Shown: positions 1 through 64,000 of the stretch, one piece after another
Layout of the letters: the number at the start of each line of letters is the position of its first letter
Numbering within the stretch: the stretch's first letter is position 1
Assembly: GCA_964545575.1 (NCBI GenBank)
Contig: CAZJFL010000004.1
Coordinates: 9,512-73,511, forward strand
DNA from: an uncultured Planctomycetales bacterium
GTDB lineage: Bacteria > Omnitrophota > Gorgyraeia > Gygaellales > Profunditerraquicolaceae
Direction: 5' to 3'
Length of the DNA: 64,000 bases
Program-made: the position numbers and the translations under genes
Notes under the pieces: generated by a model
Seen by the model: the letters and a program-made list of their open reading frames with translations, nothing else
Databases searched by the model: none
Told to the model about the DNA's origin: nothing

Positions 1-33
1 TTCAGCACGCGAACAACATCCCGCAGCAGAATA
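1..33 (-). repeat. Partial third copy of the 166-bp element, truncated by the window edge
   Basis: gcacgcgaacaacatcccgcagcagaatat matches the copy-2 terminus gcacgcgaacaaacccgcagcaaaatat. Confidence 0.5.
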
Positions 34-35
34 TG

Positions 36-1133
36 CTAAAACATTTCTTCTTGCTTTTCTTTATTATATTTTAACCCGAAGTGTTCGAAGGCTATCTTAG
101 TGGCTATTCTGCCGCGCGCAGTGCGTTTCAGGAACCCGGATTTAAGCAGGTATGGCTCGATGGTATCCACGATCGTATCTACTTCTTCATTCATACTCGC
201 CGCCACCGATTCTACGCCTACCGGGCCGCCGCCGAAAGAATCAAGAATCACTTTCAGGACTTTGCGGTCCATATCGTCCAAGCCTGCCTTATCAATACCC
301 ATTTCATCCAGGGACTTGCTGGTTATTTGCATATTTATTTTATTCTGCTTGGCCACCTGCGCATAATCCCTGATACGCCTGAGCAGCCGGTTAGCCACGC
401 GCGGAGTGCCCCGGGCACGCCTGCCGATTTCTTCCGCCGCCTCCCCGTCTATTTCTACATCCAGGATCCTGGCTGAATGCCGGACAATCCTGGCCAGGTC
501 GTCTACGGCATAAAAATCCAGATGGTAAAATATGCCGAACCTCCCCCTTAAGGGAGCGGATAACAGGCCCACCCGCGTAGTCGCGCCGACAAGCGTAAAA
601 GGCTTTAGATTAAACTTAATGGTCTTAGCATACGGCCCTTTATCGATCACAAAATCGATCTGGAAACTTTCCATCGCCGGATAGAGAAACTCCTCGACGA
701 CCTTAGAAAGCCGGTGTATCTCGTCTATAAAAAGAATATCCCCAATTTCCAAGTTAGTTAAGATGCCGATTAAATCCCCGGCTCTTTCTATCGCCGGGCC
801 GGAAGTAGCGGTAATTTTTCCGCCCATCTCATGGGCGATAAGATGCGCTAAAGAAGTCTTGCCTAATCCCGGAGGGCCGCAAAGCAGGGCGTGCTCCAGA
901 GGCTCTTTTCTCTGTTTGGCCGCGCTCAGGCAGACCTTTAAGTTATCGACTGTTTCTTTCTGGCCGATAAAATCGGTAAGCTTATGCGGCCGCAAAGAAA
1001 TATTTAAAACCAGGTCCTCTTCGTCCTGCGCGGTATTATTAATTATGCGGCTGCTATCAATTAGTTTCTGCCTTGTTTCTTCTGTCATAGGGTATGATGT
1101 TTTCTTTGTTCCTGCCGATTTCAATCTCTTCAA
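36..1133 (-). CDS. ruvB: Holliday junction DNA helicase RuvB
   Basis: Walker A GPPGLGKTSLA, AAA+ RuvB N/C domain architecture. Start may be the internal Met near 1088 because of overlap with scpA. Confidence 0.9.
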   Translation of the reverse strand: MKRLKSAGTKKTSYPMTEETRQKLIDSSRIINNTAQDEEDLVLNISLRPHKLTDFIGQKETVDNLKVCLSAAKQRKEPLEHALLCGPPGLGKTSLAHLIAHEMGGKITATSGPAIERAGDLIGILTNLEIGDILFIDEIHRLSKVVEEFLYPAMESFQIDFVIDKGPYAKTIKFNLKPFTLVGATTRVGLLSAPLRGRFGIFYHLDFYAVDDLARIVRHSARILDVEIDGEAAEEIGRRARGTPRVANRLLRRIRDYAQVAKQNKINMQITSKSLDEMGIDKAGLDDMDRKVLKVILDSFGGGPVGVESVAASMNEEVDTIVDTIEPYLLKSGFLKRTARGRIATKIAFEHFGLKYNKEKQEEMF

Positions 1134-1812
1134 ATAGCCCTCTCTGCCAGGCGACTATTTCTTTCAGGCGGATCAGCTCCAAAATCGCCAAAAATATTAC
1201 CACCATCTCTATTTTATTGTTCGCCTGCGAAAATAACTGGGAAATTCGCGCCGAGGGCTTCTCCAATAAGAGGTGCAGGATGGCATGGATTTTTTCTTCG
1301 ACGGTAAACTCATCCTTGATGACTTCGTAGAATACCTCCCTGGGTATATCCTCCATGGCCTTGGAAAAAACGCTGATCAGGTCAAAGAGGCTGGCCTCAA
1401 AATAAACCTCGCCTTCCGCGGGCTCCCCTGTTTTAGCCTCAGCCCTAGGCCGCTTAAATACCTCCTGCTGGGCAACTTCCTTCTGCCTTAAATTTTCGGC
1501 GATCTCCTTAAACTTTTCGTACTCTAACAGGCGCTTTATCAGTTCCGCGCGCGGATCCTCTTTTTCCTCGAGGCTCGCGGGATCCGGGGGAAGCAGCATC
1601 TTGGATTTAATCTGCATCAGGGTTGCCGCCATTACTAAAAACTCTCCCGCGATATTTAAATCCAGGAGTTTCATTAATTCCAGGTATCGCAGGTACTGCT
1701 CGGTGACCCTGGCGATGGGGATATCATAGATATTCAAGTGGTCTTTTTTAACCAGATATAAAAGCAGGTCCAGCGGCCCCTCGAACACCTCTAATCTTAC
1801 TTTATAACTCAT
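1057..1812 (-). CDS. scpA: Segregation and condensation protein A (ScpA)
   Basis: N-terminal LEVFEGPLDLLLYLVKK motif typical of ScpA; 4-bp overlap with trpS. Confidence 0.8.
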   Translation of the reverse strand: MSYKVRLEVFEGPLDLLLYLVKKDHLNIYDIPIARVTEQYLRYLELMKLLDLNIAGEFLVMAATLMQIKSKMLLPPDPASLEEKEDPRAELIKRLLEYEKFKEIAENLRQKEVAQQEVFKRPRAEAKTGEPAEGEVYFEASLFDLISVFSKAMEDIPREVFYEVIKDEFTVEEKIHAILHLLLEKPSARISQLFSQANNKIEMVVIFLAILELIRLKEIVAWQRGLFEEIEIGRNKENIIPYDRRNKAETN

Positions 1813-2789
1813 ATCTTCATCAGGCTTTTTACCTCCGCCAGCGTCTTTGCGGCTAAGCCGGAAGCCTTTTTTCTGCCTTCTTCTAATATTTTTTCTATTT
1901 TACCTTTATCACTGGCTAATTCCTGGCGTCTTTTATGTAAAGGGGCTAATTTTTCAATCAAGCCCGCAGCGAATCTTTTCTTGCATTCAGTACATCCTGC
2001 TTTGGCGTTGGTGCACCAATCATAGACTTCGTCTTTAAGCCCGGGGATAAAGGTAGAGTAGTAGGCGAAAACGTTGCAGACGCCGGGATGCCCTTTATCA
2101 CTAAGCCTTATCCTTTGGGGGTCGGTAATCATGCTGGAAACTTTTGTTTTAAGTACCTCCTCCGAATCCGAAAGGTTAATGGTGTTATCGTAGCTCTTAC
2201 TCATCTTCCTCCCGTCTAAACCTAAAAGGCGCGGCGTCTCGGTTAATATAGCTTCTGGATCGGGAAAGACTTGTTTTTTATAAAGGCTGTTAAAACGGCG
2301 GGCGATTTCGCGGGTCAGCTCAAGATGCGGCAACTGGTCTTCTCCCACCGGAACTTTTTCTGCTTTATAAACTAAAATATCCGCGGCCTGCAGCACGGGA
2401 TACCCTAAGAAGCCATAAGTATTTAAATCGCGTGTTTTTATCTCTCTGAGCTGCTCTTTATAAGTAGGGCACCTCTCCAGCCATCCTAAAGGCGTAAAGC
2501 AGGAGAAGATCATCGAAAGCGCTAAGTGCTCCGGAACCTGGGATTGCACAAAGATAGTTGATTCTTCGGGGTCGATACCGGCGCTGAGCCAGTCTATTAC
2601 ATTATCCACGGCTGATTCCGATAAAACCGCAGGATGCTCGTATTCGCTCATCAGCGCATGCCAGTCTGCGACCATAAAAAAACAATCGTATTCCTGCTGT
2701 AATTTTACCCAATTATCCAATGCCCCGACCAGATGCCCTAGATGTAATTTGCCCGTCGGACGCATGCCGCTCAAAACCCGCTTTTTCAT
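1809..2789 (-). CDS. trpS: Tryptophanyl-tRNA synthetase
   Basis: Class I aaRS HIGH-like (TGKLHLGH) and KMSKS motifs; 326 aa. Confidence 0.9.
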   Translation of the reverse strand: MKKRVLSGMRPTGKLHLGHLVGALDNWVKLQQEYDCFFMVADWHALMSEYEHPAVLSESAVDNVIDWLSAGIDPEESTIFVQSQVPEHLALSMIFSCFTPLGWLERCPTYKEQLREIKTRDLNTYGFLGYPVLQAADILVYKAEKVPVGEDQLPHLELTREIARRFNSLYKKQVFPDPEAILTETPRLLGLDGRKMSKSYDNTINLSDSEEVLKTKVSSMITDPQRIRLSDKGHPGVCNVFAYYSTFIPGLKDEVYDWCTNAKAGCTECKKRFAAGLIEKLAPLHKRRQELASDKGKIEKILEEGRKKASGLAAKTLAEVKSLMKI

Positions 2790-4933
2790 AATTTTCTCGC
2801 TATCTTCTCTATCTCATATGCTTCAATAATGTCGCCTTCCTGATAGCTATCGAAACCGCCCAGGGCAATGCCGCATTCAAATCCTTCGGCGACTTCCCGC
2901 ACGTCATCTTTAAAACGTTTTAGCGAAGAAATATTCCCTTCGAAAATAGCCTCGCCGTTACGCACTAAAGTCACGGAGGCGGAACGGGTGATTTTACCCT
3001 TAGAAACGAAACATCCGGCGATGGTGCCGGAGCGGGAGACCTTAAAAACCTTCCTTACCTCTACCCTGCCTAAGAAGACCTTTTTTAATTTCGGTTCCAG
3101 CATCCCCTCCAGGGCCGCTTTGACATCATTGGCTAATTCATAAATGACGCTATAGGTCCTCATTTCCACGCCTTCCTGGGCGAGCAGCTCTTTGGCGCGC
3201 TCGTCGCTGGTCACGTGAAAACCCAGTATCAGCGCATTCGAGGCCGCAGCCAGTATTACATCCGAAGAGTTTATATTGCCTACGCCTTCGTGGATAATAT
3301 CTAATTTTATCTCTTCAAGCTTCAACTTGTTTAAGGTATCCCTGATCGCCTCGATAGAGCCGCGCACATCGGACTTAATCACCAGTTTAAGTTCTTTGAT
3401 CTTGCCTTCCTTAATCTGGGAGTGGAGGTCTTCCAGGCTGATTCTCTTGATGGTCTTTATTTCCGATTGCCTCTGGCTTTCTTCCCTTTTACTGGTTAAT
3501 TCCTTGGCCAGCCTCTCGTCTTCAATCGCAAAAAACTGCTCTCCGGCCTGCGGAACACCCGCCAGCCCCAGGATCTCAACCGGCACAGAAGGCCCGGCGG
3601 AAGTCACTGCCTGGCCGCGGTCATTAAACATCGCCCTGATCTTACCGTAATATTTACCGACAATGATATTCTCATTCAGGTGCAAAGTCCCGTTCTGCAC
3701 GATGAGAGTCGCTACCGGCCCCCTGCCTTTGGATAATTTTGCCTCCAGCACCACTCCTTTAGCTAATTTATTGGGGTTTGCCTTTAATTCCAGCATCTGG
3801 GCTTCCAGAAGTATCATCTCCAATAAGTTATCGATACCCTCACCGGTCTTGGCGGAAACCGGCACGGTGATAGTCTTGCCACCCCAGTCCTCGCTCATCA
3901 GATCAAGTTTAGAGAGCTGTTTTTTCACCCGGTCCAGGTCAGCCTGCGGCTTATCTATTTTATTGAGCGCCACAATGATAGTCACCCCGGCAGCCCGGGC
4001 ATGGTCTATGGCTTCCTCTGTCTGAGGCATAATGCCGTCATCCGCCGCCACCACCAGGACCACGATATCGGTAACGCTTGCCCCCCGCGCGCGCATCGCG
4101 GTAAAAGCCTCATGGCCAGGGGTATCTAAAAAGGTGATATACCCGTGCGCCAGGCTTACCCGATAGGCTCCGATATGCTGGGTGATGCCGCCGTGTTCTG
4201 ATTCGGCAACTTTAGTCTTTCTGATCGCATCCAGGAGCGAAGTCTTACCGTGGTCTACATGACCCATAAAAGTCACTATCGGAGAACGCATCTTAAGCAG
4301 CTTAGGGTCATCGGCTTCTTCGTGTATGCGCAGGGCTAACTCCTCTCTTCCGGGAGCCTTTTTTATCTGGAAGCCGAACTTGGCGCAAATCTCGGCCGCT
4401 ATTCCTTCCTCCAAGTTTTGGTTTATCCCCACCATCACCCTTCTATCGAGTAGCATTTTAATTAAGGCAGACGGCTTTTCCTGTAATTTCACCGCCAGGT
4501 CTTTAACCGTGAGGGGAAAATCTAATTCTATTTCTTTTAACTCTACTTTTGGGACGGGCGCAGCCGGTTTAACTTCCGGTACCGGCGGTTTGATTTCTTC
4601 GGCTTTTTCTTTAGGGGCTACTTTAGGATGCACTACTCTCGGCGGCACCGGCATACTCACTACCGGCTTTGCGGCTTCCTGCGGCTTAAGAGGCTGTAGC
4701 GGGGCTTCGACGCTTGCGGGCTTCTTCGGTTTTTCTGCGGGTAGCTTCTCTATGGCTGCCTTTTTTACTGCGGCAGCCGGCTTTTTTACTTTGGCGGTAA
4801 CGGGCTTAGCCAGCGCCTTAACAACAGTTTTTTTCACCGCCTTTGGCAGAGCAGGTTTGCCGGCGGTTTTCCGGGTAATCTTAATCTTATTGACCTTTTT
4901 AGTTTCTGCTTTTGCTTTTTTTGCTTTTGCCAT
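2786..4933 (-). CDS. infB: Translation initiation factor IF-2
   Basis: GTPase G1 [21 protein letters not shown]. Lys/Pro/Ala-rich N-terminal low-complexity region; 715 aa. Confidence 0.92.
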
Positions 4934-6128
4934 CGCTACCTACTTTTTGTTCGAGCTTGCGGGCCTCTTTGAACAACTTTTCTGCTTTCTTCTCCCCTAT
5001 CCCTTTCACTTTCAATAGATCCTGGGGTCCGGCTTTCAAAATATCCTCTATAGTTTTAAAGCCTGCATCCGCAAGTGCTGCCAGAGTCTTTTCTCCCACC
5101 CCTCGTAATTGCTCCAGGGTTTGGCCCTCTCCAGCCTCCGGAACTTCCTGTATTCCTGCCTTTTCTGCTTCGGCTTTCACCGCGGCGAGAGCAGATTTAG
5201 CGCGTATATCTAACTCCCAACCGATGATCTTTGAAGCCAAGCGTACATTCTGCCCGTGTTTGCCGATAGATAAAGAAAGCTGGTCGTCATCCACGCATAC
5301 CTCAGCCCGCATTTTTTCTTTGTCCAGCTTGATCTCGGCTATCTTTGCCGGAGAAAGCGCTGCTTTAATATATTCCTTGATATCCTCATTATAGCGCACA
5401 ATATCGATTTTCTCTCCGTTTAATTCATTGACGATGTTCCTGACGCGGTTACCGCGCATCCCCACGCAGGCGCCCACAGAGTCTACTTTATCGTTCTTAG
5501 ACCGGACCGCGATTTTAGTGCGTTCTCCCGGCTGGCGGGCGATGGCTTTTATCTCGACGATACCTTCGTAAATCTCCGGCACCTCCAGCTCAAATAATTT
5601 CTTGACAAAGTTAGGATGGGTGCGGGATAAAATAATCTGCGGCCCCTTGACGTCCTTTTTTACTTCCACAACATAAGCGCGGATGCGCTGGCCCTGCCTG
5701 AAATCTTCTCCCGGAGACTGTTCGCGTTTCAGGAGAATCCCTTCGGCTTTGCCTAAAAGATCGACGACAATATTGCCTTTATCAAACCTGTACACCGTGC
5801 CCGAGACTATCTCGCCGACCCGGCCCTGGAATTCGGCAAAGACCACGTCTTTTTCCGCCTCGCGTATCTTCTGTATAATCACCTGCCGCGCCGTAGAGGC
5901 TGCAATACGGCCGAAATCTATGGATTTGATTTCCTCGTTATTGCGGGTAGCTTTGATCTTGCCGGTATTACGGTCAATTTCGATTTTAAGCTCTTCTTCG
6001 GGCTTTACGTCAATGACCTTGCGCGCGGCAGTTAAAAGCGCGCTCTCCACCGCCTCTAAAAGCACTTCTTTTTTGATGCCTTTTTCTCGCTCGATCTGCT
6101 CCAGTATCGCTAACAATTCTTGACTCAT
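4899..6128 (-). CDS. nusA: Transcription termination/antitermination factor NusA
   Basis: NusA N-terminal domain, S1 and KH domains, C-terminal HhH repeat; conserved rimP-nusA-infB order. Confidence 0.9.
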   Translation of the reverse strand: MSQELLAILEQIEREKGIKKEVLLEAVESALLTAARKVIDVKPEEELKIEIDRNTGKIKATRNNEEIKSIDFGRIAASTARQVIIQKIREAEKDVVFAEFQGRVGEIVSGTVYRFDKGNIVVDLLGKAEGILLKREQSPGEDFRQGQRIRAYVVEVKKDVKGPQIILSRTHPNFVKKLFELEVPEIYEGIVEIKAIARQPGERTKIAVRSKNDKVDSVGACVGMRGNRVRNIVNELNGEKIDIVRYNEDIKEYIKAALSPAKIAEIKLDKEKMRAEVCVDDDQLSLSIGKHGQNVRLASKIIGWELDIRAKSALAAVKAEAEKAGIQEVPEAGEGQTLEQLRGVGEKTLAALADAGFKTIEDILKAGPQDLLKVKGIGEKKAEKLFKEARKLEQKVGSDGKSKKSKSRN

Positions 6129-6148
6129 TTTGATCTCCGCTTAAGGTC

Positions 6149-6610
6149 CTACCCTATTACTTGTTTTGCTTTGGTTATCTTAGCTAAAGGAATCTCTATA
6201 TTTCTACCATCCGCATCTACCACGAGGTAATCATCTTTTATTGCCTGTATCAAGCCCTCAATCTCGGTTTTATTCTCCAGGGCTTCCCCTAAGAAAACCC
6301 TCACCATTTTATTTAAACAACGCAGGAAATCCTCTTTTGTTTCCAGCGGCCGGTCTATCCCGGGAGAAGATACCTCTAAAATATACCTACCGGGCAATAA
6401 ATCTTTTTCGTCAAGCGCTAGGCCTATCTCTTTATTCAGGCGGGAACATTCTGCTAAGTTTATGCCTCCCTCGGGCCTGTCCGCCAGGATGCGTAAAAAC
6501 AGATCCCTGCCTTCATACCTGTAGATGATATCCACCAATTCAAAGCCTTCTCTCTTTAAATGGTCTCTGATCAGGGCCTCTAATTCCCGCGACATCTCCT
6601 GTCTAACCAT
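6149..6610 (-). CDS. rimP: Ribosome maturation factor RimP
   Basis: RimP/YhbC family signature (LEVSSPGIDRPL); position upstream of nusA. Confidence 0.85.
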   Translation of the reverse strand: MVRQEMSRELEALIRDHLKREGFELVDIIYRYEGRDLFLRILADRPEGGINLAECSRLNKEIGLALDEKDLLPGRYILEVSSPGIDRPLETKEDFLRCLNKMVRVFLGEALENKTEIEGLIQAIKDDYLVVDADGRNIEIPLAKITKAKQVIG

Positions 6611-7853
6611 TAAAATACCCTTTTATCTTTTTTAAAACCGCCTCTTTAGTATCGATGAACTTTTCACTACTCCGGCGCACTTTAAGCTCCAGGGTAGAGT
6701 TTTTTAAAGATTCTTTTCCGATAATCAACTGCAAGCTAATACCCAAGAGGTCGGCATCTTTAAACTTTACTCCGGCGCGCTCATCACGGTCATCGAGAAG
6801 TGTTGTAATCCCCTGCTTTTCCAAATCATTATAGATATCCAAAGCTATCTCCATAATTTTTTTATCGGTTACATCCAAGGGTAAAACAACTACTTTGTAA
6901 GGCGTGACTTCATCGGGCCAGATAATGCCAGCTGTGTCGTAATTCTGTTCGATGATCGCCGCAATCATCCTCGAGACCCCTATGCCGTAGCAGCCCATGA
7001 TCACCGGTTTCTGCCTGCCGCCGGCATCGAGAAAATTAGCGCCTAATGCCAGGCTGTATTTAACCCCTAATTTAAAGATATGGCCCACTTCAACGCAATT
7101 GACTTTTTCTAATTTCACCTTGCACTTATGACAGGCCTCTTCTTTTGCCTGATTAAAAGGCTTAACCAGTTTACACTTCGGGCAAACCGAAACGATGTCT
7201 TCTCCGCTTGCCGCCGGCACCATAAACTCATGCGAAACATTCCCTCCCATTACCCCGGGGTCTGCTTCTAGCGACAGGCAATTCAGGCCGCACCTTTTAA
7301 AGATATTTTTATAAGCCTGCTGCATCGCCTGGTAATTTTTATCCAGGCCCTCCTCATCCTTATCGAAACTATAGGCGTCTTTCATGATGAACTCGCAGGC
7401 CCTGACTACCCCGAAACGCGGGCGGATCTCGTCGCGGAACTTAGTCTGTATCTGATAAAGAACCAAAGGTAATTGCTTATAGGAAGAAACGTGGTTTTTA
7501 ACCAGCTCGGTGATTACCTCTTCGTGCGTCGGACCGAGGCAGACTTTCCTGCCCCTTCTGTCGGTGAACCTGATCATCACTTCCGCGATAACCTTATCGC
7601 GGCCGGAATTAATCCAAAGCTCCTCTGGCTGTAAAGCCGGAAGCAAGAGTTCATTTGCGCCACAGGCATCCATCTCCTGGCGGATGATATTTTCAATATT
7701 ATTTAATACCTTCAATCCGAGGGGCAGGTAAGAATACACCCCGGCCATGAGCATACGGACGAGCCCCGCGCGCAACATCAGCTGATGGCTGACGGATTCT
7801 GCCTCCTGCGGAGTCTCTTTTAAGGTAGGTATAAAGGTTTTAGACCAGAGCAT
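6603..7853 (-). CDS. proS: Prolyl-tRNA synthetase, short form lacking INS editing domain, with Cys4 ribbon insert
   Basis: Bacterial-type N-terminus (FIPTLKETPQEAE..SHQLMLRAG), class II motifs; only 416 aa; CPKCK...CHKCK motif where the INS domain normally sits. Confidence 0.85.
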   Translation of the reverse strand: MLWSKTFIPTLKETPQEAESVSHQLMLRAGLVRMLMAGVYSYLPLGLKVLNNIENIIRQEMDACGANELLLPALQPEELWINSGRDKVIAEVMIRFTDRRGRKVCLGPTHEEVITELVKNHVSSYKQLPLVLYQIQTKFRDEIRPRFGVVRACEFIMKDAYSFDKDEEGLDKNYQAMQQAYKNIFKRCGLNCLSLEADPGVMGGNVSHEFMVPAASGEDIVSVCPKCKLVKPFNQAKEEACHKCKVKLEKVNCVEVGHIFKLGVKYSLALGANFLDAGGRQKPVIMGCYGIGVSRMIAAIIEQNYDTAGIIWPDEVTPYKVVVLPLDVTDKKIMEIALDIYNDLEKQGITTLLDDRDERAGVKFKDADLLGISLQLIIGKESLKNSTLELKVRRSSEKFIDTKEAVLKKIKGYFNG

Positions 7854-7861
7854 TTTGCTTT

Positions 7862-8920
7862 CTACTGCCTCCCTATCTCTCTAAGCAGCACCTCTGTGCA
7901 TTTATGGTAAGGTATTTTTCTTATGGGTTTTCCCTTTTTAAAGAGGAGGCCTTGCTTTTTTCCAAAAGCAATTCCGATATCCGCGCCCTTAGCTTCTCCG
8001 GGGCCGTTAACTACACAGCCCATTATGGCTATCTTAGGTAGCCGGGTCGATAGTCGATAGTCGATAGTCGATAGTCGGGATTCTAAATCTCTGACTATTT
8101 TTACTAAATCCACTTCGCAGCGGCCGCAAGTCGGGCAGCTGATGATTTCCGGGCCAAAATGGCGCAAGTCCAAAGATTCTAAAATATCCCGGGCAGCTCT
8201 TACCTCTTCCTCGGGGCTGGCGGTCAGGGAAACCCTGATTGTATCGCCGATCCCTTCGGATAATAAAGCGCCGATAGCGATGCTGGATTTTATTGCGCCT
8301 TGCCGGGGCAATCCGGCCGCCGTAACTCCCAGATGCAGCGGGTAATCGCAAAGCCTGGCAATCTTACGGTAAGCCAAAATCGTCTCTAGTGCCGCGGACG
8401 CCTTCAGCGAAATTACTATATCATAAAACTTTAATTTCTCTATTTTTTTCACATAATCTAAAGCGCTCTGCACCAATCTTTCCGAAAGACTTAATCTGTG
8501 CGAATTTAAATCTCTTAAGGAGCCGGAATTAACCCCTATCCGCAAAGGTATTTTCGCCTGCTTCAGGGCGCTGGTGATTTCTTTTATTTCTTTATCTTTA
8601 TAGATATTACCCGGGTTTAACCTGATTTTATCCGCGCCGTTATCTATTGCTGCCAGGGCCAAGCGCCAGGAAAAGTGGATATCCGCGACTACCGGTATCG
8701 CGGTATTGGCCTTGATGCGCTTTATGGCTTGGGCATCCCGGATATCTTTAACCGCCACGCGCACAATCTCGCAACCAGCAGCCTCTAAGGCGCGAAGCTG
8801 CTTTAATGTCTTGGCGATATCTGCAGTTTTAGCCTTAGCCATCGACTGTATGGCTATTGGGTTATTGCCGCCGATATAAATACTGCCGATTTTGACGATT
8901 TTACTCTTACGCCTGTTCAT
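7862..8920 (-). CDS. ispG: 4-hydroxy-3-methylbut-2-enyl diphosphate synthase IspG (GcpE)
   Basis: TIM-barrel N-domain, C-terminal CPTCGRC [4Fe-4S] motif and GCVVNGPGE; contains an in-frame heptanucleotide microsatellite. Confidence 0.9.
   Translation of the reverse strand: MNRRKSKIVKIGSIYIGGNNPIAIQSMAKAKTADIAKTLKQLRALEAAGCEIVRVAVKDIRDAQAIKRIKANTAIPVVADIHFSWRLALAAIDNGADKIRLNPGNIYKDKEIKEITSALKQAKIPLRIGVNSGSLRDLNSHRLSLSERLVQSALDYVKKIEKLKFYDIVISLKASAALETILAYRKIARLCDYPLHLGVTAAGLPRQGAIKSSIAIGALLSEGIGDTIRVSLTASPEEEVRAARDILESLDLRHFGPEIISCPTCGRCEVDLVKIVRDLESRLSTIDYRLSTRLPKIAIMGCVVNGPGEAKGADIGIAFGKKQGLLFKKGKPIRKIPYHKCTEVLLREIGRQ
8046..8078. repeat. Tandem heptanucleotide repeat (GTCGATA)x4 plus a partial unit inside ispG; encodes RLSTIDY-RLST
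   Basis: Direct reading of the sequence gtcgatagtcgatagtcgatagtcgatagtcgg; 3 units equal 21 bp, preserving frame. Confidence 0.9.
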
Positions 8921-8925
8921 TTATA

Positions 8926-10008
8926 TTATCTTTGTAAAAATTTGGCTATTTTATCCCCGAATAACCTGCTTAAATCATTATAAGTGACGATTATCGCCAG
9001 GGAAAATATCACGGTTAATCCGATCTGGGTGACAATGCGCTCTGCCTTAAGGCTTAAGGTTTTGCCTCTTATTTTCTCGACCAGCAAAAACAAAAGGTGC
9101 CCGCCGTCTAAGACCGGGATGGGCAGGAGATTAAAGATGGCTAAGCTGACACTTAATACCGCGACCAGATGCAGGAGCGCGATAATACCCAGGCTTGCGG
9201 CTTGAGAAGTTATGTAAAATATCCCCAGCGGACCGGTCATAGATTCGCGCATCGAGAGTTTCCCGTTGATTATACGCCAAAGCGCTTTATAAGTCAGGAG
9301 TGTTAAGTCCCCGGTTTTTTTAAAGGCTAGCCAGAAAGATTCCAGGAATCCGTGCTTTACCTTTACGATTTCATCAAAAGGCGTAATGCCGATCAGGCCG
9401 ACGCTACGTTTCTGCCCCAGCTGATCATCCATGGATTTCTCTTTTATCCTGACATTTATATCGAGTTTCTTCTCTCGCCTAACCACAGAAAGCTTAACCG
9501 TGCCGGCGGCTTTTTTACTCTGGATTTTTTTCTGCAGCTCTTCCCAGAAATCTACTCCTTCACCGTCCACGGCGGTAATTTTATCGCCGACCTGCATGCC
9601 GGCCTCTTTTGCCGGGAAACCGTCGAGCAAGCCTCCTACTTTATTGGTTAACGTAGGGTAGCCGGCAAAGAAAATAAACCAGAAACACAAGAATCCCAAA
9701 ACGTAATTCAAGAGGGGGCCGAAAAATATGACTGCCGCGCGCTGTTTCGGGGGACGGGATAGAAATTCATCCGGATTACCCTTACACTCTTCCAAGTTAT
9801 CCCCGGCCAGTTTTACGTATCCGCCCACCGGGATTAAATTGAGCGAATATTCCGTATCGCGTTTCTTTTTGCTTACGATCCGCGGCCCGAAACCTAAAGA
9901 AAACTTCTCAACTTTAACGCCTATTCTTTTGGCGACGATGAAATGGCCGAACTCATGCACTAATATGAGCAGCCCTAAAATAAAGAAAAAAATAAGTAAG
10001 TGGACCAT
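8926..10008 (-). CDS. rseP: Site-2 zinc metalloprotease RseP family
   Basis: HEFGHF zinc motif, internal PDZ domain, multiple TM segments; conserved position after ispG. Confidence 0.88.
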   Translation of the reverse strand: MVHLLIFFFILGLLILVHEFGHFIVAKRIGVKVEKFSLGFGPRIVSKKKRDTEYSLNLIPVGGYVKLAGDNLEECKGNPDEFLSRPPKQRAAVIFFGPLLNYVLGFLCFWFIFFAGYPTLTNKVGGLLDGFPAKEAGMQVGDKITAVDGEGVDFWEELQKKIQSKKAAGTVKLSVVRREKKLDINVRIKEKSMDDQLGQKRSVGLIGITPFDEIVKVKHGFLESFWLAFKKTGDLTLLTYKALWRIINGKLSMRESMTGPLGIFYITSQAASLGIIALLHLVAVLSVSLAIFNLLPIPVLDGGHLLFLLVEKIRGKTLSLKAERIVTQIGLTVIFSLAIIVTYNDLSRLFGDKIAKFLQR

Positions 10009-10012
10009 CGGC

Positions 10013-11170
10013 TTAGTTTGCTTTCTTGATCACCCGCAACGCCTCTCTTCTAGCCCGGGCATCGGCTTCCAGAATATCGTCTAAATCCGGGTTGGTTACA
10101 TTGCGATGTTGATCCAGAACTTTTCTCATCACGCCTGGTATAGCAAGAAAATCCAGCCTCTTTTTTAAAAACTCAGCTACCGCCACTTCATTAGCGGCAT
10201 TAAAGGCGCAAGGCGCCGTCCCCAACATCTCCGCCACCCGGTAAGATAATCCCAGGCAGGGAAACTTCCGGAAATCCGGCTTTTGGAAATTCAAGCTCTC
10301 TAACTTATATAAATCCACCCCCGGCAGCCGGTTACTTAGCCTGTCGGGGTAGGAAAGCGCATATTGTATAGGGATACGCATATCGGTAATGGATAGCTGT
10401 GCCAGCATTACCCCATCTATGAACTCGACCAGCGAATGTACGATCGCCTCCGGATGAATCAAGATCTTGATCTGGCGCGGGTGCACATTGAATAAATGCA
10501 TCGCCTCAAGCATCTCCAACCCCTTATTCATCAGATTAGCCGAGTCAACGCTGATTTTCTTTCCCATCCTCCACTTAGGATGCTTTAATACCTGCGCCAC
10601 GGAAATACCCCTCAGCTCTTCTTTTTTTATAGCCAGAAACGGCCCTCCCGAAGCGGTCAAATAAACGTTTTTTAGTTTACTCCTGTCTTCTCCGGCCAGG
10701 CACTGCCAGATTGCCGACTGCTCGCTATCTACCGGGATAATCTTTATCTTTTTCTTTTTTGCCCTATCGACGATGATTGCCCCGGCCATTACCAACGCTT
10801 CTTTATTGGCTAAGGCGATGGTCTTACCGCTGTCTATTGCCTTTAATAAAGGCGCAAGCGCGTCTGCGCCGCTGATCGCCACCATTACCTGGTCTATTTC
10901 TCGGCGGCTGACCAGGTGCTCTAAACCATTTTTACCGGCCAGGATTTTACTAGAGCCGCGTTTTATCTTTTTTTCAAGCCTTAAGGCTGCCCGCTCGTCG
11001 TTAACGCAAACGTAGGCGGGACGAAACTCCCTGATCTGACGGTATAAAACTTCTATATTGGAGTTTGCGCTTAAGGCCGCAACCGAAAAATGTTCCGGCA
11101 AGCTTCTGATGACTTCTACGGTACTCTGCCCTATAGAACCGGTAGAACCTAATATGGCAATACGCTTCAT
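10013..11170 (-). CDS. dxr: 1-deoxy-D-xylulose 5-phosphate reductoisomerase
   Basis: N-terminal NADPH-binding ILGSTGSIGQST; full-length Dxr architecture. Confidence 0.92.
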   Translation of the reverse strand: MKRIAILGSTGSIGQSTVEVIRSLPEHFSVAALSANSNIEVLYRQIREFRPAYVCVNDERAALRLEKKIKRGSSKILAGKNGLEHLVSRREIDQVMVAISGADALAPLLKAIDSGKTIALANKEALVMAGAIIVDRAKKKKIKIIPVDSEQSAIWQCLAGEDRSKLKNVYLTASGGPFLAIKKEELRGISVAQVLKHPKWRMGKKISVDSANLMNKGLEMLEAMHLFNVHPRQIKILIHPEAIVHSLVEFIDGVMLAQLSITDMRIPIQYALSYPDRLSNRLPGVDLYKLESLNFQKPDFRKFPCLGLSYRVAEMLGTAPCAFNAANEVAVAEFLKKRLDFLAIPGVMRKVLDQHRNVTNPDLDDILEADARARREALRVIKKAN

Positions 11171-11967
11171 GAATTGGTTAAAATGACGCTCATATAAAAA
11201 TAAAATGCCGGGCCGACAAAAAGCAAACTATCCACCACATCCAGCACCCCGCCTAAACCGGGAAAGATATCCCCGGTATCCTTTATTTCGCAGTCGCGCT
11301 TCATCAGCGATTCGGAAAGGTCACCTAGCTGGCCGAGGGCGCCGAAGGAAATGCCTATAAATAACAGGTGCAGATAAGATAAATCTACCAGCGGCTTACT
11401 GGCTAAGGCGGCGAGGATGCTGAAAATTAAGCCTCCCACAGCCCCTTCTACGGATTTCTTGGGGCTGATGCGCGGCATCAGCGGAGTCTTTCCGAAACGG
11501 CTGCCGACGAGATATGCCCCGATATCCCCGAGTTTCACCGTCAAAAGCACCATAGCGAATAACCCTAATCCTTGCGGCAAGTATCTTATCTTGATAAAGA
11601 AACTTAAAAACCAAGAGATATATAAAACCCCGAAGACTGTGGTTGAAATACCGATGATCGCCCCGGAATTTGATCGGCGCCGAAATTGCATAATGGTCAC
11701 AAACAGCATCGCCAGCAGCGCAAAAAATAATTCCCAGCTCCTGGTAAGCTCAAAGCGCAAAGATATCGAAAGCGGGATGATCGCCCCCATGCCGATACCG
11801 ACGTATTTATAGATATTTATCCCTTTATGCTCTAACATGGTGAAAAACTCGTAAAGCCCGGTAATAATAAAAGCGGTTATCACCAAGGCGCAGAGCCAGT
11901 CGATAAAAGTGGCTAGGGTAATAAAAATAATGAGCAAGGCTGAACTAATTATCCTTTTGGCCAACAT
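11167..11967 (-). CDS. cdsA: Phosphatidate cytidylyltransferase
   Basis: Polytopic membrane protein with C-terminal CTP-transferase signature (SxxKRxxxxKDxGxxxPGHGGxxDRxDS-like region); synteny uppS-cdsA-dxr. Confidence 0.85.
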   Translation of the reverse strand: MLAKRIISSALLIIFITLATFIDWLCALVITAFIITGLYEFFTMLEHKGINIYKYVGIGMGAIIPLSISLRFELTRSWELFFALLAMLFVTIMQFRRRSNSGAIIGISTTVFGVLYISWFLSFFIKIRYLPQGLGLFAMVLLTVKLGDIGAYLVGSRFGKTPLMPRISPKKSVEGAVGGLIFSILAALASKPLVDLSYLHLLFIGISFGALGQLGDLSESLMKRDCEIKDTGDIFPGLGGVLDVVDSLLFVGPAFYFYMSVILTNS

Positions 11968-12676
11968 TTACCCTCCCGAACCTACGCTCTCTTTCTTGAT
12001 AAATCTTAACCGCTTTTTTTAGGTCTCCACTCTTGAAATCCGGCCAGTAAATCTTGGGGAAATACAATTCGGCGTAAGAAAGCTGCCAGAGCAAAAAATT
12101 GCTCAGCCGCATTTCTCCGCTAGTGCGGATCAGGAGGTCCGGATCTGGCAGGCCCGCGGTATAGAGATAATTGTTAAAAAGCTCGGTATCTAAATCCTCT
12201 ATTTTAATTTCACCCCTGGCAGCCGCCCGGGCAAACTTAACTGCCGCATCCGCTATCTCCTGCCGGGAGCCGTAATTTAAAGCTAAAACCACGGTCAGGC
12301 CGTTGTTATTTTTGGTTTGCCTTTGCGCTTCTTGAATCTTAGCTTGCAGAAACTTCGGTAAAGGCTCATCCTTTCCGATCACTAACAAGCGTATATTATT
12401 CTTATGCAGTTCACTGACCTCGTTCTCCAGCACGCTAGCCAGATAACGCATCAGCATATTCACTTCCTGCTTGGGGCGAGACCAGTTTTCCGTGGAAAAA
12501 GCAAAAAAGGTGATCACCTCCACCCCTAACTCGGCTGCTGTTTTTATAGCTTCTTTGACGCGCTTAAAGCCTTCCCGATGGCCGGCAGTGCGCGCAAGCC
12601 TTCTCTCTTTTGCCCAGCGGCCGTTACCATCCATAATTATCGCGACATGCCTAGGAATACTTTTTTTATCAACCAT
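11945..12676 (-). CDS. uppS: Undecaprenyl pyrophosphate synthase
   Basis: HVAIIMDGNGRWA and other cis-prenyltransferase motifs. Confidence 0.92.
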   Translation of the reverse strand: MVDKKSIPRHVAIIMDGNGRWAKERRLARTAGHREGFKRVKEAIKTAAELGVEVITFFAFSTENWSRPKQEVNMLMRYLASVLENEVSELHKNNIRLLVIGKDEPLPKFLQAKIQEAQRQTKNNNGLTVVLALNYGSRQEIADAAVKFARAAARGEIKIEDLDTELFNNYLYTAGLPDPDLLIRTSGEMRLSNFLLWQLSYAELYFPKIYWPDFKSGDLKKAVKIYQERERRFGRVNVGQKDN

Positions 12677-12733
12677 CTAAACTTGGAATATAAAACCCTA
12701 AACACTAAACTCTTCCCGCACCAAATTATGAAA

Positions 12734-12760
12734 ATATAGCGGGATCCCGCTATAGCGGGA
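12734..12760. terminator. Perfect 20-bp palindrome TATAGCGGGA/TCCCGCTATA downstream of the GH57 gene; putative intrinsic terminator
   Basis: Seen directly; followed on the minus strand by an A/T-rich stretch. Confidence 0.35.
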
Positions 12761-12853
12761 AAATCCTAAACAAATACTAATTTCTAAATTCTAAACTGGT
12801 CGGTTTGGAACATTTGGATTTAGGATTTTGGATTTGTTTAGAGTTTAGGATTT
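12761..12853. repeat. AT-rich mirrored array of CTAAAC ... GTTTAG motifs (imperfect ~90-bp palindrome)
   Basis: aaatcctaaacaaat...ctaaattctaaac...gtttagagtttaggattt; left and right arms are reverse complements. Confidence 0.6.
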
Positions 12854-12872
12854 CGGATTTTAAAAAACTATT

Positions 12873-14450
12873 CTACTGATGTACTCTGTAATCTATATCC
12901 GGGAAGATATTGTCTTTACATTCTATGTCCGAGAGCCAATGTTCGTCTACGGAATTGGCTTTAATCTCTTCATATAGCCGCGTAAATCGAAGCAGGTGTT
13001 CTTTGGTGCGGCGGACAGCGTAGGTAGTATGCGTGCCGGTGCCCATAATGAATGCCCAATCAGAGCTCTGTGCCAGAAGCAACTCCCTTAATGCCTGATT
13101 CAGCGCCCGCCTTAAGAGGCCGTCGGCATTGCCGAAGCTGCCTGCCAGCTCGGTCATCCTTTCGGAGGCCGCGTGCAGGTGCCGGTAAATCCAGTCATTG
13201 GGCCCCTGCAGCCACATTTCATTATACCCTTTCCAGCCCCAGCTGGACATTGAAGGCGTAATTACCTGATTGCGCGGGTTTTCTATCAGGTACTCCGACG
13301 GCGTAATCAGGCGTATGGTATCCTGGTCAGAGACTATTTTGCGGATTAGAAAATCCAGCCACATCGGGCCTTCATACCACCAGTGGCCGTATAATTCGGC
13401 ATCGTAAGGAGAAACCAGAAGCGGTTTTTTATCCAGAAGATCAAAAAGGTATTCTGTTTGTTTCTGGCGGTTGAACATAAAATTACCGGCGTGCTCCGCA
13501 GCCTTCTCCTTTGCCCATTGCCAAACATACGGCTCCTTCTGATTTCCGGGCCCGGTAATGCGGTAATATTTTATCCCGGTGTTTATCCTTACTCCGTCGG
13601 GATGAATATAGGGCTTGATATAATCGTATTCCAGGTCAAAACCTATGTCGCGGTAAAACTCGCGGTAATGGTAATCTCCGGGATAGCCTTCGATGGAAGA
13701 CCAGACCTGTTTTGAGGATTCTAGGTCCCTGCCGAAACAGGCGACGCCGGACTTACAATACACCGGAGCAAATACCCCGTATTTCGGGCGGGGGCTGCCA
13801 TGCAAGACTCCGTGAGAATCAGTAAAAAAATATTTTATCCCGGCTTCTTTTATTATCTCGTCGTATCCGGGATGATAACCGCACTCAGGCAGCCAGATCC
13901 CTATAGGCCTCCTGCCGAATGTCTTCTCATAATGGCTTACTGCAACTTTAACCTGGGCCTTGATAGAAGGGCGCGTCACCTCCATTAAAGGAAAATACCC
14001 GTGCGTCGCCCCGCAGGTGATTATTTCCAGGTTCCCCGCATCCTGAAAGGCCTTGAAGGCACCAACGAGATTGCGGTTATAGCGCTGGAAGACGTTTCTA
14101 GCCTCATAGAAGTGGCCTAAATACATGTTCGCCAGATGCCCAAACTCCGGCTGCCAGCGCGTCCTTTCCGTTTCTTTGTGCGCCAGCTCAATCAATTTAT
14201 TGATATGCTTTAAATACCTCTCCTGCAGCAGCCCGTCTTGCAACATAGAAATCAGCGTGGGCGTCAGCGACATGGTGATACGAAAATCTACCCGGTCATT
14301 CAGCAGCCCCTCAAAGACCTGGATCAGCGGGATGTAAGTCTCGGTGATCGCCTCATAAAGCCAGTCTTCCTCTAGGAAGTCCTCGTGCTCCGGGTGGCGC
14401 ACATAGGGAAGGTGGCTGTGCAAGACTATGCAAAGGTAACCCTTATTCAT
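12873..14450 (-). CDS. GH57 family 1,4-alpha-glucan branching enzyme-like glycoside hydrolase
   Basis: N-terminal LHSHLPYVRHPE and overall GH57 architecture (Thermococcus-type branching enzyme), 525 aa. Confidence 0.8.
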   Translation of the reverse strand: MNKGYLCIVLHSHLPYVRHPEHEDFLEEDWLYEAITETYIPLIQVFEGLLNDRVDFRITMSLTPTLISMLQDGLLQERYLKHINKLIELAHKETERTRWQPEFGHLANMYLGHFYEARNVFQRYNRNLVGAFKAFQDAGNLEIITCGATHGYFPLMEVTRPSIKAQVKVAVSHYEKTFGRRPIGIWLPECGYHPGYDEIIKEAGIKYFFTDSHGVLHGSPRPKYGVFAPVYCKSGVACFGRDLESSKQVWSSIEGYPGDYHYREFYRDIGFDLEYDYIKPYIHPDGVRINTGIKYYRITGPGNQKEPYVWQWAKEKAAEHAGNFMFNRQKQTEYLFDLLDKKPLLVSPYDAELYGHWWYEGPMWLDFLIRKIVSDQDTIRLITPSEYLIENPRNQVITPSMSSWGWKGYNEMWLQGPNDWIYRHLHAASERMTELAGSFGNADGLLRRALNQALRELLLAQSSDWAFIMGTGTHTTYAVRRTKEHLLRFTRLYEEIKANSVDEHWLSDIECKDNIFPDIDYRVHQ

Positions 14451-14451
14451 A

Positions 14452-15450
14452 TTATTTTGTCTCTCTGTTGACTATCGGCGTAATCGCCCTTTTATCCTCG
14501 CCGTCAGAAGATACTGCTTCTACCGGAATGACCTGCTTGCCGTCGGGTAAAGCAAAACGCAAGGTAAAAGTCCCGTCCGGCCGAAGCTTAACCTCTCTGC
14601 CCTGAACAGTAACTTTTGCGTCGGCTTCAGTCGCGCCGTAAAGGATCAGTTCGGTATTTACTACCAGCCAGAAGCTTTTCTCTTTAACAGCTTTCTTTAC
14701 CGGACTCGCCATAGAAGCAATGCCGGAAGAAATAAATTCTCTTTTAATCTTCTGCTGCCAGCCTTTGCCGACGGGCGAACTCCTGCCCAGGCCCACCCCC
14801 ATCCCGTAAAGCCGGGCAAACATATCGTCGGGGATCATCCACTCCTCGTCAGTAATCCAGGAGGGGCCTTCGAGCGGGGTATGTACCACGTTAGAACGTA
14901 GTATGGTAATGAACCTGCCGCCGGGAAGTAATAACCCTAAATCCACGCACCATGACCTTCCCGGGCCGGCGGTATCGATATACCAGCTGTTAGCTTCTTC
15001 GTTGATCTGGATATCAAAAAAGCGGTGTGCGTTTTTGCCGTTAAAGATAATCTGGCTGACATCATAAACGCGCAGCACCCTCTTGGCTTTGTAAAAATCG
15101 TCTTTGAGTTCATGCCTTAACTTCTCTAGGGTTTCCGGCCTTATCTCCCAGTAAGCGTGTATCCACCAGGGATCGCGCACCTGCAGTATAATCTTATCTT
15201 TGCCGTATTGGTAAGGCAGCTCTTCAGGCATCATCCTGCGCACATGGGCAATCCCGGGATGGGAAAACTTTGCCTGCTGTATGGAAATCTCCTGTACGCC
15301 GGGTATCTCTTCTTTTACTTTCTTGGGAGCAGCCTTTATCTGTTTTTTTCTTGCGGTCGTCTTTCTCGCTAAGATTTTCTCTCCGGTCCTCTTTACTGCT
15401 TTCTTGTTTCTTGTTTTAGCGGCCATAAATCCCACCTCCTCAATGAGCAC
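14452..15450 (-). CDS. DUF4912 domain protein (GH57-associated), Lys-rich N-terminus
   Basis: Conserved WWIHAYWEI / EEWMIPDD region typical of DUF4912; immediately upstream of the GH57 gene as in other glycogen loci. Confidence 0.65.
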   Translation of the reverse strand: MLIEEVGFMAAKTRNKKAVKRTGEKILARKTTARKKQIKAAPKKVKEEIPGVQEISIQQAKFSHPGIAHVRRMMPEELPYQYGKDKIILQVRDPWWIHAYWEIRPETLEKLRHELKDDFYKAKRVLRVYDVSQIIFNGKNAHRFFDIQINEEANSWYIDTAGPGRSWCVDLGLLLPGGRFITILRSNVVHTPLEGPSWITDEEWMIPDDMFARLYGMGVGLGRSSPVGKGWQQKIKREFISSGIASMASPVKKAVKEKSFWLVVNTELILYGATEADAKVTVQGREVKLRPDGTFTLRFALPDGKQVIPVEAVSSDGEDKRAITPIVNRETK

Positions 15451-15607
15451 ATAAGTTACGGAGCGAAGCGACGTAACTTATAAGTGCGAATTGACCCCGC
15501 CCTTTCTTAATCTATCGGCTATTTATTTTAGAAAGGGCGGGGTAAGTTCAGCCAACAGACTTACGTTCATTTCCTGCCTGCCGGCAGGCAGGCATTCCGT
15601 AAGTCTG
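15448..15607. promoter_or_regulatory. Structured intergenic leader: three consecutive stem-loops including one copy of the CCTGCCTGCCGGCAGGCAGG palindrome element (15556-15607)
   Basis: Inverted repeats cacataagttacg/cgtaacttataagtg, accccgccctttct/agaaagggcggggt, and cagacttacg..cctgcctgccggcaggcagg..cgtaagtctg. Confidence 0.6.
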
Positions 15608-15620
15608 GGCTTCACTTAAT

Positions 15621-15649
15621 AAAAAAGGGGATCTCCATCCCCTTTTTAG
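15621..15649. terminator. Bidirectional rho-independent terminator (aaaaaaggggatctccatccccttttt)
   Basis: 9-bp GC-rich stem, 3-nt loop, U-runs on both strands; immediately 3' of the minus-strand gene ending at 15678. Confidence 0.65.
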
Positions 15650-15677
15650 AACAGAAATGTTCTCTTATGCTTACCCC

Positions 15678-16067
15678 CTACCTCATCTTTGATTTGGCGG
15701 ATTTGGCAGCTGCCAGAGCGTCTTTTAATTCTTCCTCGAGCTTTTCTTTAAGCTTGGTGACTTTATCCAAGTCATCCTTGAGGCTCTGGTTGATCAGCTG
15801 CTCCTGCTGCAATGCCTTTTTAGTATTCTCGTGCGCTGCCTTCTCTGTGTTCAATTCGTCGTTTAAACCCTTTAATTTATTATCGTTGGTAGTCTTCTCC
15901 TGCAAGAGCTTATTCATTTTATCTTCTAACTCAAACCTGGCAGCCGTTTCTTTATCTTTTGCCTTACCGTATTTATAGGCGTCGCCGCAAGAGCGCATGG
16001 CAATCAGAAAGAAAATCAGAGACATTATCCCCAGTATCGGAACAGCCCTATTTTTGATGCCCTCCAT
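15678..16067 (-). CDS. Hypothetical membrane-anchored coiled-coil protein
   Basis: N-terminal TM helix then a Lys/Glu-rich heptad-like region; no recognisable family. Confidence 0.45.
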   Translation of the reverse strand: MEGIKNRAVPILGIMSLIFFLIAMRSCGDAYKYGKAKDKETAARFELEDKMNKLLQEKTTNDNKLKGLNDELNTEKAAHENTKKALQQEQLINQSLKDDLDKVTKLKEKLEEELKDALAAAKSAKSKMR

Positions 16068-16081
16068 GGCCGCCTTCTCTT

Positions 16082-16735
16082 TTACTTAATCTTTTCTTTC
16101 GCCTCTGGCAAAGCCGGCTCTCTGCTACTTTGAGTTTCTTTTACTTTGCTGATCTGAGGCAAAATTACAATCTCTACCCTACGATTCAGCTGCCGGCCGT
16201 TTTTCGTATCGTTAGAGGCAACCGGCTGATATTCGCCGTAGCCGATTGCGGATAAGCGATCAGGAGAGATACCTTCATTGCCGATAAGATAATGCAGGAC
16301 GCTTAAGGCGCGCGCAGTAGATAGCTCCCAGTTTGATTTCCATCCCGAATGCTGAATAGGCACATTATCGGTATGCCCTTCTATTCCGACTTTTAATTCC
16401 GGCACATTTTCTTTTAAGACGCGCGCTACTTTATTCAGCATTTCGTATGCCTCCGGACGGATCTTGGCTTTTCCCGAATCGAATAAAACGTCTCCCACAA
16501 AAGTAATTACCAAGCCCTTTTCCATCATCTCTAACCTTACCTGCTTATCCTGGATCTCCTGAGAGAGCCTGTCTTCTAGCAGCTTCTTGGTACGGGCAAG
16601 CTCATCCAGCTGTCCGGATAAATCTTCTATCTTTTCTAGATCGGAACGTCTGCCTTTTTGGAAAATGACGGTGCAACCGGCGAGAAAAATGCCGATTAAG
16701 GCTACTAGGGCTATCTTCAATAGATTATTCTTCAT
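16082..16735 (-). CDS. OmpA/MotB-family peptidoglycan-binding lipoprotein
   Basis: Lipobox-like LAGCT, coiled-coil, then an OmpA-like domain (GHTDNVP...NRRVEIVI). Confidence 0.75.
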   Translation of the reverse strand: MKNNLLKIALVALIGIFLAGCTVIFQKGRRSDLEKIEDLSGQLDELARTKKLLEDRLSQEIQDKQVRLEMMEKGLVITFVGDVLFDSGKAKIRPEAYEMLNKVARVLKENVPELKVGIEGHTDNVPIQHSGWKSNWELSTARALSVLHYLIGNEGISPDRLSAIGYGEYQPVASNDTKNGRQLNRRVEIVILPQISKVKETQSSREPALPEAKEKIK

Positions 16736-16786
16736 GATTTTTCCTCCTTATTTAGCGGGAATTTAACTATAACACAATCAATAAGT

Positions 16787-19298
<2,512 letters not shown>

Positions 19299-19301
19299 TG
19301 G

Positions 19302-21044
19302 TTATCTCCTCTTATTTATTATTCCCCTTAATTCTTCTTTGCAGGGCTCGCCCGACGAACTGAATATTTCCTGATTATCCAAAAGATAAGTCGGGCCGAA
19401 CATAACCCCTAACTCCTTGTTTAATTTTACGTTCTCCCTTAAAAGATTTTTTCCTTCTTCGCCCCTGGCGCAGCTCTTGATTAGCTGTGCATCGAAACCC
19501 TCCAGGCAATCCTCCCACCAGGAAGTATCAAGGTTTCTCGTCCTGCAGGTAATATAATTCCAGAAATTTCCCGGATAATGTTTCTGCACGCAGAGGGAAC
19601 GCAAATACTCCTCGACTTCCAGTTTTCCTGCCTTGGCATCGAAATTATCCTGCTCTCCTACCGCCAGAAAATGTATTACCGGATTGAACTCTCTGGCTGC
19701 CTCCAGGACGCTTGCGGCATTCTTATCGTAGAGGCTAATAAATAAATCCAAGCTTCCCTTAAGCATTTTCCTTCCCAGAAAGTAAGAGATACCGCCGATC
19801 TCCGGCTTCAATAGATAAAAATCGCCCTTTTTCTCTAAGCCGTCTTTGAGGCCGGCAAACCCTTTTTGAGTTTCTGCCTCTTTGCTTAAAAAATATGCCG
19901 GTAGCCCCGTAATCTTATAATCTTTAATCAGCTTATCGGCTTTTGCATCGGGATAATATAAATAAGTAGCCCTGATGCCGGGAAAACTCTTTTTTAAAAA
20001 AGCAACGACCTTCTCGGTCTCACAAGCCCTGCAGGCCTTCGGGGTAATAATTAAAAGCGATATTTCCTGCGGTTTACTGAAGGCGCAGCTAGCGTCTAGA
20101 GTGCCGGGGTTTTTACAGGCGCCGATAAAACCGCTTTTTTTGCAATTGGCGTCGGAAAAACAATTCGGCAATACCGCAAGGACCGCCGGATCATCCGGAA
20201 TATCTTGAGAAAGACGCATCTCGTTCACTTCGTAATTGGTGATTTTATCTCCTTCCAGCGTCAAAACCGCCACGCCGAGCCTGCGCCCCTGCCAACCGGG
20301 CTTCATGATTAAAGTAGGGCCTGCCCGGTCAAAATAATCTCCCCGGGTATGCGAGCGGCCCAGAATCAGGATATCAATACCGCTAACCTCTTTAATTAAT
20401 TCCCGGCTCTCCTTCTCTTCCAGGTTGCTCAAGAGGATGATCACCGCCACTGCCTGTTTCTTCAATTCCCCCACTGCCTCTGCTACGGAAACTTTCGGGT
20501 CGCTCGCTTTTAGATCCCCGGATTTCTGCGCGGCTAAGGAAGAAGTTACGCCGATGATGCCTATTTTTATTCCGGCTAATTCTTTGATCAGATAGGGTTT
20601 AAACGCTGCGATATTAGCAGAGAGAAAAGGCAATTTTACCTTCTCTGCCATGCCGGATAAAAACTCTTTGCCGAAGTTAAGCTCATCATCCGAAACAGCT
20701 ACGGCATCATAGCGCATTAATTCCATTGCTTTGAGGTTTACCTCTGTGCGCTGCCGGTCGAGTTCTGTGTTCTGGGTATACTCATCGGTGACGCCGCCGG
20801 CAAAAAATCTGCCCGCGTCTAAAAGGAGCGTATCGGGGTTTTTCTTCCTGAGTTGCCTGATTAAAGTTGCCCGGCGCGCAACTCCTCCGTCGCGCTCAAC
20901 AGGACAGCTGCAGGGATAAAGCATGGCATGGGTATCGCCGGTATAGATAATAGTGATCTCCTTGGCATAGCAAGGGCTAATGACAAATAACAAAGCACAA
21001 ATGACAAATGCAATCCAAATAACAAATCCCAATTTGATCATCAC
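19302..21044 (-). CDS. Secreted metallophosphoesterase/5'-nucleotidase-like protein with C-terminal thioredoxin-like CxxC domain
   Basis: Signal peptide; GDTH..DAG..degenerate GNHEF-like motifs; C-terminal CRAC motif in a thioredoxin-like context. Confidence 0.45.
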   Translation of the reverse strand: MMIKLGFVIWIAFVICALLFVISPCYAKEITIIYTGDTHAMLYPCSCPVERDGGVARRATLIRQLRKKNPDTLLLDAGRFFAGGVTDEYTQNTELDRQRTEVNLKAMELMRYDAVAVSDDELNFGKEFLSGMAEKVKLPFLSANIAAFKPYLIKELAGIKIGIIGVTSSLAAQKSGDLKASDPKVSVAEAVGELKKQAVAVIILLSNLEEKESRELIKEVSGIDILILGRSHTRGDYFDRAGPTLIMKPGWQGRRLGVAVLTLEGDKITNYEVNEMRLSQDIPDDPAVLAVLPNCFSDANCKKSGFIGACKNPGTLDASCAFSKPQEISLLIITPKACRACETEKVVAFLKKSFPGIRATYLYYPDAKADKLIKDYKITGLPAYFLSKEAETQKGFAGLKDGLEKKGDFYLLKPEIGGISYFLGRKMLKGSLDLFISLYDKNAASVLEAAREFNPVIHFLAVGEQDNFDAKAGKLEVEEYLRSLCVQKHYPGNFWNYITCRTRNLDTSWWEDCLEGFDAQLIKSCARGEEGKNLLRENVKLNKELGVMFGPTYLLDNQEIFSSSGEPCKEELRGIINKRR

Positions 21045-22627
21045 AGTCTTATCACCTTCACCGCTAATATATTCTCTGTTTTTCTTATCTTATCCAGGAC
21101 CTCGGCTGACACAGGGCTGTCTACGTTAAGCACTGAAACAGCCTTGCCTCCTGAATTTTGCCGTCCAAAATTCATGAAAGCTATATTGATATTATGTTTG
21201 CCTAAAAGCGTGCCTAAATTGCCGATTACGCCCGGCCTGTCCCAATTCTGGATTACCAGCATCTCTCCTTTAGGGGGCGCTTCTACATAATACTCGTCGA
21301 TTTTGACAATGCGCGGCTGTTTGTTGGCCGATAAGGTACCGGCGACTGTCCGGGACTCTTTATCCGTGCGTATCTCCAGCTGCACGAAAGTAACAAACTC
21401 AAGCTCTTTTGAGGACTTTACCTCTTTGATATTTATACCTCTTTCTTTTGCCAGGGACACGGCGTTGATAAAATTAACCGTCTCTTTTAAAATCGGCGTC
21501 AGCACCCCCTTGACTAAGCTCATCGAGAGAGGCGTTAAATCATATTTGATCAGCTCTCCGCTATAGGTAATATTCAATTCCTGGAATCTGCCTTCCACCA
21601 GCTGGCTAGAGAACCCCCCTAGTTTGTCTGCTAAATTAATGTAGGGATCTAGCATCTTGCAAACCTCGGCTTCAAGGCAGGGGTAATTGGCGGCATTGCG
21701 GATGCCGCGGCCCAGGAGCGCATCGCGTACAATTTCCGCCACTTCAATAGCCACATTTACCTGCGCCTCTTCGGTAGATGCGCCCAAATGCGGCGTAGTG
21801 ATAATATTATCTAAATTTAGAAGCTCGCTCTCTGAGGGTATGGGTTCTTTTTCAAAAACATCTATTGCGGCACCCGCGACCTGCCCCTCCTTAACCGCAT
21901 TGATTAAGGCCTGCTCGTCGATGATCCCGCCCCTGGCGCAGTTAATCAGGCGCACGCCTTTCTTCATCATGGCAATCTGTTCAGCCGAAATAAGGTGCTG
22001 GGTATCGTCGGTAAGCGGGGTATGCACGGTGATATAATCGGACTCCTGAAATACTTCTTTTAACTCCGCCATCTCCACTCCCACGTTTTCGGCAACTTCG
22101 CGCGATAAAAACGGGTCGTAAGCCAAAATCTTCATTCCGAAGGAAAGCGCTCGTTTGGCTACCTCTTTTCCTATCCTGCCTAACCCGATTATGCCCAGTG
22201 TCTTACCGTAAACTTCCACTCCCATGAATTTGGAACGCTTCCATTCCCCTTTTTTGCAAGAGGCATTTGCCTGGGCAATGTTGCGGGAAAGCGCCAGAAT
22301 CATACTCATGGTATGCTCTGCCGTAGAAATGGTGTTTCCGCCGGGGGTATTCATGACGATGATGCCTTTTTGCGTGGCTGCCCCCAAATCCACATTATCT
22401 AATCCGACGCCGGCGCGGCCGATGACTTTTAATTTTACTGCGGCATCAATTATGTCTTTATTGGCTTTAGTGGCGCTACGCACAATCAGGGCATCGTAAT
22501 CTTTAATCGCCTCTTTTAAGGCCTCCGGCTTAAGTTCGGTTTTGACGTCGACCTGAAACTCTTTTACCTCTTTTAAAATCTTTAAACCCTCTTCTGATAA
22601 CGGGTCGCTGACCAGTATCTTAATCAT
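21041..22627 (-). CDS. serA: D-3-phosphoglycerate dehydrogenase (long form with ASB/ACT domains)
   Basis: GxGxIG NAD-binding motif (GLGRIGKEVA), 2-hydroxyacid dehydrogenase catalytic region, C-terminal ACT; 528 aa. Confidence 0.9.
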   Translation of the reverse strand: MIKILVSDPLSEEGLKILKEVKEFQVDVKTELKPEALKEAIKDYDALIVRSATKANKDIIDAAVKLKVIGRAGVGLDNVDLGAATQKGIIVMNTPGGNTISTAEHTMSMILALSRNIAQANASCKKGEWKRSKFMGVEVYGKTLGIIGLGRIGKEVAKRALSFGMKILAYDPFLSREVAENVGVEMAELKEVFQESDYITVHTPLTDDTQHLISAEQIAMMKKGVRLINCARGGIIDEQALINAVKEGQVAGAAIDVFEKEPIPSESELLNLDNIITTPHLGASTEEAQVNVAIEVAEIVRDALLGRGIRNAANYPCLEAEVCKMLDPYINLADKLGGFSSQLVEGRFQELNITYSGELIKYDLTPLSMSLVKGVLTPILKETVNFINAVSLAKERGINIKEVKSSKELEFVTFVQLEIRTDKESRTVAGTLSANKQPRIVKIDEYYVEAPPKGEMLVIQNWDRPGVIGNLGTLLGKHNINIAFMNFGRQNSGGKAVSVLNVDSPVSAEVLDKIRKTENILAVKVIRL

Positions 22628-22638
22628 CTAATCCTCCG

Positions 22639-23775
22639 TTATTTCAAAAATACTTCCTGCGCTGCTTTGACGCCCACGCCTAAGTCAAACTTATACCCCA
22701 TCTGATATAATACTTTTTCTAGACACGCAACCCCCACGATGATATCAAACTCTTCGATATAGCCCATATGGGCAATACGGAACACCTTCCCCTTTAATTC
22801 TGACTGGCCGCCGGCGATGGTGACGCCGTAGGTATCGCGCATAGTCTTGACCAGTTTTTCTCCGTCTATGCCAGCCGGGACTTTTACCGCAGTGACGACA
22901 TCCGAAGCGGCGGCAGGGGCAAACAACTCTAAGCCTAGCGCTTTCATTGCTAAGCGTGTGGCGTCCGCCATTTTTTTATGGCGGGCGAAAATCACTTCCA
23001 TACCATCCTGCCGCATCATCTTTAAACTTTCGGCTAAAGCGATGACTAAAGAGATTGCCGGAGTAAACGGGGTATCCGTACTCTGCAATGCCTTCCGGGC
23101 TGCCTTTAAATCAAAATAATACTTCGGGCATTTGGATTCACTGACCTTAAGCCAGGCTTTCTCGGACACGGAAATAAAGGCTAAACCCGGAGGAAGCATC
23201 AGGCCTTTCTGGGAACCGGAAACACAGACATCTATGCCCCAAGCATCGGTTAATAAAGGAATAGCCCCTAAGCCGCTGATGGCATCCACCACTAAAACTG
23301 CGGCCGAATCCTTGACCACTTTGCCTATTGCCTCTATATCGCAGGTGACGCCTGTGGATGTTTCGCAAAGCGTGGTAAAAACCGCTTTGATCTTGGGGTT
23401 TGCCTTTAATCTTTTCTCTATCTCTTGGGGGTCAACTGCCTTTCCCCATTCTACGTCGATGATTTCTGCGGCTATGCCGTAGCTTGCGCACAGATCAGTC
23501 CAGCGCTCTCCGAATTTTCCGCCCTGCACGGCTATAGCGGTATCGCCGGGAGATAATAAATTAACTACCGCTGCCTCCATCGCTCCTGTCCCTGAGGAAG
23601 CAAGGATAAAGACGTCGTTTTTTGTCTGAAATACATATTTTAACCCTTCGCTTACTTCTTTTAACACTGCCTGAAATTGCGGAGTGCGATGATGGATGAT
23701 CGGCCTTGCCTCTGCAGCGCAAACTTCAGGCGGTAAAGGCGTGGGCCCCGGCGTAAGCAGATATTTTTTTCGCAT
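22639..23775 (-). CDS. Class V aminotransferase (serine--glyoxylate/phosphoserine aminotransferase-like)
   Basis: LLTPGPTPLP N-terminus and PLP-lysine region typical of AGXT/SerC class V; adjacent to serA. Confidence 0.75.
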   Translation of the reverse strand: MRKKYLLTPGPTPLPPEVCAAEARPIIHHRTPQFQAVLKEVSEGLKYVFQTKNDVFILASSGTGAMEAAVVNLLSPGDTAIAVQGGKFGERWTDLCASYGIAAEIIDVEWGKAVDPQEIEKRLKANPKIKAVFTTLCETSTGVTCDIEAIGKVVKDSAAVLVVDAISGLGAIPLLTDAWGIDVCVSGSQKGLMLPPGLAFISVSEKAWLKVSESKCPKYYFDLKAARKALQSTDTPFTPAISLVIALAESLKMMRQDGMEVIFARHKKMADATRLAMKALGLELFAPAAASDVVTAVKVPAGIDGEKLVKTMRDTYGVTIAGGQSELKGKVFRIAHMGYIEEFDIIVGVACLEKVLYQMGYKFDLGVGVKAAQEVFLK

Positions 23776-23808
23776 AGCTGTATCCTTTCCGATAAAGGGG
23801 GTTAAGGT

Positions 23809-24417
23809 TTATTTTTTATTACTAGGGTTTATTACCTCATCGACCAGACCGTACTCTTTTGCTTCTTGGGCGGACATAAAATAATCGCGGTCGGTGTCCT
23901 TCTGGATTTTATCTATGGGCTGCCCGGTATGAAGCGCTAATATCTCGTTGATTTTATCGCGCATCTTCAAGATTTCTTTGGCATGGCGGGAGATATCTTC
24001 CGCCGCACCCTGTATTCCGCCCCAGGGCTGATGAATCATGATCCTGGAGTTGGGCAGGACATGGCGTTTGCCTTTTGCGCCGGCGCACAAAAGTAATGCT
24101 CCCATGCTGGAAGCCTGGCCTACGCAATAGGTAGCTACGTCGCATTTTACGAAACGCATAGTATCATAGATAGCCAGGCCCGCGGTCACCGAGCCGCCGG
24201 GAGAATTAATATAGACGCTGATATCTTTATTGACATCTTCCATCTGCAGAAAGAGCATCTGGGCGATAATCAGGTTAGCCACGAAATCATCGACGGACGT
24301 ACCGATAAATACAATCCTGTCCTTTAGCAGGCGCGAGTAGATGTCGTATGCCCGCTCGTAACCGCGCGAAGTCTGCTCTATTACCATCGGAACCAAAGTC
24401 TGCGCTTTTGTATCCAT
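23809..24417 (-). CDS. clpP: ATP-dependent Clp protease proteolytic subunit
   Basis: Catalytic Ser motif GQASSMGA, His/Asp; 202 aa. Confidence 0.92.
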
Positions 24418-24441
24418 TGTATCAACCTCCTCTTTTTTGAC

Positions 24442-25347
24442 TTAGGCCTCTTGAATCTTCCACTGTGCTTCCTTCAATAAAAATTCCATCACCTGGTGCG
24501 CCATGTGCTCATCCGCGGGGATCTTTTCTCTTTTTGCGATCTCCGCTAAAATCAGGTAAACCCTGACCTGCCTCTCGGCCTCCGGTAGCAGCTCTTTGGA
24601 CAGCTTATCCTCCTCTGTTTCAATCTTGTCGCGGGGAATACCTTTTAAGGCCAGGTCTAATTTCGTCTGCCTTAATAAATCCTCCAGCTGCCGGTTGACC
24701 ATGGAACGGGGTAATTTAAAGTCCAAATCCTTAGTCAGGCTCTCTATAATCTCATGTTCAATCTTCTGCCGCTGCATATTTTCTTTCTGAAGATAGATCT
24801 GCCGCTCTATTGCTTTTTCTAATTCCGATACATTCGGGTAACTTAAACCCTTGGCAAAATTATCGTCTATGCTTGAGATCTTACGCGCAACTTTTAAAGC
24901 TTCTAAATTATGTTTTATCTCCTCGGGCAAAACGCTAATCTTCTTATAGCTGATTTTAATTCCCTGATAACCTTTTAGCGCAATCTCGGGCCTGGTCTCC
25001 ACAAGCGCCTTAAAAGAAAGGGAGTTTCTGTCTAGTTTGACTTCGGATATCTCGGGCAATTCTATAACATCAAGCCCCTCTTTTTCAATCGCCTGGCTAT
25101 AAATATCGGGGATGAGGTCTTTCAGCACCATCTCGTGGGCCTGGCCGGAAAAGTTCTTCTCCAGGATATCCCGCGGGGCATGGCCTACGCGGAACCCCGG
25201 CACTTTAGCCTCGCCGGCGATTTTCTTAAAGGCGTCCTCAAACTTATTCTTGACCACGTCGCCGCTTACTTCAATACCGATCTCTCTTTTATTAGCCTCG
25301 ATTTTTTTGACTTCTGTTTTCATAAGGCTACATCGTAAATTTTTCAC
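24442..25347 (-). CDS. tig: Trigger factor, short form lacking the central PPIase domain
   Basis: Ribosome-binding N-domain (GFRVGHAPRDILEKNF) and C-domain; only 301 aa; conserved tig-clpP synteny. Confidence 0.7.
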   Translation of the reverse strand: MKNLRCSLMKTEVKKIEANKREIGIEVSGDVVKNKFEDAFKKIAGEAKVPGFRVGHAPRDILEKNFSGQAHEMVLKDLIPDIYSQAIEKEGLDVIELPEISEVKLDRNSLSFKALVETRPEIALKGYQGIKISYKKISVLPEEIKHNLEALKVARKISSIDDNFAKGLSYPNVSELEKAIERQIYLQKENMQRQKIEHEIIESLTKDLDFKLPRSMVNRQLEDLLRQTKLDLALKGIPRDKIETEEDKLSKELLPEAERQVRVYLILAEIAKREKIPADEHMAHQVMEFLLKEAQWKIQEA

Positions 25348-26050
25348 CCAGATAAATCTGGCGTGCTTGCGGGTTATTAATTAACTCCTCGGCAGTCCCG
25401 GAGATAAGAATCTTGCCCTCAGCGATTAAATAAGCCCTGTCGGTTATGGAAAGCGTCTCGCGCACATTATGGTCGGTAAGTAAAATCCCCAGGCCCCTCT
25501 CTCTTAATTCCTTGATGATCTCCTGCGCCTCATTGACGACGATGGGGTCTATGCCGGAGAAAGGTTCATCCAAAAGTATAAAAGACGGGTTTGTCACCAG
25601 CGCCCGGGTAATCTCCAGGCGCCTTCTCTCCCCTCCGGATAACGTGTAGGCCTTGTGTCTGGCCAGATGCGCGATGTTTAGTTCCTCGAGAAGCGATCTT
25701 AGCCTCTCTGTTCTCTGTGTCCTGCCCAAAGGCAGGGTTTCCAGGATCGCCATAATGTTTTCCTCCACCGTCAGCTTTCTGAATACGGAGGGCTCCTGCG
25801 AAAGATAGCCTATGCCGTAACGGGCCCGTGCATGTATGGGGAGGCTGGTAATATCATGATTATCAAAAATAATTTGCCCGCGACTGGGCGGAATAATGCC
25901 CACGATCATATAAAAGGTCGTGGTTTTTCCGGCGCCGTTGGGGCCCAGGAGCCCGACGATCTCGCCGCGCTTAACCAGAATATCCACACCCCTGACCACC
26001 GGTCGGCCGTCGTAAGCCTTATGCAGCCCCTTAATTTCCAACAGGTGCAT
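25328..26050 (-). CDS. lptB: LPS export ABC transporter ATP-binding protein LptB
   Basis: Walker A GPNGAGKTT, LSGGERRR signature; kdsD-kdsC-lptC/A-lptB operon order. Confidence 0.88.
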   Translation of the reverse strand: MHLLEIKGLHKAYDGRPVVRGVDILVKRGEIVGLLGPNGAGKTTTFYMIVGIIPPSRGQIIFDNHDITSLPIHARARYGIGYLSQEPSVFRKLTVEENIMAILETLPLGRTQRTERLRSLLEELNIAHLARHKAYTLSGGERRRLEITRALVTNPSFILLDEPFSGIDPIVVNEAQEIIKELRERGLGILLTDHNVRETLSITDRAYLIAEGKILISGTAEELINNPQARQIYLGEKFTM

Positions 26051-26945
26051 TTTTAAAGTCCTCCGTGGATTCGATGATCAATTTGGGCCTTCCGGTAAGG
26101 GTAATCTTTTTATCGGCTGCGCTATAAATCGCTTCGTCGCTGTAGGAGACGTTTTCTCCCCGTACGATTTTGACGTTTCCGTGCGCGATGATCCGGTCTA
26201 TCCTGCCGCTCATCCCCAAATCTTCTTTATCTTTTGATTTTACGGCGCCTGTGTTTTTTTCGGAAATAAAATAGATATCCATCACATCGCTGTAAATCTG
26301 TGAGCCATTTCTATCTACCTTCACATTTTTATTAAAGGTGGCTATATTTTTGGCGTAATCTATATCCAGTTGGCCGTCGCAGGTAATAATGATTTTATCA
26401 CTGGGGGCCCCTGTCTTCTGTTTTCCTGGCTCCGCCGGCAGCATCTGGACATTGACATCTTTTTCCAAGGTCACCTTATTTAAAGACGGCTCTGCATGCG
26501 CGCCAAGGGCGGTAGTGATCATGCTTTCTCTTTCTATATTTACCTCATCCTTAGTCGAGATAAGATTGTTTTTTCGGTCCCAGTCCAGAGAATCCGTGGT
26601 AAGCTTGGCCCCCGATGAAGTAGTAACTACAACGTTCTGTTCGAGGTGGACGTTATTATCCGCCTTATTAAAATCCCCTCTGTCTGCGACCAGCTTGATA
26701 GTATCTTTTTCTCCGTAAAGATTACCGATAATATCTTTAAGCTTGATCAGGTCGGTAAATATATCCGCGGACTTTCCGGATATATCCCAGGTCTTTTTTC
26801 CTCTTTCCCCGTATCCGGCCAGAGAAAACTCATTTATCTGCTGGTCCGAGTCAAGGGCGGCCTGCTCCTGCTTAGCCAGGGCCGGATTAACCAACAACAT
26901 AAAAATAAATACCGCTACTAACCTTTTAATCATGGTAAAGCTCAA
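26031..26945 (-). CDS. lptA: LptC/LptA-like periplasmic LPS transport protein (OstA-like fold)
   Basis: Signal/anchor then OstA-like beta-jellyroll repeats; operon position between kdsC and lptB. Confidence 0.65.
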   Translation of the reverse strand: MSFTMIKRLVAVFIFMLLVNPALAKQEQAALDSDQQINEFSLAGYGERGKKTWDISGKSADIFTDLIKLKDIIGNLYGEKDTIKLVADRGDFNKADNNVHLEQNVVVTTSSGAKLTTDSLDWDRKNNLISTKDEVNIERESMITTALGAHAEPSLNKVTLEKDVNVQMLPAEPGKQKTGAPSDKIIITCDGQLDIDYAKNIATFNKNVKVDRNGSQIYSDVMDIYFISEKNTGAVKSKDKEDLGMSGRIDRIIAHGNVKIVRGENVSYSDEAIYSAADKKITLTGRPKLIIESTEDFKNAPVGN

Positions 26946-27462
26946 CCAGCCCCTGCCATTTGCCTTGCGACTCTAGAATTAATTCCGCCACCTCTCTTAC
27001 CGCCCCGCGGCCCCCGTACCTTGTGGTGATATATGCCGCTACCTGTTTAATCTCAAGTGCCGCGTTAAATACGGCTATCGGAAAACCCACTCTTCTCATC
27101 AGGCATAAATCCACCAGGTCGTCTCCCACAAAACATATTTCCTCAAGGCTTACTTTATATTTTTTTAAAATCTTATCCAGTACTTTTGTCTTCGGCGAAA
27201 CATCGGAAAAAACCGCATCCACCCGCATATCCCTGGCCCGCGGCTTTATGCTGCGGGAACCCTTGGCGGTAATCAGGATGGTCGGAATGCCCGCTTTTTT
27301 TAAAAGGTAAACCCCCAATCCGTCATGCACATCAAAAAACTTCATATCGTGGCCGCGCGAATCATAGATGATGCGCCCGTCGGTAAGCACGCCGTCCACA
27401 TCCAGAAGCAATAACTTAATCTTTTTCAAGCGCCCGGATAATTCGGCGGTTAATTCCGGCAT
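26926..27462 (-). CDS. kdsC: 3-deoxy-D-manno-octulosonate 8-phosphate phosphatase
   Basis: HAD motif I DVDGVLTDG, KdsC family length (178 aa). Confidence 0.88.
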   Translation of the reverse strand: MPELTAELSGRLKKIKLLLLDVDGVLTDGRIIYDSRGHDMKFFDVHDGLGVYLLKKAGIPTILITAKGSRSIKPRARDMRVDAVFSDVSPKTKVLDKILKKYKVSLEEICFVGDDLVDLCLMRRVGFPIAVFNAALEIKQVAAYITTRYGGRGAVREVAELILESQGKWQGLVELYHD

Positions 27463-27464
27463 GG

Positions 27465-28433
27465 CTAAACCACTCCTGCCTTCAAGAGGTCCTGCACGTC
27501 TAATAAGCCTACGGGCCGGCGGTTTTTATCCACTACCGGGACCTCGTCAATCTTTTTTTCCTGCAGTATGTGTATGGCTTCGGCGGCAAGCCTGTCTCTA
27601 GCAATTACCAGGGGGTTCCTAGTCATGACCTCCTTGATTTTGCGCCTGGGCAATTTTTCATCGCTGCCTAAGTGCCGGCGTAAATCACCGTCGGTAAAAA
27701 TCCCCACCAATCTTCCTTTTTTATCTACGATTGAGGCGGAGCCTGCGCGCGCCTGGGTAATTTTAAAAAGCACCACGGAAACCGTCTTATTTTCACTGAT
27801 CACTGGATTAGCCCTTCCCGTGCGCATAATGTCTTCGACTTTAAGCAGCAGGCGGCGGCCTAAAGCGCCACCGGGATGGAAAAAGGCAAAGTCTTTTTCC
27901 TTAAAACCTTTTTGTTCCAAGAGGCATACCGAAAGCGCATCCGCCATCGCCAGGGTTGCGGTGGTGGAGGCTGTAGGGGCTAACCCCAAAGGGCAGGCTT
28001 CTTTTTTTACCGATACGTCCAAAACCACGTCGCTATATTTAGCCAGCATCGATTTAGTATTGCCGGTAAGGGCAATGATCCTGGCGCCGATTTTTTTTAA
28101 TATGGGGAGCAATTGTTTTATTTCGGCGGTGGAGCCGCTATTAGAAACCACGATTACCACGTCATCTTTGGTGACCTTGCCTAAATCTCCGTGGATTGCC
28201 TCGGCAGTGTGTAAAAACAGGCTCGGGGTGCCGGTAGAAGCAAGAGTAGCGGAGAACTTCTGGGCGATTATTCCGGTCTTACCCATACCACTGACAATCA
28301 CCCTGCCCCGGGTCTTTAACATCAGGTTCAGGGCTTCTTTGAAGTTGCTACCGAGGCGCTTTTTCAGGGCGCTGATGGCCGCGGCTTCAATACTTAAGAC
28401 TTCTTTTGCCCTCTTGAGCACATTTTCTTTCAT
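27465..28433 (-). CDS. kdsD: Arabinose-5-phosphate isomerase (SIS + tandem CBS)
   Basis: SIS domain GMGKTG...; C-terminal CBS pair; 322 aa. Confidence 0.88.
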   Translation of the reverse strand: MKENVLKRAKEVLSIEAAAISALKKRLGSNFKEALNLMLKTRGRVIVSGMGKTGIIAQKFSATLASTGTPSLFLHTAEAIHGDLGKVTKDDVVIVVSNSGSTAEIKQLLPILKKIGARIIALTGNTKSMLAKYSDVVLDVSVKKEACPLGLAPTASTTATLAMADALSVCLLEQKGFKEKDFAFFHPGGALGRRLLLKVEDIMRTGRANPVISENKTVSVVLFKITQARAGSASIVDKKGRLVGIFTDGDLRRHLGSDEKLPRRKIKEVMTRNPLVIARDRLAAEAIHILQEKKIDEVPVVDKNRRPVGLLDVQDLLKAGVV

Positions 28434-29242
28434 CGCGTTTTCTCTATCTTCTTTACTTGCTTCAGGAGCTCCTCTAAATCCGCAAGGTAAATCATATTCG
28501 GCCCGTCGCAGGGCGCTTTATCAGGAGAGGGATGCACCTCCAGAAATAACCCGTCACAGCCAAAAGCCACGGCGGCGCGCGATAAACCGGAAACAAACTC
28601 CCGCTCTCCACCGGAACAAGCGCCTTTTCCTCCAGGAAGCTGAATACTGTGCGTGGCATCGTAAATCACCGGATACCCGAAATCGCGCATAATCTTTAAG
28701 CTTCTAAAATCAGAAACTAAATTATTGTAGCCGAAACAGGCGCCGCGTTCGGTAATAAGAATCTTTTTGTTCCCGGTTGACTCTACCTTTTTGATGATCG
28801 ACAGAATATCCCAAGGGGCCAGGAATTGTCCTTTTTTGATATTGACCACTTTGCCGGTTTCTCCCGCCGCCACTACAATATCCGTCTGGCGGCAGAGGAA
28901 TGCCGGAATCTGGATAATATCCACAACGGCCGCTACCTCGCCTATTTCTTTCTGACAATGGATATCGGTTAATATCGGTACTTTGACTTTTTGTTTAACT
29001 TTACGCAAAACCGCCAACCCTTTTTTCAATCCGGGGCCGCGATAAGAATCAAGGGACATGCGGTTAGCCTTGTCAAAACTGGATTTAAAAATAAAAGGCA
29101 TATCTAGTTTTCCGGCGATATCCTTTATTCTCTTAGCTATCTCTAGGCATGCGGACTCGCCCTCGATGACGCAGGGCCCGGCAATCAATACCAGGGAACT
29201 CTTGTCGCCTATTCTTATGTTATTTACGCTGATTTGGCGCAT
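28430..29242 (-). CDS. kdsA: 2-dehydro-3-deoxyphosphooctonate aldolase (KDO8P synthase)
   Basis: DAHP/KDO8PS TIM-barrel; LIAGPCVIE start; 270 aa. Confidence 0.9.
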   Translation of the reverse strand: MRQISVNNIRIGDKSSLVLIAGPCVIEGESACLEIAKRIKDIAGKLDMPFIFKSSFDKANRMSLDSYRGPGLKKGLAVLRKVKQKVKVPILTDIHCQKEIGEVAAVVDIIQIPAFLCRQTDIVVAAGETGKVVNIKKGQFLAPWDILSIIKKVESTGNKKILITERGACFGYNNLVSDFRSLKIMRDFGYPVIYDATHSIQLPGGKGACSGGEREFVSGLSRAAVAFGCDGLFLEVHPSPDKAPCDGPNMIYLADLEELLKQVKKIEKTR

Positions 29243-29982
29243 TATATTTTATTGGTTTTTAAATATCGTTTGACTTTTTCCAGGTCTTCCGGCGTATCCA
29301 CGCCGATAGTGTCATATTTTGTCTCGATCACCTTTATCCGGTAACCATCTTCCAGGACCCTGAGCTGCTCCAGGCGCTCTATTTCTTCCAAGCGCGAAAC
29401 CGGAATATTCTTATAGATAAAAAGGAAGTCTTTGGTGTAACCGTATAAACCTATGTGTTTATAATAGGCCGTGGATGCGGACTTTAAGTTCTCTGCGCGG
29501 TAAGGAATAACTGCCCGGGAGAAATAAAGGGCGAAATTATTCTTGTCAGCAACGACCTTGACGATATTAGGGTCGTTTAACTCCTGCGGATTTTCTATTT
29601 TCTTGATGATCGTGGACATCGAAAGCTTCGGGTCGTCCAGTAACGCCTGTGCCAGGGCGTCAATCATCATCGGGTTGACCAAGGGCTCATCTGCCTGGAT
29701 ATTAATCACTATTTTTACGTCTATGGGGTTAACTGCCTCACAGATCCTGTCTGTGCCGGAAACATGGCCTTTTACCGTTAAAGCTACCTTTGCCCCGAAC
29801 ATAGCGGCAGCATCGGCGATGCGCTGGTCATCGCAGGCAATGATTAAGTCGTCCAAAAGGCGCGCCTGTTTTGCCCGTTCCCAGACGTGCTGCAACATGG
29901 GCTTGCCCAGTATCTCAGCCAGGACTTTGCCTTCGAATCTGGTGGAAGAATATCTTGCCGGGATTACTCCGATGACGTCCAT
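29242..29982 (-). CDS. kdsB: 3-deoxy-manno-octulosonate cytidylyltransferase (CMP-KDO synthetase)
   Basis: IPARYSSTRFEGK N-terminal motif of KdsB; 246 aa. Confidence 0.9.
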   Translation of the reverse strand: MDVIGVIPARYSSTRFEGKVLAEILGKPMLQHVWERAKQARLLDDLIIACDDQRIADAAAMFGAKVALTVKGHVSGTDRICEAVNPIDVKIVINIQADEPLVNPMMIDALAQALLDDPKLSMSTIIKKIENPQELNDPNIVKVVADKNNFALYFSRAVIPYRAENLKSASTAYYKHIGLYGYTKDFLFIYKNIPVSRLEEIERLEQLRVLEDGYRIKVIETKYDTIGVDTPEDLEKVKRYLKTNKI

Positions 29983-29983
29983 C

Positions 29984-30997
29984 TTATTTTATGCTCTCCA
30001 ATAATTCCTTGCGGCTGGCGGTAGCAGTGCCTACCTTGCCCACTACGATACCGGCGGCAAAATTAGCCAGGTGTGCCGCTTCTAGTTTTGTAGCCCCGCA
30101 GGCAAGCGCTAAAGTAAATGTGCCCACCACCGTATCTCCCGCACCCGAAACATCAAAAACTTCCTGCGCAACAGTGGGTATATGAATAATACGGCCTTGT
30201 TTCTGGAATAAACGCATCCCCTGTTCCCCTAAGGTAACCAAGATTGAATCTAAACCCAAGTATTCTAAAATCTGCTGCGCGGAATTATCAATATCCCTAT
30301 CGGTAAATAATTTATCATTGTGCAGTTTGAGCTTATTGCTGGTGTCTCTGATTTTTAGATTACGAATAGCGTTTTCCAGTTCTTTACGGTTAGGGGTAAT
30401 AGAGGTAACGCCCCGGTAATACTGGAAATGTTCTTCTTTGGGGTCAACGATGATAATCTTTTTATGCGCACGGGCGAGCATAATCAAGCCTTCTATCAAC
30501 TCTACATTAATCACTCCCTTGCCGTAATCCTCAATAATAATGGCATCGAATTTATCTATCTTTTTTTTAATAAAATTAAAAATCCTCTGATTGAGATTTC
30601 CGGGCAGGGCATCGGTACGCTCCCAGTCAATCCTGACCAACTGCTGGTGCCCGGCGATAACCCGCGTCTTAACCGTGGTATACCTTTTAGGCTCCACAAA
30701 AATGCCGCCGGCGGGAATATTTATTTTCTCTAGCTCCGCTAATAAAATACCGCTCTGCTCATCTTTTCCCACTACTCCCACTAGCGAGACTTTACCGTCC
30801 ACTGAACGGATGTTACAGGCTACATTCGCAGCACCTCCCGGCACAAAGGTGCGCTTATCTGCCCAGACCACCGGCACCGGCGCCTCGGGAGAAATCCGCT
30901 CTACTTTTCCCCAGATGTATTCATCCAGAATTAAGTCTCCCAGGACCAATACGCGCGCCTGGGGGAATCTGGAAATTATGTTTTTCAGCTTTTTCAT
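29984..30997 (-). CDS. hldE: D-glycero-beta-D-manno-heptose-7-phosphate kinase (RfaE/HldE domain I, PfkB family), stand-alone
   Basis: PfkB carbohydrate kinase fold with VLVLGDLILDEY start and C-terminal GAGDT motif; no fused adenylyltransferase domain. Confidence 0.75.
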   Translation of the reverse strand: MKKLKNIISRFPQARVLVLGDLILDEYIWGKVERISPEAPVPVVWADKRTFVPGGAANVACNIRSVDGKVSLVGVVGKDEQSGILLAELEKINIPAGGIFVEPKRYTTVKTRVIAGHQQLVRIDWERTDALPGNLNQRIFNFIKKKIDKFDAIIIEDYGKGVINVELIEGLIMLARAHKKIIIVDPKEEHFQYYRGVTSITPNRKELENAIRNLKIRDTSNKLKLHNDKLFTDRDIDNSAQQILEYLGLDSILVTLGEQGMRLFQKQGRIIHIPTVAQEVFDVSGAGDTVVGTFTLALACGATKLEAAHLANFAAGIVVGKVGTATASRKELLESIK

Positions 30998-30999
30998 CT

Positions 31000-31929
31000 T
31001 TATAATTTCTCAATCACTGCCTGCGCTAAAAGCGGCAGCATGATCTCATGGTGGCCGATAATATAATAACCTTTGCCGCCGGCCATCACCGGGCGGTATA
31101 CCACGTTTTGCGCGGGGCGGTAATGATAAATCATATCAAAATTTGCGGTGGTAAAATCTTTAACTTGCGCACCCAAATTACGGGATAAATTCAGGGCTTT
31201 TAAAAATACCTCCGGCAGGATGACGCTAGAGCCGAAATTTAACACTACCCCGCCCTTATTTATCTTTCCTACATTATCTACGAGGGTATAAAAATCCTTT
31301 AAACTGCCTTGGGCGGTTAAAGCGGCGTTAAAAGAGGGGTGCTGATGGATAATATCCGTGCCCACCGCCACGAATACGCAAACCGGTACTTTATACTTAT
31401 GGGCCGCGTTAAGCAGGCTCAAGTTTTTATAGCGTAATTTGGAAGCGCTGATTTTAGCAGCCACTGCCTGGCCTAACCCGAAACCGTCAGAGACTCCTTC
31501 TTCTACCGTTCTATTTATAAAATCAGCGGTCTCCCTGCCCATGCCAAACTTGCCTGTTTTTAAGTTTTCGCCCACATCCTCGGAAGTCTCACCCTGCAGG
31601 GCAATTTCAAAATCGTGGATTATCCCTGCGCCGTTTAGACAAAGACAGGTAATTACCCTCTTTTTTATTAATGCAATCAATACCGGGTTAAGCCCGCATT
31701 TAATCACGTGGGCGCCGGCCATAAAGATCACCGCTTTTTTAAGTTTACGCGCTTTTACCAGGGCATCTGCTATGGCACGCAGGTCCCTTGCCTTTAAGAT
31801 GTCGGGAAGAGAGCCATAGAACCTGGCGAAACTCTCACCCCGCAAAGGCGGTTGGGCGAAATCGCGCACCCGGACCTTGGCTTTACGCTTGAAGACCGAA
31901 TATGTCCTGACTTTATTAATATTGATCAT
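31000..31929 (-). CDS. Hypothetical protein, possibly deoxyhypusine synthase-like NAD-binding fold
   Basis: Weak resemblance (NGAGIIHDFE vs DHS TAGGVEED region); 309 aa; assignment tentative. Confidence 0.3.
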   Translation of the reverse strand: MININKVRTYSVFKRKAKVRVRDFAQPPLRGESFARFYGSLPDILKARDLRAIADALVKARKLKKAVIFMAGAHVIKCGLNPVLIALIKKRVITCLCLNGAGIIHDFEIALQGETSEDVGENLKTGKFGMGRETADFINRTVEEGVSDGFGLGQAVAAKISASKLRYKNLSLLNAAHKYKVPVCVFVAVGTDIIHQHPSFNAALTAQGSLKDFYTLVDNVGKINKGGVVLNFGSSVILPEVFLKALNLSRNLGAQVKDFTTANFDMIYHYRPAQNVVYRPVMAGGKGYYIIGHHEIMLPLLAQAVIEKL

Positions 31930-32053
31930 AGGAAACTATAATTTTAGCATAAATTATGCCTAAATCAACTATATTTAATGCCTTTTAGCAATGTAGTACA
32001 ATGCCCCTGCCGAGCTGCTCTGCTTTAAGTCGCTTTTGCCCATACATATTAGT

Positions 32054-32219
32054 TTTGCTGCGGGTTTGTTCGCGCACTGAAATTTTTTGCCGTGCACTAC
32101 GGTTTACTCGTCACTGCGGACAGTATGCTTACGCGGATGCGCCACCTGCGTTCCTCGTAAGCCCTTGTGCACTCCTGCCAAAAAATTTCTAATGTGCGCT
32201 CACAAATCCCTCCGCAAAA
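32054..32219 (+). repeat. ~166-bp repeated element with imperfect terminal inverted repeats, copy 1
   Basis: About 90% identical to the reverse complement of 60935-61102; the termini ttttgctgcgggtttg / caaatccctccgcaaaa are mutual reverse complements. Confidence 0.85.
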
Positions 32220-32399
32220 CTCAAGCAATTGACTAAAATCGACATTCCTGCCCGCCAAAGTTTTAGTGGCGGGCGCTCGCACCTCGCCAGTGGCATTATT
32301 TACAACTAAATAATGCTGGTTAGCGGTTGGCACGGGGATGCTTCGCAGCGCATCTAGCGCAAGAAGCGCCCCGTGACAGGACCCGCTAAGCAGTTAAAA

Positions 32400-34478
32400 T
32401 TAAGTCTGCAAAATTGTGTCGGCTGCGGCTAAAACATCATCTACGCTGATAGCTTTAAGGCAGGCGAACTCTTTTTTACAGTTATGCGCCAGGCATTCAA
32501 TACATCCTACTGCCTTATGCAGATATCTGTCTTTTTTGCCTACCGGCCCCCAGCGTTTAGGGCTTAAGCCTTTTTGGCCTCTGCCGAAAATAGCAATTAC
32601 CGGCGTGTCGACACTAGAAGCAATATGCACCGGGCCGGAATCGTTAGAAATAAATAAAGCGCACCTCTTAAGCAAACTGGCTAATTGGCTCAGAGAAGTC
32701 TTACCCGCCAGATTAATTGCCGGAGAGCGCATATTCGCCAGCGCAAGCTCTGCTTTTTTTGTATCTTTTGGGCCGCTGATAATCAGGGTTTTAAAACCGT
32801 ATTTTTCTATTAACCTGTCGGCGACCTGGGCGAATCTTTCGTTGGGCCAGACCTTAGAAGGGCAGCTTGCCCCGGGATGAATAGCCAGAAGCCTATCTGT
32901 TTCTTTTATCCCCTCCTGGCGGAATAAACTCTCCACCCATTTTTCTGCTTCCGGCCTGAGGGGGATATATAATTCTTTATCTTGGGGAGTAATCCCTAAG
33001 TGCGCCAGCAGTCCAAGATTATAATCCAGCTCATGCTTTTCTCCCAGCTGTTTAGTATGCTTTATCCGGTCGGTAAGCAAAAACCCCATTTTACGGTGGT
33101 AACCTATTCTTCTGGGTATCCCGGAAAAAAACGCCACTAGATGCACGCGGTTGGTAGGATGAAGGATGAGTGCCAAATCAAACTTTTTCTGTTTTAAGTT
33201 TAAAGCAAACTTAATAGACCCCAGCCAGCTTTTCTCTTTTGCGTCTTTATCGTAAATAATCACTTCATCCAGATAAGGATTACCTTCCACTATCTCTTTT
33301 GTATAGGGGCTGACCATCATCGCGATATAGGCATGAGGGTATTTATCCCGGAGCGCCTTAATTACCGGTGTCGATAAAAGCACGTCTCCGACCCTATCCG
33401 TACGCGCTATTAAGATACGTTTAAAATCTGCCTCTAGACCCTGAACCCTGCCTGCCTGCCGGACAGGCAGGAACCCTGAACCCTGAACTAAAATATTTAT
33501 TACCTGCCTTAATACATCTTCTACCTTTACCAGGTGCATGCAGTCTAAAGTTCGGAACCTGCATTCTGCCTTCTCGCAGGGCCGGCAGAAGATTTCTTTT
33601 TTTACCGTAGCCCAAACACCCGACCAGGGCCCGTATTTTTTATCGCTGGTCGGGCCAAAGATTGCCACAATAGGTAGATCTAAATAACTGGCCAGATGCA
33701 GGACTGCGCTGTCATTAGTAATCAGGAGGCTTGCTTTTCTTAGTAAAGCGCCCAGCTGCGAGATCGTGGTCTTGCCGGCAAGGTCCAACAGGGAATGCGA
33801 AGATTGCTCGCCGATATATTTTGTGATAAATGCATCGGCCCTATCTCCTACCAGAATAACCTTTGCTGCTAATTCTCCTATAATCCGTTCTGCAAGCTGG
33901 GCGAACTTTTCTTTGGGCCATCTTTTAGTAGAGCTTCTGGCTCCCGGAGCAATAATAACTATTTTATCGTGTTGGGCTATGCTGTTTTCTTTGAATATAT
34001 TTTCGACATATTCCCTGTCCTGCGGCCCGATGCATAGGGAGCTCTCTATTGTCTTTTTCGCCTCCGAACCCTGAACTCTGCCTGCCTGCCGGACAGGCAG
34101 GAACTCTGAACCCTGAACTCTACTTAAATGCCTATCCTTCATATGTCCGCTACCCCGCAAAAAAATAGGCGCTTTGTATCTGGCAGGAAGCAACAATCCG
34201 AAAAAACTGTTGCGTAAATCCACGACCAGATCAAAATGTTCTTTTTGAAGGCGGCCAAACAGCTTTATTTTTTCTTTCAGCCGCGCATGTTTGTCATAGA
34301 TAATCAGGTTATCTACGGCAGGATTAGCCTCAAATATTCCTTTCGGGCGGGGGCCTGAGACAACGGTGATTTTAGCCTGCGGAAACTCCTTCCTTAAATA
34401 ATCCAGCGCCGGCAGGGTCAGTATCACATCTCCGATATTACTTAAGGTAACGAACAATATTTTATTGATCTTTGTCAT
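32400..34478 (-). CDS. Tandem fusion of two GT9 ADP-heptose:LPS heptosyltransferase modules
   Basis: Two full GT9 units (each ~330 aa with the GDVILTLPA / GDVLLSTPV N-motif). The palindromic repeat element encodes LPVRQAGRVQG at the inter-module junction and in a loop of module 1. Confidence 0.8.
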   Translation of the reverse strand: MTKINKILFVTLSNIGDVILTLPALDYLRKEFPQAKITVVSGPRPKGIFEANPAVDNLIIYDKHARLKEKIKLFGRLQKEHFDLVVDLRNSFFGLLLPARYKAPIFLRGSGHMKDRHLSRVQGSEFLPVRQAGRVQGSEAKKTIESSLCIGPQDREYVENIFKENSIAQHDKIVIIAPGARSSTKRWPKEKFAQLAERIIGELAAKVILVGDRADAFITKYIGEQSSHSLLDLAGKTTISQLGALLRKASLLITNDSAVLHLASYLDLPIVAIFGPTSDKKYGPWSGVWATVKKEIFCRPCEKAECRFRTLDCMHLVKVEDVLRQVINILVQGSGFLPVRQAGRVQGLEADFKRILIARTDRVGDVLLSTPVIKALRDKYPHAYIAMMVSPYTKEIVEGNPYLDEVIIYDKDAKEKSWLGSIKFALNLKQKKFDLALILHPTNRVHLVAFFSGIPRRIGYHRKMGFLLTDRIKHTKQLGEKHELDYNLGLLAHLGITPQDKELYIPLRPEAEKWVESLFRQEGIKETDRLLAIHPGASCPSKVWPNERFAQVADRLIEKYGFKTLIISGPKDTKKAELALANMRSPAINLAGKTSLSQLASLLKRCALFISNDSGPVHIASSVDTPVIAIFGRGQKGLSPKRWGPVGKKDRYLHKAVGCIECLAHNCKKEFACLKAISVDDVLAAADTILQT
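33438..33488. repeat. Palindromic element family 1 copy (GAACCCT heptads flanking CCTGCCTGCCGGACAGGCAGG), in-frame at the GT9-GT9 junction
   Basis: Seen directly; encodes VQGSGFLPVRQAGRVQG on the minus strand. Confidence 0.9.
34066..34119. repeat. Palindromic element family 1 copy, in-frame within GT9 module 1
   Basis: gaaccctgaactctgcctgcctgccggacaggcaggaactctgaaccctgaactc. Confidence 0.9.
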
Positions 34479-34499
34479 CTCGCAATGCGCCTAAACTAT

Positions 34500-35603
34500 C
34501 TATTTTTTTATCGCTATCTTTGCCTGCGCTAAGACTTCCTCCGGCGTAATTGCCTTCATGCAGCGGTTGTCTTTACAGCCGACCACATAGCAGGGTATGG
34601 CGCAGCCGACATCTTTCTGTAAAATAATCACGTTATTTGTAGGGTAGGGGCCGGTTATTTCAGGCGAGGTGGGGCCGAAAAGCGCAATTATCCTCTTTGC
34701 GCCTACGGCATTAGCAATATGCAAAGGCCCGGTGTCAGCCGTGATAAAGAGGTCGAGCCTCTTAAATAACGCGCCTAACTGTTTTAAGTTAAATACCCCA
34801 CAGGCGATAATGGGTTCGTTTTTCATCTGCCGGCGTATCTGATTAGCCAAAGCCGAGTCCGAGGCGCTGCCTGAGATTACTACCTTAGCCTCCAGCTGGC
34901 TGATTAACTTATCCGCCAGAGCTGCCCAGTGTTCTCCCGGCCAACGCTTGGGGCTCCAGTTCCCTCCGGTATTTATCCCGATTAAAAGGTCACCTCTCGT
35001 AATCCCTTTTTTATTCAAGGCCTCTTCGACAAAACGCAGGTCTTCCTCGCCGATAAAGAACTCGGTAAACCTGTCCTCGCACCTTAACCCTGCCTTTTCG
35101 ATGATGTTTAAGTAATAATCTATGCGGTGCAGGCTATGGATATCGGGAGCCACGATCTTTTTTGTGAGCAGAAAGCGGCGTTTTTTGGTAAGATAGCCTA
35201 TCCTCTCCGGTATTGCGGCGAGCCGGCAGATCAGCGCCCGCGTCAGCGACCGGTGCAGTAAAAATGCCACGTCGAAATCTTTGGCTTTGAGATACGAAAT
35301 AAACTTCAGTTTTTCCACCGTGCTCTTATGCCTGTCTTTTTCATCAAAGATAATAATCTCATCCAGATGCGGATTGCCTTTTAAAATATGGTAGCAGCGG
35401 CTGGGAACTATGCAGGCGATAAAACTCTTAGGGTAATTACGGCGGATGTTTCTGATGGTGGCGGTAGAAAATAAAACATCTCCCAGCCAGTTTACGTTAA
35501 AGATAAGGATGCGTTTATACATGCCGGTACTCCAAGTATAATTTTTCTGTTTCGCCAAGCATGTCTTCTTGCGAGAAATGCTGCCGGATAAATTCTTGCG
35601 CAT
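34500..35603 (-). CDS. GT9 heptosyltransferase (WaaF/WaaC-like)
   Basis: GT9 fold; probable true start at the internal Met (MYKRILIFNVNWLGDVLF, ~35522), which removes the overlap with the upstream GT4. Confidence 0.8.
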   Translation of the reverse strand: MRKNLSGSISRKKTCLAKQKNYTWSTGMYKRILIFNVNWLGDVLFSTATIRNIRRNYPKSFIACIVPSRCYHILKGNPHLDEIIIFDEKDRHKSTVEKLKFISYLKAKDFDVAFLLHRSLTRALICRLAAIPERIGYLTKKRRFLLTKKIVAPDIHSLHRIDYYLNIIEKAGLRCEDRFTEFFIGEEDLRFVEEALNKKGITRGDLLIGINTGGNWSPKRWPGEHWAALADKLISQLEAKVVISGSASDSALANQIRRQMKNEPIIACGVFNLKQLGALFKRLDLFITADTGPLHIANAVGAKRIIALFGPTSPEITGPYPTNNVIILQKDVGCAIPCYVVGCKDNRCMKAITPEEVLAQAKIAIKK

Positions 35604-36633
35604 GAGCCCCTAAAAGGCTCGGCCTTGTCTTATCCCGAAGCAGCCCTAATATAGCCGAAGATAATTCTGTGGGCTCGGCCGGTTTAACCAGCAAGCCGTT
35701 ATATCCGTCTTTAATCAGGCTTCTTATCCCTCCGATATCAGAGCCGATCACGGCCAGGCCCGCTGCCATCGCCTCGATCAGGCTTAAACCTAAACCTTCT
35801 GCGAGCGAGGGCATGACAAATAAATCCATCACCGCCAAAATATCCCTGGCCTCCTTAACCGAAGGTATAAAATAAACATTTTGTGTAATTCCTAAACGGC
35901 GGGCCAGAGCTACTAAGTCCTGTTTCATTTTGCCGTCTCCCACGATCAGTAACCGGGCATCGGGAAACGTACCTAAAACCTCTTTCATCGCCTCGATAAG
36001 ATAAATATGGCCCTTGACATCCGATAACCTGGCTATAATCCCCACTACCGGGCCGTTGCCCAAGCCTAATTCTTTCTTTTTTTCAACTCTGAACTCTGCC
36101 TGCCTGCCGGACAGGCAGGAACTCTGAACTCTGAACTTATCTACGTCTATACCATTATGTATTAAGCTGATATTTTCTTCCTTCACCTTAAAATCTTCGA
36201 TAAGATGTTCTTTAACCGCTTCGCTGATGGCAATAACTTTTAGCCCCCAGCAGGGAAAAATCCGGCGGAAAATACGCTGCTTAAAGAAACCGTGGCAGGT
36301 GGAAATGTATGGCTTTCCTGAAAAACGGTGGATTAAACCGGCTACTACCTGGGTGACGCGCGTATTAGCATGAATGATCTCTATATTTTTTTCTTTTACC
36401 TGTTTAAGCAACTTCAAAATACTGATAAAAACCCCGGGGCTTACCTCCTGTTTTGTTGCCAGCGGCACCGGGATATGGACTATGCCTTCCTGGCTAAACT
36501 TAGAGAGAAGCTCTCCCCCTCCCGAAGCCAGATATACCTGATGGCCTCTTTTTCGCATACCGCCGGCTAAAGTCAGGAGATAGCTGGTAACTCCGCCGGT
36601 GTTCAAATGGTTTGTCAAATAGAGAATATTCAT
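35515..36633 (-). CDS. GT4 glycosyltransferase (WaaG/RfaG-like)
   Basis: GT4 N-terminal GG motif (TNHLNTGGVTSY), C-terminal E-x7-E region; palindromic element inserted in the inter-domain linker. Confidence 0.8.
   Translation of the reverse strand: MNILYLTNHLNTGGVTSYLLTLAGGMRKRGHQVYLASGGGELLSKFSQEGIVHIPVPLATKQEVSPGVFISILKLLKQVKEKNIEIIHANTRVTQVVAGLIHRFSGKPYISTCHGFFKQRIFRRIFPCWGLKVIAISEAVKEHLIEDFKVKEENISLIHNGIDVDKFRVQSSCLSGRQAEFRVEKKKELGLGNGPVVGIIARLSDVKGHIYLIEAMKEVLGTFPDARLLIVGDGKMKQDLVALARRLGITQNVYFIPSVKEARDILAVMDLFVMPSLAEGLGLSLIEAMAAGLAVIGSDIGGIRSLIKDGYNGLLVKPAEPTELSSAILGLLRDKTRPSLLGAHAQEFIRQHFSQEDMLGETEKLYLEYRHV
36085..36137. repeat. Palindromic element family 1 copy, in-frame in the GT4 linker (encodes KFRVQSSCLSGRQAEFRVE)
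   Basis: caactctgaactctgcctgcctgccggacaggcaggaactctgaactctgaactt. Confidence 0.9.
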
Positions 36634-38723
36634 TTTAATAATTTATCTACCGCCTGCAATACCTCTTCCGGACTGATTGCCTGCATACAATCAATTTTTT
36701 TACATTTTGGTTTATAACAAGGGCTGCAGGGAAGATCTTTTTTAACTACGAGATAGTTTTTTGCCGGTGCCAGATGCCGTAAAGGGTCTGTTGGGCCGAA
36801 AAGAGCTACAAAAGGGGTGCCTGCGGCGGCAGCGATATGCAGGGGCGCTGAATCCGAGGATATATAGACGTTGCATTTTTTAATCAGGCAGGCGAGCTGA
36901 TTCACCGTGGTCTGGGCGGTGGCGTTGATCGGGGCGACCCCTTTGACGCCAGCCATAATCAGGTTAGCCTGCGGCAGATCTTTTTCTGTTCCGGTTAAAA
37001 TAACCCGTATATCCCGGCGCGATAACTCTTCGCACAACTTTAGCATATTACCTAGCGGCCAGTTTTTAGTAAGCCAACGAGAGCTTGCGCTGATATTGAC
37101 TCCGATTAGTTTCTGGTTGGGGCTGATCCAGCTTGATTTCAATAATTCCTCTATATAAATCCGGTCTTCTTCGGCCGGCCAAAGCTCTAAAGCCGTATCT
37201 TTTAAATCTATACCCAGCATCTTCAATATCCTGAATTGATGCGTTAGCGGGTCTATTTGCGGCTTTTCGTCTTTGATGCGGTGGTTAAGCAGAAAGCCGA
37301 ATTTTTTATTATCATATCCGTAACGGTCTAGGGAGAAAGTAAGCCCGGATAAGATATGGCTCTTACGGTTATTTTGCAGGTCAATCACAATATCGAAGTT
37401 CTTCTTCCTTAAAGAAGCGCCTAATTTTAACAGGCCGCGCAGACCTTTATCTTTATTCTGCAAATCGCAAACCAGCAATTCATCGATATAAGGGCAACGC
37501 AAAAGCGCATCTTTTGAGGCGTCTCCCACCAGAAAGGTGATTTTATAATTCTGCGCCGGGAATTTTTCCCTTACCGCCTTGATTGCCGCCGTAGAAAGTA
37601 TGATATCCCCCAGAGAGCTAAACTTGATCAGCAAAATCTTAAAATTCTCCAGTGCTTCTTTATAGACATTCGTGGTATTCCTGACTAATAGCTCTGCCGT
37701 ATATTTTTCCTTTACTTTTTGATAAGCGTTTTCCGCCAGGACCCGCGCTAACTCCCGGTCATTAAATATTCTTAAGGCGGCCTCTGCCATGCTTGCCGGG
37801 TCAGCGGGAGGAACGAGCAGCCCGTTTTTACCGTCTTCGATAATATCGATCACGCCTCCTACGGTAGTCGCAACTACCGGCACTCCGACAGCCTGCGCCT
37901 CTAAGATCGCCCTCGGAAAAGCATCGTGCGTAGTGGAGGCCAATACTACCAAGTCTAAGTTCCTTAAAATTCCGGGGACATCCTTCTGATTACCTAAAAA
38001 TTCGGTGCAGTGCCACAACCCCAGCCTCCTGACTAAAACCTGCACCTGTTCTTTATAGACTTCTTTGGACGGCGGGGCATCGCCGACTATCCAAACCTTT
38101 AGATGAGGGATGGTTCTTGCGACCTTGGCCATCGCCTTAATAAAATGCAGGTGACCTTTTAGCGGCGTGATCCTTCCGATTATCCCTACATTAAACTCTT
38201 CTAATTTTTTCTTCTCCGGGGCTTTATACTGGAATCTTTCCAAGTCTACGCTGCGCGGGATTAAACGTATCCTCTCCTGAGGCACGCTGAAATCTTCGAT
38301 CATGTGCTTGGCCACAACCTGGCTCGGGCAGATCACAAATTTGGCCCAACCCATCGGGTAACTGAATAAATGCTTGGTATAATATCCGTGGCAGGTAGTG
38401 ACCAGCGGCCGCTTAGTCTGTCTACAGGCAAAATAGGCAATCCAGGCAGGTACGCGCGAACGCGCATGTACAATATCTATCTCTTCTTTTCTAATGATCT
38501 CGGATAACTTAGGGATCATTTTGAGGATATTAAAAAAGGATTTTTTATGCACTGGCAGCTGATAGTGGATAACGCCGTTCTCCTCTAATTCTTTAACCAG
38601 CGCTCCGCCGCCAGAGACCACCACCGCCTTCATCCCGAGCTTCGCCAGGCGAATTGCCAGATCAACGGTCCCGGTCTCCACCCCTCCTACATTTAGTTCC
38701 GGCAGTATCTGTAATATTTTCAT
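36630..38723 (-). CDS. Fusion of GT4 glycosyltransferase (N-terminal) and GT9 heptosyltransferase (C-terminal)
   Basis: N-half resembles GT4 (ILQILPELNVGGVETG), C-half GT9 (FSSLGDIILSTAAIKAV); 697 aa. Confidence 0.75.
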   Translation of the reverse strand: MKILQILPELNVGGVETGTVDLAIRLAKLGMKAVVVSGGGALVKELEENGVIHYQLPVHKKSFFNILKMIPKLSEIIRKEEIDIVHARSRVPAWIAYFACRQTKRPLVTTCHGYYTKHLFSYPMGWAKFVICPSQVVAKHMIEDFSVPQERIRLIPRSVDLERFQYKAPEKKKLEEFNVGIIGRITPLKGHLHFIKAMAKVARTIPHLKVWIVGDAPPSKEVYKEQVQVLVRRLGLWHCTEFLGNQKDVPGILRNLDLVVLASTTHDAFPRAILEAQAVGVPVVATTVGGVIDIIEDGKNGLLVPPADPASMAEAALRIFNDRELARVLAENAYQKVKEKYTAELLVRNTTNVYKEALENFKILLIKFSSLGDIILSTAAIKAVREKFPAQNYKITFLVGDASKDALLRCPYIDELLVCDLQNKDKGLRGLLKLGASLRKKNFDIVIDLQNNRKSHILSGLTFSLDRYGYDNKKFGFLLNHRIKDEKPQIDPLTHQFRILKMLGIDLKDTALELWPAEEDRIYIEELLKSSWISPNQKLIGVNISASSRWLTKNWPLGNMLKLCEELSRRDIRVILTGTEKDLPQANLIMAGVKGVAPINATAQTTVNQLACLIKKCNVYISSDSAPLHIAAAAGTPFVALFGPTDPLRHLAPAKNYLVVKKDLPCSPCYKPKCKKIDCMQAISPEEVLQAVDKLLK

Positions 38724-40723
38724 AAAATCCTCTTTAGCGCCTCGCTTACGGTCAGGTTATCAGAAAGGGGCTGGATTTCTGGCTTTTTTTCCCACAACTC
38801 CTCTAGCACCCTCCCTAAATTAGCTGCCTCGCTGATATATATATTTTTTCTCTCTATAAGGCTAGCCAAGAACCTCTTGTGTTTTGCCCCTACTCCTGCG
38901 GCAGCAAAAGTCAAAACATAACGGCGGCTCGCCACAGCCTCGGAAATCATAGAGATGCTTTCCGGAGAAGTTATTACCAGGCGGCTCGCGCCTAGTATCC
39001 CGCCCACGGCAAAGGGCAGGTTTTTCTCATTGGCGATCACCAGAAACCTGCAGCGCGGATAATCGCTGAATTCCGCCCTGACTAACTCTTCTGCCTCTTT
39101 CGGGGTCCGGCGCGAAGTAGTCACCAGTATCAGCGCGTCATTTTTCTCTAAGAATGCCTTTACCTGGCTGATTACTTCCCGCAGAGAATCCCGGCTTAAG
39201 CGGAAATCCTTATTATCTCCTCCGATAAGCATCCCCAAAACCAGGTCTTTGTCAATCTTCGCCAAAGACTTCAAGAGCGCGGCTTCCTCTTTCAGCAAGT
39301 CCTCGTCTATTAAGTTTAACGCGCCCTCGATTAGCACGGTATTTTTCTTAAAAACCGGCCTGTGGCTTTGGCTAAAGGAAGCCAAACCCTGCCTGCCGGC
39401 AGGCAGGCATTGCCTTGCTGGCTGATCGTGCCGGGGTATAATCACCAAGTCAAATCTCTGCATACTGAAAACAGAAGGCCGCATCAGTACTACCGACTTA
39501 GCCAAGTTTTCCTTGGATAAAATAAAATTAACCGCGGCGAGCCCAGAACCGCAGGAAATAATCAAGTCGTATTTTTTTCTCGTCAGGGCTTGATAGGTAT
39601 CGGCGGTTAAAAATTTCTTCAGGCACCAGAGGCATCCCTGACAGTGGTATTTTCCGGCGAGGCAGGCGCTAAAAGTAAGGGCCTGGCTGCTCAGCCTATT
39701 TTTAAACTTTACCTCTATAATCTCGCTCTGGCTGTTTATCCCCCGGTCTTTAAAATGCCTTTGGGCTATCGCGGCCGTAGCCTGTGCCTGGCTGAGGTGG
39801 CCGGCTTTACCATCGCTTAAAATTAGGATATTCCTCTCTTGGGAATACTTCCAGATTTTATAAAACCAGAGGTATTGTTCAGGGTACCTGCTGATATAAT
39901 CCTGGAATATCTGCATCAATCCTTCTAGATTACGGCGGACGTCTTCTTCGCTATTACCGGTTTTTATCAGCTTAAAGGGGGGCACAAAAATAATTTTCAT
40001 ATACGGGCCGCGCAGGCGAACATAAAAACCCGGGATAATTGCCGCATCGTACTTTAAAGCCAGCCTCACCGCCCCGCTTGCCATAGAGGCATCCCGGCCG
40101 AAGAATCTAACCGGAACGCCGGAACTTCCTCCCTGATCAACGGTCATACCTATCGCCTGGTTATTTTTCAGTATCTGAATTAACTGACGGGTCTGATTTT
40201 TCCTCTGGACTAATTTAGCCCCTTTTTGGCTGCGGTAGGCATTCAGCAGCCGGTTTAAACGGAGAAGCTTTTGTTCGCGTATAAGTAAGAATAAAGGGAA
40301 GCCTAAGTTTGTGCAGACGACGTTAGAGATTTCCCAGCTTCCTCCGTGCGCCCCCAAAAGGATTACTCCTTTTCCCTTTTGAAAACCCTCCTCGATATGC
40401 TGCCTGCCTTCGCAAGTGACGTATTTGGCGATATATTGCTTATTCACCCGGGGAATAAGCAATATTTCTATCAGGCTCTGCCCGAAGTTGCGGTAAAAAT
40501 CTTTTGCGAGCTGTTTTAACTGGCGCGGTGAGAGCCTGTCCCCGAAAGCGGTTTTCAGGTTTGCGTAGGCGACTGCCCGGTGCTTGGCATCAAAACAATA
40601 AAACAATTCACCGATGGCCCGGCCTAAAAAGAAACTTACAAACAAGGGCATTACCCTAAAAATCGGCCCTGCCAGCCTAAAGATTATATATCCTGTCCAA
40701 TCGGCTAAAGAACTCTTCTTCAT
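38720..40723 (-). CDS. Lipid A biosynthesis acyltransferase (LpxL/HtrB family) fused to an ELM1/DUF1022-like C-terminal domain
   Basis: N-terminal 300 aa matches lauroyl/myristoyl acyltransferase; C-terminal domain of unknown function contains a palindromic element insert (QPARQCLPAGRQGLASFSQ). Confidence 0.65.
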   Translation of the reverse strand: MKKSSLADWTGYIIFRLAGPIFRVMPLFVSFFLGRAIGELFYCFDAKHRAVAYANLKTAFGDRLSPRQLKQLAKDFYRNFGQSLIEILLIPRVNKQYIAKYVTCEGRQHIEEGFQKGKGVILLGAHGGSWEISNVVCTNLGFPLFLLIREQKLLRLNRLLNAYRSQKGAKLVQRKNQTRQLIQILKNNQAIGMTVDQGGSSGVPVRFFGRDASMASGAVRLALKYDAAIIPGFYVRLRGPYMKIIFVPPFKLIKTGNSEEDVRRNLEGLMQIFQDYISRYPEQYLWFYKIWKYSQERNILILSDGKAGHLSQAQATAAIAQRHFKDRGINSQSEIIEVKFKNRLSSQALTFSACLAGKYHCQGCLWCLKKFLTADTYQALTRKKYDLIISCGSGLAAVNFILSKENLAKSVVLMRPSVFSMQRFDLVIIPRHDQPARQCLPAGRQGLASFSQSHRPVFKKNTVLIEGALNLIDEDLLKEEAALLKSLAKIDKDLVLGMLIGGDNKDFRLSRDSLREVISQVKAFLEKNDALILVTTSRRTPKEAEELVRAEFSDYPRCRFLVIANEKNLPFAVGGILGASRLVITSPESISMISEAVASRRYVLTFAAAGVGAKHKRFLASLIERKNIYISEAANLGRVLEELWEKKPEIQPLSDNLTVSEALKRIL
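39365..39420. repeat. Palindromic element family 2 copy (GCCAAACC-CTGCCTGCCGGCAGGCAGG-CATTGCCTTGC), in-frame in a CDS
   Basis: Shares more than 35 bp of identity with the intergenic copy at 41771-41816. Confidence 0.9.
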
Positions 40724-41717
40724 TTTTGTTTATCTTTAATTCTATACCTAGCACAAACACTCCCAACTCCCAACTTCCAGCTCCTGGCTGCGGGAGCCGC
40801 ACCGCATCCTTCTCGGTAGTAATGATGGTGTCTATGCCTTTGTTTTTCGATGCCCTTGCGATATGATCCATATCGTAAGGGGCATAATTATGGTGATCGG
40901 GGAAGCGTAAGGATAAACCTACCTTAATCCCTAAATTATCAACCAGGTTTTCAAAGGAATCGGGGTCGCCGATGCCGCAAACCAAAGTTACCTGCCTGCC
41001 TCTAAACACATCCGCACCAAAGAACAGAGAGGGTTTATCGATTTTATAAAAACCAGCGGGGTTATGCATAGCTTCAAAAACTGCGGCTTTGGCGTTAATG
41101 CTCCTTAAGAAATCTTTGATCTCCTGCGTATCCGGATTAAGGTTAGTCTTAGTTAAAACAAAAATATCCGCACGCTTTAAAGAAGAGAGCGGTTCGCGTA
41201 AAATCCCCCGGGGTAACATCTGGCGGTTTCCAAAGGGGTCGGTCGCGTCGATGGTTACGATCTCCAAATCCTTCTTGAGACGCCACTGCTGGAAGCCGTC
41301 ATCCAGGATGACCGTATCCAGGCCGTATTCGCTCACTGCCCTGTTTGCGCCGCGCCTCCTGTTTGCGTCTACTATTACCGGGACATCGGGCAGGCGCCGC
41401 CTGAGCATCAAAGGCTCATCCCCTATACCCACCGCTCTTTTATAACCGCGGCTTAAAACCGCTAACTTACGGCCCCGGCCTGCTAAATAGCGGGCAATAA
41501 ACTCTACCAGCGTAGTTTTGCCTGTTCCGCCTACGGTAATATTGCCGACGCTAATAACTTTACAATTCAGGCGATCAGGCTTAAGCAGAGAAAAAAAGAG
41601 CAAGATCCTGATTACCAGGCCGTAAAAAAGAGAGCAAATAAAGAGAAAAATCTTTAAAATTCCGGCGATAAAACCGCGCTCTTGGTCAGTAGCTAAATTA
41701 TAGAGGTATCTAAGCAT
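40677..41717 (-). CDS. lpxK: Tetraacyldisaccharide 4'-kinase
   Basis: P-loop VGGTGKT and the LpxK family fold; 346 aa. Confidence 0.88.
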   Translation of the reverse strand: MLRYLYNLATDQERGFIAGILKIFLFICSLFYGLVIRILLFFSLLKPDRLNCKVISVGNITVGGTGKTTLVEFIARYLAGRGRKLAVLSRGYKRAVGIGDEPLMLRRRLPDVPVIVDANRRRGANRAVSEYGLDTVILDDGFQQWRLKKDLEIVTIDATDPFGNRQMLPRGILREPLSSLKRADIFVLTKTNLNPDTQEIKDFLRSINAKAAVFEAMHNPAGFYKIDKPSLFFGADVFRGRQVTLVCGIGDPDSFENLVDNLGIKVGLSLRFPDHHNYAPYDMDHIARASKNKGIDTIITTEKDAVRLPQPGAGSWELGVFVLGIELKINKNEEEFFSRLDRIYNL

Positions 41718-41755
41718 AATTTAAGGTGGAATATTACACATCTTAAGTTAAGACA

Positions 41756-41878
41756 ATGGCTTTGGCTTGTATGGAAAGCCAAACCCTGCCTGCCGGCAGG
41801 CAGGCATTGCCTTGCCGGCTTATGGCTTTGGCTTATGTGGAAAGCCAAACCATTGCCTTACCGGCTTATGGCTTTGGT
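41756..41878. repeat. Composite intergenic copy of palindromic element family 2, with duplicated GGCTTTGGCTT-GGAAAGCCAAACC arm and core palindrome
   Basis: Seen directly; the two arm copies are 41756-41784 and 41823-41851. Confidence 0.85.
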
Positions 41879-42000
41879 GCTTATTCTTTAGCCACAATAT
41901 TTAATTTTAACACAAGCAATGAGTTATGCAACAATTCTTTAGGGGTAGCTAGGGCTTTAAAGCCGGGGTAAATCTTTGCGGAAGGAGTTAGATTTATTAT

Positions 42001-42723
42001 TTAGTCGTCTGTGGACATAAAGGAGAGGTTTCTTTCGATAAAACTGATAAGTTTCTCCTGAAGTGCGGGGGATAGGTGGCTAAACTCAACCCCCACCCCG
42101 GGATAGAAATGCGGCTGGATCTGTTTATCGGAAAGCCAGACTACCTTTGCCTCAAGCTCCATTTCTTCCTGCTTCGGTAGAAGTTTAAACTTAATCACTA
42201 CTTCGTCCCCGAGCTTAAACTTATCGCATCCGTAGATATAGGCCCCCACTGCGCTTAAATTAAGGATATCTACCTTCAGGCAGGCCGGATTCCTTTCGTA
42301 CTTATTCTTTAACTCGATTTTTATATCGATGGGCAGACGCTTAAACCTGCGGCGCAGCTGCATTTTCTGAATATTTTCGATGACCTTATCTTCTGCAAAG
42401 CTGTTTATGGCTGCTTCCTCGGTGGCATAAATATCTATCGCCGCGTCCAGCCCCGAGACGGAAAACACGTTTTTCAGGTGCGCCGGTATGCTGGCAAACT
42501 TCATCCTGCCGTGGTTGTTCATTATTTCTTTATAGGCGATGACGACCACGGAAATCCCCATGTAATCTACGGCCTCTACTTCTTCGAAGTTGCAGAGAAT
42601 ATCAGCATAGCCGTCACGGATGCACTGGCCGACGACCTCAATGAGGTTGGCCGCATTGACGTCGATGCGGCCGGTTAAGTCCAGTATGACTACTTTATCT
42701 TTTATCCTGGCCTTAATCTCCAT
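42001..42723 (-). CDS. STAS (anti-sigma-factor antagonist-like) domain fused to a C-terminal PilZ c-di-GMP-binding domain
   Basis: N-terminal SpoIIAA-like STAS (VVILDLTGRIDVNAANL); C-terminal RRxxR (LRRRFKR) and D-x-S-x-x-G (DILNLSAVGA) PilZ motifs. Confidence 0.7.
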   Translation of the reverse strand: MEIKARIKDKVVILDLTGRIDVNAANLIEVVGQCIRDGYADILCNFEEVEAVDYMGISVVVIAYKEIMNNHGRMKFASIPAHLKNVFSVSGLDAAIDIYATEEAAINSFAEDKVIENIQKMQLRRRFKRLPIDIKIELKNKYERNPACLKVDILNLSAVGAYIYGCDKFKLGDEVVIKFKLLPKQEEMELEAKVVWLSDKQIQPHFYPGVGVEFSHLSPALQEKLISFIERNLSFMSTDD

Positions 42724-42730
42724 CGGTTTT

Positions 42731-43120
42731 CTATTCTTTCAGGCGCAGGGGAATCAGCGAAATCATCGTGCTTACCCCGCGCAAAATATTATCCATATCG
42801 CAGGGCTTAGTCAGGTAATGGTCTGCCTCCAGGCCATAGCACTTCTTTAAAGTCTCTAGTTCCGTCTGCGCGCTGATAATAATCACCGGCCGCCACTTAT
42901 CCTTATATTTAGCCCTGACTTCTCTTAAAACATCAAAGCCGTTTAATTTAGGCATCATCAGGTCTAAAATAATCAGGTCGGGGTTATCTTCTTTGACGCG
43001 CCTTAATGCCTCTTCGCCGTCAAAGGCAGTCACCACTAGATAGCCCTCCCGAAGCAGCCTGGCCTTTATGGTTTCCACTACCTCCCGGTCATCGTCAGCG
43101 ACTAATAATTTATATGTCAT
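42731..43120 (-). CDS. Stand-alone response regulator receiver (CheY-like)
   Basis: DD acidic pocket, phospho-acceptor Asp in ILDLMMP, conserved K near the C-terminus; 129 aa. Confidence 0.85.
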   Translation of the reverse strand: MTYKLLVADDDREVVETIKARLLREGYLVVTAFDGEEALRRVKEDNPDLIILDLMMPKLNGFDVLREVRAKYKDKWRPVIIISAQTELETLKKCYGLEADHYLTKPCDMDNILRGVSTMISLIPLRLKE

Positions 43121-43153
43121 AGGCCTAATTTCCCCCCTGATATATTTTTTAAA

Positions 43154-43894
43154 TTAATATTTATAATAAGTTGCCGGTATGACCTGCGCGATGTAACGCA
43201 CCGCCTCGATGATACAGACGCGTATGGCTTTCTCCATGGGGGTGTTGGAATACATAGAGAGCCCTCCGCCTAATCCAAAGCTGCCGAAGAAGCCGCTCAT
43301 GATCGCGCCTCCCACATCAGAGGCCTGGCCTTGAACCCGGGTTGCAGCCAAGACTTCGGAAGTAGAGACGTCAACAATACGTATATCCATAGCCATATGG
43401 GATTTATTGAACGCGGCCCCTAAAATCCCTCCCAGAATACCGCTTCCCACGCTGCCTCCGCCTCCGATACCCGCCCTGCCTCCGGAAGCCTGCGGCTCAA
43501 ACTCGGTTACCGCAGCGGTAACGATTAAGTCCGCGGTTTTAATCTTGCCCCGCTGCGGGCCGCCGCTGCCTGCCTGCGTAGCTCCGGAACTGGAAAGTTC
43601 CTGTTCCTGCATCACCGCACTCAGCGCTTGCCTCTCTACTACCGAAAAACGGTTGCTGTTTACCAGGGCGGTGATCAACATCTCGCGTAACCCAGAGCCG
43701 ATCTGAAAGGTCGCCTGGGCAGCTTTCACGTCAAAATCAGCCACGGCAATGCGCGCCTTAGGCCCGGAATACGGGGGCATGGGCATTGTGCCGGCATCAT
43801 TATCGACCTGAGCTGTAGGCTGTATAGCAAAACTTAGGCAAATAAAAAAAGCTAAAACAAAGGTTACCGTTAATATTACCTTTTTCATCATCAC
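43154..43894 (-). CDS. CsgG-family secretion channel lipoprotein homolog
   Basis: Matches the CsgG core (RIAVADF.., ALVNSNRFSVVERQAL, IVDVSTSEVL); Gly-rich loop; no csgA/B/E/F nearby. Confidence 0.7.
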   Translation of the reverse strand: MMMKKVILTVTFVLAFFICLSFAIQPTAQVDNDAGTMPMPPYSGPKARIAVADFDVKAAQATFQIGSGLREMLITALVNSNRFSVVERQALSAVMQEQELSSSGATQAGSGGPQRGKIKTADLIVTAAVTEFEPQASGGRAGIGGGGSVGSGILGGILGAAFNKSHMAMDIRIVDVSTSEVLAATRVQGQASDVGGAIMSGFFGSFGLGGGLSMYSNTPMEKAIRVCIIEAVRYIAQVIPATYYKY

Positions 43895-43924
43895 TCCTCC
43901 CTTCGCATAAAAACAAGTATTATT

Positions 43925-44701
43925 TTAAATCCGCAAATATTTTCTGGAAAGGGCCACGACAAAAAGAGGCATGATAAAAATCCCGCAAAACGCCTCGAGA
44001 ATCCCTACTGCCTTGCTTAATCCTATCGGGACGATATCCCCGTAACCTACGGTGGTGAAAGTAACGGCGCTAAAATAAAATGCCTCCAAGAATTCCGGCC
44101 GAAAGAGTTCGCCGGCTTTGGATAAACCGCCCCAGAGATAAAAAATAGCGGATAAAAAAATAACCGCTAGCGCAAAAAAGAAAGCCCTGATCGGCCGTTC
44201 GCCGTAGCCCCAGACAAGATAGGAAAAAGTAAGCACTAACCAGAAAAATATATGCCTAAGTTTTACCCCGGCGCCCCTTTCCGCTTCGGCCCTGACGATA
44301 TGGTGGATTTTTTTGGGGCTGATAAAAGAATAGGCCAGGTATTTGCGGTAGCACTCCCTGGAGCGGTAAAAACAATCCGAAAAATTAACAAACTCTCCGT
44401 CCCGCTCGTAATTTATCGCCGCGTATTTATACAATAAAGAAGCGTACTCCAGGTCCCGGGAAACCTCCGACTGCCGAGCTGCCTCCTCATAATATAAGGC
44501 TGAATTAAAAAAGAGCCTCTCGCCGCATTTCTTGCTCCAGCAACCGGCTGCCGCAGCAAAACATAAAGCTGCCTGCTTATGCTGGCCTTTAGCTTTATAA
44601 ATATGCGCGGCCTCTTTAAACAAACTAAAGGCCTGGTCAAGCTCTCCCCGCGAAAGAAACTCGTGGGCCCGCTCTTCTAATAATTTGGCTTCTGTTTCCA
44701 C
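43925..44701 (-). CDS. Potassium channel (2-TM pore, TVGYGD filter) with N-terminal TPR-like cytoplasmic domain
   Basis: K+ selectivity signature TTVGYGD between two hydrophobic helices; N-terminal helical repeat domain. Confidence 0.75.
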   Translation of the reverse strand: METEAKLLEERAHEFLSRGELDQAFSLFKEAAHIYKAKGQHKQAALCFAAAAGCWSKKCGERLFFNSALYYEEAARQSEVSRDLEYASLLYKYAAINYERDGEFVNFSDCFYRSRECYRKYLAYSFISPKKIHHIVRAEAERGAGVKLRHIFFWLVLTFSYLVWGYGERPIRAFFFALAVIFLSAIFYLWGGLSKAGELFRPEFLEAFYFSAVTFTTVGYGDIVPIGLSKAVGILEAFCGIFIMPLFVVALSRKYLRI

Positions 44702-45159
44702 TGCTTTTCTATCTCTTGCCTCTGAATCTGGGTAATATAGGCATCTGCTTCTTCCATGCTTTTAAAAATATGCTGAGGCAGGGCCTTTAAAACATCAAAT
44801 ACTTTTTTAACCTGCGGCTGAAGATTAGTGATGATAATGGAACCGTTATTTTTCTCAAGCATTTCTTTTGTTTTAAAGATAACCCCCAGCCCCATACTGC
44901 TGATATAGATTACCCCCTGCATGTCAAAGATGATCAATTTGGCAGAGGCGCCTAAAACCGACCTGATCTTTTGCTCTAATTCCGGATAGGTCTCCGAATC
45001 AATAGAGCCCTCGGGAGAAATAGTAAAGACCCCCGCATGTTCCTGATTAACTTCTACACGAAGCGGCATAGCCCCTCCTTTGTTATTGCTGCATATCCTG
45101 CGGCATCCCCATTTCGTAGGAGAACTTTTTATATCCTGCGGGAACCTCAAATAGCGCAT
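44677..45159 (-). CDS. STAS domain anti-sigma-factor antagonist (SpoIIAA-like)
   Basis: STAS fold with conserved Ser in DMQGVIYISSMGLGV; likely start at the internal Met (MPLRVEV, ~45069). Confidence 0.75.
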   Translation of the reverse strand: MRYLRFPQDIKSSPTKWGCRRICSNNKGGAMPLRVEVNQEHAGVFTISPEGSIDSETYPELEQKIRSVLGASAKLIIFDMQGVIYISSMGLGVIFKTKEMLEKNNGSIIITNLQPQVKKVFDVLKALPQHIFKSMEEADAYITQIQRQEIEKQWKQKPNY

Positions 45160-45670
45160 CCGGCTGTGCGCCTGTCTTGATATTTTTGTATTCCATCATC
45201 CAGCTGCCATCTTCGGCTGCGCTTTTGACCGGGATATTCAAGCCGGGAACAATCCACTGCAAAGTAACCCATCTCCTGCCGCTATTGTCCGTATAAACGA
45301 TTCTGTATTTATCGGCTTTGCGGCCGTCGATGATTTCAGAGCCGATGAGCTTACGCTCTATCTCTCCGGGCATCTTTTCTGCGCTGGCGGCGATATTGGC
45401 AGGATTAAACGGTTCCTCCATATACATCTGCTGCGCGGGCATCAGGAGCCAGATTACCTTTTTATCCAGGCGCGTTATACTAATGCCCTGAGGGGTCTCC
45501 ATGCGCGTTTTTTGTTTGCTGGCAAAGATTTTTCCCTGAAAAGTCCTGCCTCCGGCGGTATTGCTGACATCCGCGGAAAAATCCTCTCCCAGGGCAATCC
45601 CTCTTAAAATAAAAACAGTAGCGATGATCAGCGATAGGGATAAAACTCTCTTTATTTTATTTTGCATCAT
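45083..45670 (-). CDS. Secreted hypothetical protein (signal peptide, beta-rich)
   Basis: Cleavable N-terminal signal, no recognisable family; first gene of the signalling cluster. Confidence 0.45.
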   Translation of the reverse strand: MMQNKIKRVLSLSLIIATVFILRGIALGEDFSADVSNTAGGRTFQGKIFASKQKTRMETPQGISITRLDKKVIWLLMPAQQMYMEEPFNPANIAASAEKMPGEIERKLIGSEIIDGRKADKYRIVYTDNSGRRWVTLQWIVPGLNIPVKSAAEDGSWMMEYKNIKTGAQPDALFEVPAGYKKFSYEMGMPQDMQQ

Positions 45671-45742
45671 CTGCTGCCCTCCTCTTTAGCATCTAATTAT
45701 ACCACGGATGATCATAAAACCAAAGCGGAAACGCCCTATAAA

Positions 45743-47032
45743 TTAAGGTAACAGGCGCTTTATAACTTCCAGATTCCTGCGGCTGGAGCCCCGGTTGCTT
45801 TCCAGCAACTCTTTTGCGCGCCGGCTTAACTCTCTGCCCAGAGAAGAACCGGATAATAAATCTTTAACTGCCTGCTCTAGCCCTGCCTGATCCTGCACTG
45901 ATATTGCCGCCTGATGGTTTAAGAAAAGCCCTGCGATATCTTTAAAATTAAACATGTATGGCCCGAATAAAACCGGCTTACCAAAGGCTACCGGCTCTAA
46001 GATATTGTGCCCGCCGGTTTTGGCTAAACTGCCGCCTATAAAAATAACCTCTGCGATAGCGTAGTAATTCAGAAGCTCGCCGATGCTATCCAAAATAAAT
46101 ACCGGCCTAGCAATACAATTGCAGGCTGCAAGGGGCAGCTGCGAAGCTAAAACCGGACGGAATCCGGCGCTGGAAACCAGATTTTCTATGCCCTTTGCCC
46201 GCTCGGGGTGCCGGGGGGCAATAAGCAGTTTCAGCTCAGGATAAGTAAGGCATAATTCTTGATATGCTCCGAGAATTATTTCTTCCTCTTGCGGATGCGT
46301 GCTTCCGGCAACGAAGAGCTTCTCGCCAGGCAGAAGCCCTAACTTAAGCTTATAGGCAGCGTAATCTTTCTCGGTATCTACGGTAATATCGAACTTCATG
46401 TTTCCAGTGACCTTGATTTTATCCGGCGCAACGCCTAAACTCCGTAGCCTTTCGGCATCGCGCTCTGTCTGGAGGCAAAAGAAATTGACCTTATTTAGTA
46501 TAGGCTTGGCCAAAAATCTGACCAAGCGATAGCCTCCAAGGGAGCGGTCAGATATTCTTCCGTTTACCACCAGTATAGGGATATTTTTCTTATAGAGGCA
46601 GGAAATGAGATTCGGCCAGATTTCTGTTTCAGCCAAAATAAAAACTTTGGGCCTGACCTTATTTATCACGTTCCTGATAATAAAACTAAAATCCAGCGGC
46701 AGGTAAGTGACTAAGTCCCCGTCTCTGGCAATTGTTTTGGCAATTTTATTACCGGTGGCGGTGACAGTAGAAATGACGAATTTTTTAGCGGGGTAGGCCT
46801 TCCTTAATTCTTCGATAAGCACCTTTACTGCCTGCGTTTCCCCGACGCTGACGGCGTGAATCCAGATCGGCTGATCAAGCGCTAAACCTTTCGGCAATAC
46901 CCCCAGGCGCGCCCAAAATCCGCGGTGAAACTTCCCGCGCAATAAATATATTGGCAGATATACGATGCTAATGACCAGAAATATTAAGTCGTAAATGATA
47001 AACATATTACATCGCCGCCCTATCCCTGTCAT
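45743..47032 (-). CDS. waaA: 3-deoxy-D-manno-octulosonic acid transferase
   Basis: GT30 KdtA N-terminal (IWIHAVSVGE) and C-terminal domains; 429 aa. Confidence 0.88.
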   Translation of the reverse strand: MTGIGRRCNMFIIYDLIFLVISIVYLPIYLLRGKFHRGFWARLGVLPKGLALDQPIWIHAVSVGETQAVKVLIEELRKAYPAKKFVISTVTATGNKIAKTIARDGDLVTYLPLDFSFIIRNVINKVRPKVFILAETEIWPNLISCLYKKNIPILVVNGRISDRSLGGYRLVRFLAKPILNKVNFFCLQTERDAERLRSLGVAPDKIKVTGNMKFDITVDTEKDYAAYKLKLGLLPGEKLFVAGSTHPQEEEIILGAYQELCLTYPELKLLIAPRHPERAKGIENLVSSAGFRPVLASQLPLAACNCIARPVFILDSIGELLNYYAIAEVIFIGGSLAKTGGHNILEPVAFGKPVLFGPYMFNFKDIAGLFLNHQAAISVQDQAGLEQAVKDLLSGSSLGRELSRRAKELLESNRGSSRRNLEVIKRLLP

Positions 47033-48300
47033 GCCGAGGGTTCATTAACCCTTCCTAAAAACAAAATATTCCCTGTTTTTTTCTGTTCTATGATGAATAT
47101 AAATGGGTGGTCTGCTTTGAATATTTTTGGTTCTTCTGGTATAGATACACATTCCTGCATAATCACCGCTGTTGCTGCTGCTGCTTCAGTCCCCTCTTCA
47201 TTCACTTCCACAAATGCCTGATGAATTACCTGGTCTATATTCAATCGTTTATTGCCGGTCATCCCTGAAAAATCTGCTTCCTCTCCAAAATCAATACCTA
47301 GTGTAAAGGCTGTCGGCATACCCATCTCTGCAAGGTCTTTAGCCATAAAATACTCGGTTTCAAATTTAAATTTGGGTATATATACCTTAACTTCCCGTTC
47401 GTGGAGGCCTTTTCTCCATTCAGAAAGCTTTTCGGTAGTCAAAGATTCTTCTAAAGTTTTTAGATCGCCGCTCTTGGGAAGAAGGATAAGCATTGATAAA
47501 TCCCGCCCTTTGTAAGGAAGCTCCAGAATCTGTATTTGGTCATTCTCAAAATAACCGAGTTCTTCTATTTTAGCCAGATGCATCATTTGAACTTTAGCCG
47601 ATCTCTCAGGAGTGACCTTAAAATCTTCCTCTTTTGTAAGTTTAGGGTCGAATTGTTTAAACCACTTTCCTTTAAAATAAATGGCATTAGTGAGAATAAG
47701 ACGCGTCAAACCATTGATTACTCCAGATGGAATTAAGTCTTTTATCCTCTTATTTGTGCGCTCCTCTACCCAGTTATTTATAGTCAGGCGGGATGGCTCA
47801 GGCTCGCGAATAAAATCAAGGTTAGTCACCTTACCGCCGTAATATTTATCAATGAGATTAAAGTATTCCGGAAGAAATTGGTAATCTTTCTCTGCCCAAA
47901 GGGCATTTGCAGTCGATAGGATATAATCTTTATCTTTTTTATTTATTTCATTATAAATCTCCGTAAAAGCGTTCCTTCGTACATTGTCATCTATCGGAAA
48001 ATGAAAAACCGCCTGAATCTCTTCTTGGGTCTTACCCCGCGCTCCTTCATAAGCCATGGCTAAAGCAGTTGAAATACTATATGGCGAGAAGAATATATTG
48101 CCTTCTTTTGATTTATATTTCGCGTATAAATCAAAGGCGAACTGGTTGTTGGCCGATACTATGTCCGTGACACTAACAGGACTCGCAGCATTATTGCTCG
48201 TCTGTGAAAAGGCGGGATTAGGAAATAAGAGAACGGGAATAAAAAGCAAAATAATAAATAGTGACTTTTTAGACATACATACCTCCTGTTTTAGCCGCAT
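47029..48300 (-). CDS. Serpin (serine protease inhibitor) with signal peptide
   Basis: Full serpin core: NAIYFKGKW, hinge/RCL region, C-terminal FKADHPFIFIIE...ILFLGRV. Confidence 0.85.
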   Translation of the reverse strand: MRLKQEVCMSKKSLFIILLFIPVLLFPNPAFSQTSNNAASPVSVTDIVSANNQFAFDLYAKYKSKEGNIFFSPYSISTALAMAYEGARGKTQEEIQAVFHFPIDDNVRRNAFTEIYNEINKKDKDYILSTANALWAEKDYQFLPEYFNLIDKYYGGKVTNLDFIREPEPSRLTINNWVEERTNKRIKDLIPSGVINGLTRLILTNAIYFKGKWFKQFDPKLTKEEDFKVTPERSAKVQMMHLAKIEELGYFENDQIQILELPYKGRDLSMLILLPKSGDLKTLEESLTTEKLSEWRKGLHEREVKVYIPKFKFETEYFMAKDLAEMGMPTAFTLGIDFGEEADFSGMTGNKRLNIDQVIHQAFVEVNEEGTEAAAATAVIMQECVSIPEEPKIFKADHPFIFIIEQKKTGNILFLGRVNEPSA

Positions 48301-48456
48301 TTTGCGGGGGGATTGCTTACTAGCGGGTGACGGACGAGACGAAGGCCTTGCCGCGCGCAGCGTAAGCGAGCTTAGGCAGAGGTGGCTCGGCCGGCAGGAC
48401 CCGCTAAGCAGTTCAGACCCGCAAAATCTATAAAGAATGGATAAAAATTTTTACAA

Positions 48457-49329
48457 TCAGGCGCGCGGATGCGCTTTGTCGTAAACGCTCTTTAATCTAT
48501 CCGTCGTCAGATGCGTATAAATCTGGGTGGTGGAAAGATTCGCATGGCCTAGAAGCTCCTGCACGCTCCTTAAATCCGCCCCGCGGTTTAAAAGATGGGT
48601 GGCAAATGAGTGCCTTAGCGTATGCGGCGATACCCCCCCTTTGAGACCGGCCAGATGTATATATTTACCCACTATGCCTCTTACCCCGCGGTCAGTAATG
48701 CGTTTTCCGTTTTTATTTAAAAAAACCGCCTTGGCCTGCTTTTTTCTTTTATTGAGATAATTTCCGATGGAAGTAAGCGCGGCCTCGCCTATCGGCGCGA
48801 TGCGCTCTTTCTTGCCCTTGCCCAAAACCTTAACTACGCCTGAGATAAAATCCACATCGTCAATACTTAAACCGACCAGCTCAGAAATACGTATGCCGGT
48901 GGAATAAAATGTCTCTAAAATCGCCCGGTCGCGCAAACTGCGCTCATCTACTTTCTTATTGATAAAGGTAGCGTTGATTAAACGCGTGACTTCTTCTTCG
49001 GTAAGAAACTGCGGCAGGTGTTTATCGGGCTTGGGGCTGGAAAGGATAAGAATGGGGTTAGTCTTAAGGTAGCCTTCGCGGGTAAGGAACCTAAAAAATG
49101 ACCTTAAAGTAGAAAGGTGGCGTAAGACGCTCCTGGTACCTAAGGTTTTTTCTTTTAAAACCGCCAGATACTTTCTTAAAAGCAGGTAATCTATTTTTTC
49201 CAGCGGTATTTCGCCTAAGAACTTATTGAAGCCGCTTAAATCGAGACGGTAATTAAGAATGGTGTGCTTTGAGTAATTTTTTTCGATTTCCAGATAGCGG
49301 ATGAACTTTTCCGTAAAACGGTCGATCAT
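48457..49329 (-). CDS. xerD: Tyrosine recombinase XerC/XerD
   Basis: R..HxxR..Y catalytic tetrad (HTLRHSFATHLL, LGHANLSTTQIYTHL), N-terminal SAM-like domain; 290 aa. Confidence 0.88.
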   Translation of the reverse strand: MIDRFTEKFIRYLEIEKNYSKHTILNYRLDLSGFNKFLGEIPLEKIDYLLLRKYLAVLKEKTLGTRSVLRHLSTLRSFFRFLTREGYLKTNPILILSSPKPDKHLPQFLTEEEVTRLINATFINKKVDERSLRDRAILETFYSTGIRISELVGLSIDDVDFISGVVKVLGKGKKERIAPIGEAALTSIGNYLNKRKKQAKAVFLNKNGKRITDRGVRGIVGKYIHLAGLKGGVSPHTLRHSFATHLLNRGADLRSVQELLGHANLSTTQIYTHLTTDRLKSVYDKAHPRA

Positions 49330-51323
49330 TTAGCTTTTTCCTCTGGAAGGGTACGCGAGGTAAACCTGCATTTGGGGAAATTTGAACAACCGTAGAAGAA
49401 TCCGCGCTTTGAGCGCCTTTCAATTAATTCGCCGCCGCATAGGGCTTCAGGGCATTTGACGCCGGTAGTAATGGATTTAGAAAACGCGCATTGCGGGTAA
49501 TCTGAGCAGCTCAAGAATTTTCCCCGGCGGCCCCACTTGATCACCATCGGCTTGCCGCATTTCTCGCAGACCTCTTCAGTATACACCACTTCTTTTTTAA
49601 TATTGGCCTGCGCAAAATCGAGGCTTACCTTAAAAGGCTGGTAAAAATCCTGCAAAACTTTTATTTTATCAATTTTTCCCTCGGCAATCTCATCCAGCTC
49701 TTCTTCCATCAGCGCGGTAAATTTTTCATCCATAATCTTGGGGAAGTACTCCACGAGCATCTCGCAAACCTTAAATCCCAGCTCGGTGGGATGAAAATAG
49801 CTCCTGATGCGGCGGGCGTAATCGCGTTGAATGAGCGTATAAATAATAGGCGCGTAAGTGGAGGGCCGGCCAATGCCGTCTTCTTCCAGGGACTTGACCA
49901 AAGAACTGTCGGAGAATCTCGCCGGAGGCTTGGTAAAATGCTGCGAGGGAATTAATTTAACTAAATCTAGGATATCTCCCTGAGCCAGCGGCGGAATAAT
50001 ATTCTTTTCTTTCTCGTCATTATTATTTTTGTTATATACTTTGGCAAAGCCGGCAAAGATAAGCTTGCTTCCTGAAGCGGTAAACAGGTATTTTTCGGCA
50101 TTGATATTTACCGTAGTGACAGAATAAAGTGCCGGCGTCATCTGGCTAGCCAGAAAACGATTATAAATCAAAGCGTATAATTTATACTGGTCTTCACTTA
50201 AAAAAGTTTTCAGGTTTTCGGGAGAATGGTCTGCTAAAGAAGGCCTGATGGCTTCATGCGCCTCCTGGGCAAACTTCTTGGCCTTATAAACATTGGGTGT
50301 TTTGGGCAGATAATCCTTGCCGAATTCTTTCGTAATCAGGTGCCTTATTTCTTTCAAGGCAATGGCAGAAACATTGGTAGAATCCGTGCGCATATAGGTA
50401 ATTAAACCCGTAGGACCTTCCTTGCCGATATCAACACCTTCGTATAACTCCTGCGCCACCATCATGGTCTTCCTGCCGTTAAAGCCCAATTTATTAAAGG
50501 CTTCCTGCTGCAGGGTGCTGGTAATAAAGGGCGGGTCGGGGTAACGTCTTTTTTCTGTATTTTTAATCTCGGAAACTACAAATTTCTTTCCGTCTATATC
50601 TACCACTATCCTGTCGGCTTCTGTTTTATTTGTTATCTTGGCCTTTTTGTCGGCAATTTTATCTAACTTGGCGGTGAACGAACTCTGAACTCTGAACTCT
50701 GAACTCTGAACTTTCTTTAACTCTACCTCGACCTCCCAATATTCCCGGGGGGTAAAGTTTTTAATCTGTTTTTCGCGGTCGATAATCAGTTTTAAAGCCA
50801 CAGACTGCACGCGCCCCGCGCTTAAGCCGCGCACGATCTTCTTCCACAATAAAGGGCTTAAGAAATAGCCCACAATTCTATCCAGTATCCTGCGGCCTGC
50901 CTGCGCTTCAATTAACTTCGTATCAAAATCGCGCGGCTTCCCAAAAGCTTCTTTTACTGCGCTAGGCGTAATCTCATGAAAGACTACCCGCAAAACTTTC
51001 TTTCCCTTAAATAACCTCTCCCTAAGCTGCCAACCGATAGCCTCGCCCTCCCGGTCAGGGTCAGTGGCAACATAAATGCACTCTGCATCCTTGGCGTCTT
51101 TTTTTAGAGCGGTTAATACCTTTTGCCTTCCCGAAATCACCACATATTCCGGCTTAAAATCTGCTTCTATATCCACGCCTAAGGTGGTCTTAGGTAGATC
51201 GATCAGATGCCCCATAGAGGAGACCACCGTAAACTTATCGCCGAGTATCTTGCCTATGGTTTTAGCTTTAGTAGGCGACTCCACAATGACTAAACTTTTC
51301 TTACTCATTTTAATTCCTGACAA
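49326..51323 (-). CDS. topA: DNA topoisomerase I with C-terminal Zn ribbons
   Basis: Toprim N-terminus (VIVESPTKAKTI), catalytic Tyr region, C4 ribbons; carries an in-frame GAACTCT heptad insertion (QSSEFRVQSS). Confidence 0.9.
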   Translation of the reverse strand: MSGIKMSKKSLVIVESPTKAKTIGKILGDKFTVVSSMGHLIDLPKTTLGVDIEADFKPEYVVISGRQKVLTALKKDAKDAECIYVATDPDREGEAIGWQLRERLFKGKKVLRVVFHEITPSAVKEAFGKPRDFDTKLIEAQAGRRILDRIVGYFLSPLLWKKIVRGLSAGRVQSVALKLIIDREKQIKNFTPREYWEVEVELKKVQSSEFRVQSSFTAKLDKIADKKAKITNKTEADRIVVDIDGKKFVVSEIKNTEKRRYPDPPFITSTLQQEAFNKLGFNGRKTMMVAQELYEGVDIGKEGPTGLITYMRTDSTNVSAIALKEIRHLITKEFGKDYLPKTPNVYKAKKFAQEAHEAIRPSLADHSPENLKTFLSEDQYKLYALIYNRFLASQMTPALYSVTTVNINAEKYLFTASGSKLIFAGFAKVYNKNNNDEKEKNIIPPLAQGDILDLVKLIPSQHFTKPPARFSDSSLVKSLEEDGIGRPSTYAPIIYTLIQRDYARRIRSYFHPTELGFKVCEMLVEYFPKIMDEKFTALMEEELDEIAEGKIDKIKVLQDFYQPFKVSLDFAQANIKKEVVYTEEVCEKCGKPMVIKWGRRGKFLSCSDYPQCAFSKSITTGVKCPEALCGGELIERRSKRGFFYGCSNFPKCRFTSRTLPEEKAK
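50677..50716. repeat. GAACTCT heptad array (about 5 units) without the core palindrome, in-frame inside topA
   Basis: Same heptad as the family 1 element flanks. Confidence 0.85.
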
Positions 51324-52401
51324 ATTGCTTTCCGGGAAGCTGCCGGATTAATTTCTTTATCTGTAATGCTAAAAGCATACTGGAAATCGCGGGAATGTCA
51401 AGGTGTGTCTTTTCTATAATCTCATCTAAATCGACCGGACCGGAGGCTATCGCCTCATATAAAATTGCTTCCTGATTGGCTAATCCGGCGCTAAACGTCT
51501 GCGGGGCTGACTCCTCCTGCACGCATCCCTGCGGGTTAAAATTAAATTCCTCTATAATATCATCCGCGCAGGAAACTAACTTTGCCCCTTGCTTGATTAA
51601 TTCATTAGGCCCAAAAGAAGTGCCGGAATCTACCTTGCCGGGCAGAGCAAAAACTTCCCGGCCCTGTTCCAAGGCAAAATCCGCGGTGATTAAAGCGCCG
51701 CTGTTTCTAGCCGCTTCTACAACGAGCGTGCCTAAACTTAACCCGCTGATTAAGCGATTACGGCGGGGGAAATTATGCTTTAGCGGCTCGGCATTCATGG
51801 GGAACTCCGAAATCACCGCGCCGTTTCCTGAAATTTCCTCTACTAGTTTTTTATTTTCCTCAGGATAGATATGCTTAAAACCGCTGCCCATTACGGCAAT
51901 GGTGCGGCCTCCCTGCTTTAGCGCGCCTTTGTGGGCATAGGTGTCTATGCCGCGCGCCATACCCGAGACAATAGTAAAGCCTCTGGCGGATAACTCCGCG
52001 GCAAATTTCTCAGCCGAAGAAAGGCCATAATATGAGGCGCGGCGGGAGCCGACAATGGCAATACTCAAAGTGTCTATGGCTTTCAATTCCCCTTTTACAT
52101 AGAGCACAATCGGCGGGTCGAAAATATTTTTTAAATTAGAGGGGTAATCGCTATCATCCGGCGTAATAATTTTTAGCTTAAGTTTAGCGGCTGCCACGAG
52201 TTCGTTATCGATATCTTTCTCGCCTATAGACTTTATACCGCTGGAGATATTTCCTCCGATGCCGTAGACCATAGACAATCTTTCCTGCGGAGCGTTTAAA
52301 ATATTCTCCGGCGTGCCGAAATATTCCAATAATTTATTCAGCCTGATCGTGCCGATATCATAAGTCAAGTTCAGGCCGATCAACGCTTGGAGTCTGGTCA
52401 T
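51310..52401 (-). CDS. dprA: DNA processing protein DprA (Smf)
   Basis: Rossmann-like DprA core with GMARGIDTYAH. Confidence 0.88.
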   Translation of the reverse strand: MTRLQALIGLNLTYDIGTIRLNKLLEYFGTPENILNAPQERLSMVYGIGGNISSGIKSIGEKDIDNELVAAAKLKLKIITPDDSDYPSNLKNIFDPPIVLYVKGELKAIDTLSIAIVGSRRASYYGLSSAEKFAAELSARGFTIVSGMARGIDTYAHKGALKQGGRTIAVMGSGFKHIYPEENKKLVEEISGNGAVISEFPMNAEPLKHNFPRRNRLISGLSLGTLVVEAARNSGALITADFALEQGREVFALPGKVDSGTSFGPNELIKQGAKLVSCADDIIEEFNFNPQGCVQEESAPQTFSAGLANQEAILYEAIASGPVDLDEIIEKTHLDIPAISSMLLALQIKKLIRQLPGKQFVRN

Positions 52402-52961
52402 TTCTTTTGGGTTATTAGTTTAGCGATCTTAGCTACTACTTCCTTCACGGTAATTCTGGAGGTATCGATAACCTTATCGGCTTGGGCATAATAAGGGGCG
52501 CGCAATTTTAATAACAACTTTATCTGTTTTTTTGGATTAGGCACGTTTAAGAGCGGGCGATACCCGAACTTAAAAGTTCTTTTCCAGATTATGTCGGGCC
52601 TGGCGGTTAGACAAATCATCTTCCCGCTTGCTTTCATAGTTTTGACGTTATCCGGATCAACCACAATCCCACCGCCGCAAGCCACCACAAAATTTTTCTC
52701 TTTAGCTACCTCTTTTAAAAGGCGCCTTTCTATTTTGCGAAAATAGGGTTCCCCTTCTTTGGCAAATATCTCGGTGATGAGGCGCTTTTCTTTTAACTCG
52801 ATCAATTCGTCTAAATCCAGGAAACGCCATTTTTTCTTTTTAGCCAGTTCCCGGCCGACCGCGGTCTTGCCCGTACCCATGAATCCCACTAAATAAATAT
52901 TATTCATCTTTAGGGACACCCTTTCTGCCAAAGCTAAGGGTGTCCCCCTTAACTTTGACAC
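52398..52961 (-). CDS. aroK: Shikimate kinase
   Basis: P-loop GFMGTGKT; likely true start at MNNIYLVG (~52907). Confidence 0.85.
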   Translation of the reverse strand: MSKLRGTPLALAERVSLKMNNIYLVGFMGTGKTAVGRELAKKKKWRFLDLDELIELKEKRLITEIFAKEGEPYFRKIERRLLKEVAKEKNFVVACGGGIVVDPDNVKTMKASGKMICLTARPDIIWKRTFKFGYRPLLNVPNPKKQIKLLLKLRAPYYAQADKVIDTSRITVKEVVAKIAKLITQKK

Positions 52962-52998
52962 AGAGACACCCTCCCGATTAGCAGAAAGGGTGTCCCTG
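52915..52998. promoter_or_regulatory. Nested inverted repeats GGGACACCCTTTCTGC ... GGGTGTCCC ... GACACCC ... GCAGAAAGGGTGTCCC able to form alternative hairpins; candidate attenuator between spoVG and aroK
   Basis: 16-bp perfect outer IR plus internal 9-bp complementary segments, seen directly. Confidence 0.5.
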
Positions 52999-53005
52999 TT
53001 ATTAA

Positions 53006-53269
53006 TTACTCTTCGTATGCGGTCAAAACCAGATCATTGAGGCTCGCCCGTGCTTCTTTGGTCACCGGATAAAAAGAGTTATACCATTTACCGTCTTTGG
53101 ATTTCTCCTGCGGCATGGCCAGAAATAACCCCTTTTGCCCCTTTACGATACGCAGGCCTTTGACGATGTAATCGCCGATAGAAACATCCACAAAAGCCTT
53201 GGTTTTGGAGTCGCCGTCAAAGCGATGCAGCCGTACTACTTTTAAGCCCTCTTCTGCCATCTCAATCAC
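53006..53269 (-). CDS. spoVG: SpoVG family protein
   Basis: Matches the SpoVG core (VDVSIGDYIVKGLRIVKGQKGLFLAMPQEKSKDGKW). Confidence 0.8.
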   Translation of the reverse strand: MIEMAEEGLKVVRLHRFDGDSKTKAFVDVSIGDYIVKGLRIVKGQKGLFLAMPQEKSKDGKWYNSFYPVTKEARASLNDLVLTAYEE

Positions 53270-53382
53270 CCCCTTCTATAATCTCCCGCCTTTGGCGGGA
53301 TAAGTTCGGACATATGATTTACGTTCGCTAGCGCTCCGTAAATCATGCCCTCACTTATAATAGACGAAGGGGGCGACGTTTT

Positions 53383-54423
53383 CTAACTGATTCTTTTCAG
53401 GTAATTCTTATACGCTTCCTTTATATCTTTCAGCGAATCCGAGCCGAATTTCTCTAACAATGCACCGGCTAAGACATAAGCGCAGGCGCCTTCCGCTACT
53501 ACGCCGGCGGCCTGCACCACGCAGATATCCGACCGCTCGGTGCTGGCTCTGGCGGCTTTCTTAGTGGAGATATTTACGGAAACAAGCGGCTCCATCAGGG
53601 TACAAATCGGCTTCATACAGGCGCGTAAAATTATCTCTTGGCCGTTAGAAATACCTCCCTCTATCCCGCCGGCATTATTGGTCTTGCGAAAATACCCCTT
53701 GCCTTTTTTATAGTAAATCGCATCGTGCGCTTCCGAGCCAAAGACACCGGCATAACCAAAGCCTAAACCGATTTCTACTGCCTTGATGCCGGGGATAGAC
53801 ATTATCTCTCCTGCCAGGCGGCTATCCAGGCGCCGGTCAGGCTGGACATAGCTACCCAGGCCAACCAATACGCCCTGGGCCTTAACTTCAAAAATCCCTC
53901 CCACCGTATCTTTAGCTGCGATAGCCTGGGTGATTTTCTCGCGCATCCCCCAGGAAGAAGCCTCGCCCCCGATAGATAATACTCTGCTGGTAATCCTGAT
54001 TTTAAACTCATAGAGCAGCATTTTGCAGATTGCGCCAATACCGACGGTGGCGGCCGTACTTCTGGCGGAAGCGCGCTCCAGCACTTCCCGCGCATCGCTA
54101 AAACCATATTTCAATAATCCCGCCAAATCCGCATGCCCCGGCCGGGGACAGACTACTTGCTTTAAATTCTGGAGGCTGGAATCTTTATTTTCTATCAGCA
54201 GCGCCAGAGGGCTGCCTAAAGTGATATTGTTCTTCAGGCCAGAAATAATCTGGGCACTGTCTTTCTCAATCTGCATGCGCTTGCCGCGGCCAAAGCCCGC
54301 TTGCCGGCGTTTTAATTCTTCATTGATGCGGTTAGTATCCACCTTCAGGCCTGCCGGCATGCCTTCTAATATAGCGACCAAACCCTCACCGTGCGATTCT
54401 CCTGCGGTTAAGTATCTAAGCAT
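53383..54423 (-). CDS. aroC: Chorismate synthase
   Basis: N-terminal LTAGESHG signature and full AroC length (346 aa). Confidence 0.9.
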   Translation of the reverse strand: MLRYLTAGESHGEGLVAILEGMPAGLKVDTNRINEELKRRQAGFGRGKRMQIEKDSAQIISGLKNNITLGSPLALLIENKDSSLQNLKQVVCPRPGHADLAGLLKYGFSDAREVLERASARSTAATVGIGAICKMLLYEFKIRITSRVLSIGGEASSWGMREKITQAIAAKDTVGGIFEVKAQGVLVGLGSYVQPDRRLDSRLAGEIMSIPGIKAVEIGLGFGYAGVFGSEAHDAIYYKKGKGYFRKTNNAGGIEGGISNGQEIILRACMKPICTLMEPLVSVNISTKKAARASTERSDICVVQAAGVVAEGACAYVLAGALLEKFGSDSLKDIKEAYKNYLKRIS

Positions 54424-54435
54424 CGCTACCTCCTG

Positions 54436-55008
54436 TTATTTCCACAGGCCGCGCTTATTGGCGCGGGCCTCCTGGTATAACTTTAAAAATAAATCCGCGT
54501 ATTTTACGTTAGGCGGAAAAGTCATTAAAGAGGCGTAACCTGCCTTGACTATTTCGGCGTTCACGAAGGTCTGCTGCTTATCTTTTAAGAAGACATAGGC
54601 CAGCAGCCTGCCGTACCTGTCGTGCCTCTCTACGTCAAACTCTAAGCTTACGCGCTTTCCTTCCACCAGGTCTCTGGTGAACAGATAAGAACGTTTTCCC
54701 AATTCCTGGATGGTGCGTTTATTCTCTCCGGATCTCTGGCTATCCCTGTCCAATTTATCCGATTCGTGCATCTCCGGCGTATCTATTCCGATTAACCGCA
54801 CCCTCTCCCCGTTTTCCAGTACTAAAGTATCGCCGTCAACCGCTCTTTTGACCAGAATATTGGTGTAATCATAGTTTTTGCCGAACGGTATGGTAAAGGT
54901 ATAGTTAGAATAATGGATATTTGTCGGCTCTTCGGCGTAAAGATAGAGCCCGGCGGTAAGCAGTAATCCCATAAAGACAAAAATTACTTTTTTCATATTA
55001 CCCCCCAT
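54436..55008 (-). CDS. Secreted thermonuclease (staphylococcal nuclease-like, SNase)
   Basis: Signal peptide; SNase catalytic region VDGDTL...RLIGIDTPE...YGRLLAYV. Confidence 0.8.
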   Translation of the reverse strand: MGGNMKKVIFVFMGLLLTAGLYLYAEEPTNIHYSNYTFTIPFGKNYDYTNILVKRAVDGDTLVLENGERVRLIGIDTPEMHESDKLDRDSQRSGENKRTIQELGKRSYLFTRDLVEGKRVSLEFDVERHDRYGRLLAYVFLKDKQQTFVNAEIVKAGYASLMTFPPNVKYADLFLKLYQEARANKRGLWK

Positions 55009-55107
55009 TTTTATCTGTTATGAGGTTTAAAACCTCGCCCTCATAACTATCACTATAATACTATTTTTATTAGATAAATCAATGATTTTAGATTATAATA
55101 ATAAAAG

Positions 55108-55220
55108 CCGTAACTCGTACGCTCGTAACTAGTAACTCGTAATCCAGGTCCCAAAAAAACATTTCTGCCGTAAGGCTTTAAAAATTACTAGTTACGAGTT
55201 ACTAAATTACTAGTTACTAA
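55108..55220. promoter_or_regulatory. Imperfect ~30-bp inverted repeats built from GTAACT(C/A)GTAA units flanking a 43-bp A-rich spacer, immediately 5' of the helicase start codon
   Basis: ccgtaactcgtacgctcgtaactagtaactcgtaa ... ttactagttacgagttactaaattactagttactaa. Confidence 0.6.
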
Positions 55221-55223
55221 ATT

Positions 55224-57101
55224 ATGCTTTACGACCGTTTTCAGCAGGAGGCAATCGAACATATCAATAACGGCCATTCCGTAATCGTCTCCGCCCCTAC
55301 CGGAGCCGGCAAGACCGCGATTGCCGAACACATTATCAATGAGTGCATCCAGCGTAACGTCGGAGTAATCTACACCGCCCCCATTAAAGCCCTCTCTAAC
55401 CAGAAGTTCCGCGATTTCCAGGTTAATTTTAAGGATAAAATCGGAATATTGACCGGAGATGTCTCGATAAACCCGGAGGCGCCGGTCCTGATCATGACTA
55501 CCGAAATATTCCGTAACAAGATTCTGGATGAACCCGGAAGCCTCCAAAGATACTCCTGGGTCATCTATGATGAAATCCATTATATCGATAACGAAGAGCG
55601 CGGCACGGTCTGGGAAGAATCCCTGATCTTTTTACCGCCGCATATGAAGCTCCTGGCGCTTTCCGCCACAATCCCCAATATCAAAGAGTTCGCCCAGTGG
55701 CTGGAGTCGGTGCATAAAAAACCGGTGCAGGTGGTGCTTGAAGAGAAGCGGCCGGTACCACTGCACTTCTTCTTCCACTGCCAGAATGAAATCCTAGATA
55801 AGTTCGAGCAGCTTAAAAAAATGCATTACGGCCGGCCTAATAAATTACACGCCCTCATAAATTACATCCGCCAGAACGAAGGCCTTCCCTGCATCTATTT
55901 TGTCTTCGGCAGAAGGCGTGCTGAAGATTTGGCCTTTGAGCTCTACGGTTATAATTTCCTGAATGACCAAGAAAAGGCCCAAATCGCCGAGCTTTACAAT
56001 TCCCTCTGCGAGCGCTTTGACCTGGCCCACGAAAAATCCGCCGCGCATATTTATCCGCTAATTCAGCGGGGGATTGCTTATCATCACGCCGGGATGCTGC
56101 CCACCTTAAAAGAAGTGATCGAGCGGCTTTTTACCAGCCGGCTGCTGAAAGTAATATTTACCACCGAGACTTTTGCGCTGGGGATAAATATGCCCAGCCG
56201 TTCGGTTATTTTTGACGAATTGCGCAAGTTTTACGGCCGCTATGTGCGCAACTTAAAAGTGCGCGATTTTTACCAGATGGCCGGCCGCGCCGGCAGGCGC
56301 GGTATCGATAAGGAAGGCTTCATCTATTGCCGGGTCAACCTGCAGAGAATAAGACCTGAAGAAGTAAAACAGGTGCTCTACGGAAAACCCGAAGAAGTCC
56401 GGAGCCAGCTGAATACTTCCTATGCTACCATACTTAACCTTTATGAAAAATACAAGGAGGGCCTTTTTAAAATCTACCCCCTCTCCCTGCACTATTTTCA
56501 ATCCCGTAAAAACGAACAAAAAGAAGCCTTAAAGCTGATTGAGAGCAAGCTTAAACTCTTAAAAGACACAGGTTTCATCGAATCCGGATCACTCACCCGC
56601 AAAGGGCAGTTCGCCAAAAGCGTCTATGGCTACGAATTAATTCTCTCGGAATTATATACCCGGGGCGTCCTGGAACAGGTAGATGAGTTTGGTTTAGGGG
56701 TTATTGCGGCGGCAGTGGTCTTTGAACCGCGCAAACACCAGAAGATTTTGCGACTCTCTAAGCCGGCAGATAAAATCAGGAGCCTAACTGACGAGCTTTA
56801 CGAAGAAATAAAAAAGCGCGAGATAAAATACCGCATTTATCCGATCAGCAAAAAACCCTATTTTCATTTAAGCGCCTGCATGGAGGCGTGGCTGCGCGGG
56901 ACCAACTTTGATAAAATCCTGCAATGCACCGATACCGACGAAGGAGAAGTAATAAGGTATTTCCGGATGAGTATTCAGATTTTAAGGGAGATTAACAAGG
57001 CCAAGGTCGCTTCTTATATCTTAAAGGAAAGGCTCGGAGAAACCATCCGGGTGATCAAGCGCGATATCGTAGACGCCGAGAAACAACTGCGCGAAGGCTA
57101 A
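55224..57101 (+). CDS. Ski2-like superfamily 2 DEAD/DEAH-box helicase
   Basis: Walker A APTGAGKT, DEIH box, SAT, QMAGRAGRRG motif VI; only plus-strand gene in the window; 625 aa. Confidence 0.85.
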   Translation: MLYDRFQQEAIEHINNGHSVIVSAPTGAGKTAIAEHIINECIQRNVGVIYTAPIKALSNQKFRDFQVNFKDKIGILTGDVSINPEAPVLIMTTEIFRNKILDEPGSLQRYSWVIYDEIHYIDNEERGTVWEESLIFLPPHMKLLALSATIPNIKEFAQWLESVHKKPVQVVLEEKRPVPLHFFFHCQNEILDKFEQLKKMHYGRPNKLHALINYIRQNEGLPCIYFVFGRRRAEDLAFELYGYNFLNDQEKAQIAELYNSLCERFDLAHEKSAAHIYPLIQRGIAYHHAGMLPTLKEVIERLFTSRLLKVIFTTETFALGINMPSRSVIFDELRKFYGRYVRNLKVRDFYQMAGRAGRRGIDKEGFIYCRVNLQRIRPEEVKQVLYGKPEEVRSQLNTSYATILNLYEKYKEGLFKIYPLSLHYFQSRKNEQKEALKLIESKLKLLKDTGFIESGSLTRKGQFAKSVYGYELILSELYTRGVLEQVDEFGLGVIAAAVVFEPRKHQKILRLSKPADKIRSLTDELYEEIKKREIKYRIYPISKKPYFHLSACMEAWLRGTNFDKILQCTDTDEGEVIRYFRMSIQILREINKAKVASYILKERLGETIRVIKRDIVDAEKQLREG

Positions 57102-57514
57102 AACTCCAGCCTATCCCCCACCTTAATTACGTTCTGCTTAACAAAACCCGAACTTACCTCTAATACATATTTGGCTTCTGCCGCAGGCGTGATATTCTCG
57201 CAGGTTTGCCGGCAGGGCGGGATATTTTCTTTTATCTCTACTATTCTTTTTTCCGCGTCGATCCAGATCATATCCAGGGGAAAACGCATATTTTTCATCC
57301 AGAAGACATGTATTTCTTCTTCCTCGAATATAAAAAGCATTCCTTGCTTTTCGCTTAAGCTATCCTTAAACATTAAACCGCGCTCTCTGGCGGCCGGAGT
57401 TTCGGCGATTTCCGCCTTGAGGCAGACATTCTTAATACAAATTTTCTGGTGATTCTGTGCGTAAGCTTTAGGAAGAAATAAAAATAAAAAAATAAAAGTA
57501 AATATCCGCGGCAT
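57098..57514 (-). CDS. DUF192 domain protein (secreted)
   Basis: Signal peptide then a DUF192-like core (ERGLMF...GMLFIF...FWMKNMRFPLDMIWID). Confidence 0.7.
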   Translation of the reverse strand: MPRIFTFIFLFLFLPKAYAQNHQKICIKNVCLKAEIAETPAARERGLMFKDSLSEKQGMLFIFEEEEIHVFWMKNMRFPLDMIWIDAEKRIVEIKENIPPCRQTCENITPAAEAKYVLEVSSGFVKQNVIKVGDRLEF

Positions 57515-58503
57515 TAAAATGGGGAACGCCCTGCCTTAAATTTTAGGTAATCCTGAATGATCTTTTTATGGTCAAAGGCAAAATCTAACTTCAAAACCTC
57601 GCTTAATTTTACTATTCTTATTGCCTTGGCATCATCGCCTGCTTTGGGCTTACCTTCTGCCCTTACCAGAAAAACCGTGTCGATAGTGTGAAATCGCGGG
57701 TCGCGCTGGGGGTCAGAATAGGTATGAAACTGTTTTACTTCTACAGCGTCCAAATTTGTCTCTTCTTTTACCTCCCTAATTACCGCCTCCTCTAAACTCT
57801 CGCCGTAATCCAGGAAGCCGCCGGGCAGGGCAAAGCCAAAAGGCGGGTTGCTGCGCTCGATCACCACAATCCCATCATCCCCGCCTGCCGGCGAGACGGG
57901 AATCTCAATGATAGCATCTGCCGTCATAAAAGGCCCCTGCTGTAATTTCCGGGTAACATAATCAAGATAGCTTATCACTCCTTTATTAAAGACGTCATAA
58001 GCCTCTAAATCGTACAGGCAGAAGATTATCTCTTTTAAGCTGGTCTTATTTTCACGCAGGTGCTTTAACACTTCCTGGGCCATGATTTTGGCGGATGCCA
58101 ACAGAGGAAATCCGCCTACGCCGCAGCCTAAGGCCGGAAAAGCGATTGATTCTATCTTTAATTCTTCGGCGACTTCCAAAGCGCTCTTACAGGAATTCCT
58201 GATTTTGATTTCATCAGTTTCGAAAATCCCTGCCTGCCGGCAGGCAGGCATCCCCATAGTCGCGGCATGGATTACATATTTAGCCGGTAAGCTCCCGGCA
58301 GAAGTAAATACCGCCTCGCCTATTTTTATGGGGCCTTTTTTTAGCGCTTCCTCCTCTATTGATTGGCCGCCCTTTTTCCTGATCGCGCCGGCAACCCCGC
58401 CGCCCATGGCTAACTTATTATTGGCGGCATTGACAATAGCCTCAACTTTTAATTCCGTAATATCGCCTTGGCAGATTTTAATTTCGGTCTCTTTAATCAG
58501 CAT
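57514..58503 (-). CDS. Macro domain (ADP-ribose binding/deacetylase-like) fused to NUDIX hydrolase
   Basis: N-terminal macro (CQGDITEL..AIVNAAN..GGGVAGAI); C-terminal Nudix box GGFLDYGESLEEAVIREVKEETNL; palindromic element in-frame in the macro domain. Confidence 0.75.
   Translation of the reverse strand: MLIKETEIKICQGDITELKVEAIVNAANNKLAMGGGVAGAIRKKGGQSIEEEALKKGPIKIGEAVFTSAGSLPAKYVIHAATMGMPACRQAGIFETDEIKIRNSCKSALEVAEELKIESIAFPALGCGVGGFPLLASAKIMAQEVLKHLRENKTSLKEIIFCLYDLEAYDVFNKGVISYLDYVTRKLQQGPFMTADAIIEIPVSPAGGDDGIVVIERSNPPFGFALPGGFLDYGESLEEAVIREVKEETNLDAVEVKQFHTYSDPQRDPRFHTIDTVFLVRAEGKPKAGDDAKAIRIVKLSEVLKLDFAFDHKKIIQDYLKFKAGRSPF
58222..58255. repeat. Solitary core palindrome CCTGCCTGCCGGCAGGCAGG in-frame in the macro domain (encodes MPACRQAG)
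   Basis: Seen directly at 58229-58248. Confidence 0.9.
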
Positions 58504-59016
58504 TTATAGATTTTTATAAATCCCCTGGTAGCCCTGCGCGGTTTCGTTAATTTTGGTAAAGACCAATTGCGCGACCCGGGCATTCTGCTTAATTTTTATT
58601 CCTTTGGGGTTCTGGATGACTAACACAAACTCGCTTCTTCCTTTAAATCCGGCATCCCAAACGCCGTGCTGGGTAAAAGCGCCCATTCTTAAAAGAGAGG
58701 TACGGCTAAAAGCCATAGCGATTAGATCATTCGGCAAGTTAACCGTTTCGTTGGTCTTTATTTTATAGACGCCTTTTTTCAACTGCCACCAGCCGAATTT
58801 ATCAACCGGTTTTATTTTACGCGGACGGATTTCTCTATCCGGCGGAATTACTCTTTCTTTATTGGAGAAATCCAAAGCCCCGGCGCCCTTAAATTCGTAA
58901 ATACCGGCTACGGTTAAATCAAAGCCGTTAGGCGTAACCTGGGTCTCCAAATCAATATAACCCTGAATCAGTCTTTTCTCTTTGATCAGACGGTTGATTT
59001 CTTCGCGGTTAAGCAT
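58504..59016 (-). CDS. dcd: dCTP deaminase/dUTPase-family protein (Dcd-like)
   Basis: Alignable to the Dcd core (LPNDL..SRTSLLRMG...GVWDAGFKG...AQLVF). Confidence 0.65.
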   Translation of the reverse strand: MLNREEINRLIKEKRLIQGYIDLETQVTPNGFDLTVAGIYEFKGAGALDFSNKERVIPPDREIRPRKIKPVDKFGWWQLKKGVYKIKTNETVNLPNDLIAMAFSRTSLLRMGAFTQHGVWDAGFKGRSEFVLVIQNPKGIKIKQNARVAQLVFTKINETAQGYQGIYKNL

Positions 59017-59019
59017 ATT

Positions 59020-59214
59020 TTAAGCCTTAAGCTTTTTCCAGACAAAAATGATGAACTTACCCAATAGCCAGATGGAGAATATCACAAAGAAAAACATTAA
59101 CAACACCTTTAGGACTAAACCTAATACCACCAATAGTGGAAAAAGCAGGAGCCCTAAAACCCCCAATATTGCCACCGCCAAAATAAATAACAAACCTATC
59201 AAAAATGCTTTCAT
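59020..59214 (-). CDS. Small hydrophobic membrane protein (64 aa, two predicted TM helices)
   Basis: ORF tightly packed between dcd and cca in the same strand array; no family assignable. Confidence 0.35.
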   Translation of the reverse strand: MKAFLIGLLFILAVAILGVLGLLLFPLLVVLGLVLKVLLMFFFVIFSIWLLGKFIIFVWKKLKA

Positions 59215-59229
59215 CTTTCTCCTTTCTTA

Positions 59230-60840
59230 CTATTTTACCAGCCTTTTTGCCGCTACTAGGGCCTGTTTTTTGGTTTTAATCTTGCCGATTGCCTGTAGCT
59301 CCTCTATTTCGGACAGGATCTTCCCGATTAAGGGGGAAGGGGTTAATTTTAATCTCTCTATCAGGTCGTCGCCGTTAATCAGCCGCGGCAGCTTCTTTTT
59401 TTCCTTAAGTTTTTTGAAGTATTCGCGGATTAAGTTAAAACATACCTTTTCATGAGTGATACGCGATTCGTCCGACGTCAAAGGCCCGCGGGTGGCGCGC
59501 TGGTCGGCGATGGAAATCAAAAGCGTGCTTACGCCTTCTCTTGCCGCATCGCGGAAATACCTAAACTTTGCCCGCGCGCTGATATCCTCGTTATCAGCCA
59601 AGTATCCGGGGCGCAGATGCCAGAAGATCATTTTTTCCAAGGCCTGTAGTTCGTCATTGGAAAGTTTCAGGCGCTTGGCAACGACTTCCATGATGTCCGC
59701 ACCGATACGTTCGTGGCCATGAAACATAGTTTTACCTTCCTGGCGGCGGCGGGCCTGCGGTTTTCCGATATCGTGTAAAAGCGCTCCTAATTTTATCAGG
59801 GCGCGGCGTTTCCTTTCGGCGCAAATTATCTCGTTCAGGTAATCCCGTATATCTTTGTTGTTTTTATTCCCCTCTAGCACGCTTTCCAGCTGTTTTATCG
59901 TCTCTAAAGTATGCTTCCAGACATCCAAATGGTGATACGGCCCCTGCTCCACCCCCCGCATCAGCTCAATCTCCGGGATGATTATTTTTAAGATGCCGAG
60001 TTGGTCTAATTTTAGCAGGTGCCCGAAAGCGTCCGGCCGCTCTAAAATCTTAAACAATTCATCACGGATGCGCTCGCAGGAAATTCCGGAGAGTTTTCCT
60101 TTCTTTACTTTTACTAATTTTAATGTCTCTTTATCAATTCCGAAACCGAATATAGCGGATAAACTGAAGGCGCGTAAAATCCTTAAAGGGTCTTCGTCAA
60201 AAGCCTTTTTTGCTACCATGCGGATAATCTTTGCCTTTAAATCTTTTCTCCCGCCGCGCGGGTCAATTAATTTATCATCTAAATTTCCGGCGAGTATATC
60301 CTCTAACCCCAAAGCCATGGCGTTGACGGTAAAATCACGGTGCAGGAGGTCAGCGTTTAAATCTTTGCCGCGTAAATCGGTAAAATCCAGGGTATAAACC
60401 TTATCTTTAATTCTTTTTACTAAGCGCGCGCAGCCGTGCTCCTTGTCTAAAACTACGAACCCGGCCCGGATCTGCTCCCTCAAGGCCCGGGCAAAGTTGA
60501 TCGCCCCTTTTTTAAGACAAAAATCTATATCCGGATTATCCTTTTCTCTCTTTAACAGGATATCGCGCAGATACCCACCGACCAGATACAGTCTTACCTT
60601 CTTTGCCCTAGCAAATCGCTGGATGTCTTTTAGCAGATTTTTTACTTCCGGAGCTAATGTATGAGTCATAGAATAATTATGCTGTTTAGCGGCTGTCTTG
60701 TCTTGTTTCTCGCAGGGGCGCTCATTTTGCCCCAGCGTGGCAAAATTTCGCTCGGCCTGCGGACCCTCGCTCTCGCCGAGCATTCGATAGCGGGCGAACC
60801 GTGCCCCCTCGGGTTCCTCGGACGCCCTGCTCGAAATCAA
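59230..60840 (-). CDS. cca: CCA-adding enzyme / poly(A) polymerase family tRNA nucleotidyltransferase with HD domain
   Basis: Pol-beta NTase motif LVGGYLRDILL...DIDF; C-terminal HD (HDIGK). True start probably MTHTLAPE (~60669); the upstream extension is GC-rich and structured. Confidence 0.8.
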   Translation of the reverse strand: MISSRASEEPEGARFARYRMLGESEGPQAERNFATLGQNERPCEKQDKTAAKQHNYSMTHTLAPEVKNLLKDIQRFARAKKVRLYLVGGYLRDILLKREKDNPDIDFCLKKGAINFARALREQIRAGFVVLDKEHGCARLVKRIKDKVYTLDFTDLRGKDLNADLLHRDFTVNAMALGLEDILAGNLDDKLIDPRGGRKDLKAKIIRMVAKKAFDEDPLRILRAFSLSAIFGFGIDKETLKLVKVKKGKLSGISCERIRDELFKILERPDAFGHLLKLDQLGILKIIIPEIELMRGVEQGPYHHLDVWKHTLETIKQLESVLEGNKNNKDIRDYLNEIICAERKRRALIKLGALLHDIGKPQARRRQEGKTMFHGHERIGADIMEVVAKRLKLSNDELQALEKMIFWHLRPGYLADNEDISARAKFRYFRDAAREGVSTLLISIADQRATRGPLTSDESRITHEKVCFNLIREYFKKLKEKKKLPRLINGDDLIERLKLTPSPLIGKILSEIEELQAIGKIKTKKQALVAAKRLVK

Positions 60841-60934
60841 ACCAAGCCATCCGCTAAAGATAAATTAAACTATCAAAATGAATCTGGCGGGTTTTCGAGC
60901 GAATGGAGGTTTTAGCTAATCGCCAGATTAGATA

Positions 60935-61102
60935 TTTTGCGGAGGGATTTGTGAGCGTGCAATAAGAAATTTTTTGGCAGGAGTGCACAAGGATTCACGA
61001 GGAACGAAGGACGCGTATCCGCGTAAGCATACTGTCCGTAGTGACGAGTAAACCGTAGTGCACGGCAAAAAATTTCCGCACGCGAACAAACCCGCAGCAA
61101 AA
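60935..61102 (-). repeat. ~166-bp TIR element, copy 2 (inverted relative to copy 1)
   Basis: Direct alignment to copy 1; substitutions are clustered. Confidence 0.85.
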
Positions 61103-61112
61103 TATCTATATT

Positions 61113-61523
61113 TTACTTCTCTTTATTAAATATCTCAGACTGCTTGAGCACCGAGTCATCCACGAATATCGGCGCACGGGCGCGCACCGCCAGGGCAATG
61201 CTGTCAGAAGGGCGGGCATCGATGATTTTTTCCTCTCCGGAGCTGGTCTTTAGCACTAGTTTTGCATGGAAAGTATTCTCTTCCAATTTATCGATAATCA
61301 CGCGCTCGATAGTCGCCTCTAAATGCTTGATGGTGGTGTGCATTAAATCGTGGGTCAGCGGCCGGGGCGGATTAAAGCCGCTGATCTTTAATTTTATCGC
61401 TGAGGCCTCGGCTAGGCCGATCACAATAGGCAGGATCCTCTCGCCGCCCTTTTCTTTAAGCACAATCAGCTGGTCATGCCTTTTTTCATCAATCACAATT
61501 TTACTCAATTCCATCTCTAGCAT
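61113..61523 (-). CDS. Bifunctional nuclease family protein (BFN, DUF151)
   Basis: ILPIVIGLAEASAI...PRPLTHDLM signature of DUF151. Confidence 0.7.
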   Translation of the reverse strand: MLEMELSKIVIDEKRHDQLIVLKEKGGERILPIVIGLAEASAIKLKISGFNPPRPLTHDLMHTTIKHLEATIERVIIDKLEENTFHAKLVLKTSSGEEKIIDARPSDSIALAVRARAPIFVDDSVLKQSEIFNKEK

Positions 61524-61538
61524 AGATGAATCTCCCCT

Positions 61539-62009
61539 TTATTTACGCTTCGGCTTATCTTTATTCAAAATATCTTTTAACTCCACCATAAACTGCCCGA
61601 CGTCCTTAAACTGCCGGTAAACTGAGGCAAATCTTACGTAGGCCACGTCGTCTAAGCCTTTTAGCTTTTCCATCACCAACTCTCCGATTCTGGTAGAATA
61701 AACCTCGCGGTCTGATTTTTTCTGAATTGCCCGCTCGACAAGCGTAGCAATATCCTCCATCTTCTCCATGCCCACCGGCCTTTTTTCGCAGGCCTTGGTA
61801 ATGCCGGCTAATAGTTTCTTACGGTCAAAGGGCTCGCGCCTGCCGTCTTTCTTAATCACCATTAAAGATACTTCCTCGATATATTCGTAGGTGGTAAAAC
61901 GCTTGCCGCATTTTAAACATTCGCGCCTGCGCCGGACAGCAGATTCCTCTGCCGTGGCACGCGAATCTACGACTTTATCTTCTTTATAGCCGCAAAAAGG
62001 ACACTTCAT
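61539..62009 (-). CDS. nrdR: Transcriptional repressor NrdR
   Basis: N-terminal Zn ribbon MKCPFCG...CLKCGKRF and ATP-cone; 156 aa. Confidence 0.9.
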
Positions 62010-62521
62010 GTCTTTCTTACTTTTATCTTGGCTTCCTTAAAGAACTTCTTTGCTAACTCATCAGGATACCCTGCCGCGATGACCACTTCTTTAATGCCGG
62101 CGTTGATCAGCATTTTTGCGCAAATCACGCAGGGTTGGTTAGTCAAATATAAGGTGCTGCCTTTGGTGCTTACGCCGTAAAGTGCCGCCTGTAAAATTAC
62201 GTTCTGTTCGGCATGCAGCCCGCGGCACAACTCGTGGCGTTGTCCGGAAGGGATTTTTAATTTCTCCCGGATACAGCCGGTCTCAAAACAATGTGCCAAG
62301 CCCGAGGGCGCGCCGTTATAGCCGGTGGCTAAAATCTTCTTGTCCTTGACCAAAACCGCGCCGACGCGACGTCTCAGGCAGGTCGCTCTTTTGGAAACCA
62401 AATTCGCTACCTCTAAAAAATACTCATCCCAACTTGGTCGATTGTGAATCATCTGCTTGCGACCACCCGCCAAATCTTTGGTGGCGGGATGGCGATTATG
62501 CGCTTGTTTTTTATTTTTCAT
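62006..62521 (-). CDS. dCMP (deoxycytidylate) deaminase
   Basis: CDA zinc motifs HAEQN and PCVICAKM; 171 aa. Confidence 0.85.
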
Positions 62522-63771
62522 TTTTCCTTCAACTCCGGATATAAGGGGAACCTTTTGGTTAAAGCTAAAACTTCCTTTTTGATTTTTTCTAATTCTTGCG
62601 GGCTGTCGCTTACCTCTATCGCCTGATCAATAAAACCCGCTATCTGGCGCATTTGAAACTCTTTCATCCCGCGGGTAGTTACTGCCGGCGTCCCCACGCG
62701 TATGCCGCTGGTTACGGCTGCTCCCTTTTTATCAAAAGGAATCAGGTTTTTATTCACGGTGATACCCGCCTGCTCTAATACCGCGGAGGCATCGGCTCCG
62801 GTAATTCCCTTCTCCGTCAAATCTACCAGCATCAAATGCGTATCTGTGCCGCCGGAGACGATACGAAATTCTTCTTTCGCTAAGGCCTTGGCAAGTTCCC
62901 GCGAATTTCTTACGATTTGCCTTTGATAATTCCTGAATTTCGGGGTCATTGCCTCGCGAAATGCTACGGCCTTGGCAGCAATCACGTGCATTAACGGCCC
63001 ACCCTGTATGCCGGGGAAAATTTCCATATCGATTTTTTTGGCGAATTCTTTGCGGCAGAGCACAAATCCTCCGCGGGGGCCGCGTAAAGTTTTATGGGTA
63101 GTAGAGGTGACAAATTCAGCGTAAGGAACGGGCGTTGGATGGATGCCCGCGGCAACTAATCCGGCGATATGCGCCATATCTACAAAAAGATAGGCCCCGA
63201 CCTTATCACAAATTTTCCTGAAAATCTTAAAATCCATTTTCCTGGGGTATGCCGAAGCCCCGGCTAAAATCATTTTAGGCTTATGCTTTTTAGCCAAATC
63301 CATAATCAAGTCGTAATCCAGCATCTCGGTTTTTTTATTCACCCCGTAGGTAACTATTTTATAAAACATCCCGGAGAAATTATGCGGATGGCCGTGGGAC
63401 AAATGCCCCCCGCAGGCTAGATCCATCGCCAACACCGTATCACCCGGCTCAACCGCAGCCATATACACTGCCATATTTGCCTGAGTCCCGGAGTGCGCCT
63501 GCACATTAGCATGCTCTGCGCCGAATAATTTCTTTACCCGCTCGATAGCTTTTGTTTCCGCCTGATCCACGTATTCGCATCCGCCGTACCAGCGCCGGTG
63601 CGGGTAGCCCTCGGCATATTTATTAGTCAGGACCGAGCCTTGCGCCTCCAGGACTGCCAAAGAGGTGAAGTTCTCCGAGGCGATCAGCTCTAAATTGTCC
63701 TCCTGCCTTTCGATTTCATTTTTTATCGCCTGATATATTTCCGGATCGATTTTTTTGATATGTTTCATCAT
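62518..63771 (-). CDS. glyA: Serine hydroxymethyltransferase
   Basis: PLP-Lys region [13 protein letters not shown]-terminal IELIASENF; 417 aa. Confidence 0.93.
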
Positions 63772-64000
63772 TTTTGCCTAACACCTCTCTCTATTTGTTT
63801 GATTTGATTCAGGCGCCGGGCATGCCTGCCGCCTTTAAATTTAGTCTTCAACCAGACGGATATGATTTTTTTGGCTTGGCCCTCCTTGGTGAATAATGAA
63901 CCTAATATTAAAACGTTACTGTCATTATGCTCACGCGACAGGCGGGCAGCTTGGGTGTTATAACATAATGCCGCGCGCACGCCAGGCAGCCGGTTTAAGA
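63768..64000 (-). CDS. rpiB: Ribose-5-phosphate isomerase B (C-terminal part; gene runs off the window end)
   Basis: RpiB/LacB C-terminal region VLILGSLF...[11 protein letters not shown]. Confidence 0.6.

Follow-up and report, generated by a model that had tools for sequence, protein, structure and literature searches.

The window (the whole 64,000-nucleotide stretch of DNA analysed here) contains three copies of a repeat, all of them intergenic and each with a minus-strand gene on either side, as the sequence-only reading of this DNA had described. Copy 1 occupies positions 32053..32219 on the plus strand and is antisense to its flanking genes. Copy 2, at 60935..61102 on the minus strand, is sense with its flanking genes and starts 10 nt past the stop codon of a bifunctional-nuclease gene (61113-61523). 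Copy 3 is represented by its 5′ end (1..31, minus strand), the window edge cutting off the rest, and starts 4 nt past the ruvB stop codon. In searches with R1, a covariance model of the repeat, copy 1 scored 177.9 bits on the plus strand versus 50.9 on the minus strand, copy 2 scored 178.3 bits, and copy 3 gave a truncated match to model positions 1-30. Copies 1 and 2 had been put at about 90% identity, and a repeat search of the window confirmed the pair, recovering inverted arms of 141 nt at 91% identity (32053-32193 / 60962-61102) and of 40 nt at 85% identity (32180-32219 / 60935-60974). The truncated copy claimed at 1-33 is also real. The terminal motif GCTGCGGGN{2,4}TGTTCGCG has exactly three matches in the window, at 8-27(-), 32057-32074(+) and 61081-61098(-), where the number expected by chance is 0.00, and an independent assembly of the same locus carries copy 3 in full, at a length of 169 nt (L001:5623-5791). 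Small open reading frames inside the element had been called artefacts, a judgement that we share: the 62-aa ORF was rejected as a gene, its sole match among 5.8 billion proteins being another copy of the element, and the ORFs are not conserved.

Copy 2 is crossed by at least seven independent assemblies and copy 1 by at least three, with the same unique flanks and the window's arrangement throughout, and in two of these assemblies R1 detects identical copies; other contigs end inside the repeat. The sources of the assemblies are ENA (ERZ272489xx), Logan (SRR84372xx) and JGI (3300028156/28191/28299). The same unique flanks across independent assemblies refute an assembly duplication, which the sequence-only reading had named as one of the findings that would undo its claim. 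It is next to impossible that the element arose by misassembly or is a palindrome by chance: the breakage of some short-read contigs within the repeat is all that speaks for it, against the unique flanks, the roughly 60 related copies in other genomes and the three terminal motifs observed where none is expected. The repeat is genuine and multi-copy. It had further been proposed that the inverted pair drives inversion of the intervening DNA, and copies 1 and 2 are indeed inverted, 91% identical and 28.7 kb apart. However, no assembly that crosses the copies contains a recombinant junction, the contigs across copy 1 or 2, from at least seven samples and three data sources, all being in the window's arrangement. 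A 167-nt repeat at 91% identity is, moreover, a poor substrate for homologous recombination. It is very improbable that flipping of the 28.7-kb segment is the main importance of this repeat.

The element is 166-172 nt in length and forms a single imperfect hairpin of ~70 bp that spans its whole ~167 nt. Its ends are inverted, as had been noted, but the inverted repeats are not limited to ~45 nt at the termini, the whole element being one long imperfect hairpin; similarly, the internal hairpin gcttacg...cgtaagc is present but is perfect in copy 1 only. Copy 1 folds with an MFE of -64.8 kcal/mol (z -7.2), its reverse complement with -69.4 kcal/mol (z -6.6) and copy 2 with -60.3 kcal/mol (z -5.9). 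Differences among the three copies of the window genome are compensated between the arms, as GCGCAC/GTGCGC versus GCGTGC/GCACGC, GTGCAC/GTGCAC versus GTCTGC/GCAGAC and TTTTGC/GCAAAA versus TTCTGC/GCAGAA. The first of these pairs bears out the suspicion that the substitution cluster cactg versus tgcgg is compensatory, whereas a second suspected cluster (gcgccacctgcg versus acgcgtccttcg) sits in the fast-changing apex and has no consistent partner.

Several irregularities of the hairpin are conserved. P3 has a C.C mismatch, and the hairpin further contains a UC/UC internal loop and two bulges, of 4 nt and 1 nt; a second UC/UC loop is confined to type-C apices. Conservation of sequence lies mid-arm rather than at the tips, with GCCGU, CGGUUUAC and UCGUAAAUCCUUG conserved across copies in alignment A2. 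The apex is variable and of several types, some of which have a covarying stem of their own, and it takes both insertions, giving elements of up to 232 nt overall, and deletions, giving elements of down to 66-108 nt. The central 20-mer of the apex (CGGACAGTATGCTTACGCGG) has no match in GTDB genomes; the apex is lineage-specific.

The sequence-only reading had proposed a search for further copies and an analysis of folding and covariance across them. About 60 more copies, every one of them from Omnitrophota, were found in public data, and across copies the fold is conserved and compensatory change is extensive. The 3′-arm pattern TTTCTN{5,8}CGCTCACAAATCCCTCC occurs at 55 metagenome loci and at seven loci in MAGs, six of them labelled Candidatus Omnitrophota and one Planctomycetales, and the homologues of one flanking protein that carry a source name are named Omnitrophica or Omnitrophota. 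The R1 search returned 60+ copies, which score 92-190 bits on one strand versus 28-64 on the other, so the element has a clear polarity. It also recovered one full copy that the search pattern had missed (L036:1460-1624), in which both outer stems are replaced and compensated (AATTTAGGGG/CCCCTAAATT and AAGCAC/GTGCTT). The tips covary instead of keeping their sequence, as seen in L030, L036b and L054, and what is conserved in them is structure, not sequence.

From alignment A2, which comprises 44 full copies, a structure of six helices and 44 pairs was drawn by hand. Standard pairs account for 97.1% of the pair cells in these copies, and 13 pairs, or 121 cells, show changes on both sides; neither this number nor the level of pairing was matched in any of 500 shuffles. 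When partners were slid by 1-3 columns as a control, pairing fell to 33-58%, and RNAalifold independently finds the main stems. Stem variants (P2, P3 and P4) and apex states occur among the copies in every combination, which indicates recombination or gene conversion among copies. Deletion derivatives recur too: L043 carries two copies of one 106-108-nt derivative 6.7 kb apart, and a relative (L024) has a 66-nt derivative at the same ruvB locus as copy 3.

The types of base pair bear on whether the fold is kept as RNA or as DNA. An RNA selected for its fold on one strand normally shows many G-U pairs and few A-C mismatches. Among 1936 pair cells, 1868 are Watson-Crick, 38 are A-C and 11 are G-U, and a hand re-tally of the per-pair counts gave 19 A-C versus 10 G-U in the columns not fixed by the search pattern. 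As A-C mismatches are at least as common as G-U pairs, these counts point to a constraint on both strands or on the DNA, or else to homogenised arms. For the same reason, we propose that the fold would be kept at the DNA level or on both strands. It is probably actively maintained, at the DNA level, and the likely means would be gene conversion from arm to arm and from copy to copy, together with selection for a structure recognised as DNA.

Rfam 15 yielded no match at gathering score in the whole window, and a permissive search (E up to 10) of three regions returned weak, unrelated matches only, all far below gathering score. 6S RNA, large ornate RNAs, ribozymes and riboswitches were rejected for want of an Rfam match, and the window contains no tRNA or tmRNA. 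No terminator-like site was found at any copy and no promoter-like site is consistently tied to the element. TTTT precedes and AAAA follows the hairpin on either strand; an intrinsic terminator was rejected, as the hairpin has U4 on its 5′ side and A4 on its 3′ side, with no U-run after it. The earlier suggestion of a structured small RNA gene is weakened by the lack of a G-U excess, of an Rfam match and of a promoter/terminator signature, and by the occurrence of both orientations and the tolerance of deletion derivatives.

Conservation extends downstream of the hairpin, beginning with a linker of ~45 nt (GGCTAAAAyCnnCATTCGCTCGmAmmCCGCCAGATTCAT) that occurs in either orientation. After copy 2, the linker was read directly from the sequence at 60878..60926 on the minus strand (CTGGCGATTAGCTAAAACCTCCATTCGCTCGAAAACCCGCCAGATTCAT). 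It is repeated at other loci, its motif following the hairpin in L016, L033, L038, L040, L049, L050, L056, L088 and L091 and appearing reversed in L025, L031 and L053. After copy 1, comparison with other linkers places it at 32231..32296 on the plus strand, with a small extra hairpin inside (CCTGCCCGCCAAAGTTTTAGTGGCGGGCG). A further unit, module 2 (UAGCGGGUGGC...GACAGGACCCGCUAA), has a long form of 164-174 nt and a short form of 64-86 nt. The long form, which lies downstream of copy 2 (60685..60858, minus strand) and covers a false N-terminal extension of ORF 59230-60840, is a second multi-copy structured element: alignment A3, built from 16 loci, has 47 RNAalifold pairs, 26 of them with compensatory changes, and one pair is a conserved U-G (U-G in 12, C-G in 3 and U-A in 1 of 16). 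The short form lies downstream of copy 1 at 32320..32390 on the plus strand (TTAGCGGTTGGC...GACAGGACCCGCTAAG), and the same short form occurs in L032 and L079. It also stands alone, without a hairpin, at 48321..48407 on the plus strand, within ATTTTGCGGGG...CCCGCAAAAT, a sequence similar to the basal stem of the hairpin repeat. Neither linker nor module 2 follows copy 3, and other repeat modules of relatives (AGGGACTGTCCCT; CTCAAGCCCGTTTCCGAACGAGC) are absent from the window.

The junction between the nuclease gene and the CCA-enzyme gene was compared between the window and five relatives. In the window, this junction measures 445 nt, to the ATG at 60667, and holds hairpin, linker and module 2. 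It measures 247 nt and holds hairpin and linker in L088 (nuclease 92% identical to that of the window), and 127 nt, with a 40-nt remnant of the 5′ arm and the linker, in L091 (86%). It is empty in L089 (89%; 17 nt), L090 (88%; 0 nt) and L092 (84%; 39 nt). The flanks of the L088 hairpin match those of window copy 2 (AGATA, then TTTTGC...GCAAAA, then TATCTAATCTGGCGATTA), and its first 55 nt are identical to copy 2; its apex belongs to a different type, and no module 2 follows. A second case is the purM/purD junction, at which the two genes overlap in L088 (ATGA) and are separated in L089 by a 353-nt insert with a hairpin at L089:4149-4316. This insert is flanked by a diverged duplication of ~9-15 nt (GTAGAGATTATTTGA / GAAATAATAATATGA, versus a single GTAGAGATAATATGA) that preserves the stop codon and the start codon. 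Presence and absence at orthologous sites are thus seen at both the nuclease/CCA and the purM/purD junctions. The element comes to a site within a block that consists of the hairpin alone, of hairpin plus linker, or of hairpin plus linker plus module 2. Between species with 92% identity in the flanking protein, 55 nt of the stems are 100% identical, which also fits a host function.

In one group of metagenome loci, from sister lineages, the hairpin lies inside a composite unit of ~430-480 nt. The order of this unit is an inverted repeat (5′-TGTAWWGTYCATAGACATRGGTAAC), the hairpin, a degenerate copy of the repeat, a long module 2 and an inverted repeat ending ...ACA-3′. The inverted repeats, found in ~16 loci, are 25-27 nt long and start with 5′-TGT. 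In eight composites (L017, L018, L028, two in L036, L042, L052 and L055), TGT...ACA inverted repeats are abutted by locus-specific direct repeats. Six of these direct repeats are clear, at 15-17 nt with at most one mismatch (AAATTGGGAAATAATT in L018, CGGCAGGAGATGAAA in L036a, ACGAAAATCAATAAyT in L036b, AAATACTCkGTATTTT in L028, AGTAGCGGTATAA(w)A in L055 and ATTTACTATGTTTAAA in L042); the two looser ones, in L052 and L017, are similar and less exact. Such ends and direct repeats constitute a classical DDE transposition signature. Two sequences were rejected as something other than they seemed: the upstream flank ...CATAGACATGGGTAAC is not the start of a divergent gene (M-S-M-N/D-...), since no long ORF begins there and the composite's inverted repeat accounts for the motif, and TCTATGACTCATACA at the start of the window CCA gene is not a relic of an inverted repeat, since the L088 ortholog, which lacks module 2, has an ordinary gene start there.

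Casposons, which make 14-15-bp duplications, were set aside as a source of the 15-16-bp repeats: ISTde1 is the better match for TGT ends with 15-17 bp, and no Cas1 gene came to notice. The ISTde1 subgroup of the IS1202 family has TGT-starting ends and makes direct repeats of 15-17 bp according to the preprint that describes it, the accessible portion of which makes no mention of IS1202-family MITE derivatives (bioRxiv 10.1101/2022.12.17.520857). Judging from the end signature, a DDE transposase of the ISTde1 subgroup would mobilize the composites in trans, and they may be MITE derivatives of the IS1202/ISTde1 group. The composites of the sister lineages resemble ISTde1 in their 5′-TGT inverted repeats and 15-16-bp locus-specific direct repeats. 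They differ from it in being ~450 nt long and non-coding, and neither a transposase gene nor a full-length element with such ends was found in the loci examined. Neither 544 kb of loci nor viral contigs yielded an autonomous or full-length element whose ends match; the viral-contig matches (19 to a 16-mer and 3 to a 17-mer) were judged to be chance.

The window copies, unlike ISTde1, lack such ends altogether. The inverted repeat of the composite type has no match in the window at up to 3 mismatches. Naked hairpins, those of the window included, show no target duplication, and their flanks are never direct repeats; in 44 of 61 copies the palindrome runs on into the flanks for 0-2 nt, and in a few it does so for up to 14 nt. 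For the naked hairpins, a TA or another short target duplication was rejected, as no consistent pattern appears. The target-site duplications that the sequence-only reading had suggested looking for were not found at the window copies, and neither were transposon-type ends. To judge from their sequence, the window copies look like fixed, end-less blocks.

Throughout the family, copies are intergenic. With duplicates removed, the upstream gene and the element share a strand in 42 of 55 cases, and between co-directional genes the element is sense in 28 cases and antisense in 9-10 (one mis-called ORF at window copy 2 having been corrected by hand), counts that come from partly orthologous loci and overstate the number of independent events. 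The gap between the upstream stop codon and the element has a median of ~30 nt and is usually 0-40 and often 0-16 nt, and the gap from the element to the next gene is ~300 nt. The neighbours are housekeeping genes (ruvB, trpS, nrdR, purM and similar), and no transposase or other recurrent gene adjoins the copies in the loci examined. Copies are retained across species after ruvB (window, L024 and L020), after a heptosyltransferase gene (window, L009 and L060) and upstream of a DS-like gene (window and L040), and are sometimes flipped; this retention shows a long persistence of copies at orthologous junctions. Because about three-quarters of the copies are sense and start 0-40 nt past a stop codon, sense copies would probably be part of the upstream transcript, forming a ~70-bp duplex at the 3′ end of that mRNA. 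Conjecturally, this duplex could act as a 3′ stabiliser or as an RNase III site, and position and orientation make a role as a 3′ hairpin of the upstream mRNA plausible. The 3:1 orientation bias is a feature that a purely selfish DNA model does not explain.

These observations raise the possibility of a host-selected structured RNA, acting on the strand of the flanking genes either in cis, as a 3′-UTR or intercistronic hairpin in mRNA stability or processing, or as a ~450-nt two-domain RNA together with module 2. Strong covariation in the hairpin and in module 2 (26/47 pairs) is consistent with such an RNA, as are the conserved internal loops and bulges, a sequence much better conserved than the flanking genes, the 3:1 sense bias with its starts 0-40 nt past stop codons, the retention of copies at orthologous junctions in several species and the conserved U-G pair of module 2. 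Yet the hairpin shows no G-U excess, and about one-quarter of the copies, window copy 1 among them, are antisense to both neighbours. The nuclease/CCA junction is empty in three close relatives, 66-108-nt deletion derivatives and a 40-nt remnant persist, and the apex is swapped between orthologous copies. No promoter/terminator pattern is tied to the element, which has 5′ U4 and 3′ A4 but no U-run, and Rfam offers no match. We regard a host-selected RNA as a possible but unlikely explanation.

The Watson–Crick-only covariation of a hairpin that runs the whole length of the element also recalls REPINs, pairs of inverted repeat units that a domesticated Y1 (RAYT / IS200-like) transposase mobilizes in the form of single-stranded DNA and that persist vertically for long periods. 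Naked copies without target duplication or conserved tips and long persistence at orthologous sites fit such an origin, and behaviour of this kind is described in the REPIN literature (PMC3116915; bioRxiv 10.1101/2021.07.10.451892). The Omnitrophota hairpins share with REPINs a long hairpin of two inverted halves, an extragenic location, vertical persistence and arms that evolve in a compensatory manner (PMC3116915). By contrast, their arms are not REP units: a single arm contains no short REP palindrome, and P2 and P4 vary independently on one arm. No GTAG / CGTC tag is conserved beside the hairpin foot, the flanks differing among copies, and copy density is lower, at a modest 2 copies per 85 kb in relatives' DNA sampled without bias. 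The DDE-type signature of the composites (inverted repeats with a 15-16-bp duplication) is not made by Y1 transposases, and inspection of the surroundings, which was not systematic, brought no RAYT gene to notice near copies. Movement in the manner of REPINs is accordingly improbable for this family.

The hairpins also have counterparts among other bacterial repeats. The Correia (Neisseria), ERIC (enterobacteria), modular BOX (pneumococcus) and BIME (E. coli) sequences are MITE or fold-back intergenic repeats that are often co-transcribed with neighbouring genes. The Omnitrophota element resembles them in being small (100-250 nt), non-coding, multi-copy and intergenic, with long hairpins, and in its occurrence in both orientations, its multi-module mosaics, its deletion derivatives and its differences in presence and absence among relatives. 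It differs from them in host phylum and shares no sequence similarity with them, its conserved bases lie mid-arm and unusually many compensatory changes keep its fold. In Correia elements the TIRs are 26 bp long and the duplication is TA, whereas most Omnitrophota copies show neither conserved terminal repeats nor a duplication. An imperfect palindrome of similar size that lies directly behind a stop codon in the orientation of the gene, a structure conserved above sequence and conserved extra-helical bases are also traits of integron attC sites, whose core sites are RYYYAAC/GTTRRRY. The element was rejected as an attC site: its ends, TTTTGC...GCAAAA, lack these core sites, its neighbours are housekeeping genes, and there is neither a cassette array nor an integrase.

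Taken together, these results make it probable, though well short of certain, that the ~167-nt element serves as the hairpin module in a family of small insertion elements that is modular, non-coding and non-autonomous, MITE-like and fold-back in type, and specific to Candidatus Omnitrophota. Of the readings offered from the sequence, the MITE-like one fits best because the element is multi-copy and non-coding, occurs at orthologous sites that are filled in some relatives and empty in others, and forms units with TIR and duplication in sister lineages; the window's own copies show neither duplication nor transposon ends. Because the window copies lack composite ends and target duplications, their past mobility is deduced from their relatives, and the three would be either ancient remnants that no longer move or blocks that recombination has spread. 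Mid-arm conservation and the copies shared across species also fit a host-selected function. Searches of the literature for the element's sequence strings and for Omnitrophota repeats returned no paper. The family, its host phylum and its companion module 2 appear to be without description in Rfam or the searchable literature, the kind itself being known from Correia, ERIC, BOX, BIME and REPIN-type repeats.

A more speculative view, which we consider rather unlikely, is that hairpin and module 2, the latter likewise without an Rfam match, act jointly as a structured nucleic acid that is carried by the transposon and has its own function, either as an RNA or folded-DNA cofactor of a DDE (IS1202-type) transposase in end recognition or target choice, or as a host-beneficial 3′-end or processing module. 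The cofactor idea is drawn by analogy with bridge, seek and omega RNAs. If true, either role would account for the conservation of fold and mid-arm sequence, which far exceeds that of the flanking genes.

The Omnitrophota are uncultivated and, to our knowledge, the mobile DNA of this phylum is essentially undescribed. The hairpin family explains why short-read assemblies of Omnitrophota genomes break at particular intergenic sites, and why gene callers report false ORFs and false N-terminal extensions there; the CCA-enzyme gene of the window was given 58 codons too many. The annotation of Omnitrophota MAGs would benefit from covariance models of the modules, and module 2 is a candidate structured element in its own right. 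With dozens of copies and many compensated stems, the family is also a clean natural dataset for studying how bacterial genomes keep long DNA palindromes intact.

Downstream of some hairpin repeats, the ~167-nt elements of this window, lies a second repeat, here called module 2, which is a multi-copy structured element with the pattern UAGCGGGUGGC...GACAGGACCCGCUAA; its long forms measure 164-174 nt and its short forms 64-86 nt. The window holds a long form at 60685-60858 (minus strand), a short form at 32320-32390 (plus strand) and a further short form, standing alone, at 48321-48407 (plus strand). Further long forms were found at loci from other assemblies (L012, L019, L021, L033, L034, L040, L045, L048, L051, L052, L055, L057, L059, L060 and L067). 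Compensatory changes are present in 26 of the 47 predicted pairs (n=16 sequences), and the single-stranded motifs GAGAGCGAG, AAGCGAG, GAGCGGUG and GCGAGAA are kept. In Rfam, no family matched module 2. Module 2 may itself be a novel structured element, of either RNA or DNA. Around the lone copy (48290-48430, plus strand), an enclosing ATTTTGCGGGG...CCCGCAAAAT is similar to the basal stem of the hairpin repeat (TTTTGC..GGG / CCC..GCAAAA); this arrangement may represent a hairpin with its interior swapped out, or the two may have a target or a closing stem in common.

Between hairpin and module 2 lies a linker repeat of ~45 nt (consensus GGCTAAAAyCnnCATTCGCTCGmAmmCCGCCAGATTCAT), which adjoins hairpins at many loci and in both orientations. 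It is located at 60878-60926 (minus strand) and at 32231-32296 (plus strand), where a small extra hairpin interrupts the linker of the first hairpin copy. The CCA-enzyme gene, 59230-60840 (minus strand), is annotated as 536 aa, a start shared by public gene calls, and its orthologs span 478-486 aa. The first 58 codons, whose reading frame runs across module 2, are a false N-terminal extension, and the true start is likely the ATG at 60667 (MTHTLAPEV...).

The hairpin at 60935-61102 has an ortholog in a relative that shares the nuclease-to-CCA-enzyme junction (L088:8736-8903). The 5′ arms of the two are 100% identical over 55 nt and the flanking protein is just 92% identical, yet their 50-nt apices belong to different types, which implies either that the apex was replaced through conversion by a different copy or that constraint is very uneven.

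In sister lineages, ~450-nt non-coding composite transposons hold the hairpin between TGT...ACA inverted repeats of 25-27 nt (L017, L018, L028, L036 (two), L042, L052, L055 and others). Each is inserted directly upstream of the next gene's sigma-70-like promoter and is flanked by 15-16-bp target duplications that differ at each locus. Their signature fits the IS1202/ISTde1 subgroup, but no transposase was found.

Other repeats in the window include a palindromic family with the perfect palindrome core CCTGCCTGCCGGCAGGCAGG (15564-15611, 39379-39426, 41776-41823 and 58220-58267; the copies at 39379 and 41776 show 96% identity across 48 nt), short tandem/direct repeats at 41756-41877 (ATGGCTTTGGCTTRTRTGGAAAGCCAAACC and CATTGCCTTRCCGGCTTATGGCTTTGG, each twice), a tandem GAACTCT heptamer run at 50680-50720 and a 33-nt inverted repeat with a 20-nt spacer at 52912-52997 (AGGGACACCCTTTCTGCC...GGCAGAAAGGGTGTCCCT). 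A 60-nt palindromic repeat, GAACYCTGAACYCTGCCTGCCTGCCGGACAGGCAGGAACYCTGAACYCTGAACT, occurs at 33430-33489, 34060-34119 and 36078-36137. The first two copies sit inside a 692-aa double glycosyltransferase-9 gene (32400-34478, minus strand) and are translated in frame (...QGSEFLPVRQAGRVQGSEA... and ...QGSGFLPVRQAGRVQGLEA...). The 60% identical ortholog at L009, a locus outside the window, aligns with gaps at both repeat-encoded segments, which look like in-frame insertions and resemble the Rickettsia palindromic elements.

Follow-up and report, generated by a model that had tools for sequence, protein, structure and literature searches.

The window, by which we mean the whole 64-kb stretch of DNA analysed here, contains several copies of a perfect 20-bp palindrome, CCTGCCTGCCGGCAGGCAGG, that is best explained as an ultra-small, non-autonomous hairpin element copied precisely to new sites without target duplication; we give this reading a probability of roughly 0.6. 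Because its copies are scattered, in frame and letter-identical across phyla and viral contigs, the palindrome acts as one of the smallest known mobile DNA elements would. The exact 20-mer occurs four times in the window and its 21-nt variant, CCTGCCTGCCGGACAGGCAGG, three times (Table 1), with 0 copies expected of each and no match to either in shuffled sequence. The exact 10-nt half-site gave 14 matches against 0.17 expected, 12 of which lie inside complete copies. Of the copies listed in an earlier note on this DNA, those at 15573, 34081, 39388, 41785 and 58229 were placed correctly, whereas 33447 and 36096 miss the 21-mer by 3-4 nt on its upstream side, an additional CCTG unit beginning at 33447, before the 21-mer at 33451. 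An eighth, degenerate window copy (57880-57900) and the half-site inside lpxK were missing from that list, and of the two half-sites it did contain, the one at 16807 is an exact 10-nt match but 43567 is no half-site.

The core is made up of CCTG/CAGG units, with extra units in some copies (33447; L023 and L049, L numbers denoting loci compared with the window), and the 20-mer lacks a stop codon in every frame. Fold prediction yields a hairpin with an 8-9 bp stem (-13.9 and -15.0 kcal/mol). Rfam covariance models had no match in the window; at 18 core-bearing loci they matched tRNA, tmRNA and SRP RNA alone, all away from the core.

Table 1. Copies of the core, solo half-sites, the topA heptamer array and host ORFs, in window coordinates
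Feature	Position	Strand	Context
Exact 20-mer, intergenic	15573..15592	.	Tip of a longer hairpin, 15556-15607 (CAGACTTACG...CGTAAGTCTG); predicted fold -35.6 kcal/mol, z -6.2
Solo half-site CCTGCCTGCC	16807..16816	+	Exact 10 nt, intergenic; possibly a remnant of the core
GT9-GT9 ORF	32400-34478	-	
21-mer, sense CCTGCCTGTCCGGCAGGCAGG	33451..33471	-	GT9-GT9 inter-domain linker; centre of a GTTCAGG heptamer array (~33436-33489); adds LPVRQAG
21-mer	34081..34101	-	N-terminal half of GT9-GT9; within a heptamer array (~34066-34119); adds LPVRQAG
GT4 ORF	35515-36633	-	
21-mer	36099..36119	-	Linker of the two GT4 domains; within a GTTCAGA array (~36084-36137); CLSGRQA between VQSS and EFRV
LpxL-ELM1 ORF	38720-40723	-	
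Exact 20-mer	39388..39407	-	LpxL-ELM1, after PRHD; nested at the CAATG/GTTTGG junction of a ~46-nt GCCAAAGCC hairpin repeat (39362-39424)
Solo half-site	40991..41000	+	Exact 10 nt, inside lpxK; possibly a remnant, or chance
Exact 20-mer, intergenic	41785..41804	.	Upstream of lpxK; within two tandem 46-nt repeat units (41756-41880)
GAACTCT x4.7 array, no core	50680..50712	-	topA; exceeds the array of the syntenic orthologue by 21 nt (7 aa)
Macro-NUDIX ORF	57514-58503	-	
Degenerate 21-nt copy, sense CCCGTCTCGCCGGCAGGCGGG (Macro-NUDIX site 2)	57880..57900	-	Where the NUDIX half starts; 21 nt inserted cleanly, flanked by ATT and GAT; adds PVSPAGG
Exact 20-mer (Macro-NUDIX site 1)	58229..58248	-	Macro domain; D -> PACRQAGI, net +7 aa

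To delimit the insert, we compared the window copies with orthologous Omnitrophota loci. Filled and empty sites differ by exactly 20 or 21 nt, that is, by the core alone. At Macro-NUDIX site 2 the window is 21 nt longer than the empty L121, with flanks 95% identical, and at site 1 it exceeds empty orthologues by 20 nt plus 1 base. In GT4, the window gains 21 nt over L124, whose array is identical (KFRVQSSEFRV) but coreless; the same gain is seen in the GT9-GT9 linker (33451 site), where L134 has the same array and no core. At the 34081 site, L130 carries a nested double core and the other orthologues have arrays alone. Nesting, with insertion in the CCGG centre of another copy, recurs in L138, L144 and L272. 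The clean filled/empty pairs (Macro-NUDIX; 46-nt repeat) show no target duplication. The GT4 linker was hit independently: L135 and L168 carry the core ~12 nt upstream of the window position. The earlier observation of a palindrome repeated in frame within functional genes was borne out, and close orthologues lack the palindrome at these positions. On a neighbour-joining tree, site 1 is distributed patchily (16 changes for 23 carriers). All carriers share the same two-step junction (20 nt + 1 base), so the patchiness is better put down to recombination among lineages, or to a poor tree, than to 16 insertions, which weakens the case for frequent insertion there.

Three window copies sit in heptamer arrays and two in a 46-nt repeat, and such settings recur at L130, L135, L136, L138 and L196. 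The earlier note had defined two sub-families by these flanks, counting GAACYCT heptads, present in threes, and GCCAAACC/CATTGCC arms as parts of the element. Orthologue comparison contradicts this: the heptads, about two units on each side, form tandem arrays that orthologues carry without the core and that pre-date it, the arms belong to a separate ~46-nt hairpin repeat found with and without the core, and the core is inserted inside each. The arrays are abundant, ~32 nt long with lineage-specific units and occur even inside essential genes; in core-bearing genomes, including Omnitrophota, 68 of 91 have a period of 7, with 50 different units. They change length by slippage in steps of ±3 units, and in coding regions the reading frame holds them to ~5 units. 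The separate topA array, previously listed at 50677, is real. At one and the same junction of the 46-nt repeat, the core is present or absent in the window, L124 and L196. L124 has the repeat of the LpxL-ELM1 site and no core, and at 41756-41880 a second tandem unit lacks the core at this junction, so that filled and empty states lie side by side at one locus.

Each of the five genic copies sits in an uninterrupted minus-strand ORF, and Pfam domains match at full length to either side of it, in line with the earlier claim that these coding sequences stay open through the element; the remaining two listed copies, 15573 and 41785, are intergenic, as had also been stated. Coding copies keep the frame by three routes (21-mer; 20+1 nt; 20+46 nt): at Macro-NUDIX site 1, 1 extra base in a T-run just downstream restores it, and in LpxL-ELM1 the sum is 46+20 = 66 nt. 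Wherever it could be measured (GT4, GT9-GT9 twice, Macro-NUDIX sites 1, net, and 2), the insert amounts to 7 aa, so the peptides proposed before (LPVRQAGRVQG, SGRQAEF, LPAGRQGLA and MPACRQAG) had the wrong limits. The proposed location in linkers or loops agrees with Pfam borders, which place the GT4 and GT9-GT9 inserts between domains, and with an AF2 model covering the two Macro-NUDIX inserts, which predicts a loop at site 1 (residues 87-94, pLDDT<50) and a beta-hairpin loop at site 2. Being frame-neutral and located in loops or linkers, the coding copies leave their ORFs open and add 7 aa. Long ORFs house 33 of 56 21-nt variants versus 41 of 156 exact 20-mers, in keeping with a frame filter on coding copies. 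The asymmetric 21-mers are oriented 17:16 relative to the gene strand, and this absence of bias gives no support for an RNA intermediate.

At one orthologous site compared across five diverged lineages, none of the 20 core nucleotides varies versus 40 of 90 in the flanks; for synonymous third positions the counts are 0/7 and 16/20, respectively (p = 0.0004). The perfect core is thus kept invariant, apparently by active maintenance, while its flanks diverge. The imperfect copy at Macro-NUDIX site 2 drifts.

The lineage specificity implied by the earlier note does not hold, since the same 20-mer is found in many phyla and in viral contigs. Species-representative genomes (CPR, Bacteroidota, Planctomycetota, Omnitrophota and others) contain it at at least 120 loci, where we estimate from collection size a chance expectation of ~1, and it occurs in 65 viral stretches. 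Cultured plasmid and phage collections yielded no exact 20-mer, and none of the 80 titled loci among the matches listed is cyanobacterial. Its sources comprise isolates, single-cell genomes and MAGs. A Saccharibacteria FtsK domain and a gammaproteobacterial dehydratase each hold the exact core in frame; among RNA genes, it lies in the variable loop of a tRNA-Met and the D-loop of a tRNA-Arg. Outside this genome copies are mostly intergenic (16% in long ORFs versus 53% of random positions), some of them adjoining tRNA genes and terminators. In agreement with the earlier note, which could name no protein or RNA partner, no partner gene is visible: the window has no transposase (including Y1), RT or RAYT gene, and no protein family recurs near the 120 listed copies.

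We propose that a sequence-specific enzyme, encoded elsewhere, acting in trans and probably spread horizontally, would insert the core as a folded single strand. Its target would be transiently single-stranded or looped-out DNA, such as slipped heptamer arrays and cruciform tips. The same enzyme may also excise or refresh copies, and selection would afterwards leave, in coding sequence, just those insertions that keep the frame and fall in tolerant loops. Against a mobile element, no transposition event, intermediate or enzyme was seen, and 20 bp is below what classical transposase synapsis needs. A strictly duplication-free mechanism does not fit the direct repeats abutting 8-10% of copies, mostly 7-8 nt (range 6-14); those of at least 7 nt adjoin 8% of copies versus 0.3% by chance, an excess of flank structure that at the same time counts in favour of an element. 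A bolder version is possible but doubtful: the palindrome would be a pan-bacterial, virus-borne element, the smallest yet, which a horizontally spreading enzyme writes, erases or refreshes at looped or slipped DNA, with the 7-bp arrays as landing pads or footprints.

If the core is mobile, transposable-element behaviour extends down to a unit of 20 bp, a new lower limit, and its letter-perfect presence in CPR, Bacteroidota, Planctomycetota, Omnitrophota and viral contigs calls for conserved, widely exchanged machinery. In practice, core inserts repeatedly make orthologues differ in length and mark very recent genome change in uncultured lineages, and they show a route for small loop gains in tRNAs and proteins (TopA-linked arrays, FtsK, LPS glycosyltransferases and macro domains).

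An unlikely alternative is a scar of templated break repair: a conserved enzyme that brings a template along (for example a reverse transcriptase or primase-polymerase, working by a 10-nt template and snap-back) would write the 20-mer de novo at breaks or stalled forks, and the enzyme gene, not the element, would cross phyla. Letter-perfect identity across phyla, the absence of target duplication and of a linked gene, and perfect copies that appear 'fresh' at an old site would all follow, as would the perfect two-fold symmetry, by which the core holds 10 nt of information only; the associated heptamer arrays resemble reiterative copying of a local 7-mer. However, neither a candidate enzyme nor a template was found, and decayed copies remain instead of being rewritten. 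The 21-mer, whose extra base is identical in three genes, and the core with its 46-nt carrier at two window loci and L196, look like copies of genomic versions. Improbable in our view, and ranked after break repair, is a host-useful structural motif, a selected REP-like hairpin acting as protein-binding site, mRNA-stabilising or RNase III-type hairpin or terminator, with genic copies as tolerated by-products. Conservation beyond coding constraint, the very stable fold, the mostly intergenic residence outside this genome and the adjoining tRNA genes and terminators speak for it. Yet selection on a hairpin permits compensatory changes and would not fix a single exact 20-mer across over 100 species from different phyla; the contexts are arbitrary (protein loops, tRNA loops, self-nesting), close relatives differ in presence or absence, and no Rfam family matched the core in the window or at the 18 loci.

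Ordinary local mutation, in which CCTG/CAGG-rich sequence slips or switches template at quasi-palindromes and no element is involved, would explain the unit structure of the core, the extra units at 33447, L023 and L049, and the slippage of the arrays. It is strongly disfavoured, since the same 20-mer in unrelated flanks at least 185 times cannot be independent and the CCTG seed is absent from empty sites. That a perfect palindrome known mostly from MAGs is an adapter, chimera or fold-back artefact has a practically negligible probability: it also occurs in isolates and single-cell genomes, MAG contig names follow several assembler conventions, and copies are shared by orthologues from independent samples. 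Moreover, the flanks are not mutual inverted copies, reading frames are kept and decayed relatives exist.

For the mobile hairpin element, the closest analogue on our best reading would be the cyanobacterial small dispersed repeats (SDR; Elhai et al. 2008, Genome Res 18:1484, cited in PMC3116915), not Rickettsia elements. SDR1-8 of Nostoc and relatives, 21-27 nt with a predicted hairpin, reportedly often lie in tandem heptamer repeats or mini-transposons, nest in themselves and are confined to one cyanobacterial subgroup; their mobility is said to be inferred, with no enzyme known. The core resembles the description of SDR1-8 in its length (20 nt when perfect, 21 nt when coding, at the lower edge of the SDR range), its stable predicted hairpin, its embedding in heptamer arrays or the 46-nt hairpin repeat, its self-nesting and its inferred mobility. 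It differs in its host, Omnitrophota instead of Nostoc-type cyanobacteria, in being one identical perfect palindrome across many phyla and viral contigs, and in its documented in-frame residence in housekeeping and LPS genes. The earlier comparison with Rickettsia palindromic elements (RPE) is apt for behaviour, as both resemble selfish palindromic repeats, in frame in functional coding sequences, translated, at surface positions and also in RNA genes. It fails on size and host: RPE, known only from Rickettsia, measure ~100-150 bp and lengthen proteins by 30-50 aa, whereas the core, embedded in heptamers and self-nested, measures 20-21 bp, adds 7 aa and crosses phyla, its host here being Omnitrophota.

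Mobile GC clusters and other ultra-short palindromic elements of fungal mitochondria are likewise hairpin insertions richer in GC than the genome around them; some lie in frame in genes or in rRNA loops, and they encode no enzyme. They are organellar, longer (~30-60 bp) and lineage-restricted, unlike the cross-phylum 20-bp core. Terminal inverted repeats and fixed-length duplications within 50-500 bp, the marks of a MITE, contrast with 20 bp and clean pairs free of duplication. REP sequences are extragenic, imperfect palindromes with a GTAG/CGTC tag, usually in inverted doublets, species-specific and flanking a RAYT gene (PMC3116915, PMC3733652). The core shares with REP/REPIN-RAYT systems a ~20-bp, highly repeated, non-autonomous palindrome with a hairpin as the recognised structure. 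It differs in that the GTAG/CGTC tetranucleotide is absent from core and flanks, five of the seven core copies are genic and the window holds no RAYT/Y1 transposase; the remaining REP features were likewise not seen. The 7-bp arrays recall the short tandemly repeated repetitive (STRR) heptamer sequences known from heterocystous cyanobacteria (PMC2670836; Vioque 1997, cited in PMC2858038). Here such arrays host the core and occur in Omnitrophota and other core-bearing genomes, with their many different units, which brings hairpin insertions and heptamer tandem arrays together outside the cyanobacteria. The SDR/STRR question thereby becomes open to phylogenetic profiling and to culturable carriers (Winogradskyella, among them W. 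echinorum KCTC 22026, Flagellimonas, Longitalea). An enzyme, if found, would explain that cyanobacterial puzzle as well.

Around the core itself, the first flanking base is T-rich (41%), and inverted flanks of at least 6 nt accompany 14% of copies versus 2% by chance.

The 20-bp perfect palindrome CCTGCCTGCCGGCAGGCAGG, referred to here as the core, occurs four times in the window, and a 21-mer with one additional A occurs three times. Neither was found in dinucleotide-preserving shuffles of the window (0 matches), which confirms the recurrence proposed in an earlier note made from the sequence alone. The 10-nt half of the core occurs 14 times versus 0.17 expected, two of these matches being solo half-sites, and an edit-distance scan of the window revealed one more clearly related copy, which is decayed. 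The 20-mer folds into an 8-bp stem (-13.9 kcal/mol) and, as read from its sequence, is free of stops in every frame. Five of the seven copies, as well as the decayed one, reside within open ORFs (GT9-GT9, GT4, LpxL-ELM1 and Macro-NUDIX), and full-length Pfam domain matches on both sides of the insert support the proposal that the host coding sequences stay open through the five.

Coordinates of core copies, associated repeats and other features
Feature	Position	Strand	Locus and remarks
Exact 20-mer core	15573, 39388, 41785, 58229		window
21-mer, extra A after central CCGG	33451, 34081, 36099		window
Decayed 21-nt copy, Macro-NUDIX site 2	57880-57900		window
Solo half-sites	16807, 40991		window
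Core at tip of older hairpin	15556-15607		window
~46-nt repeat with own hairpin GGTTTGGCTT...AAGCCAAAGCC	39362-39424, 41756-41880 (tandem)		window; also L124, L126, L128, L154, L196
Heptamer arrays	8046-8077, 20979-21010, 50680-50712, 12772-12860, 40759-40784, 55185-55224		window; also loci L124-L203
Carrier hairpin repeat GGGTGCCCCATCCTYG ... CRAGGGTGGGTC	8892-8946, 8967-9046, 10396-10552		L240 (IMGVR_UViG_3300037242_000417)
Core in tRNA-Met gene	~2240-2330		L244 (viral)
Core in tRNA-Met gene	~8570-8660		L206 (viral)
Serpin gene, full-length (Pfam Serpin, E = 4e-124)	47029-48300	-	window; between kdtA and xerC
ORF without Pfam match, 580 aa	19302-21044	-	window
ORF without Pfam match, 129 aa	15678-16067	-	window
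GT9 ORF	34500-35603		window
GT4 ORF	35515-36633		window
Overlap of GT9 and GT4 ORFs, 89 nt	35515-35603		window; mechanical calling

Filled and empty orthologous sites were compared at the DNA level in 86 related loci (~1 Mb in total); the Macro-NUDIX homologues place the host in Candidatus Omnitrophota. Among 121 orthologues of this protein (basic length 315 aa), PACRQAG follows VIHAATMG in about one fifth (site 1) and PASPAGG follows DAIIEI in about one quarter (site 2), with all four combinations of presence and absence represented. At site 2 the insertion is clean: 21 nt between ATT and GAT, representing a core that has gained one C and carries one substitution. At site 1 the exact 20-mer is accompanied by a single additional base in the T-run directly downstream; both derivatives are frame-neutral. 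Neither insert is present in the nearest relatives, L121 and L123, which have the gene order of the window at 81-87% nucleotide identity; in the surroundings of site 2, identity between the window and the empty L121 is 95%.

At the GT4 site and both GT9-GT9 sites, the core interrupts a heptamer array midway, and exactly 21 nt separate the window from orthologues in which the same arrays run uninterrupted (L124 for GT4, L134 for GT9-GT9). Other orthologues keep the total array length with different units (GTACAGA, ATACGCA, GAACCGA, ATTACGA, 8-mers and 10-mers), and more distant ones have non-repetitive sequence of equal length at this position. The peptide FRVQSSEFRV is therefore a native linker, to which only CLSGRQA or LPVRQAG was added, and the GAACYCT flanks previously counted as part of the element lie outside it. 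The GT4 and Macro-NUDIX peptides are missing in close relatives. Further cores at these arrays, in the same GT4 linker ~12 nt further upstream than in the window (L135, L168) and as nested doubles at the GT9-GT9 sites (L130, L138), are independent events. The topA gene harbors a heptamer array without a core, which exceeds that of the syntenic L123 by 21 nt (three units).

The GCCAAACC / CATTGCCTTGC arms, on which a second sub-family had been based, belong to a separate ~46-nt hairpin repeat that is found both with and without the core, in LpxL-ELM1 and around the intergenic copy at 41785. Translated into SQSHRP-type peptides, this repeat is present in variable number after PRHD in LpxL-ELM1 orthologues, a hypervariable point with 0 to 85 extra amino acids (85 in L128). 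The core occupies the repeat junction CAATG|GTTTGG twice in the window and in L196, and the same junction is empty in the neighboring unit at 41851 and in L124, L128 and L154. Filled and empty junctions differ by exactly 20 nt without duplication, a precise insertion, and the coding copy in LpxL-ELM1 keeps the frame with 46+20 = 66 nt. The element is real and very small, and apparently mobile.

The inserts reside in loops and linkers, as had been suggested, at the sites where structure or domain borders could be read. In the AlphaFold model of the Macro-NUDIX protein of the window (mean pLDDT 81), strand 76-83 is joined to helix 98-114 by a coil that contains site 1 (pLDDT <50 at residues 87-94), and strands 194-202 and 210-217 are joined by the turn that contains site 2. 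The GT4 insert falls between the Glyco_transf_4 (ending at 166) and Glycos_transf_1 (starting at 184) domains, and the second GT9-GT9 insert between the two halves of the fusion. Five Macro-NUDIX orthologues (P0004, P0042, P0054, P0079, P0108) carry a different, longer insert, DFSR..NK..GGIPP....WAG (16-21 aa), in the site-1 loop, so this loop recurrently receives or tolerates inserts. Beyond the window, in-frame cores were found midway through the FtsK_SpoIIIE domain of an FtsK from Saccharibacteria and in an NAD-dependent sugar dehydratase (Pfam GDP_Man_Dehyd / Epimerase) encoded by a gammaproteobacterial MAG.

An exact scan of species-representative genomes located the 20/21-mer in at least 120 loci, compared with about one match expected by chance according to our own estimate from the collection size. 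Carriers among the matches listed include many CPR/Patescibacteria groups, Bacteroidota (with the isolates Winogradskyella echinorum, Flagellimonas yonaguniensis, Longitalea luteola and Flavivirga sp.), Omnitrophota, Planctomycetota, uncultured Gamma- and Deltaproteobacteria, Bdellovibrionales, Thermodesulfovibrionales/Nitrospira and Chloroflexi. The core is identical across these phyla, and its flanks in different loci are mutually unrelated. A scan of IMG/VR added 65 stretches, with a maximum of six copies on one 29.5-kb contig. BLAST searches of plasmids (7.3 Gb) and phages (2.3 Gb) of cultured hosts returned no exact core and only imperfect matches at chance level; GC-rich DNA therefore does not yield the core as a trivial by-product. 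The outline of a selfish in-frame palindrome drawn in the earlier note survives these comparisons, whereas its borders, its sub-families and its restriction to one lineage do not.

Copies outside the window are mostly intergenic (16% lie in stretches of 900 nt or more without a stop, versus 53% of random positions). Residence in long ORFs is more frequent for the 21-nt variants (33/56) than for exact 20-mers (41/156), as would be expected under selection for an intact reading frame. Visual inspection of the flanks also identified insertions in tRNA genes: the core sits in the variable loop of two otherwise perfect viral tRNA-Met genes (L244 and L206) and in the D-arm of a tRNA-Arg gene, just ahead of its 3′ D-stem (L104). 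Elsewhere, a tRNA 5′ fragment reaching up to the D-loop abuts the core and is followed by non-tRNA sequence (L019, L044 and L119, identified in the same way, and L258). ARAGORN, run after in silico removal of the core, returned one odd case only.

Using re-paired flanks as controls, we found inverted flanks of at least 6 nt at 14% of copies (2% of controls), which means that the core caps an older hairpin. Within 20 nt, 26% of copies have direct repeats of 6 nt or longer (5% of controls), and at 8% (0.3%) direct repeats of 7 nt or longer abut the core. A fixed target-site duplication is ruled out for the clean filled/empty pairs, with a minority signal of mostly 7-8 nt remaining, and no target-site consensus emerged beyond a weak T preference just outside the core. 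Nested copies are inserted at or adjoining the central CCGG. In the viral contig L240, one carrier hairpin holds either the core or a different small palindrome, TCCGCCGCGGCGGA, and we are therefore probably dealing with a class of elements rather than a single sequence. L014 and L021 contain related small palindromes (TCCGCCAGCTGGCGGA), and a common mechanism may serve several core types.

Heptamer arrays are the most common kind of tandem repeat in this clade. A survey of 1.05 Mb of Omnitrophota sequence yielded 91 tandem arrays (at least three copies, at least 85% identity), of which 68 have period 7, with 50 different units and lengths of 21 to 37 nt, typically ~32 nt; 39 lie inside long ORFs. 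At the same cut-off, 50 kb of E. coli contained none. Array lengths inside ORFs are bimodal (14-19 nt versus 28-37 nt), which fits three-unit slippage steps under frame constraint, whereas intermediates are present outside ORFs. Arrays lie in frame within essential genes such as IspG (RLSTIDYRLST) and TopA, and at orthologous linkers their units are lineage-specific while total length is identical. Period 7-8 also prevails in core-bearing loci of other phyla and viral contigs. In other phyla only ~2% of copies pass a strict test of heptamer periodicity across the junction; the association with arrays, strong in Omnitrophota, is accordingly modest elsewhere. The Omnitrophota arrays resemble the 7-bp STRR arrays documented in cyanobacteria (PMC2670836), and may pose a larger puzzle than the core itself.

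Perfect copies are invariant. Across five carriers of Macro-NUDIX site 1, the flanks vary at 40/90 positions and the core at 0/20; at synonymous third positions the contrast is 16/20 versus 0/7 (Fisher p = 0.0004). Selection at the protein level cannot explain this invariance: either the DNA or RNA sequence itself is under selection, or perfect copies are renewed. The imperfect site-2 copy differs between lineages. On a neighbor-joining tree, presence changes 16 times for 23 carriers at site 1 and 21 times for 28 carriers at site 2, close to random labeling. Every site-1 carrier has the identical 20+1 junction, which argues for allele exchange, precise loss or an unreliable tree and against many independent insertions. 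The element is common to several phyla and is kept invariant by some process.

Several known classes were considered. The absence of a REP tag, doublet organization or RAYT gene rules out REP/REPIN, and the lack of a fixed target duplication rules out MITEs; the Rickettsia palindromic elements to which the family had been likened are ruled out by size. No Rfam family matches the core, and none of the papers searched reports its sequence. An all-against-all BLASTP of 2,252 ORFs from 120 core-bearing loci detected no gene family near the core in more than five loci, a Pfam scan covering 48 of ~60 ORFs in the window found housekeeping, LPS and signaling genes only, and the 1.4-kb segment between inverted core-bearing repeats in L240 shows no transposase-like ORF by eye. 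The small dispersed repeats of cyanobacteria (Elhai et al., 2008) reportedly combine a hairpin, embedding in heptamer arrays and mini-repeats, self-nesting and the lack of a linked gene. The core (20-21 nt) shares this combination and is therefore provisionally classed as a cross-phylum variant of the same kind. PMC3116915 cites Elhai et al. (2008) as reference 43.

A trans-acting, sequence-specific enzyme is inferred to insert the folded single strand of the core into looped or slipped DNA, and may also excise or refresh existing copies. The main alternative is that the copies are scars, self-templated sequence written at breaks. As for an RNA intermediate, the orientation of asymmetric 21-mers relative to genes (17:16, no strand bias) speaks neither for nor against it.

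Across the window (1-64000), the minus strand carries nearly all likely genes, and the GC skew falls below zero in every 2-kb bin but one (48001-50000), suggesting a single replichore with strong gene-strand bias. The serpin gene lies within the lowest-GC part of the window (0.43) and may be a horizontal acquisition. Where the GT9 and GT4 ORFs overlap, the downstream gene probably starts later than called. The 580-aa ORF contains an AATGACA x4.6 heptamer array in its N-terminal hydrophobic segment.

Follow-up and report, generated by a model that had tools for sequence, protein, structure and literature searches.

A clade-specific gene mosaic between waaA and lpxK of Omnitrophota and its putative c-di-GMP-operated STAS–PilZ switch

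Six adjacent genes on the minus strand of a 64-kb stretch of DNA (the window) from an uncultured Candidatus Omnitrophota bacterium, occupying positions 45670–42001, combine STAS, receiver, PilZ, K+ channel and CsgG-like products, and raise the question whether these work as one apparatus or only share a chromosomal site. A sequence-only reading had taken them for one novel secretion or envelope-signalling system with the first product as a possible substrate. All six ORFs were verified as co-directional at the coordinates first claimed (g1–g6 in transcription order, Table 1). All products scored above Pfam thresholds (DUF4412, STAS twice, Ion_trans_2, CsgG, Response_reg and PilZ) with all motifs intact, in agreement with the proposed order: a secreted protein, now assigned to DUF4412, a STAS protein, a SNAP/TPR-like domain fused to a K+ channel, a CsgG-family protein, a stand-alone receiver and a STAS–PilZ fusion. 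No described operon type fits this gene set, as had been stated, and a literature search found no publication on the cluster. Neither an RsbW-type kinase, a PP2C phosphatase or a sigma factor nor csgA, csgB, csgE or csgF was found in the cluster or in about 10 kb on each side, which upholds their claimed absence; a crude motif screen detected none of them in the whole 64 kb.

Table 1. Coordinates of the cluster genes, of the flanking genes and of the terminator-like palindrome in the window
Feature	Position	Strand	Evidence and remarks
waaA, Kdo transferase, upstream flank	45743..47032	-	Pfam Glycos_transf_N E=3e-61; left border of slot
g1, DUF4412 protein, 195 aa	45083..45670	-	Pfam DUF4412 E=4e-10; N-terminal signal peptide, secreted
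g2, single-domain STAS protein, 130 aa	44677..45069	-	Pfam STAS E=2e-17; TIGR00377 61 bits
g3, K+ channel-type protein, 258 aa	43925..44701	-	Ion_trans_2 E=7e-15; GTG start, 25-nt overlap with g2
g4, divergent CsgG/HfaB-family envelope protein, 245 aa	43154..43891	-	Pfam CsgG E=3e-38; signal peptide
g5, stand-alone CheY-like receiver, 129 aa	42731..43120	-	Response_reg E=5e-27
g6, STAS–PilZ fusion, 240 aa	42001..42723	-	Pfam STAS E=3e-12 and PilZ E=9e-16
Palindrome, perfect 20-nt CCTGCCTGCCGGCAGGCAGG, then GTTTGGCTTT	41785..41804	.	Terminator scan; terminator-like on minus strand
lpxK, lipid A 4'-kinase, downstream flank	40677..41717	-	Pfam LpxK E=1e-79; right border of slot

Since many full-length homologues exist for each protein except g1, the genes are real. 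Their spacing from g1 to g6 (13 nt, the overlap, 33, 33 and 7 nt) is operon-like, and the tightly packed array has ribosome-binding sites. The cluster begins 72 nt from waaA and ends 283 nt before lpxK; the latter gap contains the palindrome, the only terminator-like hairpin of the cluster registered by the terminator scan; transcription probably ends there. Genes g1–g6 probably form one transcription unit, and an identical arrangement was recovered from two independent metagenome assemblies. The likeliest start of g2 is ATG at 45069, preceded by the ribosome-binding site AAAGGAGG and matching gene calls in other assemblies; a start at 45159 is less likely on both grounds. One strand carries 56 of the 59 ORFs of the window.

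The resident of this chromosomal slot appears to be g6. In 37 of 53 species loci waaA is located no more than 5 kb upstream of the STAS–PilZ gene, and in 37 of 54 lpxK follows it within 3.5 kb; both borders are present in 28 of the 40 species with both sides visible. In about 70% of 80 species the STAS–PilZ gene is found between waaA and lpxK with the other four core genes absent, and in about 30% of species it is placed elsewhere. Its home can be described as waaA, zero to five housekeeping genes, STAS–PilZ, HAD and 90-aa membrane protein genes, and lpxK; the gap to waaA has a median of 9 nt with a frequent 11-nt overlap (−11 nt), and a HAD phosphatase gene follows directly in 29 loci. Elsewhere the same slot holds genes for GreA, deaminase, UbiA, OsmC, HAD and PALP proteins. 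The five-gene core g2–g6 was found only in a narrow clade composed of the window and loci L005, L006, L088, L090 and L091, throughout which the dprA-topA-xerC-waaA...lpxK region is syntenic; core conservation therefore reflects common descent and is no proof of function. Moreover, because the slot accepts unrelated genes and the block includes topA and xerC, adjacency can be inherited without function in this phylum. The channel, the CsgG-like protein and the STAS–PilZ protein are each conserved phylum-wide, normally at three different loci.

Among 987 homologues of g6 the best 120 are 69–90% identical to it, and full-length STAS–PilZ relatives make up about 25–30 clusters at 50% identity, the named ones all from Omnitrophota. 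Median conservation in shared loci is higher for STAS–PilZ (69%) than for waaA (57%) and lpxK (53%). No homologue departs from the PilZ motifs R125xxxR129 and N155xSxxG160, and g6 is a predicted c-di-GMP-binding protein. It is also the part of the locus that serves as its conserved anchor. Two-domain PilZ adaptors such as YcgR, PlzD/VCA0042 and MrkH carry an N-terminal partner-binding domain, and g6 resembles them in having intact RxxxR and [D/N]xSxxG motifs at the junction with its N-terminal domain, but in g6 this domain is STAS. The literature search found no paper on any STAS–PilZ protein. The best PDB matches of the STAS domains of both g2 and g6 are SpoIIAA and RsbV of the RsbV-RsbW-RsbU and SpoIIAA-SpoIIAB-SpoIIE switches. 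The phospho-acceptor Ser58 of SpoIIAA is retained in g2 (also Ser58), whereas in g6 it is replaced by an invariant Tyr54; the cluster with its flanks also differs from these switches in lacking their kinase, phosphatase and sigma factor.

The receiver g5 has intact D10/D11, D53, S83 and K105, as judged by sequence reading, and its orthologues (70–87% identity) occur only beside CsgG-like and STAS–PilZ genes, which is the case for the window clade and for L153/L154. In the latter pair the triad has another layout, csgG2-CsgG-x-REC-PK-STAS/PilZ, with the receiver 71% identical to g5. Loci L011, L029, L082 and L137 carry csgG2-CsgG-STAS/PilZ-NikR-OprB, so that the pair lies within the CsgG home locus; the window clade is the reverse case, CsgG being placed inside the STAS–PilZ home locus. 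Other receivers or REC-GGDEF proteins directly precede STAS–PilZ in L070/L078/L084 and in L023, L053 and L054; such an order is seen in at least four lineages, in L023 with overlapping stop and start codons. The g5/g6 gap ranges from −1 to 57 nt in eight loci. Direct gaps between CsgG and STAS–PilZ genes are 111–244 nt, and these two are therefore not translationally coupled. Both CsgG/STAS–PilZ layouts fall on neighbouring branches of an unbootstrapped NJ tree of one 240-aa protein, and a single ancestral juxtaposition may explain the two. Based on the recurrence of the triad in the different layout of L153/L154, a functional link among the CsgG-like protein, the g5-type receiver and STAS–PilZ is probable. 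A known receiver-controlled STAS partner switch feeding into c-di-GMP is HptB-HsbR-HsbA-HsbD of Pseudomonas aeruginosa, whose receiver forms one protein with PP2C and kinase domains and whose STAS protein undergoes phosphorylation and activates a cyclase. The present set shares with it a receiver domain, a STAS antagonist and c-di-GMP signalling, but g5 stands alone and c-di-GMP would be sensed by the STAS protein g6 itself.

The description of g4 as a CsgG-family lipoprotein was only half sustained. Family membership is borne out by the Pfam score and by a family profile matching PDB CsgG (E=1e-5); NCBI labels such proteins "CsgG/HfaB family", and homologues are 75–89% identical across Omnitrophota. 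A canonical lipobox is missing, however: this copy reads FFIC/LS and one window-clade relative lacks Cys entirely, while L(A/S)GC is found in other homologues from Omnitrophota. Compared with CsgG of the E. coli curli operons (csgDEFG/csgBAC), with which it can be aligned over the core and around the TM1 hairpin, g4 has a constriction loop shortened by 10 aa, a TM1 region 8 aa longer, Gly-rich stretches where CsgG has its TM1/TM2 hairpins and a C-terminus shorter by about 31 aa. Of the constriction residues Tyr51, Asn55 and Phe56, none is conserved; Tyr51 is lost and Phe56 aligns to Ala. The AF2 model (pLDDT 49) was unusable. The usual home of the CsgG-like gene is the array DUF5666-HAD-csgG2-CsgG, and its constant partner across the phylum is not CsgE/F but the short CsgG paralogue csgG2, translationally coupled to it (median gap 1 nt in 58 loci); in the window clade this partner is missing. 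HfaB of the Caulobacter holdfast anchor HfaA/HfaB/HfaD is likewise a CsgG-family protein outside curli operons, and Pfam matches revealed no HfaA-like or HfaD-like genes among the neighbours.

Within g3, an N-terminal six-helix SNAP/TPR-like domain precedes an extra hydrophobic helix and then a core of M1, a TTVGYGD-bearing pore helix and M2. The SNAP match remained below the Pfam cut-off (19.4 against 25 bits), and Foldseek with the AF2 model (pLDDT 86.7) gave Sec17/alpha-SNAP/KLC-TPR matches with E about 5e-3. The proposed 2-TM K+ channel with a TPR-like N-domain is thus retained except for the helix count, since a third conserved hydrophobic helix (144–167) followed by invariant WGxGERP stands ahead of M1-P-M2. 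The modelled core resembles KcsA/KirBac channels and superposes on KirBac3.1 (84 columns, rmsd 2.6), from which g3 is distinguished by the N-terminal domain, the extra helix and the lack of any RCK/TrkA or Kir-type cytoplasmic domain. The best 120 homologues listed are 255–271 aa long (most 258–259) and 54–75% identical; the named organisms among them are Omnitrophota. Identity is 66–75% within the window clade, and homologues at 55–60% occur in six unrelated contexts with no constant neighbour. Gene g2 is limited to the window clade, always with the channel gene directly downstream (gap −25 to +62 nt). Outside this clade neither was found near CsgG-like or STAS–PilZ genes in 160 anchored loci. 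Probably g2–g3 is a separate module of a phosphorylatable STAS protein and a channel; its link to g4–g6 beyond the window clade is not supported.

Could the CsgG-like channel nevertheless export g1 under phospho-, c-di-GMP- and K+-dependent control, as parts of one novel six-gene machine? The tight co-directional packing with its ribosome-binding sites, single overlap and final hairpin, the confirmation of every domain and the repeated arrangement in independent assemblies agree with such a machine, and in the distant locus L151 a CsgG-like gene has a DUF4412 homologue two genes further downstream. This is the sole other sighting of g1, which otherwise stays alone in its cluster when about 170 related loci are compared. 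It is absent from all five other core-bearing loci, the STAS gene directly following waaA in L005, L006 and L090, and at the genomic level close relatives without g1 retain an otherwise identical cluster; nor does its sequence show repeats arranged as in known CsgG/HfaB substrates. Judged from these gene orders, g1 is a recent, genome-specific insertion outside any conserved system, and its proposed role as secretion substrate is very unlikely. Together with the absence of g2 and g3 beside CsgG-like and STAS–PilZ genes outside the clade, the shortened constriction loop and the lipobox lacking in the clade, this makes the six-gene machine very improbable. The supposed single system is upheld only in part, by the probable g4–g5–g6 link; its channel, CsgG-like and STAS–PilZ genes normally lie at three separate loci. 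Gene-neighbourhood conservation is likewise split: it was found for the CsgG-like/REC/STAS–PilZ triad in its second layout, but the five-gene core is confined to one clade.

The opposite extreme, that no two products cooperate and long co-directional Omnitrophota arrays simply take in and pass on unrelated genes, is a possible though rather doubtful explanation. The strand bias of the window, the unrelated occupants of the slot, the channel without a constant neighbour and a core conserved only where the whole region is syntenic are all expected from it. It does not readily account for the triad existing in two layouts with different flanks (STAS–PilZ and CsgG home loci), for the receivers preceding STAS–PilZ in at least four lineages, with the stop/start overlap of L023, or for the short g5/g6 gaps. 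STAS–PilZ may also act mainly by regulating how Kdo2-lipid A, and with it the outer membrane, is made, the CsgG, receiver and channel neighbours being secondary in this clade; the STAS protein MlaB, which binds the ABC ATPase MlaF, offers a model for g6 binding an enzyme or an ABC ATPase. Its default site, the frequent overlap with waaA and the HAD phosphatase gene downstream point this way, but topA, xerC and dprA belong to the same block, so that conserved order is not LPS-specific, and the species with STAS–PilZ elsewhere do not fit; we consider this unlikely.

To the remaining reading, a clade-specific mosaic in the variable waaA–lpxK slot with a non-phosphorylated, c-di-GMP-operated partner switch tied to the envelope, we give about an even chance. 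The CsgG-like gene and the g5 receiver would have joined g6 in the window's clade, the g2–g3 pair would have been added upstream, and the DUF4412 gene in this genome alone. Starting from the observed motifs and their invariance, one can propose that g6 uses the RxxxR/NxSxxG site of the STAS–PilZ junction to bind c-di-GMP and that binding re-orients the STAS domain, exposing or hiding its partner-binding face as in two-domain PilZ adaptors. Because an invariant Tyr occupies the place of the phospho-Ser of RsbV/SpoIIAA, c-di-GMP may replace phosphorylation as the switch of g6. The receiver, phosphorylated by a kinase encoded elsewhere, might be a second input or the switched partner, and the output would concern the cell envelope through the CsgG-like protein and/or Kdo2-lipid A synthesis.

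The palindrome behind g6 also represents a REP-like dispersed repeat, which has four full copies and one partial copy in the window against 0.04 expected; flanking direct repeats accompany it.

The six genes, called g1 to g6 in transcription order, have operon-like spacing: waaA is separated from g1 by 72 nt and g1 from g2 by 13 nt, g2 and g3 overlap by 25 nt, and the remaining gaps g3/g4, g4/g5 and g5/g6 are 33, 33 and 7 nt. The start of g2 was taken as the ATG at 45069, which stands behind AAAGGAGG and is also called in other assemblies. Since the same six-gene order was found in two independent metagenome assemblies, an assembly artefact was ruled out. The STAS, K+ channel, CsgG, receiver and STAS-PilZ calls of the sequence-only reading were each backed by the Pfam search; NCBIfam agreed with Pfam only at superfamily level. 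The cluster is flanked by waaA, lpxK and an lpxL-ELM1 fusion, with a serpin gene upstream. Promoter and terminator scans gave counts no higher than those of shuffled sequences, the sole notable feature being a perfect 20-nt palindrome with a T-rich tail in the 283-nt spacer between g6 and lpxK. No Rfam family was matched in the cluster spacers, where riboswitches and other RNAs were looked for, or at threshold over the whole 64-kb window.

Coordinates of the genes and other features discussed (positions of the window or of the homologous locus named)
Feature	Sequence	Coordinates	Strand	Annotation
g1	window	45670-45083	-	DUF4412, Pfam E=4e-10
g2	window	45069-44677	-	STAS, Pfam E=2e-17
g3	window	44701-43925	-	Ion_trans_2 (PF07885), Pfam E=7e-15; sub-threshold SNAP over N-terminal 100 residues
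g4	window	43891-43154	-	CsgG (PF03783), Pfam E=3.3e-38
g5	window	43120-42731	-	Response_reg (PF00072), Pfam E=4.7e-27
g6	window	42723-42001	-	STAS, Pfam E=3e-12; PilZ (PF07238), Pfam E=8.5e-16
Serpin	window	47029-48300	-	Pfam E=4e-124
Lipid A acyltransferase/Mito_fiss_Elm1 fusion	window	38720-40723	-	
GT4/heptosyltransferase fusion	window	36630-38723	-	GT4 + GT9
Palindrome copies	window	15573-15592, 39388-39407, 41785-41804, 58229-58248		20 nt
Partial palindrome copy	window	33447-33462		
Direct repeats around copy after g6	window	41756-41877		30 nt + 27 nt
DUF4412 homologue	L151	9322-9903		
CsgG array, example	L095	7001-7732 and upstream		
Pyruvate kinase before STAS-PilZ	L019	2120-3136		
Pyruvate kinase before STAS-PilZ	L081	8896-9918		
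Pyruvate kinase before STAS-PilZ	L153			
Pyruvate kinase before K+ channel	L172	3867-4922		

In the STAS-PilZ protein g6 residues R124-R126 and R129 (RxxxR) and N155-x-S157-x-x-G160 ([D/N]xSxxG) are invariant in an alignment of 22 family members. With these PilZ binding motifs intact at the STAS-PilZ junction, g6 is a predicted c-di-GMP receptor. The best PDB matches of its STAS domain are SpoIIAA structures, but the position of the SpoIIAA phospho-acceptor Ser58 is occupied by Tyr54 (motif DYMGIS), which is invariant in the same 22 proteins; the domain is therefore no canonical substrate of an RsbW/SpoIIAB-type kinase. The second STAS protein, g2, keeps in the alignment a serine at this position, and its best PDB matches include SpoIIAA, RsbV and anti-sigma antagonists. 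The receiver g5, as read from its sequence, has the complete residue set D10/D11, D53, S83 and K105.

Homologues of the STAS-PilZ protein share 69-90% identity among the best 120 of 987 matches. Over 80 species-level loci the identity to the window protein is 64-77% with a median of 69%, whereas the medians for waaA, lpxK and lpxL-ELM1 in the same loci are 57%, 53% and 47%. A search of 1.8 billion representatives at 50% identity added only about 25-30 full-length STAS-PilZ clusters with 26-43% identity, and both named ones belong to Omnitrophota, as do almost all named homologues of g3, g4 and g6 (Candidatus Omnitrophota). Literature searches found no publication on a STAS-PilZ fusion or on PilZ combined with an anti-sigma antagonist. 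Judging from these sequence comparisons, the STAS-PilZ proteins appear to form a new, uncharacterised and phylum-restricted receptor family.

The membership of g4 in the CsgG family is beyond the profile cut-off (131.6 bits against 20.8, with positions 8-201 of the 210 covered), and the profile of its own family finds E. coli CsgG in the PDB at E=1e-5; the NCBIfam curli CsgG equivalog, whose cut-off is 505 bits, gives only 27. The curli channel requires a constriction loop with stacked rings of Tyr51, Asn55 and Phe56 (PMC4594475). In the MAFFT alignment with CsgG of E. coli K-12 a deletion of 10 aa removes Tyr51 from this loop, Phe56 is replaced by Ala and Asn55 by Gln or Lys, and most members of the family have Gly in place of a nearby aromatic residue. 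Gly-rich amphipathic segments of g4 align with the TM1 and TM2 beta-hairpins of CsgG; at TM1 g4 has 8 additional residues, rich in Gly, and its C-terminus is shorter. The AF2 model (pLDDT 49, from an alignment of 21 sequences with 75-89% identity) was too poor for use. The sequence-only reading had named g4 a CsgG-family lipoprotein, of which the family assignment holds and the lipoprotein part is not supported, no canonical lipobox being present in g4: the region reads VLAFFIC/LSFA in the window and has no Cys in the homologous protein P0247, while other Omnitrophota homologues carry L(A/S)GC. The lipobox is thus lost in the window clade (g4, P0242 and P0247), which likewise lost the adjacent csgG2 partner gene.

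To define the neighbourhoods, ORFs were called and clustered in 80 species loci anchored on STAS-PilZ and 80 metagenome loci anchored on the CsgG-like gene, and recurrent clusters were annotated. The CsgG-like proteins (75-89% identity) have their default place in the order permease-DUF5666 (secreted)-HAD-csgG2-CsgG-like, followed by an 84-aa gene, ZIP, NikR, OprB or FeoAB. Here csgG2 is a CsgG-family paralogue of about 190 aa (Pfam E=1e-4). Its gap to the CsgG-like gene has a median of 1 nt in 58 loci, and in most Omnitrophota the two genes are translationally coupled. Neither csgG2 nor a DUF5666 gene was found among the ORF clusters of the window. The DUF5666-HAD-csgG2-CsgG array with its downstream metal-related genes is conserved in most Omnitrophota, as seen among the loci L088-L167. 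Taken together, the family of g4 appears to be a new, non-curli subfamily of CsgG.

The default place of STAS-PilZ is a different one. Upstream stand dprA-topA-xerC-waaA and 0-5 variable genes (GreA, deaminase, UbiA, OsmC), and downstream HAD and a 90-aa membrane protein, both facultative, and then lpxK-lpxL/ELM1-GT. Of 53 loci, 37 have waaA no more than 5 kb upstream of STAS-PilZ, the median gap being 9 nt and an overlap of 11 nt frequent; lpxK is no more than 3.5 kb downstream in 37 loci out of 54, and both genes flank STAS-PilZ in 28 of 40. Against this background the five-gene core STAS-channel-CsgG-REC-STAS/PilZ is limited to the window and five loci (L005, L006, L088, L090 and L091), which form one clade in the STAS-PilZ tree and share the synteny of the whole region. 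A second layout, csgG2-CsgG-x-REC-pyruvate kinase-STAS/PilZ, is found in L153 and L154; its receiver, with 71% identity to g5 as compared with 26-31% for other receivers, is truly orthologous to g5. In L011, L029, L082/L132 and L137 STAS-PilZ directly follows the CsgG-like gene inside the home locus of the latter (DUF5666-HAD-csgG2-CsgG-[STAS/PilZ]-NikR-OprB), and conversely, in the window clade the CsgG-like gene, without csgG2, is placed in the home locus of STAS-PilZ. Unrelated receivers directly precede STAS-PilZ in L070, L078 and L084, and REC-GGDEF does so in L023, L053 and L054, its stop codon overlapping the start codon of STAS-PilZ in L023. In three loci STAS-PilZ is directly preceded by a pyruvate kinase gene.

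These recurrences, namely the L153/L154 layout, the STAS-PilZ genes inside the CsgG home locus and the REC or REC-GGDEF genes ahead of STAS-PilZ in other lineages, are arguments that STAS-PilZ is functionally tied to a receiver input and to the CsgG-like protein. They speak against pure juxtaposition of the six genes, an explanation which we consider rather unlikely, even if the slot between waaA and lpxK also gathers plainly unrelated genes. Since the two CsgG layouts sit on neighbouring branches of a weak tree (unbootstrapped neighbour joining of one short, highly conserved protein), they may go back to a single ancestral juxtaposition, and a firm claim of two independent ones was rejected for the same weakness of the tree. 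Conservation of the neighbourhood is partial: it extends to the five-gene core in one clade and to CsgG, REC and STAS-PilZ in the second layout, and leaves out g1, which is missing from all relatives with the core.

The sequence-only reading had proposed a novel secretion or envelope-signalling system with the secreted protein g1 as a possible substrate. It was right in that no described type of operon fits the cluster. In comparison with curli and Hfa the cluster is without CsgE/F, curlins and Hfa partners (Pfam matched neither CsgE/CsgF nor curlin-repeat substrates among g1-g6 or within about 10 kb), and g4 is devoid of the conserved constriction residues and lipobox; the cluster is no curli or Hfa system. 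Nor is it a canonical RsbV/RsbW/RsbU module: both STAS domains share the fold, but, as had been noticed from the sequence, an RsbW-type kinase, a PP2C phosphatase and a sigma factor are absent from g1-g6 and from about 10 kb around them by Pfam, and a crude motif screen of the 64-kb window for RsbW/SpoIIAB kinase, PP2C and sigma factor was also negative. Compared with RsbV/SpoIIAA, the STAS domain of g6 is not phosphorylatable at the usual site, while g2 keeps Ser58. What did not stand is the new six-gene system. Despite the operon-like spacing, a single six-part secretion machine exporting g1 is highly improbable with a clade-limited core and g1 absent from relatives. The six-gene "operon" should not be taken for one system, and the units that should be followed are STAS-PilZ, with or without the receiver, and the CsgG-like pair. 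A defence system, suggested by a weak NCBIfam HalA match (19.5 bits, cut-off 250), was also rejected, PADLOC giving only weak, generic receiver and helical matches.

The reading that we prefer, and hold to be about evenly balanced between right and wrong, is a c-di-GMP-operated STAS-PilZ switch with a receiver and an output at the envelope, in which g2-g3 are separate and g1 is a bystander. The binding of c-di-GMP by g6 may re-orient the STAS domain, by analogy with two-domain PilZ adaptors, and would act as the partner switch in place of phosphorylation; g5, the receiver, could be a second input or itself the partner, and the output might be Kdo2-lipid A synthesis, the CsgG-like protein or both. 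This mechanism is based on the invariant c-di-GMP-binding motifs, the phospho-Ser lost in the STAS domain of g6 and the intact receiver alongside. The protein resembles PilZ adaptors, differing from them in the fusion of STAS to PilZ, and the logic of the cluster is loosely that of HptB-HsbR-HsbA-HsbD. In its most specific form, in which the phylum-specific and very slowly evolving STAS-PilZ protein is a phosphorylation-independent switch operated by c-di-GMP that makes outer-membrane biogenesis (the Kdo2-lipid A genes around its usual place, and a non-curli envelope complex of CsgG/HfaB type next to which it stands in two genomic layouts) responsive to the second-messenger level and to a CheY-like input, the proposal is decidedly doubtful.

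Omnitrophota are uncultured and mostly ultra-small, with host-dependent lifestyles suspected (PMC10066038), and almost nothing is known of their signalling and envelope. Few genes of the loci examined are as well conserved as those for STAS-PilZ, the CsgG-like protein and the SNAP-like K+ channel, which surpass the adjoining essential lipid A enzymes in this respect. No characterisation or mention of these three was found in the literature searched, Omnitrophota genome papers included, and searches for Omnitrophota with CsgG or with c-di-GMP returned nothing relevant. A STAS domain switched by c-di-GMP instead of serine phosphorylation would, if true, be a new wiring of partner switching, and the functions open to the CsgG family of channels would be widened by a member that lacks the curli constriction and has a short paralogue as its partner.

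The genes g2 and g3 are probably a separate, clade-specific pair. The filter TTVGYGD of g3 occupies residues 216-222, with G219, G221 and D222 invariant in the alignment. In the AF2 model (pLDDT 86.7) the core of M1, pore helix and M2 superposes on KirBac3.1 over 84 columns with rmsd 2.6, and six antiparallel helices make up the N-terminal part (residues 2-127). The latter scores 19.4 bits against Pfam SNAP, below the cut-off of 25 bits, and only weakly resembles Sec17, alpha-SNAP and kinesin-light-chain TPR (Foldseek E about 5e-3, TM about 0.4). The family has a third hydrophobic helix (144-167) before M1 that ends in the invariant WGxGERP. With the canonical orientation of the modelled pore, the 140-aa N-domain would be extracellular with no signal peptide. 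Channel homologues have 54-75% identity and 255-271 aa, mostly 258-259, among the best 120 listed. A constant partner of the channel was rejected, the six lineages sampled having six different contexts; some of these are near c-di-GMP-related genes (PAS-GGDEF-HD, PilZ) or a REC gene, with no pattern. In one locus the gene directly upstream encodes pyruvate kinase.

In the preferred reading the first gene, g1, is a bystander. Its PDB sequence search gave no match, and its sole homologue among about 170 loci lies in L151, two genes downstream of the CsgG-like gene. This locus is of a distant lineage (69% identity of the CsgG-like protein), and the genes in between were read from their sequences as Nudix-like and FAH-like.

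The palindrome behind g6, CCTGCCTGCCGGCAGGCAGG, is dispersed in the window, where 17 matches to its pattern stand against an expectation of 0.04; direct repeats flank the copy after g6, and another copy stands in frame within the lpxL-ELM1 ORF (...LPAGRQ...). The palindrome has the look of a REP/MITE-like element which also serves as a terminator hairpin. The minus strand carries 56 of the 59 ORFs called in the window, and GC skew is negative in every 2-kb bin except one. The full-length serpin gene, whose product has a signal peptide, separates xerC from waaA, overlaps the start of the latter by 4 nt and is unique to the window genome, occurring in none of about 90 syntenic loci examined. Across the phylum the two fusion genes after lpxK are conserved, as is their order.
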